From assembly GCA_043814605.1 (NCBI GenBank), contig JBDRJV010000022.1:85305-149304 (forward strand): DNA of 64,000 bases, read 5' to 3'. Below are positions 1-64,000 of the stretch, in pieces (positions within the stretch are counted from its first letter, which is position 1; each line of letters opens with the position of its first letter). The DNA is from Candidatus Omnitrophota bacterium. Lineage in GTDB: Bacteria > Omnitrophota > Gorgyraeia > B26-G9. The position numbers were made by a program, and so were the translations under genes. The notes below the pieces were generated by a model, which was given only the letters and a program-made list of their open reading frames with translations, was not told where the DNA came from and did not search any database.

Positions 1-25
1 ATATTCCATAAAAATTGGGCTAAGA

Positions 26-1927
26 TTAGTTGGTTATTTTAATTTTATATAAATCATCACATTTCATGTCAAATTTATAGATCCAAAAAGTAGGTTCCCC
101 TTTTCTGTTTTTTATCACCTTATAAGGCCGATATTGAAATAAAAACGGGCTAAACCTTTCAAAAAAAGCCGGAGGAGTATAGCTTGCTGCCTCACTGATT
201 TCATCTCCCCTTCTAAACGGCCCTGTCGGAAAAATAAAATACACGTTCTTATATCCTTTATCCAGTATATATGCCTTAAAAGCTTCATAAGACTTTAAAT
301 CACTTTTATGCACAAAAAGTTTTACATAAAGATCATATTCAACTTTAGCCGCCCATAAAGATACGACATCAAGGTTATATAAATACCCGTGCGGCTGTAA
401 ATAATAATCATAAATGAGAAAATTTCCATCCTTAGCTACTTCATCATAGTAAAACTTTCTTAACTGAAAATTTCCATATGCTTTATTCAACCCTTCTCCA
501 AATGTCCAAACAAACCTTGCGTTAAAAATAAATATATTTAAAAATATAATCACACTAAGCAAAAAATATAATACCCGGCTCTGCGGATACCTAGAATTTA
601 ACCTTGAAAATTTTACAAAACTGTATAAGCCATAAGCAGCAAAAAAAATCAATACAAAATAAAAATCATATGTATACCTTCCCACAATTTGCGCATTAGC
701 AGTATTTGTAACTATGCGATAAATAAAAAAAGAGCCTAATAACAATAAGATATGTTTAATTATCTGTTTTTCTTTTTCTCTCTTAATTAAATATGCCAAC
801 CCCGCGACAAACATTCCCGCCTCGACTATGTTAAAAAAACTTATATCCTGTAAAAATGAAGGTTCATGAGGAGAAAGATTAATATCGCTGCTTATAAATA
901 ACACCCGAAAGGTTCTTATAGCTATTTCCGGGATTTTGGAAAAGGCAAAATCATTAGTCATAGTAAGACTTGCCCAAGACCCTCTTTTGACTAATATCCC
1001 CCAAACACGATCATGCAAAATAATATTAACCCCATAGAAAAAATCCTTACCTAAGAGTTTTCCCCATATTCCGGTTATAAATAGAACTAAGACGAGAGAA
1101 ATAATTAAAGCTAAAATATACTTATACCAGTTCATGAATGTATAATCGGGATTTTTAAACTTTATTATATTAACCGATAAGATAGTAAAAAATCCGAACA
1201 ATATTTGGAACATAAGTATATTTGTATTAGGATAACCGTTCACAAAACATAAAGCTAAGCTTATTGATAATCCTAAAAGTGCAAACAAATTGCGTTGACT
1301 TTCACGACGATGACATAAAAATAAATAATAGCTCGACATGAAAAATAACAATGGGAAAATTGTAATAAAAGGGAAAAGCATCGACCTATCCAACTGATTG
1401 AAATACACATTACTTGATGCTATTACTGCAAGGATCAGCCCGAATCTCTTATTTACCAGTACGGCGCCCACCTTAGCAGCATAAATATATGTAAAAATAA
1501 ATATCAAAAAGCCAAAAACCATTAAGGAAGCTTCCAACCCTAATAATTTAAAAGAAAGGAAATAAATTGCCAGCTGGCTCATTCTTGATAATACAAAAAC
1601 TGCATAATGCGTCGGGTTCAATATCCAACCAGGCTCTCCGTTGGGGTCAATACCATGATAAGTATACGCATCCGGCAGTGAAATTTTCTCAGCATGGAAC
1701 TGTTGGTAACGAAATTTCATATATTCATAAAAATCACCTTTAAAATCGCCCTTATCTTGAATATAATCTATGAGATTCTTTTGAAAAACTAGCCCCCATT
1801 GAGCGTGATCGGTATAATTTAAACTTGGTGGCATAATCAAAAAAAAGCCAATGATCAAAATTAACAGGAATATCACTTCTGCTGCTATTTTTTTCTTACT
1901 TAAATAATCAATTATTTTTATATACAT
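26..1927 (-). CDS. Large polytopic membrane protein (about 12 TM N-terminal region plus ~200 aa C-terminal soluble domain); putative GT-C-like glycosyltransferase or glycan polymerase
   Basis: 633-aa ORF, many hydrophobic helices in first ~430 aa, sits at the distal end of a glycan locus directly downstream of an epimerase; no specific family recognised. Confidence 0.4.
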   Translation of the reverse strand: MYIKIIDYLSKKKIAAEVIFLLILIIGFFLIMPPSLNYTDHAQWGLVFQKNLIDYIQDKGDFKGDFYEYMKFRYQQFHAEKISLPDAYTYHGIDPNGEPGWILNPTHYAVFVLSRMSQLAIYFLSFKLLGLEASLMVFGFLIFIFTYIYAAKVGAVLVNKRFGLILAVIASSNVYFNQLDRSMLFPFITIFPLLFFMSSYYLFLCHRRESQRNLFALLGLSISLALCFVNGYPNTNILMFQILFGFFTILSVNIIKFKNPDYTFMNWYKYILALIISLVLVLFITGIWGKLLGKDFFYGVNIILHDRVWGILVKRGSWASLTMTNDFAFSKIPEIAIRTFRVLFISSDINLSPHEPSFLQDISFFNIVEAGMFVAGLAYLIKREKEKQIIKHILLLLGSFFIYRIVTNTANAQIVGRYTYDFYFVLIFFAAYGLYSFVKFSRLNSRYPQSRVLYFLLSVIIFLNIFIFNARFVWTFGEGLNKAYGNFQLRKFYYDEVAKDGNFLIYDYYLQPHGYLYNLDVVSLWAAKVEYDLYVKLFVHKSDLKSYEAFKAYILDKGYKNVYFIFPTGPFRRGDEISEAASYTPPAFFERFSPFLFQYRPYKVIKNRKGEPTFWIYKFDMKCDDLYKIKITN

Positions 1928-2872
1928 TTATTGAGTCTTATCCCTTTGTTTTTTAATATAATCAATAACTTCGTCGATTTTCTTTTCAAGTTTCTGTTGT
2001 GGTTTGAATTTGATTGCTTTTTCTAGCCTTTGGTTATCTACGATCGAATTCCTTAATTCACCGGCAACTGCCTTAGTATAACTTGGTTTTAATTTTGGAT
2101 TAATCTTATTAATCAGAATTTTTGCGATCTGATTAACTGATGTATCAATTCCTGTGCCTACATTAAAAATTTTCCTATCTGTTTTTTTATTAAGCACCCG
2201 ATAAGTAGCTTCAACTATATCACCCACATAAACAAAATCACGCCGCTGTTTTCCATCACCAAAAATAACCGGAGATTTATTATCTAACAATCTGTTAATA
2301 AAAATTGTAATCACTCCTACATAAGGCGTAAATGTCTGGCCCGGGCCATAAGTATTAAAATAACGCAAAACAGTACTCTCTATACCTATTTGAGCGCAGG
2401 CAACTAGAACATATTTTTCTCCAGCCAGTTTTGCAATGCCATAAGGAGAAATCGGTTCTTTCTTATAATCTTCATTTATCGATTTTGGACGAGTACAATC
2501 GGCATAAACTGCCATAGAAGAAGCAAAAATAAATTTTTTTACTCTTTTAGAAACACGGCAAGCACGTAAAAGATTTAAAGTACCCATTATATTAGTGTAC
2601 GCATCTTCATGAAATTTATCCACCGAACCTCTTATAGTTACATTTGCCGCTAAATGAAATACCGCATCTACATTTTTAATCACCTGTTGCGCTAATTTAA
2701 AATCTTGAATATCTCCTTTAATAAACTTACACCCACTGGGAACATTTTCTTTCTTCCCGACGGAAAGATTATCAAGCACAACCGGAATTATTTTTGCTTT
2801 TAATAGCCTATGACAAAGATGCGAGCCAATAAAGCCCGCCCCTCCGGTAATTAATACTTCTTTGAATTTCAT
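1928..2872 (-). CDS. NAD-dependent epimerase/dehydratase (UDP-sugar 4-epimerase-like SDR)
   Basis: N-terminal Rossmann motif LITGGAGFIGSHL, YxxxK SDR architecture, 314 aa. Confidence 0.8.
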   Translation of the reverse strand: MKFKEVLITGGAGFIGSHLCHRLLKAKIIPVVLDNLSVGKKENVPSGCKFIKGDIQDFKLAQQVIKNVDAVFHLAANVTIRGSVDKFHEDAYTNIMGTLNLLRACRVSKRVKKFIFASSMAVYADCTRPKSINEDYKKEPISPYGIAKLAGEKYVLVACAQIGIESTVLRYFNTYGPGQTFTPYVGVITIFINRLLDNKSPVIFGDGKQRRDFVYVGDIVEATYRVLNKKTDRKIFNVGTGIDTSVNQIAKILINKINPKLKPSYTKAVAGELRNSIVDNQRLEKAIKFKPQQKLEKKIDEVIDYIKKQRDKTQ

Positions 2873-3014
2873 TTTTATTTTTTCCTACATTTTAAATCTT
2901 CAAGTCTTATGATCAATTCTTTGAAAAATTAAACCATTATTAAAATGGTGTTTGATGTTTATTTTATATTAGTCTTGTCTCTGAGAATACAATTTTTCAT
3001 TTTTATAGGATATT

Positions 3015-3827
3015 TTATTTTGCATTTTTACCGATATTTGAATTTATTCTTTTTCTTCTTGGCGCTATAAATGCACTTTTAGTTCCTGCATTTTCCCCTA
3101 TGGTTTTAAGCCATTTTTGATTGCACAAGAGAAGATCATCCGGAGTAGTTACATTCATATCCCATTTAACTACATCACAGACAAAAACTGGACACCCTTC
3201 TTCAATAAGCATTTGAATTGCAGTAGTAATCTCGTACTCATCACGCATTGCTGTTCTGGGAGTACATCTTATGGCATCAAAAATTGCCTGGCTAAATAAG
3301 TATATCCCACAACCTTTTAAATTCGTAGTCAAATATCGCGGTTTTTCAATAACTCTTTTTACCCTCTTGCTGTGGCCATTAAGAATAACCGTAAAGTTCT
3401 TTCTTATGGAAGATACATCTAGTTCTTTTTTTACTGCTAAAACCGCTCCGGCTTTTTCTTCTTTAAAAATTTTAATCATTTGTTTTAAATTTTTCGGAAT
3501 AATAAATATATCCCCCAGGAACAACATAAACGGACCGCTCACATATTTTTCCAGTTGCCCCACGGCATGAGCAATACCAATTTTTTCTTTTTGTTCAACA
3601 TATTTTATCTCAACACCGAAGCTGGAACCATCGCCAAAATAATTAATAATTTTTTCTTTTAAATGTCCGACTACAAATATATATTTTTTTATTCCTAAGC
3701 CGATCATAATTTCAAGCTGATATTGCATTATCGGCTTATTACAGATTGGTAAAAGCGGTTTAGGAAAATCCAAGCTTAAGGGTTTAATTCTTTCGCCTTT
3801 TCCGGCAGCTAAAATTATGCCTATCAT
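3015..3827 (-). CDS. Sugar-1-phosphate nucleotidylyltransferase (NTP_transferase family)
   Basis: MIGIILAAGKGERIKPLS...PKPLLPI signature of sugar nucleotidyltransferases. Confidence 0.8.
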   Translation of the reverse strand: MIGIILAAGKGERIKPLSLDFPKPLLPICNKPIMQYQLEIMIGLGIKKYIFVVGHLKEKIINYFGDGSSFGVEIKYVEQKEKIGIAHAVGQLEKYVSGPFMLFLGDIFIIPKNLKQMIKIFKEEKAGAVLAVKKELDVSSIRKNFTVILNGHSKRVKRVIEKPRYLTTNLKGCGIYLFSQAIFDAIRCTPRTAMRDEYEITTAIQMLIEEGCPVFVCDVVKWDMNVTTPDDLLLCNQKWLKTIGENAGTKSAFIAPRRKRINSNIGKNAK

Positions 3828-3848
3828 ATTGCCGATCCTTTCCTAAAT

Positions 3849-4586
3849 TTAAAGAGAATTTATTATTTTTAATCTATAAACAAAAAGTTTAATACGTAAA
3901 TAAAATAAGAATTTTAAAACACTAATTGAAGTTTTGACAATATTTAATTTGCTAGCCCCCTTATGTCTCAAATAATGTCCCACCCCAACCTCACCTATTT
4001 TAGCTCCCATTTCTGAGGCTTTAACCATTATTTCTGTCGGTGCAGGATATCCTCTGGCTTCAATCCGAATATCTTTTATGATTTTTGCTTTATATAGCTT
4101 TTGCGCACAATTGGTATCCCGGAATTTCAAACCGAAAACAATACGCATAATTAAATTGAACATCCGATCCGCAACTACTCTTGCTATTGTATCTTTTTTC
4201 TTATAACGATAGCCGGATACAAAATCATAATCTCCCTCTTTTAGTTTAGCATGTAATTTTCCATATTCCTTAACATCAAACTGTCCATCAGAATCAAGTG
4301 TCATTATCAACTCACCCTGCGCATGTTTTACTGCATTATAAACAGCATACCCATACCCTTTATTAGGATTATTTTCACAAACAACAAGATTATTAAATTT
4401 TTTTTTGAGTTTTTCTAAAACTTCTGCTGTCTGATCAGCGCTACCATCATTACAGACAACAATTTCAGCATTTATTTTTTCTTTATATATATAATCCTGC
4501 CATTCATGGATTATTTCTTCGATCAGTGATTCTTCGTTATATGCAGGTGTAACAATTGACAAATAAGGCGTATTTTTAGACATCAT
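3849..4586 (-). CDS. Family 2 glycosyltransferase (DPM1/polyprenyl-phosphate sugar synthase-like)
   Basis: LSIVTPAYNEE ... NDGSADQT ... DSDGQ motifs (GT2 DXD). Confidence 0.8.
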   Translation of the reverse strand: MMSKNTPYLSIVTPAYNEESLIEEIIHEWQDYIYKEKINAEIVVCNDGSADQTAEVLEKLKKKFNNLVVCENNPNKGYGYAVYNAVKHAQGELIMTLDSDGQFDVKEYGKLHAKLKEGDYDFVSGYRYKKKDTIARVVADRMFNLIMRIVFGLKFRDTNCAQKLYKAKIIKDIRIEARGYPAPTEIMVKASEMGAKIGEVGVGHYLRHKGASKLNIVKTSISVLKFLFYLRIKLFVYRLKIINSL

Positions 4587-4634
4587 TATTTTCGCTCCTT
4601 CATCAAAGTGAAGCTTCTTTTAAAATCAGTGTTT

Positions 4635-6140
4635 CTAGAATTTTTGATTAATAAACTCTCTTACCAGTAAACCAAATTGTCTAAAATAATTAATTTTTGC
4701 TTTTGATTTACATAATACCTGCCAATATTTTCGGCTTAAATAAAATTTAATATTTGGCAAAACCTTATTATAACGCCTTGAATTATCTCTGATCCAATTC
4801 CCCAGTTCCACGTCATGCGAACAATACTTGAACTTTTCAGGATATGTTTTCATCAACCAGGTAACATCTTTTGAAAGCATCGCATATTCCTGCTTACTAA
4901 AACGATAATTTGAATTTTCATATATCTCAGTTCCTAGATACGGAGTGAAGATATTCATGCTAACTACCTCAGAATCAAGAATATCTAACAGCTTAAGGAT
5001 ATCCTCTAAATCTTTTTCTGTCTCTTGCGGCAGGTTAGTCAGCATATTAGCAAAAGTCCTTACGCCATGCTTATGGCAAAGACTAAAAATGTTTTTTATC
5101 ATCTTTATATTTTGCCCTTTTTTCATCAAACGAAGCGCCTGATCAGAACCTCTTTCTACGCCAAAATCTATCTGTACACACCCAGCATTAGCCATTGTTT
5201 TTATGATCTCTTCATTTAGGGTTGCAATCTTTGAAGAGCAGCCCCAGACCAAGTTTATATTTTCAGCTTTTATCACGTCACAGAATTTTTTTACATTTTT
5301 CTGCTCAAGGGTAAATAAATCATCTATAAAATAAAAAGAGTCAACCGCATATTTTTCTTTTAAAATCTTTAATTCACCGATTAAACTCTCCGCACTACGG
5401 CTTCTGCCACAGCCGCTAAATTCTCTCAGTTTTTTTGCCACACAAAAAGTACATTGCGAAGGACATCCTCTGGTTGCTAACAGATACATCGACCTTAAAA
5501 AACAGCCTCTAATTGCATAAGGATTTGCGTTTGTATAATAGCTCATGTCTATCAAACTGTAATCAGGATAAGAAATCTCATCAAGATTATCACACAAGGG
5601 TCTTTTCGGCGTTATTACTGTTTTTTTTGTTTGCTTATCAAAATAGGCAATACCTTTAATTTTGCTTAAGTCACTGTTGTCACTACTCAAAAGATTCTTG
5701 CACAACTCATAAGTTGTCAACTCTCCCTCACCTAAGACACAAATATCCACCCCGGTTTCCTCATCAAAAAAATCTTCCGGCAAAAAAGTTGGATGTATCC
5801 CTCCCACAATAACCTTCACAGAACTGTCAATTTCTTTTATGGCCTTAGCTATTTTAACTACTTCAAAATATTCCGGAGTGTAACATGATATACCCACAAT
5901 TTTCGTTTTTGTTTTTTTAAATTCAGTAATCATCTTATTGTGGATATCATCGATTACATTATCAATATTATCAAAAAACTCTTTTGTTCTTATTTGTTCT
6001 TTCATCGGTTCATCGATGATTTTCACTCTCATTCCTTTATGAGTCAAATATCCGCCAACATACATCAAAGCTACTGGTGGCCGATAATGATTGATCATCC
6101 TTGAAGGAGGCGAAAATAAAACGATATCATAATGTTTCAT
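4635..6140 (-). CDS. B12-binding domain radical SAM protein (class B rSAM)
   Basis: N-terminal cobalamin-binding Rossmann-like region (VGISCYTPEYF...VIVGGIHPT) followed by CPSQCTFC (CX3CX2C) radical SAM cluster motif. Confidence 0.8.
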   Translation of the reverse strand: MKHYDIVLFSPPSRMINHYRPPVALMYVGGYLTHKGMRVKIIDEPMKEQIRTKEFFDNIDNVIDDIHNKMITEFKKTKTKIVGISCYTPEYFEVVKIAKAIKEIDSSVKVIVGGIHPTFLPEDFFDEETGVDICVLGEGELTTYELCKNLLSSDNSDLSKIKGIAYFDKQTKKTVITPKRPLCDNLDEISYPDYSLIDMSYYTNANPYAIRGCFLRSMYLLATRGCPSQCTFCVAKKLREFSGCGRSRSAESLIGELKILKEKYAVDSFYFIDDLFTLEQKNVKKFCDVIKAENINLVWGCSSKIATLNEEIIKTMANAGCVQIDFGVERGSDQALRLMKKGQNIKMIKNIFSLCHKHGVRTFANMLTNLPQETEKDLEDILKLLDILDSEVVSMNIFTPYLGTEIYENSNYRFSKQEYAMLSKDVTWLMKTYPEKFKYCSHDVELGNWIRDNSRRYNKVLPNIKFYLSRKYWQVLCKSKAKINYFRQFGLLVREFINQKF

Positions 6141-6147
6141 ATTTTTA

Positions 6148-7363
6148 TTATGTTTTTAAAACCATTTCAAAAATTTGGCTTGCTCTTTTATCCCAATCCC
6201 ATTGTTCAACAATTAAATCTACTGCTTCACTCGCAGTTTCCTGATAATATTTTTTATCCGTTAATAATCTAATTACGGCTTCAGCAAATTTTTCCAGATC
6301 CCCGGGACATATTTTAATCATGCCTTTAGGATAATATGTTTTTAACGCTTCCAGATCAAAACTAATACCCGGCAAACCCCAGGCCATAGCCTCAGCAGCA
6401 GCCATACCCCCGCTATCGTATGTTGCTGGATGTATAACAATTTTACTCTGCTTGAAAACCTCAAATTTTTCTTTACCATCCAAAAATCCGAATAACTCTA
6501 TATTATTTTGCAAGCCGTATTTACTAATTTTTTTTTTTAACCTCTGCTTCGAGTGACCCGTTACCGACCATCGCCAACCTAGCATTACTTTTAAGTTTCA
6601 CTACTTTTCCCCAAATATCCACTAAAACTAAAACACCTTTTTGGTGATGAAAACGTCCGACAAAACAAGCATCATATTTTCTGGCGTCAAATGCAATGAT
6701 CTTATCACTATTCAAATACTTCTCAGACTCAGCTATATCTACTCCGCCCCTGATGACTAAAACTTTTGATTTATTCCTCTTCTTTGTCACAAACTTTTTT
6801 TGATCCGGCAGAGAAGTAACAAATACAACATCCGCAAAGATATTTATGATCCAATAAATAGGAATTTGTGAGAGCCAATACAAAAAACCTCTCCCGGCAT
6901 TTCTGCCTTTATAAGGATTATCTTTTTGCCACGGAACAGGAGCAAAAAGATAAAAAGAGGCAATCCAAAAGACTTTCCGATTCATAATTTTAATCAAAAA
7001 AGCCGGTATCGAATCTGGATAAAAATCAGACACCGAATAAATAATCGTCGAATCTCTAAACAACTTTCTGTTTTTGATTACAAACAATATCCCTCTGCCG
7101 AGTTTTATGAAGAAATTCCCAAAAATAGCTCTTAATGTGAATACTTCTTTTTCTTGGCCTTTAAGAAATTTGCCTGATGTTTTAAGGAATTCTATGTTAC
7201 TCAGACCCTCACGCTTGCAAATACTAATTGTTTCTTCCGAGCCGATCAATGTTAGCTTTATTTTATTTTGCCAATTCCTGGCAAGCTCAACAAAAATTCT
7301 ATCACCACCGCTTAAACCAAAATCTCCGATGCTACTATTACCTACAAAAAAACATTCTCTCAT
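6148..7363 (-). pseudogene. GT4/GT1-type glycosyltransferase split into two overlapping ORFs (6524-7363 N-terminal domain, 6148-6585 C-terminal domain) by a frameshift inside a poly-A(11) tract at 6528-6538
   Basis: N-terminal ORF ends ...SLEAEVKKKN, C-terminal ORF continues KKKISKYG...GGMAAAEAMAWGLPGISFD (GT1 C-terminal EX7E-type region). The two frames join exactly across the T11/A11 homopolymer. Confidence 0.65.
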
Positions 7364-7395
7364 TTTTTATTTCCATATTTTATTATTAAAAACTG

Positions 7396-8412
7396 CTATT
7401 GTTTTAAGCAAATATTATCACCCTGAGTTTTAATTATCCGGGAATTAATTTTTGCTTTATATATCGCTACTATTTTTTTAAGAATAAACCGAGGCATAAT
7501 CATTGTCCCAAGGCTAAAAAACCAAAATCTAAAATTAAAAATATTCTGCCAACGGTATTTCAAAAGCATAACTATTTCACGGATAAGAAAACTATACTTT
7601 CTCGCATAGTTTCTCACCTGTACAAGTCCGATGTAATTTACGGCAACAAAATCCCTAATGCATATTTCCCTTAAGTTTTTAAATTTTTCTTCTTTAAAAA
7701 CTGTTTCAAATAAATCAATCCAGCACTGCATGGGTGATTTTTCGTAAACTTTCGGATTCTGCGACCCGCTGTATGAAAATGCCGGACAAGCCATAGTATA
7801 ATCTTTAAGCACAACGATTTTATGCTCTTTCCAGATCGCAATAAAAGGATACGTAAATTCGACAAAAGCATCCTGATTGAATGATCTGTTCATATATTTT
7901 TTTCGGAAAGCCAGTCCTGCCGGATTATCCAATAAATGTACAACCTTGATAATCAATTCCGGATCATCGTCAATCGAAACAACCAAATCCTCATCAATCG
8001 CTACTTTATCTTTTTTGCGCACCACAGTATTTACATCTTTACCATACCAATAATAAGGTCGTGTAACCGCACCAATATCATCAGACAGATTAAAAGCATT
8101 GCATGTTTTTTCTAATGCATCCTTTGATATTAAACTTTTTCCAGAAAGAAGATAGATAATATCTCCCGCTGCTCTTTCAAAACTCAGGCATAGATTCTTA
8201 TAATAGCCTAAGTTTTCTTCATTCTTAAAATATTTAATTCTCTCATCTTTAAATGACCTTACTATTTCTTGAGTATTATCCGATGAGTTGTTATCTGAAA
8301 TAACAATCTCAAAATTACTATATGTTTGAGAAAGAACATTCTTTATGGTCTGCCCCAGAAGATCTCCCATATTATAAGTCGGTACACAAACACTGAATTT
8401 TAAATTTTCCAT
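7396..8412 (-). CDS. Family 2 glycosyltransferase
   Basis: FSVCVPTYNMGDLLGQTIKNVLSQTYSNFEIVISDNNSSDNT GT2 signature. Confidence 0.8.
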   Translation of the reverse strand: MENLKFSVCVPTYNMGDLLGQTIKNVLSQTYSNFEIVISDNNSSDNTQEIVRSFKDERIKYFKNEENLGYYKNLCLSFERAAGDIIYLLSGKSLISKDALEKTCNAFNLSDDIGAVTRPYYWYGKDVNTVVRKKDKVAIDEDLVVSIDDDPELIIKVVHLLDNPAGLAFRKKYMNRSFNQDAFVEFTYPFIAIWKEHKIVVLKDYTMACPAFSYSGSQNPKVYEKSPMQCWIDLFETVFKEEKFKNLREICIRDFVAVNYIGLVQVRNYARKYSFLIREIVMLLKYRWQNIFNFRFWFFSLGTMIMPRFILKKIVAIYKAKINSRIIKTQGDNICLKQ

Positions 8413-8424
8413 AACCTAAAAAAA

Positions 8425-9750
8425 TTAAATAAATCCCCTGACAAATTCATTTATTTTTTTTATGATAAACTTACGCTGCGCTTGTTTAATGCCAGGATAT
8501 ACGCCGATCCAAAATAAATTATTCATAACAATATCCGTATTTTTCAGAGAACCAACAACCTTCATTTTTATCCCAGCATAGGCTGGTTGTTTTATAAGGT
8601 TTCCGCCAAAAAGCATCCGGGTTGCAATCTTATTTTTTTCCAAATATCCAACAATATCATTCCGGGAAAAAGGCGCTGTCTGTTTTATGAGTATCGGAAA
8701 TCCGAACCAGCTGGGATCAGCACCTTGAACTGCTTTCGGCAGGACAAAATAGTTATCAAATTTGCGTAGATGTTTTAGAAAAAAATTAAAATTATTTTTC
8801 CGCAATTGTATAAATGAATTAAGCTTCTTTAATTGAGCAACACCAATAGCTGCCTGCATATCCGTAACCTTTAAGTTATAACCTATATGCGAATAAACAT
8901 ATTTATGATCATAGCCTCGTGGTAATTTACTAAATTTCCGGGTAAATCTATTCTTACAGGTGTCATCAACGCCAGGATTACACCAGCAATCTCTGCCCCA
9001 ATCACGAAAAGAAAGAATGATTTTTTTTAAAATCGGATCATTTGTTAAAAGCGCTCCCCCTTCCCCTAAAGTCATATGATGCGCTGGATAAAAACTCAGC
9101 GTTGCAATATGGCCATAAGTTCCGGTAAAACGCCCTCTGTACTTTGAACCCAAAGCATCACAATTATCTTCAATAACAAATAAATTATGTTTTTTTGCTA
9201 TTTTTAAAACCCCATCCAGATTAAACGGATTACCTAAAGTATGTGCCAGAAAAATCGCTTTAGTTTTTTTTGTAATTGCTTTTTCCAGATATTTCGTATC
9301 GACATTATATGTACCCAGTTCAACATCAAGAATCACTGGTTTTAATTGGTTTTGCAAAATTGGGTTTAAGGTTGTGGGAAATCCACAGGCAGTAGTAATA
9401 ACCTCGTCCCCTGGCTTTAAACGTTTCTTTTTTAAAAACAAAGAAGTTAAAGCACTTATTGCCAAAAGATTAGCCGATGAACCAGAATTAACTAATAAAC
9501 AATATTTTACTCCTAAAAATTCCGCTAACCGTTTTTCTAGTTTTTGCGCATACCTACCGGCCGTAAGCCAGAAATCTAAAGATGAATCGACAAGATTGAT
9601 TATTTCTTTATCATCATAAACACGTCCTGCATAATTAATCGGTGTTTTCCCCGGACAAAAAGTTTTTTTACTTTTTTTTACACGATAAAATTTTTTAACT
9701 TTAATAAAAATTTCTTTTCTTATCAATCTTTCCCTAGAATTCACTTTCAC
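8425..9750 (-). CDS. rfbH: CDP-6-deoxy-D-xylo-4-hexulose 3-dehydrase (E1, RfbH/DdhC; PMP-dependent DegT family)
   Basis: Near-colinear similarity to Salmonella RfbH recalled from memory: LLVNSGSSANLLAISALTS, KPGDEVITTACGFPTT, FYPAHHMTLGEGG, SFRDWGRDCWC, DPSWFGFPI, 441 aa. Confidence 0.9.
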   Translation of the reverse strand: MKVNSRERLIRKEIFIKVKKFYRVKKSKKTFCPGKTPINYAGRVYDDKEIINLVDSSLDFWLTAGRYAQKLEKRLAEFLGVKYCLLVNSGSSANLLAISALTSLFLKKKRLKPGDEVITTACGFPTTLNPILQNQLKPVILDVELGTYNVDTKYLEKAITKKTKAIFLAHTLGNPFNLDGVLKIAKKHNLFVIEDNCDALGSKYRGRFTGTYGHIATLSFYPAHHMTLGEGGALLTNDPILKKIILSFRDWGRDCWCNPGVDDTCKNRFTRKFSKLPRGYDHKYVYSHIGYNLKVTDMQAAIGVAQLKKLNSFIQLRKNNFNFFLKHLRKFDNYFVLPKAVQGADPSWFGFPILIKQTAPFSRNDIVGYLEKNKIATRMLFGGNLIKQPAYAGIKMKVVGSLKNTDIVMNNLFWIGVYPGIKQAQRKFIIKKINEFVRGFI

Positions 9751-11500
9751 GCTCCTTTAACACCTTAATCTGCATATTGGCCTGAAGTTCTTTGCGCGAT
9801 AATAGCGGTTCTTGGTCTTCTACCGGTTTATCCACAGACAATTTAGGAAAAACTTTAGTCCCAGGGTTTATCTTCACTTCTAAAAATGCAGGTTTATTGT
9901 CTTTAAATAAACTTTTAAGTTTTTGCGTGATCTGTTTTCTAAAATTTAATTTATATGGTTTAATTTTGAATGAAGCAACCACCTTCTGAAAATCCGGAGC
10001 ATTATAGCCAACAACTGTTGATTGAAAACGGGATCTGAAATATTGTTCTTGAAATTGACGAACCATACCATAACATGAATTATTCAGCATAATTATTTTA
10101 ATCGGCAGCTGATAAAAATAAACAGTCTGTAATTCCTGTAAATTTAATTGAAAACCTCCATCTCCTGTTATAACCACCGCCACTGCCCTATTTTTTGCAA
10201 AACAAGCACCAATAGCAAAAGCAAGCGCTGACCCCATTGCTCCCATTCCTCCTTGAGTCAAAAATCTCTGTTGCCTTTTTAATCCCAACGATTGTGCCGT
10301 CCACATTTGATGTTGTCCTACATCCACACATACGATACTATCCGGTGGTATATATTTTGATGCAGCTTGTAAAAACAAGTTGGGATCAATATCAGTTTTA
10401 GAAATTTTTTGCATCAAGGGATATTCAGTTTTAAATTTTTTTATGGTTTCATGCCATGGTTTTAGTTTCTTCTTATTATAATTTTTCGTTTTTTTATTGA
10501 TCAGTTTCAAGAAAAATTTTATATCGCAATTGATTAAGATCTCTGCTTTCACTTTACTATTTAATTCCGCAGGATCAACATCTACGTGTACAATTTTTGC
10601 TCCTCGAGCAAAAGTCTCCGGCCGGGTTCCAGTTTGCCTTGTATCTAACCTTGTTCCTAAGGCTAAAATTAAGTCCGCATTAGCAATAGATAAGTTAGCA
10701 TAACGCAACCCATAAGTTCCCATCATTCCGATAAATTGTTTATTATCATTAGCAAAAGAATCTTTACCTATTAAAGTGGAAACTACAGGAATTGCAGTCT
10801 TATTTATGAACGTATAAAGTTCTTCTGAGGCTTTCGATAGCCTAAGACCTCCACCAACAAGAACTAAAGGCCGGGAAGAATTATGAATTAAATCTACAAC
10901 TTTTTTTAATACATTATTTTTTACCTTAAAAGATGATTTATTAAAACTATTTTTTTTAAACGTTTTTAATTTACGGGGATTAATGTTTGCTCGTTGAACA
11001 TTCATAGGAATATCCAATAAAACAGGCCCCGGCCTGCCTGATTTAGCAATATAAATCAGCCTTTCTAATTGATATCTTATTTCTTTTGGGTCTTCTATCA
11101 GCACACTAGTTTTGACAATCGGTTTTACCATACTTACAATATCTGTTTCCTGAAAACCCAATTGTCTTATTGGCTTTTTAAATTTAAACTCGTAAGTATT
11201 TACCTGCCCAGTAATAAACAGGCATGGTATTGAATCAAAAAAACAGCTACCAATACCTGTAATTAAATTTGTTGCTCCAGGACCGCTTGTAGCCATAGCC
11301 ACACCAATATTTCCATTGGTACGTGAATAACCTTCTGCTGCAAATGCTGCTGTCTGCTCATGGTGCATGGGAATAACTTTAATATCATTCCTTCCATAGA
11401 GAGAATCAAGTAAATGAGTAATTGCACCACCGCATATTTCAAATATATGCCCAACCCTCTGTTGAACTAAAAAACTTATAACATAGTCTGATAACTTCAT
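9734..11500 (-). CDS. Thiamine-diphosphate-dependent enzyme of the acetolactate synthase large-subunit family; candidate YerE-like branched-sugar synthase
   Basis: 588 aa, N-terminal ThDP Pyr domain (GPGATNLITGI), central domain and C-terminal PP domain GGMGAMGSALAFAIGA...ITGDGGFQ; embedded between rfbG/reductase and rfbH. Confidence 0.8.
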   Translation of the reverse strand: MKLSDYVISFLVQQRVGHIFEICGGAITHLLDSLYGRNDIKVIPMHHEQTAAFAAEGYSRTNGNIGVAMATSGPGATNLITGIGSCFFDSIPCLFITGQVNTYEFKFKKPIRQLGFQETDIVSMVKPIVKTSVLIEDPKEIRYQLERLIYIAKSGRPGPVLLDIPMNVQRANINPRKLKTFKKNSFNKSSFKVKNNVLKKVVDLIHNSSRPLVLVGGGLRLSKASEELYTFINKTAIPVVSTLIGKDSFANDNKQFIGMMGTYGLRYANLSIANADLILALGTRLDTRQTGTRPETFARGAKIVHVDVDPAELNSKVKAEILINCDIKFFLKLINKKTKNYNKKKLKPWHETIKKFKTEYPLMQKISKTDIDPNLFLQAASKYIPPDSIVCVDVGQHQMWTAQSLGLKRQQRFLTQGGMGAMGSALAFAIGACFAKNRAVAVVITGDGGFQLNLQELQTVYFYQLPIKIIMLNNSCYGMVRQFQEQYFRSRFQSTVVGYNAPDFQKVVASFKIKPYKLNFRKQITQKLKSLFKDNKPAFLEVKINPGTKVFPKLSVDKPVEDQEPLLSRKELQANMQIKVLKERESEF

Positions 11501-12486
11501 GATTTAGTTTTATTCTCAATTACTGCCTGATTATACAAATACGCGTTTGATTTAAACCAATCAATAGTTTTTTCTATCCCCTGCTCTAAACTATATTTAG
11601 GTTTCCATCCTAAGAGCCTGTGGGCTTTAGAAATATCTGACTGCCAAACTTCTGGCTCAAGACGCGAGTTAGGAGTTTGCCCCCATTTAGCATTAACCTT
11701 ACACTTACTAACTGCGATAATTTTATCTACCACTCCCCCGATAGAATACTCTTTGCCTGATCCAATATTAAATATCTCGCCTTTAATCTTCTCCTTATTT
11801 TCTGCAACTTTCACATAAGCGTCTATTACATCTTCAATAAATATAAAATCTCTGACATATTTCGGTGTGGAAACTTTCGGATTATCACCTTTTAAACAAG
11901 AAAGTATAACCGAAGGAATTAAACGAGTATTATCATCATAATAGCCAAAGGGGGAAAACAATCTCAGTGTTACTATTGGCTTATTTTCTCTTCGGTTAAG
12001 CGCTTGAGCATATAAAGTCGCTGCTGATTTAGAGACAGCATAATCAGTTGCTGGCTCTAACAGATTATCTTCACTCATCGGAAGAGATTTTATTCCATAC
12101 TCTGATGAAGAACCAGTATTTACAAAAAGTTCATAATCTATCTGGCTGCAAGCTTGCAATAAGTTCACGGTTCCTAAAAAATTAGTTTGCATAATCCTAT
12201 TAACATCTTTTTGAAAAATATGCCCTCCGTAAATAGCAGCATGAAAAATTATATGTGGTTTAAAACTAGTAATAGCCTTATTTAATTGCTCTTTATTACG
12301 TAAATCAGCGGTAAATATCGAAATTTTACCTAAAATATCATTAATCCTCCATAGATCATCACCTTCAGGAAAAATTACGCCAACTTCGATGCTTTCTTTG
12401 AGAAAATAACGAGTAATATTTGAGCCAATAAATCCGGTAGCACCTGTGATTAAAATTTTCTTGTTCTTTATTTTACTTTTATCCAT
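11497..12486 (-). CDS. NAD(P)-dependent sugar epimerase/reductase (SDR; CDP-sugar 4-reductase-like)
   Basis: ILITGATGFIGSNI Rossmann motif, 329 aa, 4-bp overlap with upstream ThDP gene. Confidence 0.75.
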   Translation of the reverse strand: MDKSKIKNKKILITGATGFIGSNITRYFLKESIEVGVIFPEGDDLWRINDILGKISIFTADLRNKEQLNKAITSFKPHIIFHAAIYGGHIFQKDVNRIMQTNFLGTVNLLQACSQIDYELFVNTGSSSEYGIKSLPMSEDNLLEPATDYAVSKSAATLYAQALNRRENKPIVTLRLFSPFGYYDDNTRLIPSVILSCLKGDNPKVSTPKYVRDFIFIEDVIDAYVKVAENKEKIKGEIFNIGSGKEYSIGGVVDKIIAVSKCKVNAKWGQTPNSRLEPEVWQSDISKAHRLLGWKPKYSLEQGIEKTIDWFKSNAYLYNQAVIENKTKS

Positions 12487-12524
12487 AAATTTTAATCCCC
12501 ACCGTGATACTAGCTGGTATACAT

Positions 12525-13511
12525 CTATAAAACATTGCTATACCAATCTATTGCCTTCTTTAATCCATCTCTTAAGGAATATTGAGGCTTCCATCCCAAC
12601 ATTTTCTTTGCTTTTTTCGAGGTTAAATACTGATGTTTTATTTCATATTTTACTTGATTAAGAATTTTATAATCCGGATTTTTACCAGCAATTTTATAAA
12701 TTAAATTTACTAATTTTAAAACATTAATTGGATTTTCATCGCTAAAATTAAACGCCTCTCCTGCCAGATTTAATTTCTGCAGCTTTTCAGCCAGAATTAT
12801 ATACCCATTCACAATATCATCGACATACACGTAATCCCTAGTAAATTTTCCGTCGCTGCGAATTAATAATTTTTCCCCGGTCAAAACACAACGTATTGAA
12901 TCCGGCACAATACGGGAAAAGTTAGTATCTCCAGGCCCATAAATATTACCACAACGGGTTACACAAACCGGCACATTGTAGGTATGAAAATAAGTATAGG
13001 CAAGTAAATCCGCACAACTCTTAGAAACATCGTAAGGATGATCCCCTTTTAACGCCGCTGTTTCCTGATAAGGGAGAACTTCATGGCTACCATAGGCCTT
13101 GTCACTTGAGGCCATAATAATAGCCTCTACTGCTTTTAATATCCTGGCAACCTCTAATATATTCCAAGTACCTCTGATATTAGATTCAAATGTTTTTATC
13201 GGATTTCTATTCGCACGAGCAACAATAGCTTCCGCCGCTAAATGGAATATTGTCTGAGGCTTATATTTATTAACAATTTTTTTAACTAGTTTAAAATCGG
13301 CAACATCTCCTTTTATTGAAATAATATTTTTGCGTAAATCTTTTAAAATAGATATTCGCTTGTTTTTAACTATATCCAAACCAACAATTCGAGCCCCATA
13401 GCCAATTAATGTTTTTGTCAAACCAGACCCTAAAAACCCTTCATGCCCGGTTATCAATACCCTTTTATTTTTCCAGAATTTTTTATTCATGGCTATTCCC
13501 ATATCATCCAC
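12525..13511 (-). CDS. rfbG: CDP-glucose 4,6-dehydratase (true start probably the internal MNKKFW... at about 13490)
   Basis: FWKNKRVLITGHEGFLGSGL matches RfbG N-terminus FWQGKRVFVTGHTGFKGSWL; SDR fold. Confidence 0.8.
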   Translation of the reverse strand: MDDMGIAMNKKFWKNKRVLITGHEGFLGSGLTKTLIGYGARIVGLDIVKNKRISILKDLRKNIISIKGDVADFKLVKKIVNKYKPQTIFHLAAEAIVARANRNPIKTFESNIRGTWNILEVARILKAVEAIIMASSDKAYGSHEVLPYQETAALKGDHPYDVSKSCADLLAYTYFHTYNVPVCVTRCGNIYGPGDTNFSRIVPDSIRCVLTGEKLLIRSDGKFTRDYVYVDDIVNGYIILAEKLQKLNLAGEAFNFSDENPINVLKLVNLIYKIAGKNPDYKILNQVKYEIKHQYLTSKKAKKMLGWKPQYSLRDGLKKAIDWYSNVL

Positions 13512-14266
13512 GAAGCTTTCCCTTTCTCCACCAACTTTTCAAGCTCAACTTTATCACGCAAGGTATCCATACACTTCCAAAAACCATTGTGTTTATAGAC
13601 TCCCAGCTGATTATCTGCAGCTAATTTACGCAATGGGTCTCTCTCCCATATTGTCGCATCGCCTTTCTTAATATATTTAAAGATTTCCGGCTCCAACACA
13701 AAAAAACCGGCATTAATTCGGTTACCTTCACCTGTTGGTTTCTCCAGGAAAGACTTAACTGAATCCTTTTGAATATCCAAAACCCCAAATCTTCCTGCAG
13801 TCAGAACACCGGTTAACGTTGCCAGTTTCTTATTTCTCTTATGTGTCTTAATCAACTTATTAATATCGATATCTGCTACTCCGTCCCCATATGTCAACAT
13901 AAATGGTTCTTTACCGATATATTGCTGGATTTTTTTAATCCTTCCTCCGGTCATCGTATTAATACCTGTTTCAACCAAAGTAACTTTCCATGGCTCCGAA
14001 GCACTGCTCTGAATATCCATCTTATTATCCACCATATTGATAGTCACATCACTCATATGAAGCACATAATGTGAAAAATATTCTTTGATCACATAGCCAC
14101 GATATCCCAGGCAAATAATAAAATCATGAAATCCATAGTAAGAAAAAATTTTCATGATATGCCAAAGTATTGGTTTGCCTCCGATTTCAATCATCGGCTT
14201 TGGAATTGTATTTGTCGCCTCACTTATACGTGTTCCCATGCCTCCGCATAAAATTACTACTTTCAT
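13493..14266 (-). CDS. rfbF: Glucose-1-phosphate cytidylyltransferase
   Basis: MKVVILCGGMGTRISEATNTIPKPMIEIGGKPILWHIMKIFSYYGFHDFIICLGYRGYVIKEYF is near-identical in pattern to RfbF/DdhA. Confidence 0.93.
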   Translation of the reverse strand: MKVVILCGGMGTRISEATNTIPKPMIEIGGKPILWHIMKIFSYYGFHDFIICLGYRGYVIKEYFSHYVLHMSDVTINMVDNKMDIQSSASEPWKVTLVETGINTMTGGRIKKIQQYIGKEPFMLTYGDGVADIDINKLIKTHKRNKKLATLTGVLTAGRFGVLDIQKDSVKSFLEKPTGEGNRINAGFFVLEPEIFKYIKKGDATIWERDPLRKLAADNQLGVYKHNGFWKCMDTLRDKVELEKLVEKGKASWMIWE

Positions 14267-14290
14267 AATATAATTCCTTCTAATTTTGGT

Positions 14291-15277
14291 TTACCTGCCC
14301 AAGAAAATACCCTTAATAAAATTTCTTCCCTTTGCAGTGGTAATAATCATGCTCAAATATACAAAAAACTGCAGAAAACTAACCACTGAATGATAAAGCC
14401 AGTAACCATTTTTATCCTTAATCGCTAAATAAATACTATGTGATAAAGAAAAAACCGGCAACAGGCTATAAACTCCCCACAGCACCAATCTGCTTTTAAA
14501 ATTCCCGGAAAATGCCCAATTCATGTTTCTTGTGCTTTGCTGATCAAGTAAATGACTGACAAAATTTCTTCTCCATTTTTTAACCCAATCGCCTATTTTT
14601 GCAACATGATGATGATAAACAAACGGTTCATCAAAATAAGCTACTTTATTATCGCCATTTTCAACCATATATTGAAAAGCATCATTGTCACCCAAGTACC
14701 CTTCTTGATCCCAAATCTGCCTGATTTTCTGGGTTCTATAAGTCAATCCATTAGCACCCCAAACCAGCGGCTTTACGGGATCAACATTAAATATCACACA
14801 ATTCCGGTTATATCTGCGTGCATTATTTTTATAAAGTAAAATATTCTTATTCAAAAACCAGTTCAACGGATCACTCTGGATAAGTTCAAAATATTTATTA
14901 AGCGATGAATCGTCTTTACCTGAAACAAGCTTACCCCACAGAGCATTTACATCTTCTTCCTTATCAAAAACTTCTGTTACTGTTTTTATCCAGAAATTTC
15001 CCACGAGCTCATTATCCGCTGCAAAGATAACTGATAAATTACCCCTTGCATTCCTGATGCCCAGCTGTACTCCATATTCAGCTAACTTTTTTTCATTTTT
15101 AAAAACTAAACAGTTATATTTTTTTGCAATTTCCAATGTATTATCTACAGATCCGCCATCAAGAATAAGTACTTCAACTTTATCCTGAGGATATTCCTGC
15201 GCCCTTATACTCTTAAGACATTTTTCAATATAAAAACCTGCATTATAAGTAGGAATAATAAAACTTACAGTTAACAT
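14291..15277 (-). CDS. Family 2 glycosyltransferase
   Basis: LTVSFIIPTYNAGFYIEKCLKSIRAQEY...VLILDGGSVDNT. Confidence 0.75.
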   Translation of the reverse strand: MLTVSFIIPTYNAGFYIEKCLKSIRAQEYPQDKVEVLILDGGSVDNTLEIAKKYNCLVFKNEKKLAEYGVQLGIRNARGNLSVIFAADNELVGNFWIKTVTEVFDKEEDVNALWGKLVSGKDDSSLNKYFELIQSDPLNWFLNKNILLYKNNARRYNRNCVIFNVDPVKPLVWGANGLTYRTQKIRQIWDQEGYLGDNDAFQYMVENGDNKVAYFDEPFVYHHHVAKIGDWVKKWRRNFVSHLLDQQSTRNMNWAFSGNFKSRLVLWGVYSLLPVFSLSHSIYLAIKDKNGYWLYHSVVSFLQFFVYLSMIITTAKGRNFIKGIFLGR

Positions 15278-15308
15278 ATATTTAATGTCAATTTATTTTT
15301 AATTTAAA

Positions 15309-15782
15309 TTATTTCTTAATAAAAGGTTTTGCTGGAATCCCTGCCACAGTTGCATTATCCGGAACATCTTTTGTTACTACAGCACCCGCCCCTATAAATG
15401 CGCCTTTTCCAATAGTTACACCGCCCATTATAACTGCTGCGCTTCCAATATTTGCACCCTTCTTAACCAACACCGGTTCAAGCTGCCAAGTCTTTTCCAG
15501 AGTCTTTTTCATTGTCGGGTTTTTATCATTTATAAAAATAACTCCATGGCCGATAAAAACCTCATCTTCGATTGTTACCCCATCGCATATAAAAGTATGT
15601 GACTGAACTCGACATTTTTTTCCTATTTTTGCCCCTTTTTGGATTTCTACAAAAGTACCGACAAGAGTCTCATCTCCAATTTCACATTCATACAAGTTAA
15701 CAAAATCAAAAATTTTAACATTTTTGCCAACACGCACATTACGAATACTTTTCTTTTCTGTATCAATATTTAGTATCTTCAT
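15309..15782 (-). CDS. Hexapeptide-repeat (left-handed beta-helix) sugar N-acetyltransferase, WbpD/PglD-like
   Basis: Repeated [LIV]GxxxxI hexapeptides (IGKKCRVQSHTFI, IGHGVIFI, IGSAAVIMGGVTIGKGAFIGAGAVV). Confidence 0.8.
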   Translation of the reverse strand: MKILNIDTEKKSIRNVRVGKNVKIFDFVNLYECEIGDETLVGTFVEIQKGAKIGKKCRVQSHTFICDGVTIEDEVFIGHGVIFINDKNPTMKKTLEKTWQLEPVLVKKGANIGSAAVIMGGVTIGKGAFIGAGAVVTKDVPDNATVAGIPAKPFIKK

Positions 15783-15798
15783 ATTAATTCAAAAATTT

Positions 15799-16818
15799 TT
15801 AAATTTTAATTACCTCAGAGCCGTGCTCCAGTGATTCCTGTATTGCCGCAAGTATTTTAACAACCTCTAAACCATTTTTCCCATCAGTAATCGGTTTTTT
15901 ATTATTATTCACACACTCTATAAAATGAGAGAACTCTTCCTTTAGCGGCTCCCTATTTGCTATCGAAGGAATAAAGATATCCCCTGAATGTAATGATATT
16001 TGGTATTCCCCAAAGCTAACATCCTGAGTATCTTTGATAATATTAGCATTCTTATTAAAAATCTTTATTTTTTCAGATTGGTTAACATCATCAAAAAGAA
16101 TCATCTTTTTATCTCCAACAATAGCAATATCTCTAATTTTTACAGGATCAATCCAGCTTAGAATCACATTAACCATGACATTATTGGGAAACTTAATACT
16201 GGCTGAGACAACATCATGTATTTCTTTTTGTAAATAGCTCTGTCCTGAACTAACAACCGATACCGGTAAACTCCCAATAAAATACAGCGCCATCGATATA
16301 TCATGTGGAGCTAAATCCCAGAGTACATTTACGTCTTTTCTAATAGGCCCCAAATTCCTCCTCTGAAAATGCAGATGCCTTAATTGACCAACCTCTCCGT
16401 TATCAATAAGTTCCTTGATATATCTTACTGCTGGATTAAAGAGAAAAACATGCCCGACCATTAATACAACGTTATTTTTCTTGGCTAATTGAATTAGCTC
16501 TTTTGCCTCTTCCACTTCATAAGTCAATGGTTTTTCTAAAAAAACATGTTTTTTCGCTTGCAAGCATTCTTTAGCTATTTTATAATGAGTTTTTGTCGGA
16601 GTAACAATTACCACAGCGTTTACTTCTTTATCTTCTAATATCTGCTGATAATCATATATTGTAATCACCGAGGAATATTTAGATTTAACTCTGTTTAAAG
16701 ATTTTTCACTTATATCTGCACAGTATTTTAAGCTGCATTCATCCGATTCAGTTATAATTCTTGCAAAATTCGGCCCCCAATATCCATAACCAATTAATCC
16801 AATTTTCATTTTAGCCAT
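15799..16818 (-). CDS. Gfo/Idh/MocA family NAD-dependent oxidoreductase (WbpB-like UDP-sugar 3-dehydrogenase)
   Basis: MKIGLIGYGYWGPNFARII N-terminal Rossmann motif, 339 aa. Confidence 0.85.
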   Translation of the reverse strand: MAKMKIGLIGYGYWGPNFARIITESDECSLKYCADISEKSLNRVKSKYSSVITIYDYQQILEDKEVNAVVIVTPTKTHYKIAKECLQAKKHVFLEKPLTYEVEEAKELIQLAKKNNVVLMVGHVFLFNPAVRYIKELIDNGEVGQLRHLHFQRRNLGPIRKDVNVLWDLAPHDISMALYFIGSLPVSVVSSGQSYLQKEIHDVVSASIKFPNNVMVNVILSWIDPVKIRDIAIVGDKKMILFDDVNQSEKIKIFNKNANIIKDTQDVSFGEYQISLHSGDIFIPSIANREPLKEEFSHFIECVNNNKKPITDGKNGLEVVKILAAIQESLEHGSEVIKI

Positions 16819-16833
16819 AGCAATATCCTTTAT

Positions 16834-17982
16834 TTAAATAGTATTATAAAATTTCTTCAAAACACTAACAACCTTGTCTATTTGGACCTCAGTAAGTTCA
16901 GGAAACATTGGCAATGATAGAATTTCTTTGGAAACCTGCTCTGTTATCGGAAAAGTATCTCCTCTTAACCCTAAATCCTTATATGCTTTCAAAGCATATA
17001 TTGGAATAGGATAATGTATCCCGCACTGCACATTATTCTCCTGTAAATACCTTAGAAGCTCATCCCTTTTTTTCGTGCGGATAACATAAAGATGGAAAAC
17101 ATGCGATTCTACTGCTTCTAAGTCCGGAACTACAATATCGCCGATTCCTTTTAGTTTTTTATTATAGAGCTTGGCATTGGCAAACCGCTGATCACCCCAT
17201 TGTTTTAAATATTTTAATTTTACGCCTAATATTGCGGCCTGAACTGTATCTAAACGGCTATTAAATCCAATAAAATCGTGATAATATTTTTTCGGTGAGC
17301 CGTAATTACGCATCATTCTTAATTTATTGTAAAGAGTTTCATCTGGAGTCGTAATCGCCCCGCCATCACCGTAGGCTCCGAGATTTTTCCCGGGGTAAAA
17401 AGAAAAACAACCCATGATACCAAATGATCCTGTCTTTTTTCCTTTCCAGGTTGCTCCGTGAGACTGGCAGGCATCCTCAACAATCTTTAAATTATGTTTA
17501 TTTGCTATAGCTTGCAGTTTATCCATATCCACCGGACGTCCATATAAATGCACAGGGATAATCGCTTTAGTTCGAGGACTAATCTTTTCCTCTATCTTTT
17601 CTATATCCATATTATATGTCTTAGGATCAATATCAACCAGAACTGGTTTAGCCCCAGAGTATGAAATCCCGAGAACAGTTGCAATAAATGTATTTGCTAC
17701 AGTAATAACCTCATCGTCTTCTTTGATATCTAAAGCTTTTAACGCTAAATGTAATGCATCAGTACCTGAAGCAACTCCGACACAATATTTGCTATCACAA
17801 AATTCAGCAAATTTTTCCTCGAATTTTGCCACAGGCTCACCCAAGATAAAATTTGTCTGTTCAAAAACCTTATTTACTTCACGTTGAACTTCATCCTTAA
17901 TCGATTCATACTGAATCTTTAAGTTTACAAACGGAATCATTTTCTCCCTCCTAAAAAAAGCCGTGATTAAACTGCTACACAA
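16834..17982 (-). CDS. DegT/DnrJ/EryC1/StrS family sugar aminotransferase (WbpE-like); real start probably the internal MIPFVNLK about 14 codons in
   Basis: IPFVNL..QY...gene N-terminus, GTDALHLALKAL, SFYPGKNLGAYGDGGA PLP-lysine region. Confidence 0.88.
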   Translation of the reverse strand: MCSSLITAFFRREKMIPFVNLKIQYESIKDEVQREVNKVFEQTNFILGEPVAKFEEKFAEFCDSKYCVGVASGTDALHLALKALDIKEDDEVITVANTFIATVLGISYSGAKPVLVDIDPKTYNMDIEKIEEKISPRTKAIIPVHLYGRPVDMDKLQAIANKHNLKIVEDACQSHGATWKGKKTGSFGIMGCFSFYPGKNLGAYGDGGAITTPDETLYNKLRMMRNYGSPKKYYHDFIGFNSRLDTVQAAILGVKLKYLKQWGDQRFANAKLYNKKLKGIGDIVVPDLEAVESHVFHLYVIRTKKRDELLRYLQENNVQCGIHYPIPIYALKAYKDLGLRGDTFPITEQVSKEILSLPMFPELTEVQIDKVVSVLKKFYNTI

Positions 17983-18040
17983 ATATTATAATATTTATCG
18001 TTTCTCTAAAATAAAACATCTTGATTATAACATAGAGCTA

Positions 18041-19543
18041 TTATAATGAACAGTTATCGCATTTATGCTTTTTATTAAAATCAAAAATATGCCCCATTAC
18101 TTTAAAAAATGCTCGTGTAAAATATTTCATATCGTCAAGTTCTCTAATACTTAAAACTTTACGCATAATAAATTCCGGAGAAAAACTTATTGAATAAAGA
18201 CTTCGCACTAATTTCATTAAAATTTCCTGCGGAAACGGGATTTTCATCACCGGATTTTTCATGTCATAATAAGTCCAATCTAAGCTATACAGTAAATCTT
18301 TTTCCCGGCATTCATTAAATAAAGGAGTTCCCGGATATGGGATTACAATCGTTGATTGCATTGTATAAGCATAATCTTTTTTTAGTAACCATTTGCCTAA
18401 TTCTAAGGTATTTTGGGTATCTTCAAAACTTTCCCAAGGATAGCCAAACATAATTGTAATATGCGGATATAACCCGGCACTGCGCGCATTACGGCAGGAT
18501 TCAATTATGGTTTCTTTCCTAAGATTCTTTTTGATTTTATCTAATGTTTTCTGATTAGCTGATTCAATACCAAAAAGTAAAAAACGAAACCCGGCTTTAT
18601 GCATTAGTTTGTATTCTTCCAGACTTAAAGCGCCAAAACGCATATTGCAATCAAGTGTAACTTTCTTATTCAATCCGCGTTTAATCATGCCTGAGCAAAA
18701 TTCTCTCAACCACTCTCCTACAGGAAAACTACCGGAATCATCCATGATTTCTTTTACTTTTAACTCATTAACTAAATATTCAATTTCATCCAAGACATTA
18801 GCCGGTTTTCTACTTCTAAATTCAGGATATAAAACTGGCCAGGCGCAAAACGTGCATTTTCCCCACCAGCAATCTCTAGCACTCATAATATAAGTTCCCG
18901 GAGTCCTTCTAAAATTACCATTTTTATAAGCATATAACTTCCACTGTGTAAGTTTCCGGTCAATAAAAGGAAGTGTGTTTAAATCATGATTTAATTTAAA
19001 TTTTCCGGTATTTTTAATGTTTCCATTTTCTCTGTACCAGATTCCCGGCTCTAAATCAGCGGATAGCGAATAGCGATTAGCGGATAGTTTTAAGCTCTGG
19101 CAAAGGTTTAAAAGAAGAAAATCATAGTCCCCTCCGGTGAGCACAAAATCAACCAAAGAGTTGTCCATAGATTCTTCCGGTAAAGCGGTAACATGATCGC
19201 CGTATAAGACAACTAACGGCTGATAGCTCATAGCTGATTGCTGTTTAATATCATTGATTATTTTCCAGTGTTCCCTAACTACTGGAGTCTTTGTTTCGAT
19301 TGCAATCAGATCAGGTTTTTCTTTTTTTACAAAATTAAAAAACTTTTGATGACCCCATTCCATAGCAATGCAATCGTTCCAAATTACATTAAACCCCTCT
19401 CTTTTTAATAAAGACGCTGCTTGCGCCGGAACAACAGGATAGATATATGTAGGATCTTTAAAATACTGAAACTGCCTATTTTGAGAGAGTAAAGGTACCC
19501 CTTTGGTTTTGTCTAATGGAGGATAAGCTATCATTATTTTCAA
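18041..19543 (-). CDS. B12-binding domain radical SAM protein (second copy in the locus; cluster motif spaced CX4CX2C)
   Basis: N-terminal B12-binding-like domain, CWWGKCTFC Cys triad, 500 aa; contains an in-frame heptamer array at 19058-19087. Confidence 0.72.
   Translation of the reverse strand: MKIMIAYPPLDKTKGVPLLSQNRQFQYFKDPTYIYPVVPAQAASLLKREGFNVIWNDCIAMEWGHQKFFNFVKKEKPDLIAIETKTPVVREHWKIINDIKQQSAMSYQPLVVLYGDHVTALPEESMDNSLVDFVLTGGDYDFLLLNLCQSLKLSANRYSLSADLEPGIWYRENGNIKNTGKFKLNHDLNTLPFIDRKLTQWKLYAYKNGNFRRTPGTYIMSARDCWWGKCTFCAWPVLYPEFRSRKPANVLDEIEYLVNELKVKEIMDDSGSFPVGEWLREFCSGMIKRGLNKKVTLDCNMRFGALSLEEYKLMHKAGFRFLLFGIESANQKTLDKIKKNLRKETIIESCRNARSAGLYPHITIMFGYPWESFEDTQNTLELGKWLLKKDYAYTMQSTIVIPYPGTPLFNECREKDLLYSLDWTYYDMKNPVMKIPFPQEILMKLVRSLYSISFSPEFIMRKVLSIRELDDMKYFTRAFFKVMGHIFDFNKKHKCDNCSL
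19058..19087. repeat. Heptamer tandem array (AGCGGAT AGCGAAT AGCGATT AGCGGAT AG) inside the radical SAM ORF
   Basis: Read directly; 4.3 units of a degenerate 7-mer; GC-enriched versus flanks. Confidence 0.8.
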
Positions 19544-19544
19544 A

Positions 19545-20543
19545 TCAATTTTCCTCTTCTTTCATTTTTTTAGAACAAATTCCTTTTAGAAAAAAAAATC
19601 CGTAACAAATATGAGTAAAAAACATTCCACTTACAATAGGAATAAGCAGAAAAATTTTTTTCACAATTTTTAGCTGTTTATCTTTATATAAGCTCCATAA
19701 AACAGAAACAAATATAATGGAAAAATATAACAATAAACAAAAACTATAAATACTTCGCACAGTAGTATTCAGACAAGCTGTTACTACTCCGATTAAAACA
19801 AACAAAACAAACAAGCTGGGAATAAAATATACTATTTTACGTGAAGTTTCCGGAAATTTTTTGGCAAAATATCCCCGGTGCAAAGCATAATTAGCAACTT
19901 GTCTAAAATGCGCCGGACCCAAATTGCGGCGGAAATGATATACTAAAACATCCGGGTCATAAATAATTTTCATGCCTAGTTTTTTTGTAATATCCAGGCA
20001 TAATTTTGTATCCTCCCCCGGGTAAAAAGAACTGTCAAATCCGCCTAATTTTTCAAAGATACTTCTGCGCACAATAAAATTACATGATGGATAATCATTA
20101 ACTTGCATCTTTTTCTGAGGCAGATATCTATAAGTATACGGGCCACTAATAAAAACTGATGAAAAAATGTGTCCGCTGGCATGAGCTAAAACCGGGCTTT
20201 CCAAAGGGGTTATTGATGGCCCACCCACAGCAGCAACTTTAGAATCTTGAAAATTTTTCACAGCATTTATAAGCCAATCATGTTCAGGATATGCATCATC
20301 ATCTATAAAAGCAAAAATATCTGCCTGGGAATGTTTTAAAGCCATATCTCTTTTTTCCGCTGGCCCCATTGGCCCTGTAGGAATGCTTTTAATTTTATTT
20401 TTAAAATTTTCAAAGGGCTCATCCGGAAATATAATAATTTCAAACGATTTATAATCAAGTTTAAGACATTCCTCAATGCATTTCTTAAGGTTAACATTAA
20501 AGTGTTTAACCGGGATAATAATCGCCACTGATAAATTATTCAT
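19545..20543 (-). CDS. Family 2 glycosyltransferase with C-terminal transmembrane helices
   Basis: SVAIIIPVKHFN...DDDAYP GT2 core then two to four hydrophobic helices at C-terminus. Confidence 0.75.
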   Translation of the reverse strand: MNNLSVAIIIPVKHFNVNLKKCIEECLKLDYKSFEIIIFPDEPFENFKNKIKSIPTGPMGPAEKRDMALKHSQADIFAFIDDDAYPEHDWLINAVKNFQDSKVAAVGGPSITPLESPVLAHASGHIFSSVFISGPYTYRYLPQKKMQVNDYPSCNFIVRRSIFEKLGGFDSSFYPGEDTKLCLDITKKLGMKIIYDPDVLVYHFRRNLGPAHFRQVANYALHRGYFAKKFPETSRKIVYFIPSLFVLFVLIGVVTACLNTTVRSIYSFCLLLYFSIIFVSVLWSLYKDKQLKIVKKIFLLIPIVSGMFFTHICYGFFFLKGICSKKMKEEEN

Positions 20544-20586
20544 TTTTTAAAACCTCTCAAACAACACAGGTTTGCCCATCGGTAAT

Positions 20587-21882
20587 CTATAAAACAGGCC
20601 GGCCAACATCTGTATATCTAAATCCTAATTTTTTCATTCTTGCCGCTTCAAAAATATTCCTGGCATCAATAATAATAGGATGATTAAGCAGTTTTTTAAT
20701 CTTTAAAAGATTGAGCTTTTTAAATTCCGGCCATTCTGTGATAATAACTAATGCATCGCTGCCACGCGCAACATCATAAGCGTTTTTGCAAAAATCAACA
20801 TTCGGCAAAAGTTTTTTTGCATGTTCCATAGCTTTAGGATCATAAGCTTTTACCTGTGCCCCTTCACCTTGAAGCATTTTTATAATATCAATTGCCGGAG
20901 CACTACGAATATCATCAGTATTAGGTTTAAATGCAATTCCCAGAACACCAATATTTTTCCCGTTCAAAATCCATAAAGAATGTTCAATTTTTTTAAATAT
21001 TAGTTTCCTTTGTTTTTCATTAACGCGTTCGACTTCTTTTAAAATATCAAACTGACAATCCAGTTTTTCCGCAATTCGGATAAAGGCCTGAACATCTTTA
21101 GGGAAACAGCTTCCGCCATATCCAATCCCCGCTTTTAGGAAACTACTGCCTATCCTTTTATCTAAACCCATCCCTTCGGCTACCTTCTCTATATCTGCTC
21201 CGACTTTTTCGCAAATATTAGCCACAGAATTAATAAAAGAAATTTTCGTCGCTAAAAACGAATTGGAAGCATGTTTAATAATCTCTGCACTTTGAATATT
21301 TGTAACTACTATCGGAACTTTCAGCGGTTTATATAATTTCACTAGAAGCTTTTTTGCTTTTTCACTTTCCACCCCTAAAACCACCCGGTCAGGATGCATA
21401 AAATCATCAATTGCAGAACCTTCTTTTAAAAATTCCGGGTTTGAAGCAACATCAAAATCTATCTTGTGATTATTAAGCCGCATAATATATTTTACCCATT
21501 TATTTGTTTCAACCGGTACAGTGCTTTTTTCCACTACGACTTTATAATTATTCATATAGCGCGCCACATCCCGTGAAACTTGTTCGATATATCTTAAATC
21601 TGCATTACCGTCAGCCTTAGGAGGAGTTCCTACTGCAATAAATATTATTTTTGATTTTTCTACTGCCTTTTTTATATTTGTCGTAAAAAAAAGCTGTTTT
21701 TTTCTGCAATTTTTTTTGATTAACTTTTCTAATCCCGGCTCATAAATAGGGATTATGCCTTTATTCAATTCCTGTATTTTTTCTTCATTATTATCAACAC
21801 AAATAACCTTATTCCCGAGTTCGGCAAAACAAGTTCCAGAAACCAGCCCGACATATCCAGATCCTACGATAGCAATATTCAT
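20587..21882 (-). CDS. ugd: UDP-glucose 6-dehydrogenase (nucleotide-sugar dehydrogenase)
   Basis: MNIAIVGSGYVGLVSGTCFAELGNKV matches Ugd/TuaD N-terminus; 431 aa. Confidence 0.9.
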   Translation of the reverse strand: MNIAIVGSGYVGLVSGTCFAELGNKVICVDNNEEKIQELNKGIIPIYEPGLEKLIKKNCRKKQLFFTTNIKKAVEKSKIIFIAVGTPPKADGNADLRYIEQVSRDVARYMNNYKVVVEKSTVPVETNKWVKYIMRLNNHKIDFDVASNPEFLKEGSAIDDFMHPDRVVLGVESEKAKKLLVKLYKPLKVPIVVTNIQSAEIIKHASNSFLATKISFINSVANICEKVGADIEKVAEGMGLDKRIGSSFLKAGIGYGGSCFPKDVQAFIRIAEKLDCQFDILKEVERVNEKQRKLIFKKIEHSLWILNGKNIGVLGIAFKPNTDDIRSAPAIDIIKMLQGEGAQVKAYDPKAMEHAKKLLPNVDFCKNAYDVARGSDALVIITEWPEFKKLNLLKIKKLLNHPIIIDARNIFEAARMKKLGFRYTDVGRPVL

Positions 21883-21922
21883 TTTTATTTTTCCTTATTT
21901 TTATTAAATTCTAAATCCTGAT

Positions 21923-22861
21923 CTATATATTTTTTAATTTCCGAGAAAACCACTTTGCTGTCATATTAATTCCTTCTTCTAACGTAATTTTAGGCTCCCA
22001 TTTTAAGATTTTTTTTGCCTTTGTAATATCTGGTTTTCTTCTTTTCGGGTCATCCTGCGGTAATGGCTCAAATATTATTTTAGATTGCGACTGTACTGAT
22101 TTTATAATTAAATTTGCTAAATCAAACATATTATATTCTGTGGGATTACCTAGATTTAGCGGCTGTTGATAATCAGTTTCTATCAACCGGCAAATCCCTT
22201 CAATTAAGTCATCTACATAACAAAAAGAACGTGTTTGTTTACCATCTCCATAAATTGTCAAATCAATGTTTTTAAGCGCCTGAATAATAAAATTTGAAAC
22301 AACACGTCCGTCATCAATCTGCATATTAGGCCCATAAGTATTAAAAATTCTGATTACTCGCACATTCAGCTTATGTGAACGCATATAGGCATAAGTTAAC
22401 GCTTCTGCCCCGCGTTTACTCTCATCATAACAACTTCTTAATCCGATGGAATTAACATTCCCCCAGTATTCTTCATTCTGGGGATGCACTAACGGATCTC
22501 CGTATATTTCAGAGGTAGACGCAAGAAAAAATTTAGCCTTATGCATTTTTGCAATCCCTAAGCAATTGTGTGTTCCATTAAGCCCGGATTTTAACGTCTT
22601 AATCGGATATTTCATATAATGTACAGGGGATGCCAAAGAAGCGAAATGAAAAACCCAATCTAATTTACTGGCAAAACAAATCGGGTTTGAAATATCATGT
22701 TCGACAAGACTAAATTTAGGATTTTCTAAAAGAGGCGCAATATTCTCTCTTTGCCCGGTAATGAAATTATCTAGACAGATCACGCAATGCCCCGCATTAA
22801 CAAACCGCCTACATAAATGTGACCCTAAAAACCCTGCACCACCGGTAACCAGAATATTCAT
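21923..22861 (-). CDS. uxs: UDP-glucuronate decarboxylase (UDP-xylose synthase) type SDR
   Basis: MNILVTGGAGFLGSHLCRRF, 312 aa, UXS-like length and motif; directly downstream of ugd. Confidence 0.8.
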   Translation of the reverse strand: MNILVTGGAGFLGSHLCRRFVNAGHCVICLDNFITGQRENIAPLLENPKFSLVEHDISNPICFASKLDWVFHFASLASPVHYMKYPIKTLKSGLNGTHNCLGIAKMHKAKFFLASTSEIYGDPLVHPQNEEYWGNVNSIGLRSCYDESKRGAEALTYAYMRSHKLNVRVIRIFNTYGPNMQIDDGRVVSNFIIQALKNIDLTIYGDGKQTRSFCYVDDLIEGICRLIETDYQQPLNLGNPTEYNMFDLANLIIKSVQSQSKIIFEPLPQDDPKRRKPDITKAKKILKWEPKITLEEGINMTAKWFSRKLKNI

Positions 22862-22937
22862 GCTTAAACCCCATAAAACTCATTTGCATTACTATTTTTT
22901 GAAATAATTAAAAACTCTGATTAATAAATTTAAAACT

Positions 22938-23717
22938 CTATACTTTACTTTTTTCCCTGTTTAATTTAGCCGCTAAACGTTTTGTCCTATTTCTGACAAA
23001 ACGCAAATATATCCACAATGTATCAATACACATCTTATAAACTGTTCCCAATCCAATACGGGTATACTCTCTTTGCGATTGAATACAAACCGGAGCTTCC
23101 GCAATTTTGTATCCGCATCTGTGTATATTTACAAGTAATTCCAGATCAAAAGCAAATTCCCGGCTGATAAATTCACGAAACACATCTTTTAATACGTAAT
23201 GTTTAAAAAGTTTGAGACCAGTTTGGGTGTCATTGATCGGCAAACCAAAAATAATTTTAATAATAAAAAAATATATCACACTCATAATTCGGCGCTGGTA
23301 CGGATAAAAAAGCTGAGAATTGGGATGCATTTTTGAACCAATAACCACATCACTATCCGTTAACTGCATAATGTCAAAAAATGTATCTATTTGGCCGGGA
23401 TGCAAATCCATATCTGCATCTAAAAAAATAATGTATTCCCCCGTGGCAAAACGAAATCCTTTTTTTAATGCCCTGCCCTTGCCATAATTAGCTCTATTTT
23501 TATAGATATTTACATTATTTATAGAATTTTTCGTTATAAACTCTTTTACTTCTTTAAATGTTTTATCTTTACTGCCGTCATCAACAACAATAATCTCATA
23601 ATTTGATTTGAAATTATCAAATGTTTTAATCGTCTCTTGAAGGCTTGAAATAATCCGGTCATCCTCATTATAAGCCGGCATTATTATAGATATTTTACTT
23701 CCATTTAAATTCTTCAT
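22938..23717 (-). CDS. Family 2 glycosyltransferase (polyprenyl-phosphate glycosyltransferase-like)
   Basis: ISIIMPAYNEDDRI...VVDDGSKDKT...LDADMD. Confidence 0.8.
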   Translation of the reverse strand: MKNLNGSKISIIMPAYNEDDRIISSLQETIKTFDNFKSNYEIIVVDDGSKDKTFKEVKEFITKNSINNVNIYKNRANYGKGRALKKGFRFATGEYIIFLDADMDLHPGQIDTFFDIMQLTDSDVVIGSKMHPNSQLFYPYQRRIMSVIYFFIIKIIFGLPINDTQTGLKLFKHYVLKDVFREFISREFAFDLELLVNIHRCGYKIAEAPVCIQSQREYTRIGLGTVYKMCIDTLWIYLRFVRNRTKRLAAKLNREKSKV

Positions 23718-24961
23718 ACTCTTTCACTTTTTAATCCTAACGTATTAATAATAAACAGTCCGATAGAACAACCGCAAACAATATACATTACTTGAAGTAA
23801 ACTATTATGAAAAAGCTTTATCAATCCCGCTTGGAGCAAAACAAATACTCCAAAGATATAAATGAATTTCATATTGTGTACAGACAATTGATAATATAAA
23901 AACACACTACATAATGCATAAAAACTCATACTAATCACAAAAGGCATAACCAGCGGAATACACTCTGGATATACCGTTCCCGCAAGTGCTTTAAGTATTA
24001 AGTTAGGAAAAAGCATGCATATTGCACCTGCAATAAAAGACATTGTTCCCACAATAAATAAACTTTTTTTAAGTGTACCGGTTGTATCCTTATTTTGAGA
24101 GTGCTCTGCAGCTATTTTTGGGAACATAACAATTGTTATTGCTCCGGGTAAATAAAGAATGATCTTGCCGATCATTCTTGCTATCGCAAAATATCCTGCA
24201 TCTTTTGCCGAAAAATAAGGGCTGATTAACTGTAAATCCATATTCGTTAATAAAGCAAAGCTAAAAAGAGCAATAAATGCGGGAAAACAATATTTATAAA
24301 TCCCCCTTAAATCAAGTTTTTCATCAAAATCAGGACTATTTGCATTCGGTCTAAAGAAAAAAAACTTACGTAATGGGATAAAAGCAATAAGAAAGGCTAC
24401 TACTCCTGATATAATAAGCGCAGTTAAGGCCCCTCCTACTCTAAATCCTAATTTAACAATCAATACTCCTAACCCAACCCTTAATAAACCATTAGCAATA
24501 GAGGCAGTTCCTAAACTTTTAAACTTTTCCAGCCCTTGCAAAGCCCCCAGGTTCAGAGGTAAAATTGTTGATATAAACAACAGCACTCCCACAATGATTA
24601 TCAAAAATTCGTTATCAGTTTTATAATAAGTACTGATATTTGAGCGAAAGATAATAAAAACAAGGAGTATCCCTACTCCGACTAACCCCATTTTATATAA
24701 GAATAAACGTAGAAAAGAGCGGATATTATTGTATTTCTTTTCTGCTTTAAAACTAGATATAAACTTCGTTACTACTGCCTGCAAAGTTCCAGTTGGCATA
24801 GCTGTGATCAGTGTTAATCCCATTAACTTATCTAATAAACCAAAATCAACAGGATCTAGCGACCTAACCATAAATAGCTGGTAAAGCAGGGTAAAAATAC
24901 TCGTTAATGTTGTTGCAAAAAACATTATCCCAGCATTTTTAATAAAATTACTAATTTTCAT
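23714..24961 (-). CDS. Polytopic membrane protein, Wzx-like oligosaccharide flippase (MOP superfamily)
   Basis: 415 aa, about 12 predicted TM helices, first gene of the minus-strand glycan locus, 4-bp overlap with next GT2. Confidence 0.6.
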   Translation of the reverse strand: MKISNFIKNAGIMFFATTLTSIFTLLYQLFMVRSLDPVDFGLLDKLMGLTLITAMPTGTLQAVVTKFISSFKAEKKYNNIRSFLRLFLYKMGLVGVGILLVFIIFRSNISTYYKTDNEFLIIIVGVLLFISTILPLNLGALQGLEKFKSLGTASIANGLLRVGLGVLIVKLGFRVGGALTALIISGVVAFLIAFIPLRKFFFFRPNANSPDFDEKLDLRGIYKYCFPAFIALFSFALLTNMDLQLISPYFSAKDAGYFAIARMIGKIILYLPGAITIVMFPKIAAEHSQNKDTTGTLKKSLFIVGTMSFIAGAICMLFPNLILKALAGTVYPECIPLVMPFVISMSFYALCSVFLYYQLSVHNMKFIYIFGVFVLLQAGLIKLFHNSLLQVMYIVCGCSIGLFIINTLGLKSERV

Positions 24962-25143
24962 ATTTAATATATTGTAAATATTTTATATAGATAATTAAAG
25001 ATAAGGTTTTATTTTATCATCAAAGGTTATACGTGTCAACAATATAAGATGTAACATATTTAGTAATAAGTTGTTACGATAGTTTTAACGTTAAAAATAC
25101 TATTTCTTTAAAGTAGTATGGTTTTAGAGGGGAGAGATAATAC

Positions 25144-25953
25144 TTATTTTATATTATCCATACTGCCGGATCGATAGCCTTCGAGATCAACACAAATATA
25201 TCTATAACCGATTGAATTTAGAGCTTTAACTGATTTGTTATCAAGTAGTTTTATTAGCTTTACTATTTTATTTTTTGATACCTCAATGCGAGCAATATCT
25301 CCATGCACTCTAATTCTGAGTTGCTTAAAACCAAAATTTTTCAGTATTTTCTCAGCATAAGCAACTTTTGTTAATTTAGATCTAGTAAGATTAGTCCCAT
25401 AAGGAAACCTTGTTGCCAAACAAGCCTCTGAGGGATTATCCCAGATTTTAAGCTTTAGTTTTTGAGCCAGAGCCCGCACATCTGATTTGTTTATTTTAGC
25501 TTGGGCCAAGGGTGAGATTATGCCTAATTCTTTTAATGCTATTTTACCCGGCCGATAAACTTTAAAATCACTCAGCTGTGATCCATCCAAAACATGGTTA
25601 TATCCTTTTTTTCGGGCAAGATCTAATAATTCAGTCATTATTTTCTTTTTACAAAAATAACAACGCTTACGAGGATTAGCTGTAATAATTTTATCGCTTA
25701 ATATATCAATTTTAATCACTGTATGCTTAATGCTATATTTTTTTGCAAAAGCTCTCGCTGCCTTAACTTCTGACTGGGAGATAAAACTAGAATCAATAGT
25801 AACTGCCCAGACATTTTTTTTAACTACTTGACTACAAATTAGTAATAAAAAACTACTGTCTACCCCACCGGAAAAAGCCACCATAACTTTTCCCAGTTTC
25901 AGAATATTTTTTTTTAAATGATTAAGTTTTATTTTAAGAGACTGTTGCTTCAT
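25144..25953 (-). CDS. PP-loop ATP pyrophosphatase of the TIGR00268/LarE-like family
   Basis: SGGVDSS PP-loop, RCYFCK, and SEACLATRFPYG (SxACLASR hallmark). Confidence 0.7.
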   Translation of the reverse strand: MKQQSLKIKLNHLKKNILKLGKVMVAFSGGVDSSFLLLICSQVVKKNVWAVTIDSSFISQSEVKAARAFAKKYSIKHTVIKIDILSDKIITANPRKRCYFCKKKIMTELLDLARKKGYNHVLDGSQLSDFKVYRPGKIALKELGIISPLAQAKINKSDVRALAQKLKLKIWDNPSEACLATRFPYGTNLTRSKLTKVAYAEKILKNFGFKQLRIRVHGDIARIEVSKNKIVKLIKLLDNKSVKALNSIGYRYICVDLEGYRSGSMDNIK

Positions 25954-26008
25954 TTTTATCTTTTAAGAAAAATCCAGGTAAGTTAATTCACCAAAAGAAT
26001 AATCAAAC

Positions 26009-26845
26009 CTAATCCCTTATGATTAAGCCTTTTTTCTTTAAATAATCTTTAGTTTGCTTAATACTATATTTGCCGTAATGAAAAATAGAAGCAGCTAATA
26101 CTGCATCCGCACATCCTGCGCTTAAACCAGCATAAAGATGGGCTAAACTTCCGGCACCGCCTGAGGCAATAACCGGTATTTTTACTGCCTTTGATACTGC
26201 ACGTGTCAATTCCAGATCATAACCGGATTGTGTGCCGTCACAATCCATACTGGTGAGTAAAATTTCACCCGCGCCTAATTTTTCAACTTTTTTTACCCAT
26301 TGAATAACATCAATTCCAGTAGGTTTTCTTCCCCCGTAAATATACACTTCCCATGAAAGCTTCGACGAAGGACGAAGGACGAAAGACGAAGGACGATTTT
26401 TGAGACCTTTCCACTCTGTGGACTGTGGACTGTGGACTGTGGTCCGGCGCTTTGCATCCACTGCAACTACAATACACTGGTTACCGAATTTTCGTGCTGC
26501 TTTTTTAACAAGTTCAGGATTTTTCACCGCCGCTGTGTTTAAAGACACTTTATCCGCACCTTTTCTTAAGATTAATTCAATATCCGTAAGCGTTCTAATT
26601 CCTCCGCCAACTGTAAAAGGAATAAAAACTTCTTCGGCTGTTCTTTTGACCACATCCAGCATTGTTTTGCGATGTTCATGACTGGCGGTAATATCTAAAA
26701 AAACCACTTCATCCGCTCCCTGCTTTGAATACATCGCTGCCTGCTCAACCGGATCTCCGGCATCTCTGAGGTTGAGAAAATTTATTCCTTTAACCACCCT
26801 GCCGTTTTTCACATCCAGGCAGGGGATGATTCTTTTGGCCAACAT
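26009..26845 (-). CDS. hisF: Imidazole glycerol phosphate synthase cyclase subunit HisF, carrying a ~30-aa in-frame insertion
   Basis: [20 protein letters not shown] ... [20 protein letters not shown]; insertion [31 protein letters not shown] after DAKR, encoded by two heptamer arrays. Confidence 0.92.
26364..26396. repeat. Heptamer tandem array (GACGAAG x4.7, one unit GACGAAA) inside hisF
   Basis: Read directly. Confidence 0.85.
26417..26444. repeat. Heptamer tandem array (TGTGGAC x3, then TGTGGTC) inside hisF, 20 bp from the previous array
   Basis: Read directly. Confidence 0.85.
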
Positions 26846-27031
26846 ATAATTACCTCGTTTTACGGTAAAGGTTACGATGCCCGTATCGGCTTACGGTTAA
26901 GGCTAACGTCTTTTAAAATTCGTCCAAGCAGGGGATGATTAGTTTTGCCAACATATAGTTACCTCGTTTAACGGTAAAGGCTACGATGCCCGTATCGTCT
27001 TACGGTTAAGGTTAACGTCTTTTAAAATTTG
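26814..27031. repeat. 109-bp tandem direct repeat, 2 full copies (26814-26922 and 26923-27031) plus a third partial; copy 1 contains the hisF start codon and first ~10 codons, so copies 2 and 3 are decayed duplicates of the hisF 5' region
   Basis: Direct alignment of the two units shows about 11 mismatches of mixed type over 109 bp. Confidence 0.85.
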
Positions 27032-27407
27032 TCCAGGCATCCCCTAATTTATAGAGTTGCCTCCCTGACTTATCATACATATCTATAAGTTCTTCACATA
27101 AATCGATTTTTACAAAGTTAGAATAAAGATCTTTACATTGACTTAGGCTAACAATCATCTCATTACATTCTGCCATAGCGTCATCAATATACTTTTGAAA
27201 CCCGGCCTTCTGATGTCTTTTGGCATAACCTTCAGCAATTAACCTAGGAATTGTTTTGCATGCACGCCTTAATTGATCTACTAAATCAAATTTTTCACAA
27301 TCAGGCAATTTAGGAACAATCTCTTTCATTACCTTAAGCATTAGACTATATGTATTCTTATATACATCTAGATCATGAAAACTTGTGATCTTTTTATTAT
27401 TGTCCAT
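27012..27407 (-). CDS. Four-helix-bundle protein of the TIGR02436 family (23S rRNA intervening-sequence protein / Avd-like)
   Basis: FHDLDVYKNTY...LVDQLRRACKTIPRLIAEGYAKRH...AMAECNEM matches the family pattern F.DL.V...QxrRAAxSIPxNIAEGyxR. Confidence 0.85.
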   Translation of the reverse strand: MDNNKKITSFHDLDVYKNTYSLMLKVMKEIVPKLPDCEKFDLVDQLRRACKTIPRLIAEGYAKRHQKAGFQKYIDDAMAECNEMIVSLSQCKDLYSNFVKIDLCEELIDMYDKSGRQLYKLGDAWTNFKRR

Positions 27408-27470
27408 TTTCTGACCTTACCCCTATCCCATCAACGAAACGGGCTTCGTGACCGTAAGACTTTAACGAAA

Positions 27471-28103
27471 TTATTCTATTTCTCCCGCTATCTTACAAAA
27501 ATTTTCCAATATTTTTAATCCTAAATCAGAACTTTTTTCCGGATGAAATTGAATCCCATAGGTATTTTCTTTGGCAATAATACAGGCAAATTTCTGCCCG
27601 TACTCGGTTGTGGCCGAAACAAATTTTTTTTGCTTTGGCTTTGCATAATAAGAATGCACAAAATAAAAATATGATCCATCTTTAATTCCACTCAAGATGT
27701 TTTTACCTGCGGCTTGCGGCTTGCGACTTGAGACTTGTATCGTATTCCATCCCATATGCGGAATTTTTAAATTAGACTTAAATTTCACAACTTCCCCGGG
27801 AATTATATCCAGCCCCTTATGAACGCCGTGCTCATAACTCTTTGTTAATAACAGCTGCTGCCCCAAGCAAATACCTAAGAATGGCTTACCACAGGCTATC
27901 GCTGCCTTGATTTCCGGGATTAGTTTAAACTTACGCAAATTTTTCATACCGCTAGAAAATGCTCCGACTCCTGGTAAAATTAATGCCTTGGCCTGTTTTA
28001 ATTTATGAATGTTTGCAGTAACTTCGACTTTTGCTCCCACCTGCTCAAAAGCTTTAGCTACAGAATGCACATTTCCCATTCTATAATCAATTACGACAAT
28101 CAT
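27471..28103 (-). CDS. hisH: Imidazole glycerol phosphate synthase glutamine amidotransferase subunit HisH
   Basis: MIVVIDYRMGNVHSVAKAFEQVGA...GICLGQQLL...PHMGWN...YFVHSY; short in-frame heptamer-array insertion at 27707-27737. Confidence 0.92.
   Translation of the reverse strand: MIVVIDYRMGNVHSVAKAFEQVGAKVEVTANIHKLKQAKALILPGVGAFSSGMKNLRKFKLIPEIKAAIACGKPFLGICLGQQLLLTKSYEHGVHKGLDIIPGEVVKFKSNLKIPHMGWNTIQVSSRKPQAAGKNILSGIKDGSYFYFVHSYYAKPKQKKFVSATTEYGQKFACIIAKENTYGIQFHPEKSSDLGLKILENFCKIAGEIE
27707..27737. repeat. Heptamer tandem array (CTGCGGC TTGCGGC TTGCGAC TTGAGAC TTG) inside hisH
   Basis: Read directly. Confidence 0.8.
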
Positions 28104-28164
28104 TTTTTTTCCCTCTCATTGTAATCTATTTATAATTTTTTATTATATCAGAATATTTATATAT

Positions 28165-28192
28165 TTACAGAAACTTATTAAAATATTATAAT
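28165..28192 (+). promoter_or_regulatory. Putative sigma70-type promoter (TTACAG, 16-nt spacer, TATAAT) for the plus-strand GT2/rSAM pair in a divergent AT-rich intergenic region
   Basis: Hexamers read directly; spacing 16 nt; about 45 nt upstream of ATG 28238. Confidence 0.35.
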
Positions 28193-28237
28193 TCTTCTAT
28201 CACATATTGTAAACTCTGGATTACGATTATCTCAAAA

Positions 28238-29074
28238 ATGGGAAAACCATACTTTAGTGTAATTATTCCGACATATAATCGATCTCAATTTCTAAAAACA
28301 GCGATTGAATCTGTTTTGAACCAGACTTTTAAAGATTTTGAATTAATTATTATTGATGACGGCTCTCAAGACAATACTTATAACCTGGTTAAATCCTTTA
28401 AAGATACCCGCATTATTTATAAAAAACAAGAACACCAAGGAGTCTCTTCCAGCCGGAATCAAGGTATAATTTTATCCCGGGCTGAGATTATTGCTTTTCT
28501 TGATTCCGATGACCGGTTTAAACCCCAAAAACTTGAATTGGCAGCAGAATATATTGAAAAATTCCCGGATATCAGAATTTTTCACACTGAGGAATTGTGG
28601 TACCAGAGAAAAAAACTACTTAATCAGAAAAAAATCCATAAAAAACCGGATGGGTTTGTTTTTAAAAATTCTCTTAAACTTTGCTGTATAAGTTTATCAA
28701 CGGTTGTGACAAAAAAATCCCTTTTTAAAGAAGTAGGGCTTTTTGATGAAACTCTGCCTGCTTGTGAAGACTATGAGTTGTGGCTAAGAGCCTGTGTTAA
28801 ATATCCGGTTAAACTTATCCCTTATATTTTAACTTTAAAAGAAGGCGGCCATAGTGACCAGTTATCTAAAAAATATATTGCTATGGATACATTCAGAATT
28901 TATGCAATCGACAAGCTGTTAAAATCTAAAAAAATTACATTAACGCCTGAACAACGTGAAAATGCAATTAAAGAATTAAAGAAAAAATGCCTGATTTATA
29001 TAAAAGGCGCAAAAAAAAGAAATAAAACTAAAGAGGTTGAATCTTACTCAACTTTAATGCAATCTTACAGTTAA
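28238..29074 (+). CDS. Family 2 glycosyltransferase
   Basis: FSVIIPTYNRSQFLKTAIESVLNQTFKDFELIIIDDGSQDNT ... LDSDD. Confidence 0.8.
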   Translation: MGKPYFSVIIPTYNRSQFLKTAIESVLNQTFKDFELIIIDDGSQDNTYNLVKSFKDTRIIYKKQEHQGVSSSRNQGIILSRAEIIAFLDSDDRFKPQKLELAAEYIEKFPDIRIFHTEELWYQRKKLLNQKKIHKKPDGFVFKNSLKLCCISLSTVVTKKSLFKEVGLFDETLPACEDYELWLRACVKYPVKLIPYILTLKEGGHSDQLSKKYIAMDTFRIYAIDKLLKSKKITLTPEQRENAIKELKKKCLIYIKGAKKRNKTKEVESYSTLMQSYS

Positions 29075-29081
29075 ACTTAAA

Positions 29082-30509
29082 ATGAAAAAATCTCAAAAAA
29101 ACTTGAAAATTTATTTAGAAAAAACATTTAATTTAATTTTAAATAAAAATCAATTTCAGGAAATTGACCGTTTGATTTTCGAGATAATGCAACGCGATTC
29201 AGCCGAAAAAGAAGAAATTATAAATAATTTAATAAAAAAAGATCTTTTTGAAAAAATAAAAAAATCTTCTGCTAAAAACAAATTCTCTCTGATTAAAAAT
29301 TTATTAATAGAAATGCGCTTTCCGCTTACAGCAGGGCAATATCCCATAAAAACCCAAGATGTTTTTTTGAGCAAACTTAACCCGCCGCTGGAAATACCTC
29401 CTAAAAAAAATATCTCCTCTGCTTTATTTACACCGGAAAAAATTTTTGTCGAGAAAAAAGTGAAAAACTCTTATTTGTCTGAAAAATTTAAAAGTAAATT
29501 CCCGAGGATTAAAATACAAGAAATTAGCTATGCCTTTGAATACATAAAGAAAAACAAATTTAACCTTAAAGATTTAAAAAAACCTTATGTATTTATTGTG
29601 CGAGAGCAGCGGGATTTTATCAAGCCCTGCCCCTGCACAAAAAACCATTTGGGCTGCGGTTATTGGATTTTTAATCTGGGATTTGGCTGCCCTTATGATT
29701 GCGCTTATTGTTTTCTGCAGCAGTACGCAAATTTTCCCGGGATTATGCTGCCGGCTAATTTTGACGATTTTTTTGCAGATTTTGATAACTTTTACAAAAA
29801 AATTAACCGCCCCATACGTATTGGCACAGGAGAATTCTGCGATTCTTTGGCTTTGGACGATATCACAGAGTACTCTTCCCTGTTAATTGACTTTTTCCGA
29901 GAAAAAAATGTTTTATTTGAATTAAAAACAAAAAGTAATAACATTGCTAATATTCTCAAATCAAAACCAGCTAAAAATATTATTATTTCTTTTAGTGTTA
30001 ATCCTCAAAGTTTAATTGACTCCCAGGAATTTTTTACGGCAACACTCCAGCAGCGAATCCAGGCGGCAAAAGCAATTCAAGAAAAAAGTTTTTCTTTAGC
30101 TTTTCATTTTGATCCGATAATTTATACAAAAAACTGGCAAAGCCTATATCAGGAAGTTATCGATGAACTTTACAAAAACCTTAAAACTCCTTTTATGTGG
30201 ATAAGTCTGGGCACATTACGCGGCACCCGTACACTCAAAAATGTATCAGAAGTAAGATTCCCAGAAAAGAACATCTTTTACGGTGAATTATTTCTCGGGC
30301 CTGACAAAAAATTGCGTTATCCGAAATTCCTACGAAAAGAGATTTATAAATTCATAAACAGCAGTATTAGAAAATATGACCAAAAAACACCTGTATATTT
30401 ATGCATGGAGGATCAGGACTGCTGGTCAGCTTTAGAAAGTAAATCCTTTGATACAGCCAAAATCGAAGATTACCTGATTAATCCGAAAAAACCGTTAGAA
30501 TTCAAATAA
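29082..30509 (+). CDS. Radical SAM protein of the spore-photoproduct-lyase (SPL) family with ~140-aa N-terminal extension
   Basis: PCPCTKNHLGCGYWIFNLGFGCPYDCAYCFLQQY resembles SplB CCGYYILNLGFGCPMDCSYCYLQGY; CX3CX2C. Confidence 0.7.
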   Translation: MKKSQKNLKIYLEKTFNLILNKNQFQEIDRLIFEIMQRDSAEKEEIINNLIKKDLFEKIKKSSAKNKFSLIKNLLIEMRFPLTAGQYPIKTQDVFLSKLNPPLEIPPKKNISSALFTPEKIFVEKKVKNSYLSEKFKSKFPRIKIQEISYAFEYIKKNKFNLKDLKKPYVFIVREQRDFIKPCPCTKNHLGCGYWIFNLGFGCPYDCAYCFLQQYANFPGIMLPANFDDFFADFDNFYKKINRPIRIGTGEFCDSLALDDITEYSSLLIDFFREKNVLFELKTKSNNIANILKSKPAKNIIISFSVNPQSLIDSQEFFTATLQQRIQAAKAIQEKSFSLAFHFDPIIYTKNWQSLYQEVIDELYKNLKTPFMWISLGTLRGTRTLKNVSEVRFPEKNIFYGELFLGPDKKLRYPKFLRKEIYKFINSSIRKYDQKTPVYLCMEDQDCWSALESKSFDTAKIEDYLINPKKPLEFK

Positions 30510-30578
30510 TTGATAATGTAAAATAAGTTTCGCGTTTTAGGTATTGCCAACGTAAAGAAAAAGGCATAACCTCTTAGG

Positions 30579-31863
30579 TTGATAACGGAAATTATTAACC
30601 TAACCGGCCGGAAGGCCAGCAAAGGAGGCTATGCCATGAAGTCAGTAGATTTTTATAGTAGTAATGTAGCAAAGCAATGGCAGTATGTAAAGCGTAATTT
30701 ACGCGAGATGGGGTTATTGAAGATTACTGAAGGTTTGGATATAGAGACAAAGGCAAGGATGATCATAGAGCAGTTTTTTCAGCAAACAGTGTACGGGGAA
30801 TTCAGGAAACAGCTTCATGCGGATAGATATGAACGAAAAGCTGAACGCTATGATATACGTTCAGGATATTACAACAGAATGTTTACTAGTACATACGGCA
30901 TTTGTAATTTGCTTATTCCAAAAGTGAGGAAGAAAAGCCGGGAATATAACTATGAGTTATTTGATAAGTATCAGCGTAGGCAAAAGAAATTTGATGATAT
31001 GGTAGTATTGTCATTATTGTTGGGATTTTCTACGAGGAAACAGGAGCGATTTTTCAGGTCATTTATTGGAACAAGTGTAAGTCATAAGACGGCATCAAGT
31101 TTGATGCAAAATCTTAGTGATGATTTAAATGAATACCGCAACAAGAGAATCGAAGATAAATATAGATTTATATTTATTGACGCAATATGGGTAAACATAA
31201 AAGAGATAGACACTAAGAAGCGGCCGATATTATTTACAATGGGAATAAGTACCGATGGGCAACAAGAGATTATCGCGTTTAAGTTGGCAGAAGGCGAAAC
31301 AGAGCTAGAGTATACTAATTTTCTGAATGATCTTTACCGCAGAGGGCTGCAAGGTAAAGTATTGGAATTGATAATTCGACGGGTCTAAAGCAATTACATC
31401 AGCAGTAAAGACAATATACCCATATACGCCTAGGCAGCGTTGTTACACGCATAAATTAAGGAATTTACTGCAGAATATACGGTATAAGTTTAAACATAGA
31501 GCCAAGATATCAAAAGAAGTCAGAAATATATATAAAGCAGAGTCAAGGCAGGAAGCAATAAAAAGATTTAAAACATTTGTTGAAGCTTGGCGAAAAGTAG
31601 AACCTAAAGCGATTAAATGTTTTCAAGATGAGTTTTATAATACTCTTAATTTCTATGATTTTCCAAAGGAGATAAGAAGTGTGATTTCAACGACAAATCA
31701 TCTTGAGCGATTTTTAGAAGAAATTCGCCGAAGGATTAAGATTCAAGGGTATTTTAAAAGTGAAAGAAGCCTTAATCTTTGGATTTTTGGGCTTATTCAA
31801 CAAATACAACTAAAGCCCATACAACAACCTAAGAGAATGCTTAAAACTAAAAGTGCGAAATAA
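30579..31863 (+). mobile_element. IS256-family (Mutator-type) transposase gene disrupted by a single-nucleotide frameshift near 31375-31378. Likely true start ATG 30636 with AAAGGAGG SD; the C-terminal part 31378-31863 is in another frame
   Basis: N-part ...RRGLQGKVLELII then out-of-frame continuation DGSKAITSAVKTIYPYTPRQRCYTHKLRNLL (QRCxxHxxRN hallmark of IS256 transposases); combined length about 430 aa; IS ends not identified. Confidence 0.8.
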
Positions 31864-32167
31864 TCGTTGCTTTACTAAATAATTAATATATTTGACAGAT
31901 ATATTATTTTGTGATATCTTATGAAAACATAATTTTCAGGAAAAAGAAATATAATTATATCTGATATTGTTTTTTTAAAATATTTGATTTAGGTGCCGAG
32001 GTAGCTTCCCGCCAAAATACAGCGGGATTAATTCGCAGACAGCTTAAAAAGCCTATAATTTACCTTGATGTAAATTATAGGCTCATTAACAGTCTACCGA
32101 CTTCGCAAAAATGAAATTGTGCAATAAGTAATAAAAGCTTTTTATTTAAAAATAAACTATATTGTGT

Positions 32168-32243
32168 GCCGAGGTAGCTCAGTCGGTAGAGCGAGGGACT
32201 GAAAATCCCTGCGTGGGCGGTTCGATTCCGTCCCTCGGCACCA
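32168..32243 (+). tRNA. tRNA-Phe (anticodon GAA), CCA encoded
   Basis: GCCGAGGTAGCTCAGTCGGTAGAGC...GGACTGAAAATCC...GGTTCGATTCC...CCTCGGCACCA cloverleaf read by eye. Confidence 0.93.
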
Positions 32244-32253
32244 TTATAAAAAA

Positions 32254-32279
32254 AGACTCTCGAGAGAGAGCCTTTTTTA
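32254..32279. terminator. Weak bidirectional intrinsic terminator (CTCTC-GAGA-GAGAG stem-loop flanked by A-run and T-run) after tRNA-Phe and after the minus-strand hydrolase gene
   Basis: 5-bp GC/AT stem, tetraloop, TTTTTT following. Confidence 0.35.
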
Positions 32280-32314
32280 TATATCCGCAAGCAACGCATA
32301 AAGCCAACTAAATA

Positions 32315-33055
32315 TTATAAAAGTGTTTCTTCAAACCATTGTTTAATATTTTCCATTAACTCTTTTTCGTTTTTTCTTAGGAGATACTCAGCATGTGGGC
32401 CTTTTTTAATAATCAAGAGCTGTTTTTTTGATTTTGTTCTTTTATACAGCAATTCAGAGTGATTTTTTTTAATCACCCAATCTGCATCACCGTGAATATA
32501 AAAAATCGGGATATTCAGCCGGCAAACCAGCTTAATCGGTTTATCTTTTTTTAACCAGAACGGGCCCGGACGAACCCCTTTGCCTTTACTTCCCTTTCCC
32601 GCCAAAGTATAAAATATGTCGTTTTCAATATCCAAGTCCCAAAAATGGTAATCAATTTTATTAAATTCTGTTGGAGTACTGATACAAATACAGCTGTGTA
32701 CTGATTTCGAACGCGTTAAAGCAATAATACTTGTGGCCGCGCCTAAGGAAAATCCAATCAATCCAATCCGAGAATATTTTTCCCGGGCAAATTTGATTAT
32801 TGCTTTTAAATCATGGTATTCCCGGGAAGTCCAATAGAATAACCCGTCACTTTTTCCATGCCCCCGGAAATCAAAAGCAATCACATCAACTTTCCACTGG
32901 TAAAGATTCTTAATTAATGCCTGTATTAAATCTGAACTTTTACTATTGAAAAATCCGTGCGCAATAATCACTACAGCCTGGTTACCCGCCTGGTAATGAT
33001 CATAATGTATTTGTTTAGCATCAAGAGTTAACACAATTCCTGATATTTTTTTCAT
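32315..33055 (-). CDS. Alpha/beta-fold hydrolase
   Basis: VIIAHGFFNSKSS ... GFSLGAA nucleophile elbow (GxSxG). Confidence 0.75.
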   Translation of the reverse strand: MKKISGIVLTLDAKQIHYDHYQAGNQAVVIIAHGFFNSKSSDLIQALIKNLYQWKVDVIAFDFRGHGKSDGLFYWTSREYHDLKAIIKFAREKYSRIGLIGFSLGAATSIIALTRSKSVHSCICISTPTEFNKIDYHFWDLDIENDIFYTLAGKGSKGKGVRPGPFWLKKDKPIKLVCRLNIPIFYIHGDADWVIKKNHSELLYKRTKSKKQLLIIKKGPHAEYLLRKNEKELMENIKQWFEETLL

Positions 33056-33915
33056 ATATTCCCCAAATAAACAAGTTTGAGTTTTTTCTGGGCAATTGCC
33101 AATGCCCTTTCTAAAGTAGCGCGGGGGGTCATTTCCGTAACTAATTTATAACAAGGAAAATAGCGGGAAAAATGCAGCGGTGTTTCCGCTCCGGTATTAT
33201 CAAAAATCCAATCAGTAATTTTCTCAAAATGCTCATCCGTATCATTCTCTCCCGGAATAATTAAATTTGTTAATTCAATATGACAACTTTGGTTAGCTCG
33301 CTTAATAGTATTCAAAACCGGATCCCGAGACCCTTGACAAATTTTTTTGTAAAAATCATTATCCATTGATTTTAAATCAATATTCATCGCTCCGATAAAG
33401 GGTAAAATTTCATCCAGCGGCTCTGGGTTTACATATCCGTTGGTAACTAAAACATTTTCTAAGTTGTTTTTTTTAGCTAACTTTGCACAATCGCACACAA
33501 ATTCATACCAGATAAAAGGCTCATTATAAGTGTAGGCAATCCCCAAAATATTTAAACGCTGTGTTTCTTTAATTATCTCCTCTGGAGTGATGTCTTCTAA
33601 GGCAATATTAGGATTTTGTGAAATATGCCAATTTTGGCAAAAAGAACACTTTAAATTGCATCCTTTTGTGCCTAAAGAAAGAATCACCTGCCCCGGATGA
33701 AAATGATAAAGCGGTTTTTTCTCAATCGGATCCAGTGCAATCCCGGTTGTTTTACCATAAATCAAGGAATAAAGTTCTCCTTTTATGTTTTTACGCACAC
33801 CGCATATCCCTGTTTTCCCGTCGATAATAATACAATTTTGCGGGCATAATTGACATTGAAGATCATTGTTTCTTAGCTTTTTAAAAAAACTTGCTTTAAA
33901 TAGTTTAGTACCCAT
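33052..33915 (-). CDS. Radical SAM enzyme of the PflA/NrdG-like activase clade (resembles AmmeMemoRadiSam-system enzyme)
   Basis: N-terminal Cys-rich CQLCPQNC...GICGVR, DPIEKKPLYHFHPG, CNLKCSFCQNWHISQ. Confidence 0.65.
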   Translation of the reverse strand: MGTKLFKASFFKKLRNNDLQCQLCPQNCIIIDGKTGICGVRKNIKGELYSLIYGKTTGIALDPIEKKPLYHFHPGQVILSLGTKGCNLKCSFCQNWHISQNPNIALEDITPEEIIKETQRLNILGIAYTYNEPFIWYEFVCDCAKLAKKNNLENVLVTNGYVNPEPLDEILPFIGAMNIDLKSMDNDFYKKICQGSRDPVLNTIKRANQSCHIELTNLIIPGENDTDEHFEKITDWIFDNTGAETPLHFSRYFPCYKLVTEMTPRATLERALAIAQKKLKLVYLGNI

Positions 33916-33951
33916 AAGTTCTCTAGTATTATTTTTTTAAACAATATTTTT

Positions 33952-34716
33952 TTATATCCCCCTAACTAAAGAATTTTTAACAAATTTACAAGCTAGCTCA
34001 GCAATCTGCTCAAGCATTTCTTTAGAATAAGGTTTTAATAAACCCATTTTAGAATCTAGTGTATCTTTAGGATCAAATTGCTGCAGTACATATTTTTTTG
34101 CTCCTTGTATAGACTGCGCAATTTTTAAAATATCTTCTTTATCTAATAAACCGGGAATTACTGTTGTGCGGAATTCATAGTCAATTTTACTATCGATCAG
34201 AAAATTAATGCTTTGTTTTATATCCAGAAGATCAACCGTGGCTGCGGTAAGCTGAATATATTTTTCCTCAGTTAAAGGAGCCTTAATATCCATAGCCACA
34301 TAATCAATAAGTTTTTCATTGATTAACTCTTGGAGCATTTGGGGCCGGGTACCGTTAGTATCAATTTTGACAAGCAAATTTCTAGCCTTAATGTCCCGCA
34401 ATAATTCCTTTAAATGCGGATAAAGCATCGGTTCTCCGCCCTGTAAAACTACCGCATCAATCCAGTCCCGCTTTTCTTGAAAAAACTCCTCAATTTTTTT
34501 ATAAGGTACAGTCGGAATATTTTCGGAATTAAATATTAAAGTGCTAGAATGACAAAATGGGCAACGTAAATTACAGCCGGAAAGATAAATTACACAGGCA
34601 ATTTTTCCCTCCCAGTCAATAAAAGTATGCGGATTAAAACCCTTAATTAAGTGTTCCATATTTATTTTTTTAATATCGGCAATTATATTTTTAATTTTTA
34701 CAAGTATTTCAAACAA
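33952..34716 (-). CDS. nrdG: Anaerobic ribonucleoside-triphosphate reductase activating protein
   Basis: CNLRCPFCHSS radical SAM motif, 254 aa, adjacent to nrdD. Confidence 0.82.
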   Translation of the reverse strand: MFEILVKIKNIIADIKKINMEHLIKGFNPHTFIDWEGKIACVIYLSGCNLRCPFCHSSTLIFNSENIPTVPYKKIEEFFQEKRDWIDAVVLQGGEPMLYPHLKELLRDIKARNLLVKIDTNGTRPQMLQELINEKLIDYVAMDIKAPLTEEKYIQLTAATVDLLDIKQSINFLIDSKIDYEFRTTVIPGLLDKEDILKIAQSIQGAKKYVLQQFDPKDTLDSKMGLLKPYSKEMLEQIAELACKFVKNSLVRGI

Positions 34717-34779
34717 AAAGACAGCAAGCCTCTTATGCTAACTGTCCTTTGCCTAAAAAAATTAAAATATATTCTATAA

Positions 34780-35058
34780 TTAAGTCACGTCTTCGATAAG
34801 ATGCTCTTTTATTTTTTCTGAATGCGGTACTTCTCCCTCCCAACGGGCAACTACTTCGTTATCCTTTTCAAATATGGTTGTGGGAATTTGTAAAACATCA
34901 TTATATGCACCTTCGGCCATTCCATCCACTGTATCCATATCATGAAAATCTAATTTTACCTGATCGTCTACTTCCCATTTTGCCACAAAATGTTTAATTT
35001 TATTTTTTGTTGTTTCACATTTAGCACAGCCTTTTTTACCAAAAACTTTTATATTCAT
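34780..35058 (-). CDS. Glutaredoxin/NrdH-like thioredoxin-fold protein
   Basis: IKVFGKKGCAKCETTK CxxC at start of a 92-aa ORF between nrdD and nrdG. Confidence 0.55.
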   Translation of the reverse strand: MNIKVFGKKGCAKCETTKNKIKHFVAKWEVDDQVKLDFHDMDTVDGMAEGAYNDVLQIPTTIFEKDNEVVARWEGEVPHSEKIKEHLIEDVT

Positions 35059-37487
35059 TCTCCTGTCCCCTCCTGCACTTTATAATTACCGCTGCGGCGG
35101 TCCTCAAGCTCAGCCAGTTTTGAAGGATTCCAATTATTAACCCGGCTAAAGTATCCGACGATTCTGGTTATATTATAGACATCTACAGACCCGCAATCAC
35201 TACATTTTTCTGCTAAGCCGCGACTTGTTTTAGAGCAGCTATTACAAACCGTAAATTCCGGACTAATTGTTAACTGTGCGGTTTGCGTTTTAAGCAGTGT
35301 TTTTTTGACCAAACTTAATATTGATTTAGGGTCGGGTTTTTGTTCTCCGACAAAAGCGTGAATAATTGCCCCGGATTCAATCAATGTATGGAATTTACTC
35401 TGTTTTTGAATTCTGGTAAGTAAATCTATCTGGGCATCAGCTTTAAAGTGAATACTATTTGTATAATAGTACCGGTCATTTTCAATATCCCCTTTAATCA
35501 CATTTGCCGCTTCGGGAAACTGACGTAAATCAACTTTGGGCAAGCGGCGGCAGGCAGATTCAGCCGGAGATTCTTCTAAAGAAAATTTAAGCCCGTATTT
35601 CTCCCCGTATTCTTTGATTTTATAATTCATGTAGGAAACAATTTTTAATCCCAGTTTAAATATTTCCTCTGATTCATGCAATTCCTGCCCGGTCAGAAAC
35701 TGGACACATTCATTAAGCCCGATTAAGCCGATAATATACGTTGCTTTTTCCAGGTCAATGTAGGGCCGACCATCCTTGGCCGGTTTACCTACCTCCCACA
35801 TGGGCATTCCTGGCTCATTCATAATCCGAGTAATAAAATCCTTTTTCTCTAAATGAGCCTTTACAGCAATATCCATTGCTTTTTCTATTTCCTTGTAAAT
35901 AAGATCAATATTATTTTTACCCGCCCGGTATGCTGCTTGGGGTAAGTTTATGGTGATATTTTGAAACCCGCAAAAACGCATACTTTCCGGATGTTCAATC
36001 ATATACATATCACTTATTTTTTGACGTAAACGACAGCACTGCGAAAGAACTGCTTCATCTCCGCGGTCAAAGACAAAATAAGGGGTCCCGTTTTCTGAAG
36101 CAACCAGGCAAGCATATTCTAATAACTCTAATTGCTGGGGATCTTCGAAAGTTTGCTCTTCAATATGTAAATCACATTTAGGAAAAGCAAACATCCGGCC
36201 ATCACGGTCTCCATCACGCCAAACATCCAACATTGCCTTAGCAAAGGCTCTTACTGTTTGTTCATATTCGCCATATGTACGTCCGGTATATTTCCCTCCC
36301 GGGCCAATTGCCGGAATATTGCGTAAATATTTTGGGACTCCAATATGAACATTGAAATCAATAAATAAACTCTGGCTGCCGCGGGAAAATGCATTTTGGG
36401 ATGCAGAAAAAATCAGGTATTGCGCTTCTTGTTTCATTTCTTTTTCACTCATTCCCTCAATAAATGGCGCATACATAATATTAATGTAACCAATCCCTAA
36501 TGCTCCCGCGTAATAAGCCTGCAAAGAAGCTAAAAATGTATTCAAATGACCGGTAAGAGTCCGGGCATATTTAGCCGGACCGCTTGTTGTAAAAAGATTC
36601 CCTAATTCTAAACCGTACTTTTTTAAATATTCGATAGAGTGCGAACCGCAATAAGCCCGCGGGTAACCTAGATCGTGGATATGCACCATACCAGTAAGAT
36701 GAGCATTCCCCACATCCTCGGAAAAAACTTTCTGTAACACATATTGTTTTAAAATTGTTTCGGCAATGGAAAGATTGACTGCTTCCGGATTATTGGAAGC
36801 GATATTAGAATTTTCACAACTTTTTGAATAGAGCAATTGTTCTAAATCAAAAATCGGCATACCAATTGCGCTCTGTTTCGAAAGAGATTTATCTAAGCCT
36901 CTTTCGAAAAGTTCATTATCAACTAGTTCGCGAATCAGTGCCGTTGAAATCCTTGTTAATTCTGAATTAAAAACTTTTTTTTCAACACCGGAGGCAATCT
37001 CTAAAGCTAAATCTTCGTCAATATTTGCTTCTTTTTGTAACGCCAGTGCAATTCTGCCTTTATCCCAATTCAAAATCTCATCTTTAGATAGAGGCGTTAC
37101 CAAAAGAGCTAAATCTGTAGAATTAGAACGCCCTTTTACTTTTTTGCGTACCTTTAAATTTTCTCGTATTTTCCTTCTTTTTTCCCGGTAAAGAATGTAA
37201 GCTTTTGCGGTTCTCGCATGACCTGTTTCTATCAAAACTTTTTCCACCACATCCTGTATTTGCTCAATTGTCGGAGCTTCATTTTTATATTGTTTTTCCA
37301 AAAAAAGCACTACTGCATTAGCCAGCTCATCCGCTAAAAGTTTATCTTCTCCTCCTACAGCTTGCGCTGCCTTAAATATCGCTTCACTTATTTTCCTTTT
37401 ATTAAATTCTACAATCCGGCCATCCCTTTTCTGCACGCTGTCCATAACTTTTCCTTCCATGGAAGTTTTTTCATTCCGTACCAACAT
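35055..37487 (-). CDS. nrdD: Anaerobic (class III) ribonucleoside-triphosphate reductase with N-terminal ATP-cone
   Basis: ATP-cone region (RDGRIVEFNKRKISEAIFKA), C-terminal Zn ribbon CNSCS...CSDCGS and glycyl-radical motif RIVGYFSRV; 810 aa. Confidence 0.92.
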   Translation of the reverse strand: MLVRNEKTSMEGKVMDSVQKRDGRIVEFNKRKISEAIFKAAQAVGGEDKLLADELANAVVLFLEKQYKNEAPTIEQIQDVVEKVLIETGHARTAKAYILYREKRRKIRENLKVRKKVKGRSNSTDLALLVTPLSKDEILNWDKGRIALALQKEANIDEDLALEIASGVEKKVFNSELTRISTALIRELVDNELFERGLDKSLSKQSAIGMPIFDLEQLLYSKSCENSNIASNNPEAVNLSIAETILKQYVLQKVFSEDVGNAHLTGMVHIHDLGYPRAYCGSHSIEYLKKYGLELGNLFTTSGPAKYARTLTGHLNTFLASLQAYYAGALGIGYINIMYAPFIEGMSEKEMKQEAQYLIFSASQNAFSRGSQSLFIDFNVHIGVPKYLRNIPAIGPGGKYTGRTYGEYEQTVRAFAKAMLDVWRDGDRDGRMFAFPKCDLHIEEQTFEDPQQLELLEYACLVASENGTPYFVFDRGDEAVLSQCCRLRQKISDMYMIEHPESMRFCGFQNITINLPQAAYRAGKNNIDLIYKEIEKAMDIAVKAHLEKKDFITRIMNEPGMPMWEVGKPAKDGRPYIDLEKATYIIGLIGLNECVQFLTGQELHESEEIFKLGLKIVSYMNYKIKEYGEKYGLKFSLEESPAESACRRLPKVDLRQFPEAANVIKGDIENDRYYYTNSIHFKADAQIDLLTRIQKQSKFHTLIESGAIIHAFVGEQKPDPKSILSLVKKTLLKTQTAQLTISPEFTVCNSCSKTSRGLAEKCSDCGSVDVYNITRIVGYFSRVNNWNPSKLAELEDRRSGNYKVQEGTGE

Positions 37488-37490
37488 TGC

Positions 37491-37952
37491 TTATTCCCTC
37501 CTCTTATTCAACAGATCCTTCAACTCTCCTAAAAATTGATTTATATCTTTAAACTGCCGATACACTGATGCAAACCTTACATAAGCAACCTCATCTATAT
37601 CCTGCAAGTGCTGCATAAGAAGTTCCCCAATATCTGAGCTGACCACCTCTTTATCATACTTTTTTTGTAATGCCCGTTCGATTGAATCAACCACTCCTTC
37701 AATCTTTTCCATGCTTACAGGACGTTTTTCACAAGCTCTTAAAAGTCCGGATAAAATTTTATTCCGGTCATAAGGTTCACGCCGTCCGTCTTTTTTAATA
37801 ATCATCAATGCTGTTTTCTCAATATATTCATATGTTGTAAATCTACGTTGACATTTTAAACATTCGCGTCTTCTACGGATTGAATCACCTTCTGAAGAAA
37901 TTCGAGAATCAACTACTTTGTCCTCAATATTACCGCAAAACGGGCATTTCAT
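37491..37952 (-). CDS. nrdR: Transcriptional repressor NrdR
   Basis: [42 protein letters not shown] Zn-ribbon plus ATP-cone. Confidence 0.93.
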
Positions 37953-38119
37953 GGAGTATAAAACCTTTTTTTGATAGACTGGAGATACACACTATATTGT
38001 AGTTACGATAGCATATTATACTATATATAGTGTCTTGTCAATAATTATTTTTAGCTAAAAAAACCTGTTTTTTGGTGATTTAGGCCGGATTTAAGCGTAT
38101 TATCACAGAGATACACAAA

Positions 38120-38602
38120 TTAACGCGGTTTTTTGATTACCGTTACCTTAACCTTTGCTTCATCAAGAATTTTTTTGGCAAATTTATCAGGGTATTTTGA
38201 AAGAACAACTATCTTTTTAATTCCGGCATTAATAATCATTTTAGCACAAATAACACAAGGCTGATTACTACAATAAATAATACTATCTTTAACACTAATA
38301 CCATATTGAGCTGCTTGTAAAATCGCATTCATTTCTGCATGTAAAGCCCGGCAAAGCTCATGACGCTCTCCGGATGGTATTTTTAATTTATCCCGCAAAC
38401 AACCAATTTTTTCACAATGTTCCAGCCCTGAAGGCGCCCCATTATATCCTGTAGCCAAGATCCGCTTTTCTTTAACAATGACCGCTCCCACTTGTCTGCG
38501 TAAGCAAGTTGAACGTTTCGCAACCAGGCTAACAATACTCAAAAAATATTCATCCCAACTGGGTCGTGATTTTTTTTTATTCATTATTTTTTCACTCTTC
38601 AT
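38120..38602 (-). CDS. dCMP/cytidine deaminase family protein (deoxycytidylate deaminase, ComEB-like)
   Basis: HAEMNAI ... [13 protein letters not shown] zinc-binding deaminase motifs. Confidence 0.85.
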
Positions 38603-38655
38603 TTTTTCAATTATTTAATTTTATATTCTGATTTTTGAATTTTAATTTTTCTTTT

Positions 38656-39897
38656 TTATTCATACAAAGGAAATTTTGAAGTTAACAATTTAACTTTTTG
38701 TTTTGCTTTTTTCATATCATCAAAAGTAGGCAATCCCTGCCGGACCAAAATCATATCGATAATACTTGCGATTTGGCCCATTTGATTTTCTTTCATGCCG
38801 CGCGTGGTTACAGCCGGAGTTCCTAATCTTATGCCGCTGGTAACAAAAGGTGATTTTACATCAAACGGAATTAAATTTTTGTTAACCGTAACATTTACTT
38901 TCCCTAATATTGCTTGGGCATCTTTGCCGGTAATGTTACGGCTAGACAAATCAACTAACATCAGATGGTTATCTGTGCCGCCGGTAACAATGCGAAACCC
39001 TTTTTGTTTTAAACTTTCTGCTAAGCCGCGTGCATTTACCGTGATTTGTTTTTGATAAGTTTTAAATCCAGGGGTTAACGCTTCTTTAAACGAAACTGCT
39101 TTTGCCGCGATTGTGTGCATTAACGGCCCGCCTTGTGTGCCGGGAAAAACATTTAAATCGATTTTTTTGGCAAATTCGCTGCCGCAAAGGATTAACCCGC
39201 CGCGCGGCCCTCTTAAAGTTTTATGAGTTGTTGTCGTAACAAACTCTGCATAAGGCACAGGACTTTGATGAAGTCCCGCTGCCACTAATCCGGCAATATG
39301 CGCCATATCGGCTAACAGGTATGCCCCAACTTTATCACAAATTTTACGAAATTTTTTAAAATCAATAGCCCGCGGATAAGCTGAAGCACCGGCTAAAATC
39401 AATTTTGGCTTGTGTTTTTTCGCTAAATCTTCTATTTCCTCATAATCTAATCTCTCGGTTTTCTTGTTAACCCCATAAGGAACAATATGATAAAACACAC
39501 CGGAAAAATTAAGCGGGTGTCCGTGTGAAAGATGCCCTCCGCAAGCTAAATCCATAGCTAAAACTGTATCATTAGCACGCAGCACACTCATAAAAACAGC
39601 CATATTTGCCTGTGCCCCGCTATGCGGCTGTACATTAGCATGCTCAGCTTTAAAAAGTTTCTTTGCCCTTTCAATCGCCAATCGCTCAGCTTCGTCAACA
39701 AATTCACACCCCCCATACCAGCGTGCTCCGGGATAACCTTCTGCATACTTATTTGTTAATACAGAACCTTGTGCTTCCATCACTGCAAATGAAGTAAAAT
39801 TTTCACTAGCGATTAATTCAATATGTTCTCTTTGTCTTTTTAATTCTTTTTGTACTGCCTTATAAATTTCCGCATCAACTTTTTTTAAATATTTCAT
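38656..39897 (-). CDS. glyA: Serine hydroxymethyltransferase
   Basis: Full-length SHMT pattern including [17 protein letters not shown]-lysine region. Confidence 0.95.
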
Positions 39898-39967
39898 TTG
39901 TGTTTAGCCTCGCTTTTGTAATTATTACTTTTGTATTTATGAAACCTTTGACAATCTTAGGATAAGT

Positions 39968-40396
39968 TTACTTATTAAACATCTTCACCCGTCGGGCATG
40001 GCGGCCTGCAGCAAATTTAGTTTTTAACCAAACTCCCAGGATTCTTTTTGCTTGCAGAGTTTTTACGAAACCCGCGGCTAAGACTAAAACATTTGCATCA
40101 TTATGTTCTCGTGAAAAACGCGCCATAGATACATTAAGACAATTTGCCGCGCGGATGCCTTTAACTGTACTGGCGGCCATAGTCATTCCCAGGCCGCTAT
40201 TACAAATAAGAATGCCTCTCTCTGCATTTTTTTTTACAACCGCCTGCGCCACTTTAAAAGCAAATTCAGGATAATCACAGGAGACCTCACAACTTGGCCC
40301 CATATCCATAACTTTATGCCCATATTTTTTCAAATAATTTATTAAATTTGCTTTAAGTTTAACTCCCCGGTGGTCACTGCCAATAGCTATCTTCAT
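39968..40396 (-). CDS. rpiB: Ribose-5-phosphate isomerase B
   Basis: MKIAIGSDHRGVKLK ... LICNSGLGMTMAA RpiB/LacAB motifs. Confidence 0.9.
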   Translation of the reverse strand: MKIAIGSDHRGVKLKANLINYLKKYGHKVMDMGPSCEVSCDYPEFAFKVAQAVVKKNAERGILICNSGLGMTMAASTVKGIRAANCLNVSMARFSREHNDANVLVLAAGFVKTLQAKRILGVWLKTKFAAGRHARRVKMFNK

Positions 40397-41457
40397 TATA
40401 ATTCTCCCATTAATCCTTCTATTGATTTTTCGATTTCTTCAGCCACATTATCATAAAAATTTAAATCCCGGCCAATGGGATCTTGTATGTCTAAAATCCC
40501 TTTCGCTTGCGGGAAAAACTGCTTTAATAAAATTATTTTTTTCTCTGCTTTTGTAAAATAATTAAGAATATATTGTTGATGTTTTTGCTCCATAACTAAA
40601 ATTAAATCCGCTGCCCGCACCATATCTTGCGTTAACCGTCTTGCCTTATGCGCTGAAATATCTGCATTTCTTTTTTTCGCTACTTCAATTGCCTCAGGCG
40701 ATGCCGGCATTCCCTCATAAGCCGCAACTCCGGCTGAGGAAACTTCAAACAAATCATTATCCTTAACAACCTTTTTCATCAACCCCTCGGCAATTGCACT
40801 CCGGCAGCTATTTCCCGTACAAACAAATAAAATATTTTTTGTTTTTTTTACTTTTTCTATCTGGGCTTCAGTGATCACCCCTTCTCTTAAAATTTTAATT
40901 TGATCCTGATCATCAATTTCACAAACAGTTGAAGAAATTCCATGTTTAGATTCTCCGGAATCAATCACTGCATCAATCCGGCCGTCGAAAGATTCTAAAA
41001 CATCTTCTGCGGAAAGTGCGGGTTCTTCACCGGCAAAATTAGCCGAAGGCCCATAAACCGGATCTCTGGTTTCTCTTAACAAAAGCTGTGTTACCGGATG
41101 ATCCGGAATTCTTAATCCTACTAGCTGATTATCATGGCCGTTTAATACTAAAGTTAAAGGCCTGGGCCAAAATTTTTTCATTAATTTAAATTTAAAAGTA
41201 CTAACATTTTTAACATATTTTAAAACTTGATCTGTATCATAAATACACAAAGAAAATTTTTTCTCCTCATTTCTTTGTTTTATGTAACGTAATTTTTCTA
41301 CAGCCAAATCCTGCGTCGTAATTGCGGCTAGTCCATAAACAGTTTCCGTAGGGAAAGCCACCAGCCCTCCATCTTTTAAAATTTGCGCTGCTTGTTTTAT
41401 TAATTCAATATCTGGATTTTCCGGATTAATTTTGAAAATTTTTGTTTTCTTATTCAT
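40396..41457 (-). CDS. Fusion protein: L-threonylcarbamoyladenylate synthase (TsaC/YrdC/Sua5 domain) plus C-terminal low-molecular-weight protein phosphatase (YwlE-like)
   Basis: N-half GGLVAFPTETVYGLAA (YrdC motif); C-half ILFVCTGNSCRSAIAEG (CX5R P-loop of LMW-PTP). Confidence 0.8.
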   Translation of the reverse strand: MNKKTKIFKINPENPDIELIKQAAQILKDGGLVAFPTETVYGLAAITTQDLAVEKLRYIKQRNEEKKFSLCIYDTDQVLKYVKNVSTFKFKLMKKFWPRPLTLVLNGHDNQLVGLRIPDHPVTQLLLRETRDPVYGPSANFAGEEPALSAEDVLESFDGRIDAVIDSGESKHGISSTVCEIDDQDQIKILREGVITEAQIEKVKKTKNILFVCTGNSCRSAIAEGLMKKVVKDNDLFEVSSAGVAAYEGMPASPEAIEVAKKRNADISAHKARRLTQDMVRAADLILVMEQKHQQYILNYFTKAEKKIILLKQFFPQAKGILDIQDPIGRDLNFYDNVAEEIEKSIEGLMGEL

Positions 41458-41498
41458 GAGACATAAACCTTTAAATTCTCCCGCTCAGGCGGGATCAT

Positions 41499-41984
41499 TT
41501 AAATTTTAATCTTGCGGATTTCCTCAGCCATACCAGCTTTAAATTGGACTAACTGTTTCTGTAATCTTTTATCCTGTAATGCCAAAATTTGCACAGCTAA
41601 AATACCGGAATTTTGCGCCCCGGATTTACCGATCGACATACAAGCAACCGGAATCCCTTTGGGCATTTGCACAGTGGAAAGCAGACTGTCCAGCCCTTTT
41701 AATGTTTTTGTATCTATAGGGATACCAATAACCGGTAAAACTGTATGGGCGGCAACCGTCCCGGCTAAAGCCGCAGACATCCCGGCTGCAGCAATAACCA
41801 CTTGTACTCCTTTTTTCTGTAAACTTTCAACATATTTAACTACATCTTTAGGGGTACGGTGCGCAGAAAGAACTCTCATTTCAAAATTAACGCCAAAATT
41901 TTTCAGCACATTTGCTGCTTCTTGCACTGTTTCTAAATCTGACTTACTACCCATAATGACCGCAACTTTAATTTTCTTCTGCAT
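41499..41984 (-). CDS. purE: N5-CAIR mutase / AIR carboxylase catalytic subunit
   Basis: KVAVIMGSKSDLETV...RVLSAHRTP. Confidence 0.93.
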   Translation of the reverse strand: MQKKIKVAVIMGSKSDLETVQEAANVLKNFGVNFEMRVLSAHRTPKDVVKYVESLQKKGVQVVIAAAGMSAALAGTVAAHTVLPVIGIPIDTKTLKGLDSLLSTVQMPKGIPVACMSIGKSGAQNSGILAVQILALQDKRLQKQLVQFKAGMAEEIRKIKI

Positions 41985-42000
41985 TTTATGTTCTCCTTTA

Positions 42001-42033
42001 TTTAGCGTAAAACGAATAGCGTTTAGCGATTAG
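42001..42033. repeat. Heptamer array of the AGCGWWT family (TTTAGCG TAAAACG AATAGCG TTTAGCG ATTAG) in the purD-purE intergenic region; same family and orientation as 19058-19087
   Basis: Read directly. Confidence 0.75.
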
Positions 42034-42148
42034 TTATTTTTATCATTTAAACTGATAACATTTTCATTAATTTGCGCTAATTATTACTTCTATGCTTTTC
42101 GCTGCTTTTTATTTTTCTCTCCGCTTAACGCCTTTACCCGCAAGAGTG

Positions 42149-42166
42149 CTAACCGCTAAACGCCGT
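42149..42166. repeat. Inverted partial copy of the AGCGWWT array (rc = CGTTTAGCGGTTAGC) forming an inverted pair with 42001-42033
   Basis: rc comparison by eye. Confidence 0.6.
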
Positions 42167-43438
42167 TTTTCTGTTTAATGCTTTTTTTCCGATATCTTTA
42201 CGAAAAAACATATTCTCAAATTTAATTTTTTCAACACCGGAATAAGCTTTATCCATAGCTTTTTCCATGCCTGCGCCTAATCCTGTTACGCCTAAAACTC
42301 TGCCGCCGTTGGTAAAAATATTGCCTGCTTTTTGTTTTGTTCCGGCATGAAAAATAATAATATCTTCTGTTTGTTTTAACTGATCCAATCCAAAAATTTG
42401 TTTGGTTTTTTCATACTTACCCGGATATCCTCCACTCGCCATAACCACACAAACACAATCTCGCTCATCCCATTGTGTCTCGATTTGATTTATTTTTTGT
42501 TCCTGGGCTTTTAAGATAATTTCAATCAGGTCAGTTTTCAATCGAGGTAAAATTACCTGGGTTTCCGGATCACCAAACCTTACATTAAATTCCAGTACTT
42601 TCGGACCATTTTCTGTAATCATCATCCCGGCATATAATACTCCGGTAAAAGGGATGCCTTCTTTCTTCATTCCCCGGATAGTCGGAATAATTACTTCTTT
42701 TTCAATCTTTGCAAACATTTCTTGTGTAATTACCGGAGCCGGGGAATAAGCACCCATGCCGCCGGTATTAGGCCCTTGATCTTTATCAAAAATTCTTTTA
42801 TGATCCTGGCTGGAAGCCAGCCTCAAAATATTTTCCCCATCACTGATTACAATAATTGACGCTTCTTCCCCGGTTAACATTTCCTCGATCATTAAAGTCC
42901 GGCCGGATGCACCAAACACACATTCTTCTAAAATTTCTTTTATGGCTTTCTCCTGTTCCGCCAAATTAGTACAAACATATACTCCTTTACCCGCACACAA
43001 TCCATTGGCTTTAATTACTAATGGCCGATTAGCATCTCTTACATATTCTAATGCTTCTTCGGGTACAGAAAAAACCTGAAAATCCGCTGTGGGCACTCCG
43101 TATCTTTTCATTATATTCTTGGCAAAAATTTTACTGGATTCAAGCTGGCTGGCCGCCTTAGTTGGCCCGAAAATATTTAGCCCCTGAGCTCTAAATACAT
43201 CCGTAATGCCTAAAGCCAACGGGATTTCTGGCCCGACTACGGTCAAATCAATATTTTCTTTTTTTACAAACTTAAGCAACCCTTCAATATCATCTGCCTT
43301 AATATCTATATTTTTAGCTAGTTCATTAATCCCCCCATTACCTGGGGCACAAAAAATTTTATTAACTCTTTTTGACTGAGCAATTTTCCAAACTAAAGCA
43401 TGTTCGCGGCCGCCACTACCCACAACTAAAATTCGCAT
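42149..43438 (-). CDS. purD: Phosphoribosylamine-glycine ligase
   Basis: MRILVVGSGGREHALVWKIAQS, ATP-grasp; GGAGG-type SD upstream. Confidence 0.95.
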   Translation of the reverse strand: MRILVVGSGGREHALVWKIAQSKRVNKIFCAPGNGGINELAKNIDIKADDIEGLLKFVKKENIDLTVVGPEIPLALGITDVFRAQGLNIFGPTKAASQLESSKIFAKNIMKRYGVPTADFQVFSVPEEALEYVRDANRPLVIKANGLCAGKGVYVCTNLAEQEKAIKEILEECVFGASGRTLMIEEMLTGEEASIIVISDGENILRLASSQDHKRIFDKDQGPNTGGMGAYSPAPVITQEMFAKIEKEVIIPTIRGMKKEGIPFTGVLYAGMMITENGPKVLEFNVRFGDPETQVILPRLKTDLIEIILKAQEQKINQIETQWDERDCVCVVMASGGYPGKYEKTKQIFGLDQLKQTEDIIIFHAGTKQKAGNIFTNGGRVLGVTGLGAGMEKAMDKAYSGVEKIKFENMFFRKDIGKKALNRKTAFSG

Positions 43439-43514
43439 TTATCCCTCCGAATTCATTAAAATTATAAAACACTAAGCTCTAAATCCTGAACTCATATTAT
43501 TTTTTTCCAGAATC

Positions 43515-44519
43515 CTAATTAATAAACTTAATATCTCCATTGCCTTTAATTACTTTTCCGATAATTTGGGATTTTATTTTAAATTTTTTCAAATGATTAA
43601 GCGTTGTCTTTGCATCTTCAGGACTAACTACCAATACCAGGCCGATCCCCATATTAAAGGTGCGGTACATTTCCGGATCATTAATATTTGCCCGCTTTTT
43701 AATCTCCTTAAATATTTTAGGCACACTCCAGCTTTTTTTATTAATTATCACCGCAGTATTTACAGGGAATATTCGCATCAGCTTTTCATAAAATGCGCCG
43801 CCGGTGATATGGGCAATACCACGGACATTTATTTTTTTTAATAAGGAAATAACCGGCTTTACATAAATTCGCGTGGGAACCAGTAATTCTTTGGCTCTTG
43901 ATTTAATTTCCTGCTTTGAAAAAACTTTATTTACCAAAGAAAACCCATTAGAATGCAAACCGCTGGAAGCCACGCCGATTAAAATATCCTCAGGTTTTAT
44001 GGTTTTCCCTGTAATAATTTTATTTTTTTCTGCAATGCCTACGCAAAAACCCGCTAAATCATATTCTTCTTTGGCATAGAGTGCCGGCATTTCTGCGGTT
44101 TCCCCGCCAATCAAAGCACAACCTGCTTCTTTACATCCCCGGCATATTCCCCTTACAATCGTTACCAATTTAGAATTATCTAACTTCCCGGTTGAGATAT
44201 AATCTAAGAAAAACAAAGGTTCTGCTCCCATCGCCAAAATATCATTAACATTCATCGCCACAAGATCAAAACCCACAGTATCATGTTTATTAGCTTGAAT
44301 CGCAATTTTTAACTTAGTTCCCACTCCATCGGCACTGGAAACTAAAACCGGATTTTTGTATTTAGTTAGAGCCAAGCCAAAGCATCCGCCAAAACCGCCG
44401 ATATCGTTTAAAACCCCGTTCCGATGCGTGGCTTTTACCAACGGTTTTATATTATCCACGAATTTATTAGCTTCGGTTATATTTACCCCTGCTTTTTTAT
44501 AAGTCATAGCTTTTGCCAT
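43515..44519 (-). CDS. purM: Phosphoribosylformylglycinamidine cyclo-ligase (AIR synthetase)
   Basis: YKKAGVNITEANKFV ... DIGGFGG. Confidence 0.95.
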   Translation of the reverse strand: MAKAMTYKKAGVNITEANKFVDNIKPLVKATHRNGVLNDIGGFGGCFGLALTKYKNPVLVSSADGVGTKLKIAIQANKHDTVGFDLVAMNVNDILAMGAEPLFFLDYISTGKLDNSKLVTIVRGICRGCKEAGCALIGGETAEMPALYAKEEYDLAGFCVGIAEKNKIITGKTIKPEDILIGVASSGLHSNGFSLVNKVFSKQEIKSRAKELLVPTRIYVKPVISLLKKINVRGIAHITGGAFYEKLMRIFPVNTAVIINKKSWSVPKIFKEIKKRANINDPEMYRTFNMGIGLVLVVSPEDAKTTLNHLKKFKIKSQIIGKVIKGNGDIKFIN

Positions 44520-44564
44520 AATTGCCTCTATTTTTTCTTTTTTTTAAATATATTTTTTAATTTT

Positions 44565-44594
44565 CTCTCTACTCTCTACTTGCTACTCGCTACT
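44565..44594. repeat. Heptamer tandem array (CTCTCTA CTCTCTA CTTGCTA CTCGCTA CTT) at the purM-purQ junction, overlapping the purQ stop
   Basis: Read directly. Confidence 0.8.
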
Positions 44595-45387
44595 TCTTTA
44601 AGTAATCAATCGCATTTTGAAAAATTTTTAAGCCATCCGGAATAAAATCCTGCTTTTTTCTTGTCCAATGCGGATGCTGCGTTTTAAACACACAGCGCTC
44701 AGGATGCGGCATTAAACCAAAAACCCTTCCGGTTTGATCACAAATTCCGGCGATATCAGCCAAAGAACCGTTTGGATTTTCCGGATATCTGGACAAACCA
44801 CCCTGCTTATTACAATATTGAAAAACAATCTGACCATTATTTTTTAATTTATCTAAAACTTGACCATCTCGGGCAATAAACTTACCTTCTCCGTGAGCCA
44901 CAGGAAGATAAATTACTTGATCAATGCCTCTTGTCCAAACACATTTAGAATCTTTTTTTGGATCACAATCGTTTGGTTTCTTCAAATATACCCAGCGGTC
45001 TTCAAACTTACCGCTATCATTGCAAGATAAAGTGAGTACTTGTTTCCAGTTTTTACTATCCGGCAGGATCCCCATTTTTACAAGTACCTGAAATCCATTA
45101 CAAATCCCGATCATCAATCCATTTTTATCCAAAAATTTATGTAAATTGGTTTTTAATTTTGTTTGTAATTCATTCGCCAGGATTACGCCGGCGGCAATAT
45201 CATCCCCGTAAGTAAACCCTCCGGGAAAAGTAATAATCTGATAACGAGAAATTTTATCTGCTCCCCTGACCAAATCATTAATATGCGTTACCGTCACACA
45301 CGCTCCCAGAAATTCAAAAGCCAATTTTGTTTCCTGGTCACAATTTGTGCCAGCCGTACGTAAAATTAGAACCTTAATACTTTTCAT
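44590..45387 (-). CDS. purQ: FGAM synthase glutamine amidotransferase subunit
   Basis: GTNCDQE ... GICNGFQVL ... HGEG ... MPHPER. Confidence 0.9.
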   Translation of the reverse strand: MKSIKVLILRTAGTNCDQETKLAFEFLGACVTVTHINDLVRGADKISRYQIITFPGGFTYGDDIAAGVILANELQTKLKTNLHKFLDKNGLMIGICNGFQVLVKMGILPDSKNWKQVLTLSCNDSGKFEDRWVYLKKPNDCDPKKDSKCVWTRGIDQVIYLPVAHGEGKFIARDGQVLDKLKNNGQIVFQYCNKQGGLSRYPENPNGSLADIAGICDQTGRVFGLMPHPERCVFKTQHPHWTRKKQDFIPDGLKIFQNAIDYLKK

Positions 45388-47321
45388 CTCTCCTCTTGAG
45401 CCGGCTGATACAGAACAATCTTCCCGTATTTTTTTGCTTGGGTTAGCGCAAATTCGGCTTGTTTAATAAACTGCTCTTCGGTAAATTTTTTATCTACGCC
45501 GTTAAAGCAGGCAAAACCTATTGTTAAATTAATAATTATTTTTTCATTTTTATATTCATTTTGAAATTTATTGATATTTAATTTTAGTCTGTTGGCAACA
45601 ATCATTGTATCCTTTAAATGTTTTTCATAGATTTGCTCATTGTTTAAACCCTCTCCTTTTGCTGTTTCCGGCAAAATCACTCCAAATCTTTTTTCTCCGT
45701 AATGCGCCAAAACATCAACATTCCTAACATTAGTTTTTAAAAGCAATCCTATTCCTTTTAATAATAAATCTTTACCCTTTAAATCCAAAATCTCTCCGGA
45801 TTGTCCCTGATTATCCACTTCCAGAAACATTAAAGAAATTGCATGCCCGTAACGTTTAGAGCGCGCAATCTCTTCTCGTAAACGTGTTAAAAAATAATTT
45901 TGATTGAATGTTTTAGTAGAATTATCCACGATTGCTTCGCTGTAAAGCCGCACATGTTCGATTGCTTTTGCCGCTTCCTGCGTAAAAATTTCTAAAACAT
46001 CAATATCTCCCTGATTATAAATCTGGCCGGATCCTTTTTGACTAAAGGCCATGACCCCGATTAATTGATCTTTATACAATAATGGCGCAATCAGTTCTGC
46101 GTCTAAATTTGTAAATTCATCAAAATATTGATTGACGCAGGAACTGTCTTCAAACTGCATTAATTCCGAACGGATTAAAATTTTTGATTCTTTTTTAAGT
46201 TTTTCAATAATTCCATGGCTAAAATTGAAGTTTAAGTTTTTTATTTTTTCTTTGTTAACACCAAAAGAAGACCGCAGCATAAACTTTTTAGCAATATCAT
46301 CTTCTAAAAAGATGGCCATTTTCTTAACCCCCATTGTCTGCTCAATAACATGAATCATATAATCAAATAACTGATCAAAGTCTAGGATTGCCACCAGCGA
46401 TTGCGAGAGCTCTTTAAGTACAGTCTGATAATCGTACCTGCCTTTATACACTATTTTTTCCACACTCTTTTGCATTAATCCTTTATAAGGTGTAAACAAA
46501 ATCAGGCAAACGATTATTAATACAGAAAATGTTGTTGCTAAAAAGAATCCCAATGTATCCAAAAACAAGCCTGTAATAAGAATATGCCCCAAGAGCAGCG
46601 GCCCGATAAATAAGAAAACAGACATTGTTTTATTAACAATTAAATCAAATTCTAAAAATCTAAACCGCACAATAGAGTAAGACATCGCGGTAAAAGAGAT
46701 GATCATTAAAATCAGGCTAAACGGATAAGGATCAATACCCCAATGAGCGCTAAAAGTTAAAATCAAAGCAATTTCTATTCCCAAGATAGCCAGAATTGTA
46801 AACCGCGCTTGTCTTTTTGCTAATTCGGAAATTTTATCACTTCTTAATTTAATAGCATTAACTATTATTCCGATAGGTAAAAATAAAAAACTATTTAATC
46901 CAAAAACATAATAAGGCAAATTTTCTAAGCTGGGTAAACTCACTCCAATGCGGCGCTGAAAATACACGGGATAACCGTTGAACCAAAAATAAAAAACAGA
47001 AAGACTTAAAAGATAAGACAGCCCCAATACCACCTGGGATAATCTGCCTTTTCTCTGCCGCATAATCAGCAATAAATTTAATAAAACCGGCACAGAAAAA
47101 CAAGCTCCGGATAAGAAAATCCTGAACCAAATATTAAGCAGTTCCGGGTTATCCGCGAACTGAATAAACCCAAAATGCATTAAAAAATAACAGAATAAAG
47201 TTAATGCAGCAAAAAAATAGGGTTTACTTAAATAAGACTTACCCGCTTTCCTGAGAATATAAATACCGGTGCCTAAACTAAAACAAGCGGAAATAAACGG
47301 GATAAATGCATTAATGCTCAT
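45384..47321 (-). CDS. Integral membrane sensor: N-terminal ~8 TM helices, GAF domain, C-terminal degenerate GGDEF domain (GEKRF in place of GGEEF)
   Basis: Hydrophobic N-terminal 300 aa; C-terminal FLTRLREEIARSKRYGH...AHYGEKRFGVILPET...TIGFACF...QAKKYGKIVLY aligns to GGDEF fold but lacks catalytic GG[DE]EF and the D-x-D. Confidence 0.7.
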   Translation of the reverse strand: MSINAFIPFISACFSLGTGIYILRKAGKSYLSKPYFFAALTLFCYFLMHFGFIQFADNPELLNIWFRIFLSGACFSVPVLLNLLLIMRQRKGRLSQVVLGLSYLLSLSVFYFWFNGYPVYFQRRIGVSLPSLENLPYYVFGLNSFLFLPIGIIVNAIKLRSDKISELAKRQARFTILAILGIEIALILTFSAHWGIDPYPFSLILMIISFTAMSYSIVRFRFLEFDLIVNKTMSVFLFIGPLLLGHILITGLFLDTLGFFLATTFSVLIIVCLILFTPYKGLMQKSVEKIVYKGRYDYQTVLKELSQSLVAILDFDQLFDYMIHVIEQTMGVKKMAIFLEDDIAKKFMLRSSFGVNKEKIKNLNFNFSHGIIEKLKKESKILIRSELMQFEDSSCVNQYFDEFTNLDAELIAPLLYKDQLIGVMAFSQKGSGQIYNQGDIDVLEIFTQEAAKAIEHVRLYSEAIVDNSTKTFNQNYFLTRLREEIARSKRYGHAISLMFLEVDNQGQSGEILDLKGKDLLLKGIGLLLKTNVRNVDVLAHYGEKRFGVILPETAKGEGLNNEQIYEKHLKDTMIVANRLKLNINKFQNEYKNEKIIINLTIGFACFNGVDKKFTEEQFIKQAEFALTQAKKYGKIVLYQPAQEER

Positions 47322-47343
47322 AACTTACTCCTCATCCTCTAAT

Positions 47344-50271
47344 TTACCAGCGTAATGGACTCTGCCAGGCTTCTTTTAATTCATTAATAGTATAATTTAT
47401 CTTTAGCGCTCCATCAATCCCTTTAATCATAAATTTATTATTATCGGTTAGGTGCCCGAGGCAAGCAAAGGGAATTCCCTGGATAGTTTTCTCAAAAGAA
47501 TTTTTATGTTTTGGTTCTATCTCAACAATAAAACGAGAATTGGATTCAGAAAATAATAATACAGTGTCATTTAAATCCTGCGCCGGAATTTTGTGAATTA
47601 AAAATTTTAAATCAATCTCCATCCCCAGGCCTCCGGAAAACGCCATCTCTGCCATTGCCACAGCAATACCCCCTTCAGAACAGTCATGACATGAACGTAC
47701 CAGTTTTTTACGGGTTGCATAGCTGATCAGTTCAAAAATCTGCGCACTTTTTTTAAAATTAACCTGCGGCACATTCGGACTTCTAAGGTTCTGAACAGTG
47801 TTATAACTGCTGCCGCCCATTTCATCAAAAGTAGTACCGATACAATAGACTAAATTACCCGGCATTTTCGCATCTGCAGATATTACATTTTCCACATTAT
47901 CCATAACTCCCACAGCAGAAATCAGCAATGTCGGAGGTATGGAAATAATTTTATGCCCGATATTATATTCATTATTCAAACTATCTTTACCGGAAATAAA
48001 CGGAACCCCGAAAGCTAACGAAGCATCGCGAGCGCCAAAACAAGCACGCACCAGCTGCCCTAAAACTTTCGGCCGGGCAGTATTCCCCCAGCTAAAATTA
48101 TCTAAGAGGGCAACCTGTTTTAAATTCCCGCCCACACTGATTATCTGGCGCAAAGCTTCATCCACACAAGCTACGGCCATCCAATAGGGATCAATATCCG
48201 AATAACGCGAATTTATGCCGCAAGAAACAATAATTCCTTTTTTTGAATCAGGTTTTGGTTTTAATACTGCTGCATCCTGAGGCCCGTCATTATTAACTCC
48301 GGCTAATGGTTTTAAAACACTCATTCCCTGTACTTCATGATCATACTGCCGGATAATCCATTCCTTAGAACTAATATTTAAATCTGATAGTACTTTTAAA
48401 AGATCAGCGGTTAAATCTTTTTTTTGCCGCATGCTCATTTTTTTAATCACCGGCGGCTCCCAAACTGCAGTACGTTTAAATTTTGGCAATCCCTGATGCA
48501 AAAAATCCATATCTAAACTGCAAACACAATTTCTCTGATAAAACAATTCCAATCTTTTTGTGTTCGTAAACTTTCCGATAACTGCCGCTTCCACTGCTTC
48601 TTTTTCAAACAAAGACAATATTTTCTTTAACTTTTTACCCGGCACAGAAAAAACCATACGTTCCTGCGCTTCGGAAATCCACATTTCCGTATAACTTAAT
48701 CCGTCATATTTAAGCGGGATTTTATCTAAATCAACACGCGCACCTGTTTGTGCAGCCATTTCTCCCACAGCACTGGAAAATCCTCCGGCCCCGCAATCCG
48801 TAACAGCAGTGTACAATTTCTGGTCGCGTGCCTGGATCAGTGTATCCAAAACTTTTTTTTCAGTAATCGCATTTCCAATTTGTACTGCCCCGCTGGATAT
48901 GGCTTCTGATTCATGAGTTAATTCCACAGATGAAAAAGTTGCGCCGTGGATTCCGTCACGGCCGGTTCTGCCGCCGACAGCTACAATATATTCACCCGCA
49001 CTCACTTTTTTAAACGAATATTGTTTAGGCATGATCCCTAATGTCCCGCAATAAACTAAGGGGTTGCCGGTATACCGCTCATCAAAAACCACCGCTCCAT
49101 TGCAGGTAGGAATCCCCATACGATTTCCGTAATCGCGTACACCACTAACCACTCCTTGCATAATTCTTTTAGGATGCAAAACTCCCTGCGGTAATTTTTC
49201 CCTTTTCATTTCCGGCAAGCCAAAGCAAAAAACATCTGTATTCATTATGGGTTTTGCGCCCAAACCCACTCCTAATATATCGCGGATAACTCCGCCAATG
49301 CCTGTACCTGCTCCGCCGTAAGGATCAAGGGCTGAAGGGTGGTTATGGGTTTCAACCTTAAAACAAATATTATCTTTCTGGTCAAACTTAATAATTCCCG
49401 CATTATCCTGAAAAACAGAAACACACCAGGATTTATTCAGTTTTTTTGTAGCACTCATTATTGTGGTTTTAAGCAGATTTTTTATTATTCGTTTCTGTTT
49501 AGATTTCCGCAGGGTTTTATCGGTATAATCAATATTACCGCGCAGAGTTTTATGGACACAATGTTCTGACCAAGTTTGGGCCAGAGTTTCCAGTTCACAA
49601 TCCGTAGGATTTCTGCCAATTTTTTTATAATATTTCTTTATTACCTGCATTTCTTCAAGGGTGAGCGAGAGCTGGCCGGCTTTACTAATTTTCAACAGGC
49701 CCTGAGCATTTTGGTTTAAAATTTCAATTTCAATTTTTTTAAACTTATAATTTACATGTTTATGCGCATCCAGGGTTTTTTTTAAATCTTGAATTTTAAC
49801 TACATGCTGAATCACTTTATTATAAAGCAGTTTATCCCCGATAAATTCAAGCTGTTTTTTACTTAAAACACCTTTAATCAGGTATTGCCGGCCGGTATAA
49901 ACTGCGCTTATCTGTTTAAACCCTAAATCCCTGATGCCTTTAAGCGTACTTTCCTGCCAAGGATCCATAACTCCGGGGTTATAGGCAATTTCCAAAACAT
50001 GAAAATCTTTTTTTTCTTTAATTATAAATTTTTTATCATCCAGCATCCCCAATTTAAATGTTTGGATTACTGCGTCGCATAAGAGCTTTCTGCTTATTTT
50101 CTCAACCCAACTTTCAGCCTTCTTATTATTTTCTGATTCAATGATATAAACCTGAACCATTTTTACATCATTAACAGAATTAATTCCCAAATCAATAATT
50201 CCCCGTTTAACCCCCTCACCGATCGGATCAGAAATATTTGATTTATATTTTACTTCTACTCGCCAAAGCAT
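47344..50271 (-). CDS. purL: FGAM synthase II with two N-terminal PurS-like domains fused (PurS-PurS-PurL)
   Basis: Residues ~1-170: two copies of the PurS-like pattern (EVKYKSNISDPIGEGVKRGIIDLG..; HVLEIAYNPGVMDPWQESTLKGIRDLGF..); remainder canonical small PurL (AIR-synthase-related duplicated domains); 975 aa. Confidence 0.9.
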   Translation of the reverse strand: MLWRVEVKYKSNISDPIGEGVKRGIIDLGINSVNDVKMVQVYIIESENNKKAESWVEKISRKLLCDAVIQTFKLGMLDDKKFIIKEKKDFHVLEIAYNPGVMDPWQESTLKGIRDLGFKQISAVYTGRQYLIKGVLSKKQLEFIGDKLLYNKVIQHVVKIQDLKKTLDAHKHVNYKFKKIEIEILNQNAQGLLKISKAGQLSLTLEEMQVIKKYYKKIGRNPTDCELETLAQTWSEHCVHKTLRGNIDYTDKTLRKSKQKRIIKNLLKTTIMSATKKLNKSWCVSVFQDNAGIIKFDQKDNICFKVETHNHPSALDPYGGAGTGIGGVIRDILGVGLGAKPIMNTDVFCFGLPEMKREKLPQGVLHPKRIMQGVVSGVRDYGNRMGIPTCNGAVVFDERYTGNPLVYCGTLGIMPKQYSFKKVSAGEYIVAVGGRTGRDGIHGATFSSVELTHESEAISSGAVQIGNAITEKKVLDTLIQARDQKLYTAVTDCGAGGFSSAVGEMAAQTGARVDLDKIPLKYDGLSYTEMWISEAQERMVFSVPGKKLKKILSLFEKEAVEAAVIGKFTNTKRLELFYQRNCVCSLDMDFLHQGLPKFKRTAVWEPPVIKKMSMRQKKDLTADLLKVLSDLNISSKEWIIRQYDHEVQGMSVLKPLAGVNNDGPQDAAVLKPKPDSKKGIIVSCGINSRYSDIDPYWMAVACVDEALRQIISVGGNLKQVALLDNFSWGNTARPKVLGQLVRACFGARDASLAFGVPFISGKDSLNNEYNIGHKIISIPPTLLISAVGVMDNVENVISADAKMPGNLVYCIGTTFDEMGGSSYNTVQNLRSPNVPQVNFKKSAQIFELISYATRKKLVRSCHDCSEGGIAVAMAEMAFSGGLGMEIDLKFLIHKIPAQDLNDTVLLFSESNSRFIVEIEPKHKNSFEKTIQGIPFACLGHLTDNNKFMIKGIDGALKINYTINELKEAWQSPLRW

Positions 50272-50286
50272 GATGTTCCTATTTTA

Positions 50287-50321
50287 GGCTACAGGTAACA
50301 GGTTTCAGGTTACAGGCTAAA
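50287..50321. repeat. Heptamer tandem array (GGCTACA GGTAACA GGTTTCA GGTTACA GGCTAAA) in the purB-purL intergenic region
   Basis: Read directly; 5 units. Confidence 0.85.
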
Positions 50322-50325
50322 AGCT

Positions 50326-50363
50326 TTACCTGCTGCCGGATACTTGAAACCTGCCACTTGTAA
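50326..50363. repeat. Imperfect inverted copy of the preceding array (ACCTGCT GCCGGAT ACTTGAA ACCTGCC ACTTGTA), giving a long imperfect hairpin between purB stop and purL start
   Basis: rc of this segment (TTACAAG TGGCAGG TTTCAAG ...) aligns with 50287-50321. Confidence 0.65.
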
Positions 50364-50364
50364 T

Positions 50365-51618
50365 TTAGATTCCCACTCGTTTAAAAATAATTTTAATATT
50401 ACGCAGAATATATTTAAGATCAAAACAACGCTCTATTTCTTTTTGGGTAAGAATTTTTGACAACTCCTTATCATTAAGTAAAAGGGTTTTGAAATCTTTT
50501 TTCTCTTTCCAGACTGCCAAGGCATTTCTCTGTACCAGTGCATACGACTGCTCCCGGGTAAGCCCTTTTTCGACTAAAGCAATTAAAACAGTCTGGGAAA
50601 ACATCAGGCCACGCGTTTTCTGCAAATTTTCCAGCATATTTTTCGGGTAAACAATTAATTTATCTACAAGATCAATCACTAAAGAAAGCATGTAATCGAG
50701 GATGATCGTTGAATCCGGCAAAATAATTCTCTCTACTGACGAATGCGAAATATCCCGCTCATGCCAGAGGCTGATATTTTCCATGGCTGCCAGGGCATTG
50801 CCTCTTAACACCCGGGCCAAACCCGAAATTCGTTCGCAAGTTATGGGATTGCGCTTATGCGGCATTGCGGATGAGCCTTTTTGGCCTTGAGAAAAAAATT
50901 CTTCTACTTCTAAAATTTCTGTGTGCTGTAAATTCCTTATTTCTGTTGTGAATTTTTCTAAACTTGAACCAATCAAGGCAATAGAGGTTAAAAATTCCGC
51001 GTGCCTATCTCTTTGCACAATCTGATTAGCTACAGGTTCCAGGCCAATGCCTAATTTTTTCAAAACAATTTTCTCAATTCTGGGATCGATATTAGAATAC
51101 GTTCCCACTGCTCCGGAAAGTTTACCAACGCAGACACTTTTTTTAGCATTTTCTAATCTGGTTAAATTCCGTTTTGTTTCCTCATACCAAAGGGCCATTT
51201 TCAAGCCAAAAGTTATGGGCTCTGCATGCACATTATGGGAACGGCCAGGCATGGGAGTATTTTTGTATTTTCTCGCTTTTTTCTTAAGCACATTAAGTAA
51301 AGTTTTCAGTTCGCCAATTAAAACATCACCGGCATCTTTAAGCTGTAAGGCTTGAGCGGTATCAATGGCATCATTGGAAGTTAAGCCCATATGGATAAAG
51401 CGAGAATCCGGGCCAACATTTTCTGCTACAGAGGTTAAAAAAGATATAATATCGTGTTTTGTTTTCTGCTCGATTTGGTTAATTCGTTTCAGGCTGAATT
51501 TTGCTTTTTTCTCAATGCGGGCGAGTGAAGATTTGGGAATTTTACCCAGCTGCGCCCAGGCCTGACAAACGGCAATTTCCACATCCAGCATTTTTGCCAT
51601 CGGGCAGTTTCTGTCCAT
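50365..51618 (-). CDS. purB: Adenylosuccinate lyase; N-terminal ~20 aa (MISRYTREKMGKIWTE..., ATG at 51656) lie upstream in another frame, shifted at a T5 run 51591-51595
   Basis: Annotated frame matches PurB from MLDVEIAVCQAW onward; upstream frame encodes the conserved PurB N-terminus; one extra A restores RWQKMLDVEIAVCQAW. Confidence 0.88.
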   Translation of the reverse strand: MDRNCPMAKMLDVEIAVCQAWAQLGKIPKSSLARIEKKAKFSLKRINQIEQKTKHDIISFLTSVAENVGPDSRFIHMGLTSNDAIDTAQALQLKDAGDVLIGELKTLLNVLKKKARKYKNTPMPGRSHNVHAEPITFGLKMALWYEETKRNLTRLENAKKSVCVGKLSGAVGTYSNIDPRIEKIVLKKLGIGLEPVANQIVQRDRHAEFLTSIALIGSSLEKFTTEIRNLQHTEILEVEEFFSQGQKGSSAMPHKRNPITCERISGLARVLRGNALAAMENISLWHERDISHSSVERIILPDSTIILDYMLSLVIDLVDKLIVYPKNMLENLQKTRGLMFSQTVLIALVEKGLTREQSYALVQRNALAVWKEKKDFKTLLLNDKELSKILTQKEIERCFDLKYILRNIKIIFKRVGI

Positions 51619-51699
51619 ATTTTACCCATTTTTTCACGTGTATAACGGCTAATCATAATTTTCCCCTTTTTTTATCTGATTCGCTTTTAGGAATATATA

Positions 51700-51728
51700 A
51701 TCATAGCAAATTATTCATTTTTGGTCAA
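51700..51728 (-). promoter_or_regulatory. Putative sigma70 promoter of the pur operon (TTGACC - 17 nt - TATGAT on the minus strand)
   Basis: rc of 51723-51728 is TTGACC, rc of 51700-51705 is TATGAT, 17-nt spacer, ~40 nt upstream of the purB ATG at 51656. Confidence 0.45.
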
Positions 51729-51747
51729 ATAATTTAATATAGTAAAA

Positions 51748-51776
51748 AAGACCTAAAATTTATAATCTTAGGTCTT
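51748..51776. terminator. Intrinsic terminator (9-bp stem AAGACCTAA/TTAGGTCTT, 11-nt loop, U-run on the minus strand) after the giant gene
   Basis: Perfect 9-bp inverted repeat followed by TTTTTT in minus-strand sense. Confidence 0.55.
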
Positions 51777-51809
51777 TATTTTATTAATACAATAAATATA
51801 TAAAAATAT

Positions 51810-54800
51810 CTATATTGCCTGACTTATTAAAGAAACCGGGCTTTTATTAAATCCTAATGTTTGCCTAATTGATTTAATGCTGACTTTTGGTAATTTAGAT
51901 ATTAATCTTTGGGCTAAAGTTGTACTTTTTAATTGATGGCTGTTTTTTAATAAAAGGGATATTGCTTTATTCACAACATCCTGATTCTGAGCCTGGGCAG
52001 CAATATTTCTAAATATTGACAATCTTCTATCCGGGAAAGAGTTCTCATATAAAATATCCAGCATAGATAAAGCCTCTCTACTTGATAAATTTGCCCTGAT
52101 TATATTTTTTGCCGCAGCACGGTTTCTGTTGTTTAAAATTGCCAGTGCTGTTTTTGCCATGGCAACAAGGTTTTTCCTGTCCTTATCTAAACTTTGAGTT
52201 TCGATAATACCCTTTAAAACTTTTTTATACGATTTTAATTTCATTTTCGCCGCTGTATAAAACAAAACCCTGAGTGCTGATTCTCTGCCTTGACCTAAAC
52301 AATCTCCTAATAGTTCTCCAAATTTTACCCATTGTTCATGGTTAAAATCACTTTTTTTAAATTGCGCCAGTATAAAAACACTTTCCTCTAAATTCGCGAT
52401 TTGATAAGAATCAAGAAGCAATTGAATACTTTCTGAATTTGGATATGAAGATACTGCTTGCAAATATTTTTGGGTTGTACTCCAGGAGTACTTCATAGAA
52501 AACTTTTTAACATTAAAATATTTAGTAAGGATTTTAAACCCGTGAGCACAAATGTTTTCGTTTTTTTGTAAAATATTAAAAATCTCTTCATCATAACTAA
52601 GTTTTCTATAACTATCGCTTAAGTACTGCTCAATTAGTTTCAACCCTACTTGTGCTTTATAATCTTTTTGCTGCTGTTTTAAATAATTCTCATGCGCAAT
52701 TACCAGTTTAATAACAGTTGTTCTTATCCATTCTTTTTCTGTCATAAAATAAGCTGCATCATCAAACCTCTGCAGGCAATATTCTAAAAAACTTTGTTTT
52801 GTCAGCAACAGTTTTTTTACCCAAGGGTGTACACCAAAACCGCCCCGGTCTAAATCTCCGCCGTAAAACATCCCGTTCCAGGCATCTAAAGACCCGGTCT
52901 GCATTATTGCCAGCCCTTTACCTGCGCCTAAACTGGCAAACATGTAGTCAGAAATTTTTTCCTGATCAGTTTTAAGTATACCCTGTAAAAAATTTCTTAT
53001 TCGATAAAATAATCCACCCTGCTCCGAGTCACCATTTACTAAATATTTTGCGGCAAGTTTTCCTAATGTTTCATTAGCATACCCGCCTAATTCGGATAGA
53101 TACCCATTGCTGCTTATACTGGCAATCCTGCTCCAGGCTAAAATATTTTCATATATAGGCAATTTCGGCTTTCGCTGAACTTCTCCTAAGCTGGCAATCA
53201 ACCTGGCCGCAAGCAATATTTCAAATCTTTGTTCTGTAAGGTTAGAATTAGGCTGCATTATTTGGCTAAAGCGGCTGTTAATGTTTTTTATTATTAATGC
53301 GTAAGTATTTTTGCCGGCTAATCTGCCGATCATCTGAAAATATTTAACTAATTTATGATACTCGCTAAAACTGCTTGTCTTAAATAATTTCGCTAGTTTA
53401 TCCTTATCTTCCCTATTTACCTCAAATTCTGTAATAAATTCATTTAATAAATTTTGCGCAAACTTATCCTGTTTATTTATTAATTCCTTTTTTTGCGCCT
53501 CGGTTGATTGATTATAAACTTCTTGCAAAAATTCAAAATACTGTTCATCAATTTTACCTTGAGCAAATTTATTCAGGACAAAATTAACAACATTTTCAGA
53601 TAAACTATCCGTATCTCTTACCTGCGGCCATTGGACATTAAAACCTTTGGCAGAATTAAGCGCATTATAAAGCACACTCAAAATATTCTTTCCCGCTCTT
53701 TCCGGAGAATAAAACTGCCCGTTACTTGCTGGAAATTCTTCACTAAGGTTATTTTCGAGTTTCTTCTGCGCTCCCAGAATATTCTCAGAATCAGGCAACC
53801 TGGGAATTTCTATCAGATATTCCGGCTGAGTTAAAACATAATCAAAAACTTTTTCTGATAATTCACTAAACTGTATGTTCGCTTCCTTTTGAATCCTTTG
53901 ATCTAAAAAAATCATCTGGAATGCAATTCTGGTCTTAAAAAACTCATATCTTGAATTATTAAAATCAGAAAACATCATTTTTATTATTGGATTTACTCCC
54001 CCATTAAATATTCCATACTTGTACGGATCCTGGTTTAACTCAAAAAATATTTGTTCTACATTATCAAGATAAACAGTATAATCACGGCTGTATGCATTTC
54101 TTAACAAAATATCGTATAAACTTTCTTTGTGATCTCTGTGGATGAGATCAAATCCACAAATTAATTTAGTAGTTAAGGCCCGGTCATGACTACTATGCCT
54201 TTTATAGGCAATTTCAATTATACTTTTTAAAAAAGTCAGTTTTTCTTGATCATAAAAATATACAGAGTTTTGTAGCTGTTGAATTGCGTATAGAGCATGG
54301 TTTCTTGCCTCCGAGATATTACTTTCCTCTAGCGCATATTTTATAAGCCAATTCATTGCCGCTTCTATCGGTTCATTTGTTTTCTTTTTACTTAAATCAT
54401 AAAAATGTTTTTCCTCTTGCATTTTTCCCAATAAACGTATTGTACTCTCTTTTTTAATCAGTTCTTCTATCTCTCCGTCGATGGGAAAAATCGCCTTACT
54501 AAACATGTCCGCTGTGGTATCTTTAAATTTATTCTGATACACTCTTTCTAAGATGTCATCTATTTCTAAAACAAGTTCTTTTGCTTGGTTATCCCCGGCT
54601 CTTACACAATCATATTTAATTTTCAGTAAAAAGGCATACGCTATTTTTACATATAAAGGAGCGCCCCATTTCAAAAAATTCTCAAACACAAAAAATAACT
54701 CTGCATCCGGCTCCATATGAGAAATCATAACCAATGCAGAAAGATTAGTATATTTTTTATCTTCCTGTATAACTTTTTTAATTTTATTTTTGAGTTTAGA

Positions 54801-57023
54801 ATTTTTATGGGAATTATTAGCTAAGAATTCAATCAGGGAAAAATTAAAGCGGTGAATATCCCTCATCAGATCATCAATAATATTGCTTTCAACTATAAGC
54901 TCAGCTGCATTTTTTGAAAGTCCTGTTTTTTCTAAAATATTGGCATATAAATCATAGAAATACGTAATTTTTTCTTCTGTCAGAACGCTGGTAATTTTTT
55001 CTGACACCCGGGGTTTTAGTTCATCCGGGATATCACACTCTGATAAAAGCTCTAAAGCAACCATTAATCTTTCTGAATTATGTCCGTTAATTTGTTTTGT
55101 CGCTTGAGAAAGAATATATTCCACGGATTTAACTCTATCTTCAGCTGTACCCACTTTATTCAAAACATAATTTGCTGCAATCTTAACCACCATATTTTCC
55201 GGTAAATCATCTGTATCTAAATAAGGCTGGATTAATAAACGGATAAAACCTTTTTCTTTTTCTGTTCTCTGGGAGAAATTTAAAAGCGAAACAATCTGCC
55301 CCGCACGGACTTCGGGAGTAATTTTCCCATCCCGAACCGCTAAAATATTATCCATTGCCTCTTGGCTGGCTGGGGTTATGAAAATGTTCGTCAAATCAGC
55401 TGCTTTGGCTAACTGCATAAAAGATTTTTTTACTCTCCAGTTATAATTATTATCCTTTAATAAACATTTAAACAAAGCCACTGTTGCTGCATAACTGCAG
55501 GGTGTATTTTGGTCAGCTTTTTCAGCTAAAATAAGTAATAATTCATCATTAAAATATAAAGAACCTTCTACCTGTTCCATCGCGCGTAGAGCCACTTTTG
55601 GATCATTTGCAGTAATCATTTTTTTGAGGGAATTAACCTTATCAGGGGACAACATACTCACACTTGTAATTAAGGCAGGTGAAGGAAAATTCTCCAAAGA
55701 TAAATTCGCTTTTCTTATATCTGAATCCTTCTCATATTGCTGTAAAAAATTATTTACAACTTCCCAGTTTTCAACTTTTCCGTTTTTATATATCTTTTCA
55801 ATTCCGTAGAAAATTAAATAATGATACCTAGCCTCAAGTTCTTTTACCCGCATGAGTAACGAATCAATTGCTGAATAAACCTGGGCATCGCCAATAAATT
55901 GTAAAAGAAAATAATTTCTGATTATCTGGATAACGTTATTTGTCTGTTGAGCTTTGATCTCTGTTTTAAATTTGGCTAAAAAAGCTCTGGCTAATGATTT
56001 GTGCAGCCTCCATCTTTCTTCATTCTCATCAATACTTTCTTTCTTAAGTGTTTTAAGTTGCCAAATTACGCTAAAAGACGGCTTCATATTGCCTAAAAAT
56101 ATCACATAAAAAGCCGGCTCCATAACTTTTCTGGCGATCTTCTGTAAAAACTTATGTTTGTTGGCATTTACAGCCAGCATTTCAATTAATTCAAAACGGT
56201 CTGGTCCCAAAAGATGTGTATCCATAAATAATCGGTCATATAATTTTGCCGCTTTTATAGTTAGTCCGGTTTTTTTTAGAATTTTAGAACAGCCTCTAAC
56301 GCCTTTACCAATTCCTTTAACCTGTACTTGAGCAATGCGAAAAGATAAATCCTCTTGCATATTTACCGGTATCTCGCATTGAGCTAGCAATTTTATAGCC
56401 AGATTAATATTTTCAAGACTGTATTCATTGACCTTAAGCTCAGCTGCCTGTAAAAGTTTAGTTACGGATGTGATTTTTTCTTCGGCATTACCCATCCAGT
56501 TTAGTACATAATTTGCAGCGATTCTTTCCGGCATGCTCATCGAATCCAATAAGGGAGTAATTAATAACCGTAAAACCTCTTTTTCATGTTCTGTTTCAAC
56601 TTTTATTTCAGCCAGGGCTGTAATAATTCCGGCTCTGACCATAGGTGTTTGTGCTTGTTTTGTATTTTTTAAAAATTTCCCAAATAATTCTGCGTGGTCC
56701 TGGGTAACAAAAAATTCAATAAGCTTATCTGCTGCCTGGGGAAATAATTTTTTAAATAAAAGGGGTAGATTTTTACCCATAAAATTTTTTCCTATTAATT
56801 CGGAGGAATTCACCTGGCTAATTTTATTTAGGACATCAATGCCCTCTTTTAAATATGCTTGTTGAATATCTGCTAATTTCAGCGAAATATGCGGCGATAA
56901 TGTTGTTTTTTGTTCTGGTTTATTATTCAGAGTTTGGGCAATTAAGCTTGAGGAAAAACCAGTTAAAATAAATGATGGGATCAGCATTAAGGAAATCAAT
57001 TTGAAAAATATTCTCTTACGCAT
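51810..57023 (-). CDS. Giant (1737 aa) secreted alpha-helical repeat protein of unknown function with a large internal duplication
   Basis: N-terminal signal peptide (KLISLMLIPSFILTGFSSSLIAQ); K/E/L-rich helical composition; residues ~130-230 and ~580-680 are clearly homologous (VRAGIITALAEIKVETEHEKEVLRLLITPLLD... vs VRAGQIVSLLNFSQRTEKEKGFIRLLIQPYLD...). Confidence 0.6.
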   Translation of the reverse strand: MRKRIFFKLISLMLIPSFILTGFSSSLIAQTLNNKPEQKTTLSPHISLKLADIQQAYLKEGIDVLNKISQVNSSELIGKNFMGKNLPLLFKKLFPQAADKLIEFFVTQDHAELFGKFLKNTKQAQTPMVRAGIITALAEIKVETEHEKEVLRLLITPLLDSMSMPERIAANYVLNWMGNAEEKITSVTKLLQAAELKVNEYSLENINLAIKLLAQCEIPVNMQEDLSFRIAQVQVKGIGKGVRGCSKILKKTGLTIKAAKLYDRLFMDTHLLGPDRFELIEMLAVNANKHKFLQKIARKVMEPAFYVIFLGNMKPSFSVIWQLKTLKKESIDENEERWRLHKSLARAFLAKFKTEIKAQQTNNVIQIIRNYFLLQFIGDAQVYSAIDSLLMRVKELEARYHYLIFYGIEKIYKNGKVENWEVVNNFLQQYEKDSDIRKANLSLENFPSPALITSVSMLSPDKVNSLKKMITANDPKVALRAMEQVEGSLYFNDELLLILAEKADQNTPCSYAATVALFKCLLKDNNYNWRVKKSFMQLAKAADLTNIFITPASQEAMDNILAVRDGKITPEVRAGQIVSLLNFSQRTEKEKGFIRLLIQPYLDTDDLPENMVVKIAANYVLNKVGTAEDRVKSVEYILSQATKQINGHNSERLMVALELLSECDIPDELKPRVSEKITSVLTEEKITYFYDLYANILEKTGLSKNAAELIVESNIIDDLMRDIHRFNFSLIEFLANNSHKNSKLKNKIKKVIQEDKKYTNLSALVMISHMEPDAELFFVFENFLKWGAPLYVKIAYAFLLKIKYDCVRAGDNQAKELVLEIDDILERVYQNKFKDTTADMFSKAIFPIDGEIEELIKKESTIRLLGKMQEEKHFYDLSKKKTNEPIEAAMNWLIKYALEESNISEARNHALYAIQQLQNSVYFYDQEKLTFLKSIIEIAYKRHSSHDRALTTKLICGFDLIHRDHKESLYDILLRNAYSRDYTVYLDNVEQIFFELNQDPYKYGIFNGGVNPIIKMMFSDFNNSRYEFFKTRIAFQMIFLDQRIQKEANIQFSELSEKVFDYVLTQPEYLIEIPRLPDSENILGAQKKLENNLSEEFPASNGQFYSPERAGKNILSVLYNALNSAKGFNVQWPQVRDTDSLSENVVNFVLNKFAQGKIDEQYFEFLQEVYNQSTEAQKKELINKQDKFAQNLLNEFITEFEVNREDKDKLAKLFKTSSFSEYHKLVKYFQMIGRLAGKNTYALIIKNINSRFSQIMQPNSNLTEQRFEILLAARLIASLGEVQRKPKLPIYENILAWSRIASISSNGYLSELGGYANETLGKLAAKYLVNGDSEQGGLFYRIRNFLQGILKTDQEKISDYMFASLGAGKGLAIMQTGSLDAWNGMFYGGDLDRGGFGVHPWVKKLLLTKQSFLEYCLQRFDDAAYFMTEKEWIRTTVIKLVIAHENYLKQQQKDYKAQVGLKLIEQYLSDSYRKLSYDEEIFNILQKNENICAHGFKILTKYFNVKKFSMKYSWSTTQKYLQAVSSYPNSESIQLLLDSYQIANLEESVFILAQFKKSDFNHEQWVKFGELLGDCLGQGRESALRVLFYTAAKMKLKSYKKVLKGIIETQSLDKDRKNLVAMAKTALAILNNRNRAAAKNIIRANLSSREALSMLDILYENSFPDRRLSIFRNIAAQAQNQDVVNKAISLLLKNSHQLKSTTLAQRLISKLPKVSIKSIRQTLGFNKSPVSLISQAI

Positions 57024-57282
57024 AAGATAACTCCTTTATTCTGTTATTAAAAATAATTTAAAAAGTTTAAAAAGAACAAAGAAGTATACCATAAGATATA
57101 AATATTAGCAAATTTTTTTAAAAATATAACATATTGTAATAAAATGAGTTATGATTTGATTTAATCGGCTGGTTTTGAGAAACTTCGTGGGGACCCCTCG
57201 GCCTAACGGCCGGGGCTTCCTCTTTTTGCGAACAATCCCTATTTATCTCTGTGCTTTAGCCCGGAGATTTCCAAAAAGGGGA

Positions 57283-58413
57283 TTAAATATTATTAAAAAG
57301 CAACTTGCTTTTATTAATCGAAAGAAATTTTTTCTGCCAAAAATCGCAGAAATTTTGCCAAATTTCCGAGTTCACCTGGTCTTTAATGGATTTTATGGAT
57401 GCTAATATTTTAAGCACAGCATCAATATTATTTTCCTGCCAAAAAATCTGAGCCTGTGTATCCAAATAATAGAATTGTTTGGCTGTTTGAAATTCTAGAG
57501 CCTTGTTAACATAATTATGCGCCTGATCCAGGTTTCCCTGTTTTAAATACACAAAAGCCAGATTATTATAAGCATCAGCAAAATTTTTATCTAATGCTAA
57601 TGCCTTTAAATATATTTCTTCTGCTTTTCCGTAAGATTCCTGTTTTAAATAAATATTTCCTAAATTAAAAAACACTTCTGCTTTTTTTTCATTTGATGCC
57701 TCAAAACTAACCAGCTGATTATAATATTGAATGGCTTGATCATCTTGCTGATTTTTCTCAAGCCAAAGCGCTAACTCAAAATAATCTTCCTTTTTAAAAT
57801 CATGCGGTATTTTATCCAAGGGAATAATCTCCAGCATCCAATTTCCCGCCGCATACCAATTCCTCAAAAACCCCTGGTAACTGCGTTTGTTAAAAGCATG
57901 TTTTCCATCATGCTGAAAAATTATTTTTTTCTCATCGTCAAAACCCACAATTATTACATAATGCCGTTTATTAAAAATATAGGGATGCAATTTTTCAATA
58001 GCTATCACCGGAATCCCGGATTTTAACCTGGTTTTGACCTGCTTAAAATCAGCAGAATATCCTTTGGCCCAAAATCCCTGCTCTTTAGCATATTGTTCCA
58101 GGTCAATATTTAATACGCCGCAAAGTTCCGGATAAAAAATGCGTTCGGCTATTTTTTCCTGGCTATGATCCGGCTTCTGATCCTGGCACCAATAATTAAA
58201 AACCGCCGCCAGAGCTGCCGGGCCGCAATAAGATTCTTTTTGTTTGATAAAAGGAACATTTAGTAAAACTTTTAAGTCTTCAATATAAAAATTTTGGGAA
58301 TAATTTTCCGGATGAGTTTTCCGACAAAGGCTGCAGCCAGATAAAAGCAGTAAAAATATTAACAGGAGAACAATCTGTTCTCCTGTTAAAAATTTTTTAA
58401 ACATTCTCAGCAT
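57283..58413 (-). CDS. Lipoprotein with papain-like C39-type cysteine peptidase domain (PA2778-like) followed by TPR repeats
   Basis: Signal peptide plus lipobox LLSGC; ESYCGPAALAAVFNYW catalytic Cys motif, HYVIIVGFD His; C-terminal TPR-like repeats (AEVFFNLGNIYLKQESYGKAEEIYLKALALD, ADAYNNLAFVYLKQGNLDQA). Confidence 0.7.
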   Translation of the reverse strand: MLRMFKKFLTGEQIVLLLIFLLLLSGCSLCRKTHPENYSQNFYIEDLKVLLNVPFIKQKESYCGPAALAAVFNYWCQDQKPDHSQEKIAERIFYPELCGVLNIDLEQYAKEQGFWAKGYSADFKQVKTRLKSGIPVIAIEKLHPYIFNKRHYVIIVGFDDEKKIIFQHDGKHAFNKRSYQGFLRNWYAAGNWMLEIIPLDKIPHDFKKEDYFELALWLEKNQQDDQAIQYYNQLVSFEASNEKKAEVFFNLGNIYLKQESYGKAEEIYLKALALDKNFADAYNNLAFVYLKQGNLDQAHNYVNKALEFQTAKQFYYLDTQAQIFWQENNIDAVLKILASIKSIKDQVNSEIWQNFCDFWQKKFLSINKSKLLFNNI

Positions 58414-58535
58414 AAAATTAAAAACTCTACATTGATTTTATCCCGCACGCTTTAAAAATATCCCTTTAGAGCAAAGGAATGAAAGCTGATCTGCGGGATT
58501 CCGCTCAAAACCCCGGGCTTTATCCCGGGTGAGCT

Positions 58536-58940
58536 TCATTTACGGCGGGGTTGCAGTTTAAACCCGTAATCCGCAAAATAAAGCACACACATTGCCACAA
58601 GTAAAATTACCAAGAGCACTGTAATCCCTGAATTTCCAGCAGATTCAATTGTTTCAATACGTGCGGCTAAATTCTGTATTTGCCCGCTGTCTAATTGAGA
58701 AATATATTCTGCTGTCGCTTCTGGGGTTAAGCCCATTTTAGATAATTTTTTCTGGATAATTTCTTGATTAAGAAAACTTTGAATTTTCTCAGCATAAAGG
58801 CTCTGAGTGGATGTTGACTGCAGCGTAATTTGGGAATCAACAGGCATTGCCAAGCAATTGCCCGGTGAAATTCCGCAAAGCACAGCTAAGGTAAGCATTA
58901 ACTTTAAAATCCCTTTTCTTTTCAATAATGCTCCAAGCAT
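58536..58940 (-). CDS. Small exported protein with N-terminal signal peptide and C-terminal TM anchor (PA2779-like partner of the C39-like peptidase)
   Basis: 134 aa; strong GGAGG SD; hydrophobic N-terminus and C-terminal ITVLLVILLVAMCVLYF helix. Confidence 0.5.
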   Translation of the reverse strand: MLGALLKRKGILKLMLTLAVLCGISPGNCLAMPVDSQITLQSTSTQSLYAEKIQSFLNQEIIQKKLSKMGLTPEATAEYISQLDSGQIQNLAARIETIESAGNSGITVLLVILLVAMCVLYFADYGFKLQPRRK

Positions 58941-59156
58941 ATTCTTCCTCCTCTGGTTAAAGAATACATTATTTCTTAAAGATTAATAACCTATCTCAAA
59001 TTATTTCTTTTTACCCGCAGCTTTTCTCAGCTTAATAATAACACATTTTAAAAAAATTAGTCAATAAACATTTTTCCATTATTTTTAACATATATTTTAA
59101 TAAAAATAGACGCTAAAAATTAAAATAATTTATTTTATCTAATGATTCCCCCAAAT

Positions 59157-60836
59157 TTATTCAAACTGTTTAAAATGTATAATATTATGATCCTGTAAAA
59201 TATATTTCAATAATGTTTTCAAAATCCCTAGGCCGTAGATAATTGCCGGCCACAATTTTATACTGGAGGCTTCATCAAAATAACGCGTACGAATCGGGAT
59301 TTCTTCTATCTTGCAATAATTTATTATTGCCTGAACAATAATTTCAAAATCAAAAACAAAACTATCAGCATTATCATTAAATTTAACATTTTTCAAAAAT
59401 TGCGCACTATAAGCCCTAAAGCCGGAATGATATTCACTCAGATAAGTTTTAAGAATTACATTCGATAATGCGGTCAAGAGAATATTCACATTATGTTTCC
59501 AAAGCGGCATGCCTCCGATTAAAGCCCCTCCTTTGAGCATCCGGGATCCAAAAACAGCATCTGCCTGACCGGATTGAATCGGCGCGATTAAATCCGGGAC
59601 AACCCGCGGATCATACTGATAATCAGGGTGAATCATCACTACAATATCCGCCCCTAATTCCAGAGCTTTCTTATAACACGTTTTTTGATTAGCCCCATAT
59701 CCCTGATTTCTTTTATGCACATAAGTTTTAATGCCTAATTCTTTTGCAATTAAAACAGTCGCATCTGTACTCGCATCATCAACTAAAATAATTTCATCCG
59801 TAATATCTTTGGGGATATCATCATACGTTGCTTTTAATGTCTTTGCGGCATTATAAGCCGGAAGCACTACAACAGTCTTCATTTTTTTCCTTATATCCTG
59901 CGAATCAGTTTCCAGTTCACTCAGATACTCTAAAGACCGGCGTTTAACAGCAAAGACCTCTATCTGATCCCTAAAATTTATATTGATTAGCAATTTTTCC
60001 AACCCGCTTATCCGGCTAAAAAACCGCAAAATAAGGTAAATAATTTTACTGTAAGGCCTGGTTCTTTCCAGCCAATATTTGCCGGAAAAACTGCGTGCAT
60101 ATAAACCCCACCGGCAGCTTTTAAAACCCGCTGCATCCAGTAATTTATTCAAAGTTTTTTTAGAAAAATAAAATAAATGATGCTGATTAATCCCCCACCA
60201 CTTTGCCCGCAGCAAGCGGCTGGCTATGCTTTCGATATCCGGGGTATTGATATAAACAACTCCGCGGGGTTTTAAGATTCTTCTGATTTCAATCAAAAGG
60301 TTTCGCGGATCTAAAATATGCTCGATTGTATCATGCAACACAATAACATCATAAAAATTACCCGGTAGTTTTGCTTGCTTTAGTGTTGTCGGCTTCACTT
60401 CTAAACCAAGTTTATCTCGCGCAAATTGTACTGCCCAACGAGAAAGCTCAACCCCGGAAACTTCCCAGCCTTTTTTTCTGGCTTCATCCAGAAAAAACCC
60501 CGTACTACACCCCACATCTAATAAAGCGCTGCCTCTTTTTTTATATATTTCTAGTTTCTTAAGAACTAACCGCGCTGTTCTTCTTCTGCCTGATTCCTCT
60601 TCCAGATATTTTTCATCAATCATTTCCTGGTACTGAGTCAATATTTTATCCGCATTTTCTCCCTGCGGGACAAAAACCAAGCCGCAAGTTACACACTTAA
60701 TTATTTTTTCCGGAGGAATTAAATTTTCTTCTGTAATTAAATACGAATTTTTATTGTCTAAATTTGTCTTTTTCTTTGATCTATACACAATAATATAATG
60801 CTTTGATCCGCATAAATTACAAATTATCTCTTGCAT
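59157..60836 (-). CDS. Fusion: N-terminal Zn-ribbon plus class I SAM-dependent methyltransferase, C-terminal family 2 glycosyltransferase (polyprenyl-phosphate sugar synthase-like)
   Basis: CNLCGS...CVTCG; LLDVGCSTGFFLDEARKKGWEVSGVELS (MTase motif I); VVVLPAYNAAKTLKATYDDIP...LVDDASTDAT (GT2). Confidence 0.8.
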   Translation of the reverse strand: MQEIICNLCGSKHYIIVYRSKKKTNLDNKNSYLITEENLIPPEKIIKCVTCGLVFVPQGENADKILTQYQEMIDEKYLEEESGRRRTARLVLKKLEIYKKRGSALLDVGCSTGFFLDEARKKGWEVSGVELSRWAVQFARDKLGLEVKPTTLKQAKLPGNFYDVIVLHDTIEHILDPRNLLIEIRRILKPRGVVYINTPDIESIASRLLRAKWWGINQHHLFYFSKKTLNKLLDAAGFKSCRWGLYARSFSGKYWLERTRPYSKIIYLILRFFSRISGLEKLLININFRDQIEVFAVKRRSLEYLSELETDSQDIRKKMKTVVVLPAYNAAKTLKATYDDIPKDITDEIILVDDASTDATVLIAKELGIKTYVHKRNQGYGANQKTCYKKALELGADIVVMIHPDYQYDPRVVPDLIAPIQSGQADAVFGSRMLKGGALIGGMPLWKHNVNILLTALSNVILKTYLSEYHSGFRAYSAQFLKNVKFNDNADSFVFDFEIIVQAIINYCKIEEIPIRTRYFDEASSIKLWPAIIYGLGILKTLLKYILQDHNIIHFKQFE

Positions 60837-62811
60837 CAGTTAACCTCAATTTTTTATTTAAAATAGTTAATTCATCATCCGCCGGATTATCCGACTCAAA
60901 ATCATCTCGATAAAAAGGAATTACTTCCTGATCATCACCCGTTACTAAACTAATATTCACACTATATTCGCTTTCCTTAATATTATCAGGAACAAATAAA
61001 GAATAATATTCTTGAACAATAATACCCTGCCCCCAGGCATAAGTAGGAAATATTCTATAGCATAAAGGCCTTATCGTCTTATAACAAAGCTGCCCTTCCT
61101 TATTTTTAATTGTAATAATCATTTTGTAATCACTCTGAATTTTCTCCAAAGCTTTCCAGAAAAACATTAGTTCAATTTTTTGCCCTCCCGGGATATTCAT
61201 TGTCTTTAATTCTTGATAGCCCAGAAACATCAGCCCCTCTTTTGTCTGGGCTTCTCTTAAAGAAACCGCTGAATCCTGAGGCATATTTCTTAAAACTTTA
61301 AAAAGCCTTTGTTTGTTTTTATGTCCGTTTTTTAAAAGCAAAATATTATCCAGTGTTTCTACAATTCCCCATTTATTTGATTTAAAAAAATTAACCATGT
61401 TTGCCTCAGACCTTCCCTTACGATAAAAAGCATTCATCCCGATAGGATCGTTGACATCCAGCAACGCATATTCAATATTTTCCGGTAAAACATACGGCTT
61501 GTAAGAGAGAGTATGAAATCCATTGACCACATAGTGAAATGAATATAATTCTTTCCGATTAGATAGTTGAGGTAAAAAATTAAAGGTAGCAATTACGCTT
61601 GCTGTTTGCGGAATCATCTTTACAAAATTTTCCTTTTGATCATCGAATAGATCACGGTTTGTTTTATTTTTATTAAAAATTATTTCAACAAAAGGGCCAA
61701 AACTGACTGCACAAGTAAAACTGGCGGTGATTAAAAATATTCCGATAATTTCAAAACGTATATTTTTCTTTATCCAGGGAAAGTTCAATAATCTTTTTAT
61801 GCCATAAATCGCCGAGATGAAAATAAACGGCAGCATCTCTGCATCATAATGATATTCAATCAGATATTCAGCCAATCGCGTTGAGAGTAAATGCTGCAGA
61901 AAAACTAAACCTAAAATTAAAATGCGTCCGTCTAGTAGTGAAAAAAAACATACCGGGGCAAATAATTTAAACAGAAACTGGAGCTTTTCCGGGGTAAAAA
62001 TTATATTAATTACCTTTAAAGGATGCATTATAATAAACCCCGTAATTTCCGGTAAAGAATTGCCTAAATGCCGATATATTGTTGAAAATTGAATTGTATC
62101 TTTGTTAAAATGCGGTATCAATATTCCTACCGTAAACAAAAACCAAAATCCGCCTGATAATAGGGGCACTAGCCACCATTTTAAACTTCGTTTTTTGCAA
62201 GCTGCAAAGATACCAAAAGGTATAATTATTAGCGCGATATTTTCCTGAGAAAGCAAGGCCAGCCACATGAATAAAACAAAAATTCTAAATTTATGCTTTA
62301 TAAAAAAATAAAACATAAACGTTAAAAAAGCTGTTGAAAAAACCGTCACATGGAACTCATATAATGCTGTATAGCCCATTGCCGGATAAAGCAAATACGC
62401 AATAACTACAAATAATCCTATCTGCCCATTAAGTTCATCCCGCGCAATTAAAAAAAGCGGATAAGCGGTTAAAGCCAGAAAAAATATTTGCAGAAATACT
62501 AAAGTCAGCGGGCTTTGCAGAAAAATATATAAAGGTGCAAATAAAAATAAAATGAGATGTGCGTGGTGGCCTAAAAAATTTACACCTAGGATAGAAGTAA
62601 AGGAAGAGCCGTGCACAATATTCCAAAGAATATGATTATACGCAGCTAAATCCATATCCAGATAATCAAAACAATAATAGCGGCGAAAACACACAAAGCT
62701 CAATATGCCGGCATAAATACCTATCAAGCTGAAAACAATCCAATCGTAAATATTAATCTTTTTTTGTGTAGACTTCACAAGTTCCATGTGTTTTTTTAAT
62801 TGTGCCCTCAT
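60817..62811 (-). CDS. Large polytopic membrane protein, DUF2079/GT-C-like putative glycosyltransferase, with C-terminal soluble domain
   Basis: 664 aa, >10 TM helices in first ~430 aa, 20-bp overlap with downstream MTase-GT2 gene. Confidence 0.5.
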   Translation of the reverse strand: MRAQLKKHMELVKSTQKKINIYDWIVFSLIGIYAGILSFVCFRRYYCFDYLDMDLAAYNHILWNIVHGSSFTSILGVNFLGHHAHLILFLFAPLYIFLQSPLTLVFLQIFFLALTAYPLFLIARDELNGQIGLFVVIAYLLYPAMGYTALYEFHVTVFSTAFLTFMFYFFIKHKFRIFVLFMWLALLSQENIALIIIPFGIFAACKKRSLKWWLVPLLSGGFWFLFTVGILIPHFNKDTIQFSTIYRHLGNSLPEITGFIIMHPLKVINIIFTPEKLQFLFKLFAPVCFFSLLDGRILILGLVFLQHLLSTRLAEYLIEYHYDAEMLPFIFISAIYGIKRLLNFPWIKKNIRFEIIGIFLITASFTCAVSFGPFVEIIFNKNKTNRDLFDDQKENFVKMIPQTASVIATFNFLPQLSNRKELYSFHYVVNGFHTLSYKPYVLPENIEYALLDVNDPIGMNAFYRKGRSEANMVNFFKSNKWGIVETLDNILLLKNGHKNKQRLFKVLRNMPQDSAVSLREAQTKEGLMFLGYQELKTMNIPGGQKIELMFFWKALEKIQSDYKMIITIKNKEGQLCYKTIRPLCYRIFPTYAWGQGIIVQEYYSLFVPDNIKESEYSVNISLVTGDDQEVIPFYRDDFESDNPADDELTILNKKLRLTDARDNL

Positions 62812-62998
62812 GAATTCAATATAAGTATTTTGAATTTTATTGTAACATACAATCTATAATACTAAAAGTACAAACTAGCGGAACCAAAAACAAGCGTCTG
62901 ACTGTTTTTTCTCGTTCTGGACATTAACCAGGCTGGGGAATGGGTAACGTTGACTTTCAGACTTTTTATGATATAATTCAATTACTTAATTTATCCAG

Positions 62999-63019
62999 GC
63001 AACAGGTTACAGGTAGCAA
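62999..63019. repeat. Heptamer array of the same GGNWACA family (GGCAACA GGTTACA GGTAGCA) upstream of tRNA-Glu
   Basis: Read directly; 3 units. Confidence 0.65.
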
Positions 63020-63071
63020 GCTCTGAAAATAATATTATCTTAAAAACTTATAAACTTACATACCAAAAATT

Positions 63072-63149
63072 GGCCCCATCGTCTAGTCTGGCCTAGGACG
63101 CTAGATTCTCATTCTAGTAACACGGGTTCGAATCCCGTTGGGGCTACCA
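63072..63149 (+). tRNA. tRNA-Glu (anticodon CTC), CCA encoded
   Basis: GGCCCCATCGTCTAGTCTGGCCTAGGACGCTAGATTCTCATTCTAG...CGGGTTCGAATCCCGTTGGGGCTACCA cloverleaf by eye. Confidence 0.88.
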
Positions 63150-63155
63150 AAAAAT

Positions 63156-63944
63156 TTAAATTGATCTCTCCAGCAACTCCGAAAAATTTATTTCAGATAA
63201 AAGTTTTAATTTTTTTTGCCTTTGCAACTTAAAGTTCATTTTACCGGATAATAATTGCAAAGGATCAGAGAAATCTGCCTTACGAAATTGTTCATCATAA
63301 AATCTCGTTACATCGCGCGGCAATTGTAAAAAACTTACGTGTAAGTGTGCAATTCCTAAAGAAAACCCTTCCCCAATTATATGCTCACGTATTTCTTCCG
63401 TCCCGATCAAACCTATTACTTGAGACTTATTAAGCCACATCCCTACTTCTAACCCGATTGGCTCGGTATGCGCATAAGCACTGACCAATTGCTTTTCCAG
63501 AAAACGATCGGTATGGCGAACAAAAATTGTATTACCAGAAATAGCCGCAACTATTCCATCAGCGATTACACTAACCGGAATTCCGAACCCTATTTTTTTA
63601 ACTCTACTATCAACAGTTAAATACACCCCTAAATCAATCCCCGAATGACTTTTATCCCTCTTCCCATTATTCATAACTTTGCCTTTGCGAAAATACCAAT
63701 TTTTTGTAGTATCATACAAGGCTCCTTCCGGCAATATCCAGGATTGAAAATCATTTGGTAAATTTTCTTCTAATATCACCGGGCCGGCATTTCTCATTAC
63801 TGTTTGCCAATCCTGGGCAAAAAAGAATGCAGAATCTGCGGCAACTTGCGGTTCCTGATAATAATCAGCAAAATATTTCCGGTAAGAAAAATTAAAGATA
63901 AAAGTCTCTGCATAATTTGTTTTCTGCCCCTTAAGAAAATTCAA
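63156..63944 (-). CDS. M23-family (LytM-domain) metallopeptidase
   Basis: HSGIDLGV (HxxxD) and GIAHLHVSF (HxH) motifs. Confidence 0.75.
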   Translation of the reverse strand: MNFLKGQKTNYAETFIFNFSYRKYFADYYQEPQVAADSAFFFAQDWQTVMRNAGPVILEENLPNDFQSWILPEGALYDTTKNWYFRKGKVMNNGKRDKSHSGIDLGVYLTVDSRVKKIGFGIPVSVIADGIVAAISGNTIFVRHTDRFLEKQLVSAYAHTEPIGLEVGMWLNKSQVIGLIGTEEIREHIIGEGFSLGIAHLHVSFLQLPRDVTRFYDEQFRKADFSDPLQLLSGKMNFKLQRQKKLKLLSEINFSELLERSI

Positions 63945-64000
63945 ATAATCTTCCCAGATTAGCCGGTAAAATTCCCTTCCTACTTTCCCTCTTAAATAAC

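Follow-up and report, generated by a model that had tools for sequence, protein, structure and literature searches.

Heptanucleotide tandem arrays in enzyme genes and operon spacers of a Candidatus Omnitrophota genome probably represent long simple-sequence repeats

Short tandem arrays of degenerate heptamers are scattered over a 64-kb stretch of a Candidatus Omnitrophota genome (hereafter the window), several of them lying inside conserved enzyme genes, which raises the question of whether they are a new kind of element or belong to a known class of repeats. The organism is uncultured and its genome is a metagenome-assembled one, and all statements made here on this single genome refer to those 64 kb. 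Direct reading found the sequences described in the initial annotation at all ten of the positions listed there. TRF called seven period-7 arrays with 3.3-4.7 copies and a 79-100% match, at 19058-19087 (4.3 copies), 19219-19243 (3.6 copies), 26364-26396 (4.7 copies, 92% match), 26416-26442 (3.9 copies, 100% match), 27708-27730 (3.3 copies), 44565-44594 (4.3 copies) and 50286-50316 (4.4 copies), the second of which had been overlooked before and lies in the same radical SAM gene as the first. The tracts starting at 42001, 42149, 50326 and 62999 are too degenerate for TRF and for a strict lag-7 detector; the first three are backed as inverted arms of called or paired arrays, and the last (62999-63019, no strand assigned), which lies about 50 nt upstream of tRNA-Glu and consists of three degenerate ACAGGTW-like units, is indistinguishable from chance and shows no structure in the folding test (z +1.08).

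The heptamer arrays are a real and non-random feature of the window. The strict lag-7 detector found five arrays against 0.08 expected from 100 Markov-2 shuffles, none of which contained more than one array, giving an approximately 60-fold excess, while the same detector and shuffles revealed no excess in the window for periods 4-6 and 8-12. This is the comparison with shuffled sequence that the initial annotation had proposed, and it places the arrays far above chance. The suspicion of assembly artefacts voiced there is dispelled by independent assemblies carrying identical arrays: the ENA sequence L001, 99.96% identical to the window, reproduces the purD-purE tracts, and the independent assemblies L002 and L003 have five arrays in common. 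The reported GC enrichment holds for most tracts of the window (0.46-0.61 against 0.35) but not for the one at 42001 (0.36), nor is it general, the relatives possessing AT-rich units such as ACTTTTA and AAGTTAA, and it is specific to the units of this genome.

In 261 kb of related Omnitrophota/PVC DNA, 42 period-7 arrays were found against 4.0 expected (maximum 9), which is an approximately 10-fold excess, with periods 5, 6, 8, 9 and 10 near expectation. The arrays consist of 3-5 units and span 16-34 nt; their density in this set is 5.3-fold higher in non-coding DNA, and 29 of the 42 are intragenic and in-frame, at positions common between species. Omnitrophota loci contain ~16-18 (17.7) arrays per 100 kb compared to 2.3 per 100 kb in a set from other phyla (1.22 Mb from 78 loci), whereas the rates are equal at periods other than 7. 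Despite this enrichment, arrays were also detected in Nitrospirota, Acidobacteriota, Planctomycetota, an archaeon and viral contigs, and the idea of using them as a lineage marker is not supported. In the viral contigs, heptamer arrays gave 9, 54, 8 and 26 matches against 0, 0 and 2 for matched octamers. Permuted heptamers form arrays as often as the window unit ACAGTCC does, and (ACAGTCC)n itself is present in at least 120 metagenome contigs with a GC content of 0.33-0.70; contigs with one array carry further arrays at 21 per 100 kb. The units are diverse across sites, with no motif common to all of them. The period-7-specific excess is therefore independent of the unit sequence, and it is a property of whole genomes, pronounced in Omnitrophota and sporadic in other phyla, archaea and viral contigs.

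The in-frame position of the arrays inside hisF (two arrays), hisH (one) and a B12-binding radical SAM (B12-rSAM) gene (two) was borne out by translation, with hisF and hisH identified by NCBIfam models above equivalog cut-offs. All these arrays are on the minus strand, and their units are given for the coding strand. In the B12-rSAM gene (18041-19543), site 1 (19219..19243; TATCAGC/TATGAGC, 3.6 units) encodes QQSAMSYQP, aa 101-109, and site 2 (19058..19087; CTATCCG/CTAATCG/CTATTCG, 4.3 units, called by both TRF and the detector) encodes LSANRYSLSA, aa 153-162; the orthologue in L004 has GTCGACA/GTTGACT at site 1 and an array of another unit, AACTTTN, at the aligned site 2. The HisF loop between DAKR and WEVY harbors array B (26364..26396; CTTCGTC, 4.7 units) and array A (26416..26444; ACAGTCC, 3.9 perfect units), the latter coding for TTVHSPQST and being common to the window and L004 with 29 of 31 nt identical. 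This loop is hypervariable in 33 homologues, also in its length, which ranges from 6 to ~70 residues, and in some close relatives it is devoid of an array; disorder is predicted for the insert (residues 137-161, between strands 125-133 and 165-169), the pLDDT being below 50. The hisH array (27707..27737; CAAGTCT/CAAGTCG/CAAGCCG, about 4 units) encodes QVSSRKPQAAG directly after the conserved HMGWNTI motif, and six of seven hisH orthologues possess an array at this place, with species-specific units.

The orthologue comparison suggested in the initial annotation thus found arrays at the same codon positions with differing units in hisF, hisH, the rSAM gene and purQ, and arrays with differing units also recur in the purQ-purM spacer. 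In many species, arrays thus occupy identical permissive sites. Occupancy of conserved enzymes had been regarded as unusual, a view that is not supported, since in unrelated metagenome organisms the ACAGTCC array lies in-frame in LeuRS, an Ile/Val-type tRNA synthetase, UvrA, Mfd, a GlmM-like mutase, MoeA and a GltD-like enzyme. The orientation giving STVHSPQ was observed in 13 of 15 intragenic ACAGTCC arrays. Intragenic arrays are located in disordered surface loops of enzymes and are translated as 7-residue-periodic low-complexity peptides.

The arrays of the pur operon adjoin stop codons and ribosome-binding sites, and two sets of tracts, in purD-purE and purB-purSL, are indeed hairpin-forming inverted pairs, as annotated for some of them; all are on the minus strand, and units are given as transcribed. 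The imperfect purB-purSL hairpin (50287..50363) is formed by two inverted arrays of the ACAGGTW family, the arm at 50326 pairing with that at 50287, and spans the spacer from the purB stop codon to 15 nt before the purSL start (-30.5 kcal/mol, z -4.05, none of 200 shuffles as stable). In purD-purE, the 5′ arm (42149..42166; ACGGCGT TTAGCGG TTAG, 2.5 units) constitutes the last six codons of purD and its TAG stop, while the degenerate 3′ arm (42001..42033; CTAATCG CTAAACG CTATTCG TTTTACG) stops 16 nt short of the purE start codon; the MFE fold pairs the two in a ~20-bp stem with a 115-nt loop (z -2.65, again 0 of 200 shuffles as stable). The purQ-purM spacer contains a solitary array (44565..44594; TAGCGAG TAGCAAG TAGAGAG TAGAGAG), the first TAG of which is the purQ stop codon and which is unstructured in the folding test. 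In the relatives L089, L090 and L091, the arrays of the corresponding spacer have other units and occur as inverted pairs, which fold into a hairpin on the 5′ side of the purM ribosome-binding site (z -4.3 in L089 and -3.5 in L090, but a non-significant -1.3 in L091). Spacer arrays adjoin or contain the upstream stop codon and are often inverted pairs folding into hairpins.

These structures allow for the reading that the intergenic arrays, at least, are selected cis-acting RNA elements, either hairpins or 7-nt protein-binding sites between operon genes, which would act on the downstream gene through mRNA processing, mRNA stability or translation initiation, with cold-shock or S1-type OB-fold proteins as candidate binders. 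Such a role would be compatible with an origin by slippage, and we consider it possible, albeit rather doubtful. It is favored by the significant hairpins named above and those of the outgroups L024 (z -6.3) and L019 (z -4.0), by the arms remaining complementary despite the change of unit (ATGAATT/AACTCAT in L089/L090 against TAAGNNN/ACTTANN in L091), and by the 92.5% identity of the purQ-purM spacer between L089 and L090, compared to 74-88% for genes, 59-65% for third codon positions and 34-76% for other spacers. Besides, 9-46 nt separate the end of a non-coding array from the start codon that follows it, TAACTGA repeats are situated just upstream of start codons, and CspB binds heptamer repeats (PMC4679880). 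On the other hand, the arrays at 44565, 27708 and 19058 and those of the window hisF loop are solitary and unstructured, in the window one arm of the purQ-purM pair is lost and the spacer shortened to 70 nt, the relatives compared have no conserved counterparts of the purD-purE and purB-purSL arrays, and the L091 hairpin is the weak one already mentioned. The sites have no motif in common, Rfam 15 at the gathering threshold detected only tRNAs in the window and in L089-L091, with no known structured RNA family at the arrays, and the intragenic arrays obey the same rules with no obvious RNA role.

It is most reasonable to regard the tracts as STRR-like heptanucleotide simple-sequence repeats, that is, long SSRs, which were probably produced by a duplication process that is specific for the period but not for the sequence, and which are kept at permissive sites only. 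They consist of at least three head-to-tail 7-nt units according to TRF and direct reading, and their excess over chance is specific to period 7; in this sense they belong to a known and widespread phenomenon and not to a new kind of element. An array may be born by replication slippage or short-range template switching in a favored 7-nt register, and inverted pairs could arise from template switching across a hairpin. Purifying selection would then clear arrays outside spacers and tolerant loops and would prefer the strand orientation giving hydrophilic, stop-free peptides. As arrays decay, fresh ones would appear at the same few permissive sites, resulting in apparent positional conservation with turnover of the units. 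Heptanucleotides are the most abundant class of long SSRs, and the slippage hypothesis, including polymerase slippage in a 7-nt register and its relation to the polymerase footprint, was put forward by Mrazek et al. in 2007, as cited in PMC4692102 and PMC4679880.

The initial annotation had supposed the process to be active or recently active, which is at odds with the strain comparisons. There was no change of copy number between the window and L001 (99.96% identity), between L002 and L003 (99.4-99.9%, five arrays), between L097 and L110 (94%) or between L089 and L090 (~80%); in other words, at 0.04%, 0.5%, 6% and up to ~20% nucleotide divergence the arrays differ by substitution only. Copy-number polymorphism, the hallmark of slippage in action, is thus absent among the strain pairs compared, a small sample of short arrays; this weakens the case for active slippage and leaves the structural classification untouched. 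Slippage is accordingly deduced from the pattern and was not observed, and births of arrays must be rare or episodic.

Slippage alone leaves the choice of the 7-nt register unexplained, as well as some arrays being better conserved than neutral DNA (ACAGTCC in the window and L004, the purQ-purM spacer in L089/L090) and hairpin arms staying complementary while their sequence changes between species. A distinct or even dedicated period-7 process operating in bacteria, archaea and phages, with the hairpin arrays selected as cis-acting RNA elements, would account for this arm covariation, for the spacer identity exceeding the ~60-65% of third positions and for the re-emergence of arrays at identical codons with new units. 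We consider it unlikely, but if true, it would mean that one process places translatable inserts able to form hairpins at identical sites again and again, and that RNA elements are present within operons and even coding regions.

The likeness of the simple-sequence repeats described here to cyanobacterial STRRs, noted in the initial annotation, is supported as an analogy, the host being non-cyanobacterial as had been judged from gene content. The canonical STRR units of heterocystous cyanobacteria are CCCCAGT, TTGGTCA and CAACAGT, and none of the array units in the window and relatives matches them, so the arrays are not STRRs in the strict sense. STRRs and the Nostoc GGGGAYT repeats, GGGGA(C/T)T, about a third of which are intragenic, are likewise dispersed heptamer arrays of few units and frequent in operon spacers (PMC4692102). 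In the cyanobacterial families, however, a few units dominate each genome, copy numbers reach 26 and there is G-quadruplex potential, whereas the window has many units, at most 5 copies and no G-tracts. A likeness in placement is found in the Xanthomonas GGGAATC repeats, which lie mostly between co-oriented ORFs less than 50 bp from stop or start codons, sometimes overlap the stop, in some cases form convergent inverted pairs able to fold into stem-loops, and occur between the same genes in related species with variable length and sequence (PMC4692102); their stop-codon overlap, inverted pairs and shared gene gaps resemble those of the present arrays. The TAACTGA direct repeats of Beggiatoaceae, cyanobacteria and Bacteroidetes are also similar, being arrays of 2-6 units that directly precede start codons and overlap the stop codons of the genes before them (PMC4679880). 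Their reverse orientation is translated as LSVISYQ, resembling QQSAMSYQP of the window and LSAISHK of relatives, and the window unit GCTGATA (ACTGATA-like) is one base away from this family. They differ in having one favored unit, scrambled versions of which form no repeats in that genome (PMC4679880), compared to many units here, and in that most of their copies inside ORFs lie at the ends of proteins or in hypothetical proteins and not in mid-protein loops of conserved enzymes.

Prokaryotic heptanucleotide long SSRs (Mrazek, Guo and Shah 2007, as cited in PMC4692102 and PMC4679880) have in common with the present arrays the tandem 7-nt units and a period-7-specific over-representation that is a lineage-variable, genome-level trait. 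According to these citing papers, the genomes surveyed earlier were those of cultured organisms (Burkholderia, cyanobacteria, actinobacteria, Xanthomonas), with intragenic repeats that are mostly multiples of three, in contrast to the uncultured Omnitrophota genome and the predominantly intragenic, in-frame heptamers reported here. Over-representation of heptanucleotides is thus already known from Xanthomonas, Nostoc and Beggiatoaceae, and the reason why 7-nt units dominate prokaryotic long SSRs has been a question since 2007. To this the present data add the phylum Omnitrophota with its high array density and many unit types, comparative cases of unrelated units at identical loop positions of HisF, HisH, B12-rSAM and PurQ, and controls in which the period-7 bias is independent of sequence and reaches viral contigs and core enzymes of many uncultured organisms. 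Arrays of this type give rise, time and again, to disordered loop insertions in conserved proteins; they are also candidate intra-operon RNA structures, and they can mislead alignments, orthologue-length statistics and gene calling at stop codons.

A mobile origin, in which the tracts would be copies or remnants of a miniature element resembling MITEs or Rickettsia palindromic elements, with heptamer-array ends and in-frame insertion, is highly improbable. Rickettsia palindromic elements, reportedly described by Ogata et al. in 2000 as in-frame selfish DNA in protein-coding genes, form hairpins of ~100 nt in surface loops of conserved proteins and constitute a high-copy family with a conserved consensus, not built of tandem heptamers. 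The present arrays are likewise hairpin-forming, in-frame and in surface loops; inverted pairs surround AT-rich cores of ~20-120 nt, four sites of the window (19058, 42001, 42149, 44565) have related units of the AGCGNNT type, and the L089/L090 spacer element is near-identical despite ~20% genome divergence. Nevertheless, neither a consensus nor many near-identical dispersed copies were found in the 64-kb window, where a 109-bp tandem duplication is the sole exception, and no array-bearing element has a second copy there or in ~330 kb of related DNA, in which such segments match only themselves or their own orthologue. Similarity between sites is confined to the 7-nt unit, several arrays stand alone, and neither target-site duplications nor fixed termini were recognised at the arrays. 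The few unit families and the mobile, MITE-like motif initially proposed also do not agree with the diversity of units, within-genome sharing of which is not significantly in excess (p = 0.07), with the equal frequency of permuted heptamers or with different units at orthologous sites. REP/BIME elements are enterobacterial imperfect hairpins in polycistronic spacers, a position compatible with mRNA stabilisation, and REPs, for which RAYT transposases provide mobility, follow one consensus throughout a genome. The purB-purSL and purD-purE spacers do contain stable hairpins, but each window hairpin is unique with no shared consensus, and the window has no RAYT/Y1 transposase gene. Among the relatives, two Y1_Tnp genes are present, both in L086.

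It is hardly credible that the intragenic arrays are contingency loci switching polysaccharide-cluster genes on and off by gain or loss of one unit. Seven is not a multiple of three and single-unit slippage would shift the frame, hisH, hisF and the rSAM gene lie in a polysaccharide-biosynthesis cluster, a typical place for phase variation, and a heptanucleotide case is known in Haemophilus hmw1A (PMC8262952); yet the arrays are short (3-5 units), imperfect and mid-gene, and not long perfect repeats with strain-variable unit number and frame switching, every orthologue is an intact ORF, near-identical strains show no copy-number difference, and arrays of this kind are also present in purQ, tRNA synthetases, UvrA, Mfd and spacers. 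Equally implausible is protein-level selection for a useful 7-residue repeat linker or loop, in spite of inserts kept at the same loop positions across species and the 13/15 bias to hydrophilic peptides, since successive units of a nucleotide-level period 7 are read in three different frames and such selection would conserve a 21-nt or amino-acid periodicity and not 7-nt identity, while peptides at the same site are unrelated between species, the loops vary widely in length or have no array in some close relatives, the insert is predicted to be disordered, and identical array types occur in non-coding spacers.

The best-supported reading of the heptamer tracts in the window is that they are STRR-like heptanucleotide SSRs. 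The initial annotation described ten such tracts, each consisting of three to five slightly divergent 7-nt units (19058-19087, 26364-26396, 26417-26444, 27707-27737, 42001-42033, 42149-42166, 44565-44594, 50287-50321, 50326-50363 and 62999-63019), and direct reading of the sequence bore out all ten. Six of them were called by TRF together with a seventh, unlisted array at 19219-19243, and four were degenerate and called by neither TRF nor a strict lag-7 detector, three of these four being complementary arms of inverted pairs. The tract at 62999-63019 is indistinguishable from chance. The strict detector found five arrays in the window versus 0.08 expected from 100 Markov-2 shuffles, which is above chance, and with the same detector and shuffles no excess was seen at other periods from 4 to 12. 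A pervasive decayed heptamer signal across the spacers was also considered and rejected, as the lag-7 autocorrelation of masked non-coding DNA was 0.316 versus 0.30-0.32 at neighbouring lags, so the arrays are discrete features.

Syntenic loci from 10 further Omnitrophota/PVC assemblies make up, together with the window, a pool of 261 kb in which 42 period-7 arrays were found versus 4.0 expected (maximum 9 in 30 shuffles), with periods 5, 6, 8, 9 and 10 represented about as expected. The density of period-7 arrays was 17.7 per 100 kb in the Omnitrophota loci compared versus 2.3 across 78 control loci centred on HisF in other phyla (1.22 Mb), the rates at non-7 periods being equal in both. The outgroup arrays cluster in a few genomes, namely a Nitrospirota MAG, a Blastocatellales MAG, a Planctomycetia MAG and an archaeon. 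The Nitrospirota locus (L019) has three inverted pairs (4090-4169, 9146-9209, 19112-19166), the Blastocatellales locus (L024) has five arrays (6215-6387, 9886-9996, 14748-14775), all of the unit AATCCGC, arranged as inverted pairs with a very stable hairpin (z -6.3, where z is the folding stability relative to shuffled sequence), and the archaeal hisF (L044) contains (GACCGAA)4.4 at 10453-10483, in the same HisF loop as the window arrays. Given this clustering and the density in Omnitrophota, heptamer richness is a genome-level trait which is strong in Omnitrophota and not exclusive to them.

The excess concerns the period and not any particular sequence. The array units are diverse, and near-identical unit pairs are mostly orthologues; a limited unit repertoire shared within genomes was rejected, since orthologues account for most of the excess and sharing within genomes falls short of significance (p = 0.07). 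At least 120 metagenome contigs, with GC contents from 0.33 to 0.70, matched (ACAGTCC)2.7, and among the 80 loci analysed the copy number of ACAGTCC ranged from 3 to 20 and other heptamer arrays occurred at 21 per 100 kb. Arrays of 14-20 ACAGTCC units, far exceeding any Omnitrophota array, are present in contigs L096, L099, L114, L116, L129 and L167, several of which share one metagenome assembly (JAEEGL01...). ACAGTCC was rejected as a favoured unit: viral contigs gave nine matches to it versus 54, 8 and 26 for three composition-matched permuted heptamers. Three matched octamers at equal copy number gave 0, 0 and 2 matches in viral contigs, and as heptamers thus greatly outnumber octamers while permuted units are common, the bias is for period and not for sequence.

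Five arrays of the window lie in hisF, hisH and the gene for a B12-binding radical SAM protein (B12-rSAM, 18041-19543) with the frame kept, as translation confirmed. There are two in hisF, encoding TTVHSPQST and a 12-residue peptide, one in hisH (QVSSRKPQAAG) and two in the B12-rSAM gene (QQSAMSYQP and LSANRYSLSA). Among 33 aligned HisF homologues, the DAKR-WEVY segment varies from ~6 to ~70 residues and the remainder is highly conserved. The AlphaFold model of the window HisF (pTM 0.84) has pLDDT values below 50 exactly at residues 137-161, between strands 125-133 and 165-169, and the insert is thus predicted to be a disordered surface loop. The initial annotation regarded in-frame arrays in conserved enzymes as unusual, and this view did not hold, such arrays being common in environmental genomes: hosts of ACAGTCC arrays among the analysed loci include LeuRS, an Ile/Val-type tRNA synthetase, UvrA, Mfd, a GltD-like oxidoreductase, a phosphohexomutase and MoeA. 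The ACAGTCC array is translated as STVHSPQ in 13 of the 15 long ORFs that contain it, GLWTVDC being the reading of the reverse strand.

The same sites are occupied by different units in different species. Directly after the HisH motif HMGWNTI an array is present in six of seven species, with the unit CAAGYCG in the window, CAAGACR in L005 and AAGTYAA in L002, L004, L086 and L088 (all loci from relatives). In the B12-rSAM gene, site 1 (19219-19243) has TATCAGC in the window and GTYGACN in L004, and site 2 (19058-19087) has CTATCCG and AACTTTN, respectively. The HisF loop, with ACAGTCC and CTTCGTC in the window, is in each related species a mosaic built from one to four arrays. Near codon 137 of purQ the window has no array, L089 has GACAGAA, L091 has ACCAGTT and L090 a decaying remnant; in the purQ-purM spacer the window has one arm with the unit TAGNGAG, and L089, L090 and L091 have arrays with other units.

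Heptanucleotides are, according to the work of Mrazek and colleagues as summarised in PMC4692102 and PMC4679880, the commonest long SSRs in most prokaryotic genomes, and the same summaries give their proposal that ~7 nt is the stretch contacting the polymerase, which would favour slippage. The GGGAATC repeats of Xanthomonas and the GGGGAYT repeats of Nostoc are situated mainly between co-oriented ORFs, near or over stop codons, sometimes as inverted pairs, and occupy the same gene gaps in related species with variable sequence (PMC4692102). TAACTGA repeats of Beggiatoaceae, cyanobacteria and Bacteroidetes lie just upstream of start codons and over stop codons, and copies in the opposite orientation are translated, for the most part at the ends of proteins; CspB binds heptamer repeats (PMC4679880). 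The window tracts are therefore a known kind of element seen here in a further phylum, a literature search for Omnitrophota and tandem repeats having found no published report of heptamer repeats in this group. Their excess is specific to the period and independent of sequence, they are confined to permissive sites, are translated as disordered loops, form hairpins as inverted pairs, keep their length over long times and are replaced at deeper divergence. Arrays probably originate when slippage or template switching occurs in a 7-nt register, with purifying selection removing those outside permissive sites, and repeated births or in-place turnover would then occur at a few tolerant sites. What is added to the earlier work is modest, namely a new phylum, the period-8 and permuted-unit controls, and clear cases of enzymes in which the position of an array is conserved while its units turn over.

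The main rival explanation, which is compatible with the SSR reading, is that the intergenic hairpin arrays are selected cis-acting RNA elements. Non-coding arrays typically start at the stop codon of the preceding gene or overlap it, and they stop 9-46 nt short of the following start codon; the arrays at 44565 and 42149 contain the TAG stop codons of purQ and purD, respectively. The array at 50326-50363 pairs with 50287-50321 (-30.5 kcal/mol, z -4.05), the paired tracts 42149-42166 and 42001-42033 are 115 nt apart (z -2.65), and for four intragenic arrays the neighbouring spacer holds an inverted partner at a distance of 300-430 nt. The purQ-purM arrays of L089, L090 and L091 are an inverted pair, the long hairpin (z -4.3, -3.5 and -1.3, respectively) reaching to within ~15-20 nt of the start codon of purM. 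The RNA reading is favoured by the co-variation of the hairpin arms and by the conservation of the purQ-purM spacer, which is 92.5% identical between L089 and L090 versus 74-88% for the surrounding genes, 59-65% at third codon positions and 34-76% for other spacers. This 199-nt spacer (9802-10000 in both loci) forms a hairpin whose arms are heptamer arrays and whose AT-rich core is invariant, and it may be a conserved non-coding RNA element. As a general explanation, however, the RNA reading is opposed by the existence of solitary arrays, by the loss of one arm from the purQ-purM spacer of the window, and by the lack of conservation in other pur spacers. HisF-loop arrays 1 and 2 are roughly complementary in L002, L004, L006 and L086, with folding significant for L002 alone (z -3.3, -0.9, -1.9 and -1.7, respectively). 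The hairpin elements and spacers matched no Rfam family, and HutP-like UAG-N4 sites, suggested by UAGCGAG UAGCAAG at purQ-purM, were rejected because the arrays of relatives at this position have no UAG.

Explanations by phase variation, a MITE-like element, protein-level selection or assembly artefact each fail a direct test. Copy-number polymorphism was sought and not seen in four strain or species pairs: the window and L001, an ENA assembly (99.96% identity), L002 and L003 (99.4-99.9%, five arrays), L097 and L110 (94%), and L089 and L090 (~80%). Arrays change within close pairs by substitution, the purQ arrays of L089 and L090 being ~69% identical (hand count from the alignment) with fading periodicity in L090, and whole-unit replacement was seen at deeper divergence only. 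The constant copy number means that the active or recently active process proposed initially is not visible on short timescales. Nor did the proposed mobile or MITE-like motif stand, as no second copy of any array-bearing segment was found in the window or in ~330 kb of related DNA; of the initial account, the observation was confirmed and the interpretation supported in part. An assembly artefact is excluded because independent assemblies carry the same arrays, L001 reproducing the purD-purE tracts of the window and L003 the arrays of L002.

The window, 64 kb from a Candidatus Omnitrophota MAG, encodes HisF and PurM proteins that are 100% identical to ones listed under that name at NCBI. Nearly all its genes are on the minus strand, and its GC content is 0.349. 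In gene order, a polysaccharide-biosynthesis cluster including hisH, a PF05635 gene, hisF and a LarE-like PP-loop gene comes first, followed by an IS256-type transposase fragment with tRNA-Phe, nrdD, nrdG and nrdR, then dCMP deaminase, glyA, rpiB and tsaC genes, and the pur operon with purB, a purS-purL fusion, a GGDEF gene, purQ, purM, purD and purE. The adjoining PP-loop gene and glycosyltransferases suggested that hisH and hisF were the polysaccharide paralogues WbuY/WbuZ, which NCBIfam rejects: HisF scores 390 versus a cut-off of 294.6 with the HisF model and 284 versus 299.7 with WbuZ, both hisF and hisH exceed the equivalog cut-offs, and the PP-loop protein is assigned as LarE-like. At an A11 homopolymer near 6531-6541 the reading frame of a GT1 glycosyltransferase breaks into two overlapping ORFs (6524-7363 and 6148-6585, minus strand); this run of A is either phase-variable, as part of the polysaccharide cluster, or a homopolymer error of sequencing.

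The PF05635/TIGR02436 gene (27012-27407, minus strand) encodes a four-helix-bundle "23S rRNA intervening sequence protein" (IVP), weakly bAvd-like. Copies are found in L002 (7739-8077), L004 (9549-9944, 18034-18378) and L086 (5696-6055), the gene separating hisH from hisF in the window, L002 and L004 and lying upstream of hisH in L086; it is absent from L005, L087 and L088. From its distribution it looks like a movable cassette with its own downstream RBS/ATG module. The idea that heptamer stems flank it, as in a 23S rRNA intervening sequence, was dropped as no convincing flanking inverted repeat was found. A 109-bp tandem duplication (26814-27039, 2.1 copies, 91% identity) covers the 3′ end of the IVP ORF, the RBS and the first 11 hisF codons, so that a decoy ORF, MLAKLIIPCLDEF*, precedes the genuine hisF, with the junction at a TGCCTGGA microhomology shared by the IVP 3′ end and hisF codons 9-11. 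An ~85-nt module of the duplication occurs three times in L004 (8551-8627, 8743-8799, 9917-10003) at 87-94% identity and is better kept than the genes.

The truncated IS256/Mutator-family transposase ORF (30579-31388, plus strand; 269 aa, profile positions 18-226 of 379) lies ~800 nt from tRNA-Phe (32168-32243, plus strand), where the polysaccharide cluster gives way to the nrd genes, and positive GC skew in the window is confined to this stretch. In the stretch 45384-50271 (minus strand), the PurS-PurL fusion (975 aa) and the gene for a GAF-GGDEF diguanylate cyclase inserted between purSL and purQ are both kept in L089, L090 and L091. A 1737-aa ORF without Pfam or NCBIfam match (51810-57023, minus strand), located between a C39-peptidase/TPR gene and purB, is missing from these three otherwise perfectly syntenic loci, so this giant gene is a lineage-specific insertion. 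In L004 the B12-rSAM orthologue (18424-20837) contains an intein (Intein_splicing and LAGLIDADG domains; product 987 aa), which the window copy lacks. L086 has two Y1 (IS200/RAYT-type) transposase genes (263-1204, 2371-3321), one fused to a DnaA C-terminal domain, a few kb from its hisH/hisF locus; the window has no Y1 gene. A dispersed inverted repeat of ~99 nt is present in L002 (2600-2697, 6671-6740) and L003 (1257-1363), and the ~47-nt indel beside it is the sole length difference between these near-identical loci.

Follow-up and report, generated by a model that had tools for sequence, protein, structure and literature searches.

In the window, by which we mean the whole 64-kb stretch of Omnitrophota DNA that was analysed, three genes follow one another on the minus strand: hisH, a gene for a four-helix-bundle (4HB) protein of the PF05635/TIGR02436 family, and hisF. 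The first (27471..28103, minus strand) encodes the glutaminase subunit of IGP synthase, with 210 aa and 241 bits against TIGR01855 (cut-off 105.4). The last (26009..26845, minus strand) is intact and encodes the cyclase subunit, with 278 aa and 390 bits against TIGR00735 (cut-off 294.55). The hisH stop codon TAA lies at 27471-27473 and the hisF ATG at 26843-26845, so that the spacer between them measures 625 bp (26846-27470). As the initial annotation had it, this spacer holds both the 4HB gene and a repeat of 109 bp. A promoter-like site, TTTACA-17-TATAAT, is located 5' of hisH (28185..28213, minus strand; 11/12 matches in a consensus scan, a pattern match only) and is probably the start of a transcript that runs through hisH, the 4HB gene and hisF. 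No terminator-like sites were found on the minus strand between hisH and hisF.

Both his genes are located within a polysaccharide gene cluster. Within about 10 kb on either side there are glycosyltransferases, a flippase, a LarE-like protein, radical SAM enzymes, NrdD and an IS256-family fragment. Because the pair lies in such a cluster and adjoins a PP-loop ATPase, we considered whether hisH and hisF might be WbuY/WbuZ-type paralogues involved in glycan amidation. If they were, the premise of a hisA slot between them would be void. At the sequence level this idea was rejected: HisF scores below the WbuZ cut-off, and its 390 bits against TIGR00735 equal the score of the operon HisF of L059. 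The window HisF is thus of the canonical type in its sequence. The arrangement is not that of a canonical hisH-hisA-hisF operon, and neither hisA nor hisI nor any other his gene besides hisH and hisF was found in the 64 kb. Rfam scans, one of the whole window and one of the locus with permissive settings, returned only two tRNAs and noise, with no rRNA and no match for the arms described below.

The 4HB gene (27012..27407, minus strand) encodes 131 aa and belongs to the family known as '23S rRNA intervening sequence protein' (TIGR02436, 53.4 bits against a cut-off of 24; PF05635, 65.1 bits against a cut-off of 33.8). By sequence, the only match in the PDB is XCC0516 (2GSC, E = 9e-6, residues 9-86); none of the solved Avd structures matched. 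In PF05635 proteins the residues RxxxSxxxNxxE are conserved as a motif (Lin et al. 2006; Zhang et al. 2013, PMC3936711). When this region is aligned to XCC0516, RRAAVSIPSNIAEG falls opposite RRACKTIPRLIAEG: R and E remain, while S has become T and N has become L. The 4HB proteins of L002 and L003 keep the S and have L at the N position. There are 2,690 homologues, the closest of them from Omnitrophota, and PADLOC gave no match for the protein. An exact look-up of the protein in the contig index returned no entry. Its dN/dS relative to homologues in related genomes is about 0.05, and therefore the protein is under selection. Proteins of PF05635 are still termed uncharacterised (PMC11270868; PMC4990558).

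A cassette of about 0.5 kb carries this gene as its cargo and occupies the entire spacer between hisH and hisF. Imperfect inverted arms of about 50 nt bracket the gene and abut its start and stop codons. The left (5') arm, TTTCGTTAAAGTCTTACGGTCACGAAGCCCGTTTCGTTGATGGGATAGGGG with the core ACGAAGCCCGTTTCG (27420..27470, minus strand), lies directly 3' of the hisH TAA. The right (3') arm is present twice on the same strand: copy A (26960..27012), which is the original, ACCTTAACCGTAAGACGATACGGGCATCGTAGCCTTTACCGTTAAACGAGGTA, runs into a copied hisF Shine-Dalgarno sequence, and copy B (26851..26903) is a duplicate that adjoins the real hisF start. The left arm is predicted to pair imperfectly with copy A over about 50 nt, at -44.8 kcal/mol compared with -23.2 for shuffled arms, and with copy B at -42.8 kcal/mol. 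At the base of the stem AUUUCGUU is paired with AACGAGGU. The arms share a perfect 10-nt inverted repeat, ACCGTAAGAC (27451-27460) being the exact reverse complement of GTCTTACGGT (26997-27006), and CGAAACGGGCTTCG in the far flank is nearly the reverse complement of CGATGCCCGTATCG in the repeat. Such motifs had already been pointed out in the initial annotation as common to the flank and the repeat; they are indeed shared, but as inverted repeats rather than direct ones. Chance alone would give 0.21 occurrences of the core motif ACGAWRCCCGTWTCG in the 64-kb window; there are three, each of them at this locus. In predicted folds of a 671-nt RNA the closing stem is present in both the minimum-free-energy and the centroid structure.

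The same design was found again in about 80 other loci, and cassettes lie inside many operons of Omnitrophota. Apart from hisH-4HB-hisF, the contexts include a place between leuC-like and leuD-like genes, the order aconitase large subunit-4HB-small subunit, and the order kinase-4HB-sigma-54 regulator. Of 67 loci, 61 have the upstream neighbour in the orientation of the cassette, and in 40 of 53 both neighbours share it. Arms of the family consist of GGTTACG/GGTAACG-type heptamers around a GCCCGT/ACGGGC core, relative to which the window arms are degenerate. They start immediately behind the stop codon of the upstream gene and reach to just short of the ribosome-binding site of the downstream one, and across loci their conserved motifs directly adjoin the 4HB start and stop codons. 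No gene is removed when cassettes of this family take up their place between a stop codon and the ribosome-binding site that follows. The exact core motif is found in 60 of 87 4HB loci and in none of 80 control hisF loci. Pairing of the arms was assessed by duplex folding and by MAFFT/RNAalifold alignment. Upstream and downstream arms form duplexes with a mean of -36.3 kcal/mol (71 loci), as against -23.6 after shuffling (p = 4e-12), and RNAalifold gives a core helix of 16 pairs, 3 of them with compensatory changes. There are also ORF-less arm pairs and arm arrays. The literature searched on PF05635, TIGR02436, S23p and GxxExxY proteins does not describe cassettes built in this way within operons.

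The repeat next to the cassette (26814..27039) consists of the units 26923-27031 and 26814-26922 and an overhang of 8 nt. Tandem Repeats Finder reports it at 26814-27039 with a period of 109, 2.1 copies (2.07), 90% matches and a score of 382. Of the 109 positions, 10 are different between the two full units, and the repeat is far beyond chance. Two full copies and a partial one had been claimed initially: the two units stand, and the third is only the overhang. The claim that the unit holds the 5' end of hisF is also right as far as it goes, but the unit begins inside the 4HB gene and so crosses the boundary between the two. It reaches from the last 8 4HB codons (AWTNFKRR*) to hisF codon 11, so that the right arm, the ribosome-binding site of hisF and its first 11 codons are present twice, while both genes stay intact. 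Instead of several MLAKLIIPCL pseudo-starts we found only one, which the duplication created: a closed 13-codon ORF (26913..26954, minus strand) with the translation MLAKLIIPCLDEF*. In it, hisF codons 1-11 are followed by the 4HB tail in another frame, and a GAGG Shine-Dalgarno sequence of its own precedes it.

An 8-nt microhomology, TGCCTGGA at 27032-27039, TGCTTGGA at 26923-26930 and again TGCCTGGA at 26814-26821, marks the ends of the units. The duplication is absent in three relatives, L001, L166 and L167, whose cassettes are 95-96% identical and whose spacer is 57-58 nt. Copy A agrees with these relatives, and the unique changes sit in copy B, in its arm at positions where A equals L001. 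The 109-bp repeat is best read as a later, lineage-specific tandem duplication mediated by the TGCCTGGA microhomology, separate from the arrival of the cassette. A target-site duplication was considered and discarded, both copies being downstream of the 4HB ORF. The same position, together with the absence from three relatives that do carry the cassette, speaks against the earlier view of the repeat as the footprint of an insertion. With microhomology-mediated tandem duplications that arise by slipped-strand or illegitimate recombination it shares head-to-tail units, 8-nt homology at the ends and restriction to a single lineage. It differs from an ordinary one in that the unit extends from a mobile cassette into a host gene and doubles a structured arm and a translation start. 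The duplication is of local interest only.

It had also been proposed that the insertion displaced or deleted hisA. In L006, an Omnitrophota locus whose HisF is 74% identical, the slot has neither the 4HB gene nor hisA and holds a GxxExxY/PF13366 passenger instead, while L059, from a more distant member of the phylum, retains hisH-hisA-hisF-hisI. Since hisA is missing from the slot where there is no 4HB gene, its loss is not tied to the cassette, and its absence here appears to be unrelated to it. Relatives with neither gene but with the same 109-bp repeats would, according to the initial annotation, point to an ancestral leader; L006 lacks both genes, but it lacks the repeats as well.

Taken together, we consider it rather probable that a mobile, stem-flanked PF05635 cassette fills the spacer, that the 109-bp duplication came separately and later, and that the absence of hisA has nothing to do with either. 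Several suggestions can be made regarding how such an element might work. The spacer would be filled by one member of a dispersed and horizontally mobile family of Omnitrophota cassettes, in which inverted arms of about 50 nt build a long imperfect stem and the PF05635 ORF is placed in its loop. Having no promoter of its own, the cassette would be transcribed with the operon, and the arms would pair in the RNA. If so, their duplex may invite processing by a double-strand-specific enzyme (RNase III, as for intervening sequences), or at least hide the 4HB start. By analogy with the intervening sequences (IVSs) of 23S rRNA, such processing of the stem is likely. The strongly conserved 4HB protein may serve the element.

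Other explanations have to be weighed against this one. If the 4HB gene were an ordinary accessory gene of hisH-hisF, vertically inherited, with regulatory or mRNA-stabilising hairpins on its flanks and purifying selection behind its conservation, this would suit the synteny kept in the window, L001 and L166, as well as the selection on the protein that its dN/dS reveals. The dS of the gene, however, is 0.36-0.41 compared with more than 2 for hisH, hisF and the LarE-like gene (three relatives compared), at least five-fold below all three flanking genes. Selection on synonymous sites could in principle lower the dS of the 4HB gene. A block of 85-100% identity is bounded exactly by the hisH stop and the hisF start, with flanks at about 70%, and it includes the non-coding right arm A, which is 92-100% identical to L001 in 40-nt windows. 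A 96% identical 4HB gene is found at another site in L167, in the order ugd-4HB-hisH, and the cassettes of L089/L093, L089/L090 and L149/L163 are 92-97% identical while similarity of their flanks is undetectable. There are also the cassettes in many unrelated operons and the other passenger in the same slot in L006. The contrast in dS, the identity block and the unrelated contexts largely refute vertical inheritance, which we regard as very improbable. By these measures the genes on either side are much older than the cassette lineage, which is present at different sites, in keeping with the early suspicion of a mobile or selfish passenger. As for the repeat, two strain variants might have been joined in tandem during assembly. 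In favour of this, the DNA probably comes from a metagenome-assembled genome, a 9% difference between the copies is what strain variants could show, and none of the relatives has the duplication. Yet the junction is a clean hybrid of two non-homologous genes at an 8-nt microhomology, as a duplication in vivo leaves it, both flanking ORFs are in frame and intact, and De Bruijn-graph artefacts take the form of identical overlaps of k-mer length rather than of 109-bp copies at 91% identity. Such an artefact seems quite improbable to us.

A different question is whether the arms act as RNA at all. They could be DNA-level terminal inverted repeats of a MITE-like non-autonomous transposon, with the transposase or recombinase encoded elsewhere and RNA pairing incidental. 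Inverted arms of this length at both ends, the presence of one cassette lineage at unrelated loci, and the ORF-less arm pairs and arm arrays, which resemble MITE decay, would all fit. Compensatory changes in the arms are expected under both readings. The sense strand has a small advantage in duplex energy (-36.3 vs -34.1 kcal/mol for antisense, p = 0.027), and mismatches that would be G-U wobbles on it are not significantly enriched (38 vs 30, p = 0.40). Since this strand asymmetry is small or not significant, the arms could equally be repeats in DNA. On the other hand, the conserved A.A mismatches that flank the core are strand-specific (56 A/A vs 21 U/U), and neither the co-orientation with the upstream gene nor the exact placement between stop codon and ribosome-binding site would be expected from transposition alone. 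Where boundaries could be mapped from the same cassette at different loci, no target-site duplication was seen. No transposition enzyme or empty site was found for the cassette, no partner transposase was identified, and nothing links the IS256-family fragment nearby to the arms. We consider a transposon of this kind rather unlikely, and return to the stem-flanked cassette that would be transcribed with its host operon.

If that reading is correct, it might be extended. IVS-type elements may not be specific to rRNA: mobile cassettes with PF05635 in a stem would colonise spacers in protein-coding operons, here across Omnitrophota, move between genomes and sites and give rise to ORF-less forms, a GxxExxY/PD-(D/E)XK protein would be a second cargo with CACAGAG-type heptamer arms, and the 4HB protein would be a maintenance or mobility factor acting on the stem. 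This is a possibility that we hold only tentatively. The function of PF05635 proteins and the way in which IVSs spread are questions that have been standing since 1993, and intact cassettes in mRNA spacers, under strong purifying selection, offer material beyond single-copy rRNA IVSs. Their boundaries are clear, they have inserted independently at many sites, there are ORF-less derivatives, and the contrast in age with their flanks can be measured. Comparison and simple mapping of RNA ends can put to the test how targets are chosen and what the arms and the protein do. There is also a warning for annotation: a small gene between genes for two subunits, or a missing hisA, need not mean that an operon is decaying. 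Such cassettes can mislead inference from guilt by association, and this may have happened for cas loci.

We know other systems to which the cassette can be compared. ORF-containing IVSs in 23S rRNA genes have been reported from Leptospira and Coxiella burnetii (Ralph & McClelland 1993; Warrier et al. 2016, PMC4990558). An rRNA IVS has a terminal stem of 28 bp with an S23p ORF in its loop and is excised by RNase III (PMC4990558). The IVSs of Leptospira and Coxiella burnetii (PMC4990558) resemble the cassette in their PF05635 'S23p' cargo, their size of about 0.43-0.5 kb and the position of the ORF in the loop of a stem; they are part of a host transcript, as the cassette would be, and evidence for horizontal transfer exists in both cases. 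The IVSs, however, sit in helix 25 or 45 of 23S rRNA, whereas the cassette is lodged between protein-coding genes, in the spacer of an mRNA. Its arms are longer than the IVS stem (about 50 nt), imperfect and based on heptamers, and its protein is under strong purifying selection, while the Coxiella ORF is decaying and apparently unexpressed (PMC4990558). The window element has the stem of complementary termini without the location in rRNA, and is therefore not a strict IVS, only built like one.

A PF05635 gene has also been reported between cmr3 and cmr2 in Pleurocapsa, where it was read as a possible cas association (Zhang, Doak & Ye 2013, PMC3936711). This too is a 23S_rRNA_IVP gene between two genes of one functional operon, reported without a description of flanking inverted arms and without a test of mobility (PMC3936711). 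Avd, the accessory protein of diversity-generating retroelements, has been linked to PF05635 (PMC10053308) and belongs to the same broad four-helix-bundle superfamily as the window protein. Pfam and NCBIfam scans of 17 neighbouring ORFs, covering about 10 kb on either side, found no reverse transcriptase. The label 'Avd-like', given to the gene in the initial annotation, would hold only as a description of the fold.

The arms themselves invite a last comparison. MITEs, REP/BIME elements and the cyanobacterial STRR heptamer repeats are short repeats that form inverted-repeat hairpins in spacers. Like them, the cassette family has heptamer-based repeats, hairpins of inverted repeats in spacers and copies without an ORF. 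We know of no RAYT or transposase partner for the cassette arms. In contrast to all of these elements, the repeats of the cassette family lie on both sides of a conserved protein-coding cargo and are strongly biased in orientation.

The 4HB gene between hisH and hisF is the cargo of a cassette of about 0.5 kb, in which the ORF stands between two inverted arms of about 50 nt. All three genes lie on the minus strand: hisH at 27471-28103 (TIGR01855, 241 bits), the 131-aa 4HB ORF at 27012-27407 (TIGR02436, 53.4 bits, cut-off 24; PF05635, 65.1 bits, cut-off 33.8) and hisF at 26009-26845 (TIGR00735, 390 bits, cut-off 294.55; in the profile search HisF scores below the WbuZ cut-off). Profiles and Tandem Repeats Finder thus confirm the initial annotation in what it observed, a four-helix-bundle gene and a 109-bp repeat in the 625 bp that separate hisH from hisF; its interpretation is only partly supported, and neither a displaced hisA nor an insertion footprint stands up. 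The two his genes are embedded in a polysaccharide biosynthesis cluster (16834-29074), their neighbours being glycosyltransferases, a flippase, an epimerase, UDP-glucose dehydrogenase, an aminotransferase and a LarE-like PP-loop ATPase (25144-25953). A pattern match places a candidate TTTACA-17-TATAAT site upstream of hisH, and no terminator-like site was found between hisH and hisF. The G+C content of the window is 34.9%. Gene order hisH-4HB-hisF-PP-loop ATPase-flippase is common to the window and the contigs L001 and L166 of two relatives. Together with the PP-loop ATPase, hisH and hisF might also have a part in glycan amidation.

The cassette is younger than the genes that flank it. Among these three syntenic genomes, dS of the 4HB gene is 0.36-0.41 and dN about 0.02 (Nei-Gojobori), while hisH, hisF and the LarE-like gene give dS values from 2 to saturation in all three pairwise comparisons. 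In a sliding window, a block of 85-100% identity is bounded exactly by the hisH stop and hisF start codons, and identity in the flanks drops to about 70%. In a further relative, L167, a 4HB gene encoding a 96% identical protein (93% at the DNA level) is found at a different site, between a UDP-glucose dehydrogenase gene and a hisH whose product is only 73% identical to that of the window. Metagenome loci behave likewise: the cassettes of L089/L093, L089/L090 and L149/L163 share 92-97% DNA identity with no detectable flank similarity in 480 nt beyond either arm, and pairs in synteny regularly show higher identity in the cassette than in the flanks (98% vs 76% in L146/L158). Because of the low 4HB dS, the sharp identity block and the similar cassettes at different sites, the cassette is seen to be a unit exchanged between genomes and turning up at new sites, and the earlier suspicion of a mobile passenger was well founded. 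The low dN/dS of the gene (about 0.05) indicates a functional protein under purifying selection. Where one cassette could be compared between sites, it begins within 0-3 nt of the stop codon of the preceding gene and ends immediately ahead of the next gene's ribosome-binding site; no target-site duplication is visible at boundaries mapped in this way.

A search at E <= 0.001 gives 2,690 homologues of the 4HB protein. The nearest are 70-96% identical, and those with names are labelled Candidatus Omnitrophica/Omnitrophota. It also matches XCC0516 (PDB 2GSC; E = 9e-6), and in this alignment the R and E of the RxxxSxxxNxxE motif are kept, the S and N not. On contigs of the nearest relatives the gene sits within other operons in the orientation of its neighbours: besides hisH and hisF (L001), these are a histidine kinase and a sigma-54 response regulator (L002), and the large and small subunits of an aconitase-family enzyme (L003, L004). 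A scan of metagenome contigs yielded 80 further loci, which were pooled with the earlier loci. Of 67 loci in which an upstream neighbour could be assigned, 61 have it in the orientation of the 4HB gene; in 40 of 53, both neighbours share that orientation. The spacers on either side are typically 50-100 nt.

Across 4HB loci the upstream flank ends at the start codon as ...GGTTACGGTAACGAAGCCCGTATCGGTAACGGTAACGTAA-ATG, and its inverted counterpart follows from the stop codon on as TAA-CCGAAAGACGAAACGGGCATCGTAACCGTAACC.... At the window, ACCGTAAGAC (27451-27460) is the exact reverse complement of GTCTTACGGT (26997-27006); the far-flank motifs which had been likened to the repeat are present, but as inverted copies. 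Within the 64 kb, the core motif ACGAWRCCCGTWTCG is confined to this locus, with three copies (0.21 expected), and in exact form it is present in 60 of 87 4HB loci vs none of 80 hisF control loci from other organisms. When the 70 nt upstream of the ORF are paired optimally with the 70 nt downstream, the mean duplex energy over 71 non-redundant loci is -36.3 kcal/mol vs -23.6 for shuffled arms (p = 4e-12), and the closing point of the duplex is usually only a few nucleotides away from the start and stop codons. RNAalifold finds a core helix of 16 pairs in 21 canonical loci, three of these pairs having changes on both sides. For the window's own left arm (27420-27470), the duplex with right arm A (26960-27012), the original beside the 4HB gene, has an energy of -44.8 kcal/mol, and the closing stem is present in both the minimum-free-energy and the centroid folds of the 671-nt RNA (z = -2.1).

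Extra ORF-less arm pairs, or several arm cores in a row, accompany 4HB cassettes in L002 (3880-3990), L089 (2370-2500), L097, L100, L106, L128 and L132, with several cores beside the cassette in L097, L100 and L132. In L147/L150 the two arm types stand in swapped order around the ORF. Such arrangements suggest that arms undergo frequent duplication, deletion or inversion.

The 109-bp repeat is an ordinary local duplication. Tandem Repeats Finder reports a period of 109 bp at 26814-27039 (2.1 copies, 90% matches); between the two units, 10 of 109 positions are different. On the coding strand each unit takes in the final 8 codons of the 4HB gene (AWTNFKRR, then stop), the 57-nt spacer and hisF up to codon 11. 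The repeat exceeds two full units by 8 nt, TGCCTGGA in the 4HB tail (27032-27039) and in hisF (26814-26821), which reads TGCTTGGA at the middle junction (26923-26930). This junction creates a closed 13-codon ORF, MLAKLIIPCLDEF followed by a stop (26913-26954), with its own GAGG Shine-Dalgarno; it is the only pseudo-start, where several had been claimed.

The initial annotation took the repeat for the footprint of an insertion. A target-site duplication is out, since both copies lie downstream of the 4HB ORF. In L001, L166 and L167 the distance from the 4HB stop to the next start codon is 57-58 nt, so each holds a single unit, and the duplication is therefore specific to the window's lineage and later than the arrival of the cassette. 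Could it have arisen in assembly? This is unlikely given the 9% divergence of the units and the clean hybrid junction. The 8-nt microhomology at that junction looks like the mark of slipped-strand or illegitimate recombination, and the hairpin-forming arm may have promoted slippage. In 40-nt windows copy A and L001 share 92-100% identity, and copy B, beside the real hisF start, has unique changes at sites where copy A equals L001. Such a pattern is expected if the original arm is constrained and the duplicate freer to change, and it means that the local duplication is not very recent. Its arm B (26851-26903) pairs with the left arm at -42.8 kcal/mol, and the duplication thereby offers the left arm a choice between two partners of almost the same strength. 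When the whole region is folded for minimum free energy, the distal arm is picked, and arm A and the 13-codon ORF would then sit in the loop. A possible consequence concerns the hisF start. In the single-copy relatives the base of the stem is predicted to include the hisF Shine-Dalgarno (AACGAGG), paired with the AUUUCGUU that comes after the hisH stop. With two units in place, 109 nt would separate the stem made with arm A from the real hisF start.

The slot had also been read as one from which hisA was displaced or deleted. The usual order does exist, as hisH-hisA-hisF-hisI in the distant Omnitrophota genome L059, and the window has neither hisA nor hisI. Yet L006, whose HisF is 74% identical to that of the window, has neither hisA nor a 4HB gene in its hisH-hisF slot, which speaks against that reading. 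The occupant there is a GxxExxY/PF13366 gene flanked by inverted CACAGAG/CTCTGTG heptamer arrays, and a second one follows hisF. These GxxExxY / PD-(D/E)XK genes (L006 1400-1930 and 2780-3370), bracketed by inverted arrays ACCACAGAGAGCACAGAG ... CTCTGTGGTCTCTGTG, appear to be a second cargo type in the same cassette architecture. No observation points to a loss of hisA through the 4HB cassette. Read most simply, the lineage has its his genes dispersed, and small cassettes land in the gap between hisH and hisF as they do in other tight spacers. On the HisF model the window HisF scores exactly as the HisF of the L059 operon does.

Heptamers also occur as in-frame tandem arrays within hisF (26364-26396 and 26416-26442) and hisH (27708-27737), made of GACGAAG x4.7, CTGTGGA x3.9 and TGCGGCT x3.3. 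Those in hisF encode a loop insert of about 25 aa between 'DAKRR' and 'WEVY', whose length differs among relatives (HisF has 278 aa in the window, 261 in L001, 284 in L166, 278 in L006 and 252 in L059); in L006 the insert consists of other heptamers, of the GGACTTCC type. Four further arrays are at 19058-19087, 19219-19243, 44565-44595 and 50286-50316, of which a radical-SAM ORF (18041-19543) contains two and intergenic spacers the other two. The last (AGGTTAC x4.4) is of the heptamer type of the 4HB-cassette arms without the arm core. At 30579-31388 (plus strand), a Mutator/IS256-family transposase ORF starts with TTG and encodes only 269 aa; it is probably a truncated copy, because its match covers only positions 18-226 of a 379-position profile.

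Architecture, orientation bias, arm complementarity with some compensatory change, mobility and purifying selection on the protein are shown by the data; how the cassette works can be proposed by analogy with ORF-carrying intervening sequences (IVS) of 23S rRNA. It would be transcribed from the operon promoter, the arms would pair in the RNA, and the duplex might be processed or at least mask the 4HB start region. Comparisons meant to tell a stem in RNA from terminal inverted repeats in DNA gave mixed results: arm pairing favours the sense over the antisense strand by 2 kcal/mol (p = 0.027), but wobble-type mismatches are not enriched in the arms (38 vs 30). Flanking the core on either side, A facing A is the most frequent mismatch (56 vs 21 U/U), a bias which, being strand-specific, hints at recognition of one strand.

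We know of related arrangements. In Coxiella, RNase III cuts out an IVS that has a 28-bp terminal stem with an S23p ORF in the loop (PMC4990558). The cassette resembles it in holding a PF05635-family ORF in a stem of complementary ends, but an Rfam scan of the window places it outside any rRNA gene, whereas a position inside one defines an IVS. The label Avd-like describes only the fold of this PF05635/TIGR02436 member; functionally it does not count as an Avd, since its neighbours within about 10 kb on either side include no reverse transcriptase. PF05635 genes within operons have been noted before, e.g. between cmr3 and cmr2 (PMC3936711), though neither arms nor mobility were described there, and the protein is still termed uncharacterised in the literature searched. 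The locus is a clear, well-bounded example of an IVS-like mobile cassette in mRNA spacers, and it may throw light on a protein family left without a function for three decades.

Follow-up and report, generated by a model that had tools for sequence, protein, structure and literature searches.

The joint reading that we favour, with a probability of roughly 70%, is that two genes in the 64,000-nt stretch of Omnitrophota DNA analysed here (the window), referred to as g1 and g2, form a conserved bicistronic envelope module whose peptidase likely cleaves its small partner, and that the neighbouring gene, g3, is separate from this module. The first-pass annotation had listed three co-directional genes at this place and had read them as one operon and one envelope system. 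The three minus-strand ORFs were recovered at the same coordinates: g1 (58536..58940) encodes a 134-aa small bitopic protein of the PA2779 family (DUF6627), g2 (57283..58413) a 376-aa C39-like cysteine peptidase lipoprotein of the PA2778 family with C-terminal TPRs, and g3 (51810..57023), a lineage-specific accessory gene, a 1737-aa secreted, all-helical HEAT/ARM-like repeat protein. The genes in this part of the window are a DUF2079 gene, an MTase-GT2 fusion, g1, g2, g3 and purB, with no ABC transporter nearby.

The PA2779/PA2778 gene pair

Against the NCBIfam models, g1 scored 57.7 bits with PA2779_fam (NF033919; cut-off 40) and g2 scored 160.4 bits with C39_PA2778_fam (NF033920; cut-off 150), the latter over model positions 2-253 of 255. 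Both proteins lie above the curated cut-offs, which confirmed the family identity suggested in the first-pass annotation; g1 also matched Pfam DUF6627 (PF20332) at 32.6 bits (GA 27). The two families are named after loci of Pseudomonas aeruginosa PAO1. The only paper we found that mentions PA2779 (PMC3985676) labels it hypothetical, and our literature search returned no functional study of the pair.

Annotation of g2 revealed Peptidase_C39_2 as the best Pfam peptidase match (63.2 bits), Peptidase_C39 (PF03412) at 34.7 bits (GA 22), and TPR families, the TPRs being located at about residues 205-345. Across 13 homologues the lipobox LLLSGC (G26/C27) was nearly invariant and the catalytic-type residues Q58, C63 and H151 were invariant, with equivalent motifs present in an ORF from Azoarcus. 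The lipobox, the C39-type Cys/His dyad and the TPRs attributed earlier to this protein were thus all found, and the dyad also held on alignment. When PDB sequences were searched with the full g2 alignment, the matches were dominated by TPR proteins, and nothing matched the peptidase domain alone. The PADLOC defence models gave nothing for g1 or g3 and two weak matches for g2, neither of them relevant: a model with the label TPR (E = 0.0023), and a PrimPol model whose match falls on residues 231-353 of the TPR region (E = 0.0014).

A locus from Thermodesulfovibrionales (L027) was considered as the same arrangement and rejected. Its C39-like and TPR parts are split over two lipoprotein genes, it has no PA2779 partner, and it adjoins PilB/PilT-like genes.

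A candidate cleavage site in g1

In g1, the signal peptide (..CLA|MP) is followed by ~65 helical residues in the periplasm, then by the juxtamembrane patch (SAGNSG), the TM helix and, on the cytoplasmic side, the tail YFADYGFKLQPRRK; hydropathy maxima are at residues 14-32 and 97-129. We aligned it with sets of 7 and 21 homologues and with the Azoarcus homologue. The A-x-A|MP site and the TM helix were kept across the 21 homologues. The tail motif LYFTDY..K[LV]EPR was conserved in the Omnitrophota proteins, whereas the Azoarcus protein ends with the TM helix and has no cytoplasmic tail. The juxtamembrane [A/G][G/S] patch was conserved in 21 Omnitrophota partners as well as in Azoarcus; it corresponds to A101-G102 in g1 and is G-G in the deep branches of Omnitrophota as well as in Azoarcus. 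In both phyla, hydrophobic residues precede this motif at -5, -8, -12 and -15.

In this reading, g2 is a lipoprotein facing the periplasm, in which a papain-like C39-type active site (Q58/C63/H151) is combined with a peptide-binding TPR domain. Its partner g1 is a Sec substrate that stays in the inner membrane through its C-terminal helix, so that the ~65-aa helical segment is periplasmic too. In the most likely mechanism, as the conservation of the patch suggests, g2 would cut g1 at [A/G]-[G/S] (A101-G102), after the amphipathic helix and immediately before the membrane anchor, and cleavage would free the periplasmic peptide of g1 or, equivalently, strip its anchor. By analogy, such a cut would mirror the C39 recognition of a helix and a Gly-Gly in bacteriocin leaders. 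The canonical register of double-glycine leaders is -4/-7, and the hydrophobic register of g1 (-5/-8) is one position off; neither g1 nor g3 matched any double-glycine leader-family HMM in the NCBIfam search.

Against this mechanism, a Gly/Ala/Ser patch beside a TM helix would also fit a plain flexible linker.

The substrate of g2 could also be neither of its neighbours. The PA2778 protein could hydrolyse the envelope or the cell wall, or act as a general peptidase of the periplasm, with the PA2779 protein as its membrane-bound inhibitor, anchor or activator. Peptidase_C39_2, its best Pfam peptidase match, is a domain that several papers list with cell-wall lytic domains and those of phage endolysins, and the conserved cytoplasmic tail of g1 suggests more than a disposable anchor. 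Moreover, g1 (50-62% identity) and g2 (42-48%) diverge much faster than their neighbours purB (82%) and MT/GT2 (71-76%), as interacting partner pairs often do. However, the tail is not a family-wide requirement, since the Azoarcus partner ends at the TM helix, and the sole feature conserved across phyla beside the anchor is the [A/G][G/S] motif; in addition, the Pfam search revealed no peptidoglycan-binding domain in g2. We consider a hydrolase of this kind possible but rather unlikely, and cleavage of g1 by g2 remains the preferred reading.

Transcription signals and gaps

The gap between g1 and g2 is 122 nt and that between g2 and g3 is 259 nt, and each contains a stable GC-rich hairpin. The hairpin in the g1-g2 gap (58512..58529, minus strand; CCCGGG..CCCGGG followed by UUUU; -19.7 kcal/mol, z = -2.0) may act as an attenuator; in most relatives this gap is only 5-60 nt. 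The hairpin located just 3′ of the g2 stop (57196..57217, minus strand; GC-rich, no U-tract; -21.7 kcal/mol, z = -2.3) probably delimits the g1-g2 unit on its 3′ side, and is the sole intergenic GC-rich island of its kind in the window. Rfam gave no match in either gap. The idea that the gap hairpins are copies of a repeated element was ruled out by a scan of the window.

Putative promoters were detected 5′ of g1 (59035..59064, minus strand; TTGACT, 18 nt, TG-TATTAT; 10/12 matches in the consensus scan, with the TG of an extended -10) and, for g3, within the g2-g3 gap (57083..57111, minus strand; TTGCTA, 17 nt, TG-TATACT). The strong Shine-Dalgarno sequences (SDs) claimed for all three genes were found for g1 (GAGGAGG) and g3 (AAGGAG), but none was recognisable for g2. 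The terminator that had been noticed after g3 is an intrinsic one (51747..51777, minus strand; 14-bp stem and U6; z = -3.56). Downstream of it, the scan and the spacer alignment placed the purB promoter (51700..51728, minus strand; TTGACC, 17 nt, TG-TATGAT), in a block that is conserved with the g2-purB spacers of 6 relatives. The purB reading frame of the window has a possible frameshift near position 51592. Since the gaps of 122 and 259 nt each carry a hairpin and g3 has its own promoter-like site, a single operon from g1 to g3 is not supported.

Gene neighbourhood across genomes

The order PA2779-like, PA2778-like, purB was contiguous in 19 distinct Omnitrophota loci, and g3 was absent from all of them (19/19); no tblastn match to g3 was found in any of 67 loci. 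Compared to the window, these 19 syntenic loci showed 55-82% identity in purB and 31-48% in g2, with a g2-purB gap of ~80-530 nt, the purB of the closest relative sampled being 82% identical. Altogether, a PA2778-family gene was found directly downstream of a PA2779-family gene in the window, in 20 Omnitrophota loci and in Azoarcus (Betaproteobacteria), where the megaplasmid pAZKH has the same two-gene order with a 1-nt gap, unrelated neighbours and no g3-like protein.

The relatives of g3 sit at recJ (where L069 lies between the copies of a 234-bp target duplication) or upstream of HAD-hflX-hrcA, and none of them is near a pair. Three separate contigs of one metagenome-assembled genome (GCA_023136735.1) carry the pair (L015) and the g3 relatives L069 and L072. 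Unlike in L069, no flanking direct repeats were found around g3 in the window, and thus no DNA footprint of an insertion is seen there. As judged from these comparisons, the pair is conserved and g3 is a rare lineage-specific gene that separates the pair from purB and has a promoter-like site, an SD and a terminator to itself. The best reading is that g3 represents an independently acquired gene for a putative secreted scaffold beside the pair.

According to the first-pass annotation, on the other hand, g1, g2 and g3 would constitute one dedicated system, with the C39-TPR lipoprotein processing or anchoring the adjacent giant. The three genes are adjacent and co-directional in the window, and for both g2 and g3 a periplasmic or exported location is predicted. 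Also, C39 domains are present in cis on far larger Omnitrophota giants, whose cleavage by these domains has been proposed (bioRxiv 10.1101/2023.11.21.568195). However, g3 is missing at the same site in the 19 related loci, and therefore the three-gene reading is not supported; the first-pass annotation had itself named such a lack of co-occurrence as an outcome that would refute it. The relatives of g3 never adjoin a pair, being on different contigs from it in GCA_023136735.1, and Azoarcus has the pair without any g3-like protein. The 259-nt gap, in which g3 has a promoter-like site of its own besides the stable hairpin, speaks against it as well, and so does g3 itself, with no conserved Gly-Gly and an unconserved Gly patch. 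A dedicated system of these three genes is very improbable in our view, and a conserved three-gene system is close to refuted. A misleading association is thereby removed, and g3 should not serve to infer the function of the pair.

The g3 protein and its relatives

g3 has an SPase-I-type signal peptide (..SLIA|QT), with predicted cleavage at A29|Q30, and is predicted to be all-helical. No Pfam or NCBIfam family matched it above threshold, so that in these collections it corresponds to no characterised family. HEAT_2 (PF13646) reached 14.5 bits with g3, 21.9 with its relative P0086 and 23.3 with its relative P0087, all below the GA of 27.7, and a weak alphaRep profile match was detected at the ..VR.AAnYvLnkiG.. 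motif. In Foldseek searches with a model of the g3 unit, the top matches were all solenoids (best E = 7e-3, TM 0.2-0.4); no fold or sequence match was significant, and the likeness to HEAT/ARM proteins is generic only. In this generic sense, the signal peptide and the helical, HEAT/ARM-like character described at first reading were borne out. A single-sequence AlphaFold model of residues 1-1001 had a pLDDT of 39.6 and was set aside.

The internal duplication reported earlier was recovered by BLASTP and by unit alignment, with residues 126-355 (copy 1; 55959..56648, minus strand) showing 35% identity to residues 569-805 (copy 2; 54609..55319, minus strand) at an offset of ~443 aa (E = 3e-29). 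The C-terminal domain (residues 1183-1737; 51813..53477, minus strand) is homologous to P0087, with 27% identity over 575 columns (E = 6e-46) and the tails aligned end to end. The protein is a Sec-exported HEAT/ARM-like solenoid, made of a duplicated unit of ~230-450 aa and a C-terminal domain, and is most likely a periplasmic or surface binding scaffold. No conserved Gly-Gly site was found in g3, and Pfam and NCBIfam gave no sign of an adhesin, of RTX or of type I secretion. The Gly-rich patch GGDLDRGGFGVHPW, which had been singled out as a notable and perhaps catalytic motif, did not hold up: it aligns to VGFDSLYYVTDHPY in P0087, the sole relative covering the region, and is not conserved.

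In indexed homology searches, neither g3 alone nor the family alignment found anything but the query. Seven remote relatives were found by an exhaustive HMMER search among 1.84 billion (1.84e9) representative proteins; the named ones come from Omnitrophota bins, except for one bin labelled Paceibacterota. A metagenome scan with a 4-sequence alignment of the g3 unit yielded one 2-kb contig. The g3 family is rare, is found at varying chromosomal sites, and is nearly all from Omnitrophota.

A class of proteins with shared termini

g3 belongs to an apparently undescribed Omnitrophota class, in which unrelated bodies (HEAT solenoids, an aminotransferase and multi-enzyme fusions) have common N- and C-terminal motifs. 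The N-terminal motif, [T/N]-L-[S/A]-P-x-[I/L]-x-[L/I], follows the signal peptide; in the alignment of 10 class members it corresponds to TLSPHISL of g3 (T41-L48; 56880..56903, minus strand), ~12 residues past the predicted cleavage. The free C-terminal tail is [LIVM][LIVM]-x-[QRK]-[AS]-I-COOH, with LISQAI at the extreme C-terminus of g3 (51813-51830, minus strand). According to the tail statistics, this tail is non-random (7 strict matches vs 0.05 expected), and it is kept in a short allele of 526 aa. A term search of two Omnitrophota long-protein preprints found no mention of the shared motifs. That large Omnitrophota proteins with unrelated bodies carry the same termini hints at a dedicated signal for targeting.

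In 3 of ~20 loci, namely the window, L002 and L016, class members lie no more than ~5 kb from the pair. In the window, g3 is downstream of the pair and an M23-like gene with the tail ..LLERSI is upstream; L002 has three class genes directly upstream of the pair, with gaps of 64-193 nt, and L016 has two upstream. This recurrence counts against full independence of the module, and therefore a functional link in trans is conceivable.

Perhaps, then, these proteins constitute an Omnitrophota export or sorting class, where the TPRs of PA2778 bind the tail and its C39 domain processes the exported members, g3 being one of many substrates and the PA2779 protein a membrane adaptor or regulator. Such tail-reading machinery would account for class genes turning up next to the pair in three loci, and the strongly non-random tail, retained even in the short allele, is in line with it. 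There are well-known precedents for TPR domains that bind peptides at an extreme C-terminus, such as PEX5-PTS1 and Hop-EEVD. However, in ~17 of the ~20 pair loci no class member lies within 10 kb, and the class members that were found independently of the pair (L068, L069, L072, L075 and L076) have no pair nearby. Also, the pair occurs in Proteobacteria, no such class came up there, and the conserved residues in the g2 TPRs are those of the generic TPR consensus. Besides, 3 of 20 may be due to chance. Both the sorting class and the processing of its members in trans by the pair seem improbable to us, and we retain the module in which g2 likely cleaves g1.

Comparison with known systems

The C39 domains of bacteriocin-processing ABC transporters (ComA and PCAT1 type) share with g2 the papain-like Gln/Cys/His residues; the candidate substrate motif of g1 is a Gly-Gly-like pair after an amphipathic helix. 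They differ in that g2 is a stand-alone periplasmic TPR lipoprotein and not a cytoplasmic N-terminal exporter domain, and in that the candidate site of g1 is near its C-terminus, by the membrane anchor, instead of in an N-terminal leader, with the register shifted by one. In LapG-LapA control, the analogy implied by the first-pass annotation, a periplasmic cysteine protease cleaves a giant adhesin; the likeness is that a periplasmic cysteine peptidase is encoded beside a large exported protein in this one window. However, g2 has no LapG-type match in Pfam, neither Pfam nor NCBIfam showed in g3 the marks of a type-I-secreted repeat adhesin with an N-terminal retention module, and the adjacency is not conserved. 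The C-terminal sorting systems (sortase/LPXTG, exosortase/PEP-CTERM and rhombosortase/GlyGly-CTERM) recall the short motif, TM helix and basic tail of g1, with a Cys/His enzyme encoded next door. This is a resemblance only. The enzyme fold differs, g2 being a C39 papain-like lipoprotein, and there is one dedicated partner rather than many substrates. No transpeptidation acceptor is known.

As for g3, its all-helical repeats are like those of HEAT/ARM solenoids (the PP2A A subunit, beta-catenin, importins, and the PBS-lyase-type HEAT as in alphaRep), but g3 is exported by a signal peptide and its ~230-aa unit is far longer than one HEAT repeat. Omnitrophota are uncultivated, possibly predatory bacteria, whose long secreted proteins are of current interest. 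Preprints on their giant proteins (West-Roberts et al. 2023; a 2026 study of 176 complete genomes, bioRxiv 10.64898/2026.06.07.730766) describe signal peptides, HEAT scaffolding and multi-enzyme bodies, with C39 domains on some giants. g3 comes from the same phylum and has an N-terminal signal peptide, and the class with shared termini includes multi-enzyme fusions. On the other hand, g3 is of 1.7 kaa, compared to >10-30 kaa for the giants, and lacks a TM bundle, a SecA and a C39 domain in cis.

For the pair itself, the PA2778/PA2779 families are matched in their scores, in the small partner coming first, in the lipoprotein signal, the Q/C/H residues and the C-terminal TPRs of the peptidase, and in the signal peptide and TM helix of the partner. 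Apart from the extra conserved cytoplasmic tail of the Omnitrophota partners, which is absent in Azoarcus, nothing essential differs. The pair spans phyla, from Pseudomonas and Azoarcus to Omnitrophota, and the analysis offers a testable cleavage hypothesis for it.

The conserved gene pair and its neighborhood

Three ORFs lie co-directionally on the minus strand, as the first-pass annotation had described: g1 (58536-58940; 134 aa), g2 (57283-58413; 376 aa) and g3 (51810-57023; 1737 aa). The g1 product scored 57.7 bits against NCBIfam PA2779_fam (cut-off 40) and 32.6 bits against Pfam DUF6627 (GA 27), and that of g2 scored 160.4 bits against NCBIfam C39_PA2778_fam (cut-off 150), also matching Peptidase_C39_2, Peptidase_C39 and many TPR models in Pfam and NCBIfam. 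Since both exceed their NCBIfam family cut-offs, the PA2778/PA2779 identity proposed at first reading was correct, as were the TPRs noted in g2. The lipobox and Cys/His dyad proposed for g2 are kept in an alignment of 13 g2 homologs: Q58, C63 and H151 do not vary, and the Gly-Cys of the lipobox (G26, C27) is nearly invariant.

On the other hand, the claim of a single three-gene operon was overstated: the g1-g2 and g2-g3 gaps are 122 and 259 nt, each holding a stable GC-rich hairpin, and g3 is preceded by a promoter-like site of its own. For Omnitrophota, a g1-g2 gap of 5-60 nt is usual. Strong Shine-Dalgarno sequences, reported for all three genes, stand for g1 and g3, g2 having none recognizable; the terminator 3′ of g3 is canonical, as read.

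The window comes from a Candidatus Omnitrophota MAG. Contigs of g2 homologs and 20 further species-representative loci were compared, all tabulated by tblastn. The order g1, g2, purB, purL and onward was found in 19 distinct loci, at which purB showed 55-82% and g2 31-48% identity to the window, with ~80-530 nt between g2 and purB; three further loci end (contig or locus end) before the expected purB position. No tblastn match to g3 (E < 1e-3) was detected in 67 loci or elsewhere in the window. The purB promoter block is common to the window spacer and the g2-purB spacers of relatives, and in the window it lies 3′ of the g3 terminator. Thus, g3 is an extra gene between the conserved gene pair and purB. 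The three-gene system had been staked beforehand on co-occurrence in related genomes, and g3 is missing between g2 and purB in the 19 loci; that interpretation is not supported, while the underlying observation was largely right.

About half of the loci carry, immediately 5′ of the pair, a conserved block encoding a membrane protein of the DUF2079 family and a fusion of methyltransferase and GT2 (window 59157-62811; also L004, L006, L008, L009 and L013-L015), whose genes overlap by 20 nt in the window and show 57-62% and 71-76% identity to the window copies, respectively. Divergence is faster in g1 and g2 (50-62% and 42-48% identity) than in these two or purB (82%). Downstream, several Omnitrophota (L001-L006; e.g. 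L002 15616-17451) carry a GAF-GGDEF diguanylate cyclase gene between purL and purQ of the purine biosynthesis cluster. In the window, purB has an apparent 1-nt deletion in an A-run (~51592-51596, minus strand): the ATG at 51656 that is its conserved start (MISRYTREKMGKIWTETARWQK) and the remainder of the ORF (MLDVEIAVCQAW) do not share a frame, whereas its relatives read MIARYTREKMGAIWSETAKWQKMLDVEIAV within a single frame, and a homopolymer assembly error is probable.

The pair outside Omnitrophota

According to RefSeq annotation, a PA2779-family gene is followed by a PA2778-family gene on the megaplasmid pAZKH of Azoarcus sp. KH32C (Betaproteobacteria), among unrelated neighbors (an EAL protein and a Na+/H+ antiporter). 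The RefSeq PA2778-family CDS (248 aa) begins downstream of the catalytic Cys; its start is probably too short, because the ORF from the GTG at 7875 (L079 7875-8804; 309 aa) gains a lipobox (LAAC) and QCGPAAL. This full ORF begins 1 nt past the partner's stop and carries QEDYQCGPAAL and WHYAVAVGYD. The two genes form a module of their own in more than one phylum. In a Thermodesulfovibrionales MAG (L027 6397-7408), the C39-like (174 aa) and TPR (154 aa) parts are two separate lipoprotein genes, with no PA2779-like partner and directly upstream of PilB-N/PilT-like genes, which may be a related yet distinct arrangement.

Proposed working of the pair

Judging from predicted topology, the g2 active site and TPRs and the g1 helical segment (~65 aa) would all be periplasmic. 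In 21 Omnitrophota partners and Azoarcus, what is conserved beside the membrane anchor is a small-residue motif (IESAG|NSG in g1, KAGGDAGG and KVGGGAGG in deep branches, SMPAGG|N in Azoarcus). An amphipathic helix precedes it in both phyla, and positions -5, -8, -12 and -15 are hydrophobic. C39 domains recognize a helix followed by Gly-Gly. In the simplest model, PA2778 would cut PA2779 at this juxtamembrane motif, which would separate the periplasmic peptide of PA2779 from its anchor. We give such cleavage, read from sequence features, a chance of about one third. The chief rival reading makes PA2779 the regulator or anchor of a peptidase that acts on a substrate elsewhere. The motif register is one position off canonical leaders, and leader HMMs gave no match to g1.

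The giant g3 and its relatives

The signal peptide (SPase-I-type) and internal duplication described for g3 were confirmed, the latter at residues 126-355 versus 569-805 (35% identity, E = 3e-29); the Gly-rich patch singled out earlier is not kept in the sole relative covering that region. No Pfam or NCBIfam family was assigned to g3, and when residues 538-1737 were put to an exhaustive HMMER search, 1.84 billion representatives yielded only seven relatives, those named being all from Omnitrophota MAGs except one bin labeled Paceibacterota. The family is modular: the unit (core ..RAG.I..L....TEKEK..IR.LI.PYL......LAA.YVLNK.G..EEK..SV..LL....LAL.LL..CEIPDE.K..VS...ILKKTGLSKKA..) is present once or twice, and the C-terminal domain (residues 1183-1737) is common to the relative P0087. 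The unit was modeled in AlphaFold with an alignment (mean pLDDT 68, core 75-95), and the model matched only generic HEAT/ARM solenoids (best E = 7e-3, TM 0.2-0.4), such as the PP2A A subunit, beta-catenin and importins, and the sole PDB echo of the unit profile was designed alphaRep HEAT repeats. g3 belongs to a rare, phylum-restricted family whose predicted fold is an ordinary solenoid.

The relative P0088 follows recJ in a 4.1-kb insert, which holds its gene and 628-nt upstream region and is flanked by two direct 234-bp copies of the recJ 3′ end (L069 3197-3430 and 7525-7758; 89.7% nucleotide and 95% protein-level identity). Three independent assemblies have the P0088 gene with the 85-aa recJ fragment after it, and the insert looks like Campbell-type or site-specific integration regenerating the recJ 3′ end; no flanking repeat was found around g3 in the window. 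P0086, P0093 and P0097 lie upstream of HAD-hflX-hrcA-grpE-dnaK. In MAG GCA_023136735.1 the pair abuts purB (L015), and two g3 relatives are on other contigs (L069 and L072). Given its few relatives at other sites, g3 is a rare, mobile or fast-turnover accessory gene for an exported helical scaffold.

Proteins with shared termini

Two short features mark a class of large Omnitrophota proteins that takes in g3, its relatives and several proteins of unrelated body (window 51810-57023 and 63156-63944; L002 1086-9376; L016 55-7463; L068 6213-13480; L069 4058-7450). The first, [T/N]-L-[S/A]-P-x-[I/L]-x-[L/I]-N...[L/I]-[K/Q]-x-x-[F/Y], lies ~8-14 residues past a canonical A-x-A signal-peptide site. 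The second is the very C-terminal [LIVM][LIVM]-x-[QRKL]-[AS]-Ile (e.g. LISQAI, LIEQAI, LVEQAI, LLERSI, LIDKAI); its strict form [LIVM][LIVM]x[QRK][AS]I ends 7 of 429 distinct ORFs, where 0.05 would be expected. The terminal motifs of g3 itself had no match among NCBIfam or Pfam models. One body scores strongly as an aminotransferase class V domain (237 bits), another is a methyltransferase, NAD(P)HX dehydratase, APH kinase and cytidylyltransferase fusion, a third a PEMT and methyltransferase fusion, and others are HEAT solenoids. The multi-enzyme bodies depend on cytoplasmic cofactors, an oddity in proteins exported by Sec. The site upstream of HAD-hflX-hrcA holds, by genome, a 1159-aa or a 526-aa allele (L068 10001-13480 vs L072 662-2242), 66% identical across the first 519 residues; the 526-aa allele keeps the tail, ending in LIASAI, which suggests that the tail is under selection.

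In the window, the 262-aa M23/LytM-like ORF (63156-63944, minus strand; HSGIDL..AHLHV; Pfam Peptidase_M23 23 bits, below the GA of 28.7) ends in SELLERSI, with the class tail. It directly precedes the conserved block that runs from DUF2079 to g2, at 4 kb from the pair; it lacks both a signal peptide and the N-terminal motif, and none of the related loci has a homolog. In L002 and L016, class members immediately precede the pair. Altogether, class genes are near the pair in 3 of ~20 loci and missing in the other ~17, a raw count that chance may explain; no pair lies near the class loci that were reached by other routes. Perhaps the peptidase TPRs bind the free C-terminal tail in trans, a reading of high interest and low probability.

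Comparison with known systems

Two preprints on Omnitrophota long proteins (bioRxiv 10.1101/2023.11.21.568195; bioRxiv 10.64898/2026.06.07.730766) describe N-terminal signal peptides, HEAT scaffolding, multi-enzyme bodies and, on giants >10 kaa, C39 domains in cis; a term search of both turned up no mention of PA2778/PA2779 or of the terminal motifs. Our literature search found no functional study of the pair, PA2779 being mentioned once, as a hypothetical protein beside bswR (PMC3985676). The interest is mainly in the shared-termini class and in having a testable proposal, cleavage, for an orphan gene pair that spans phyla; the pair is a new member of a known, functionally uncharacterized family.
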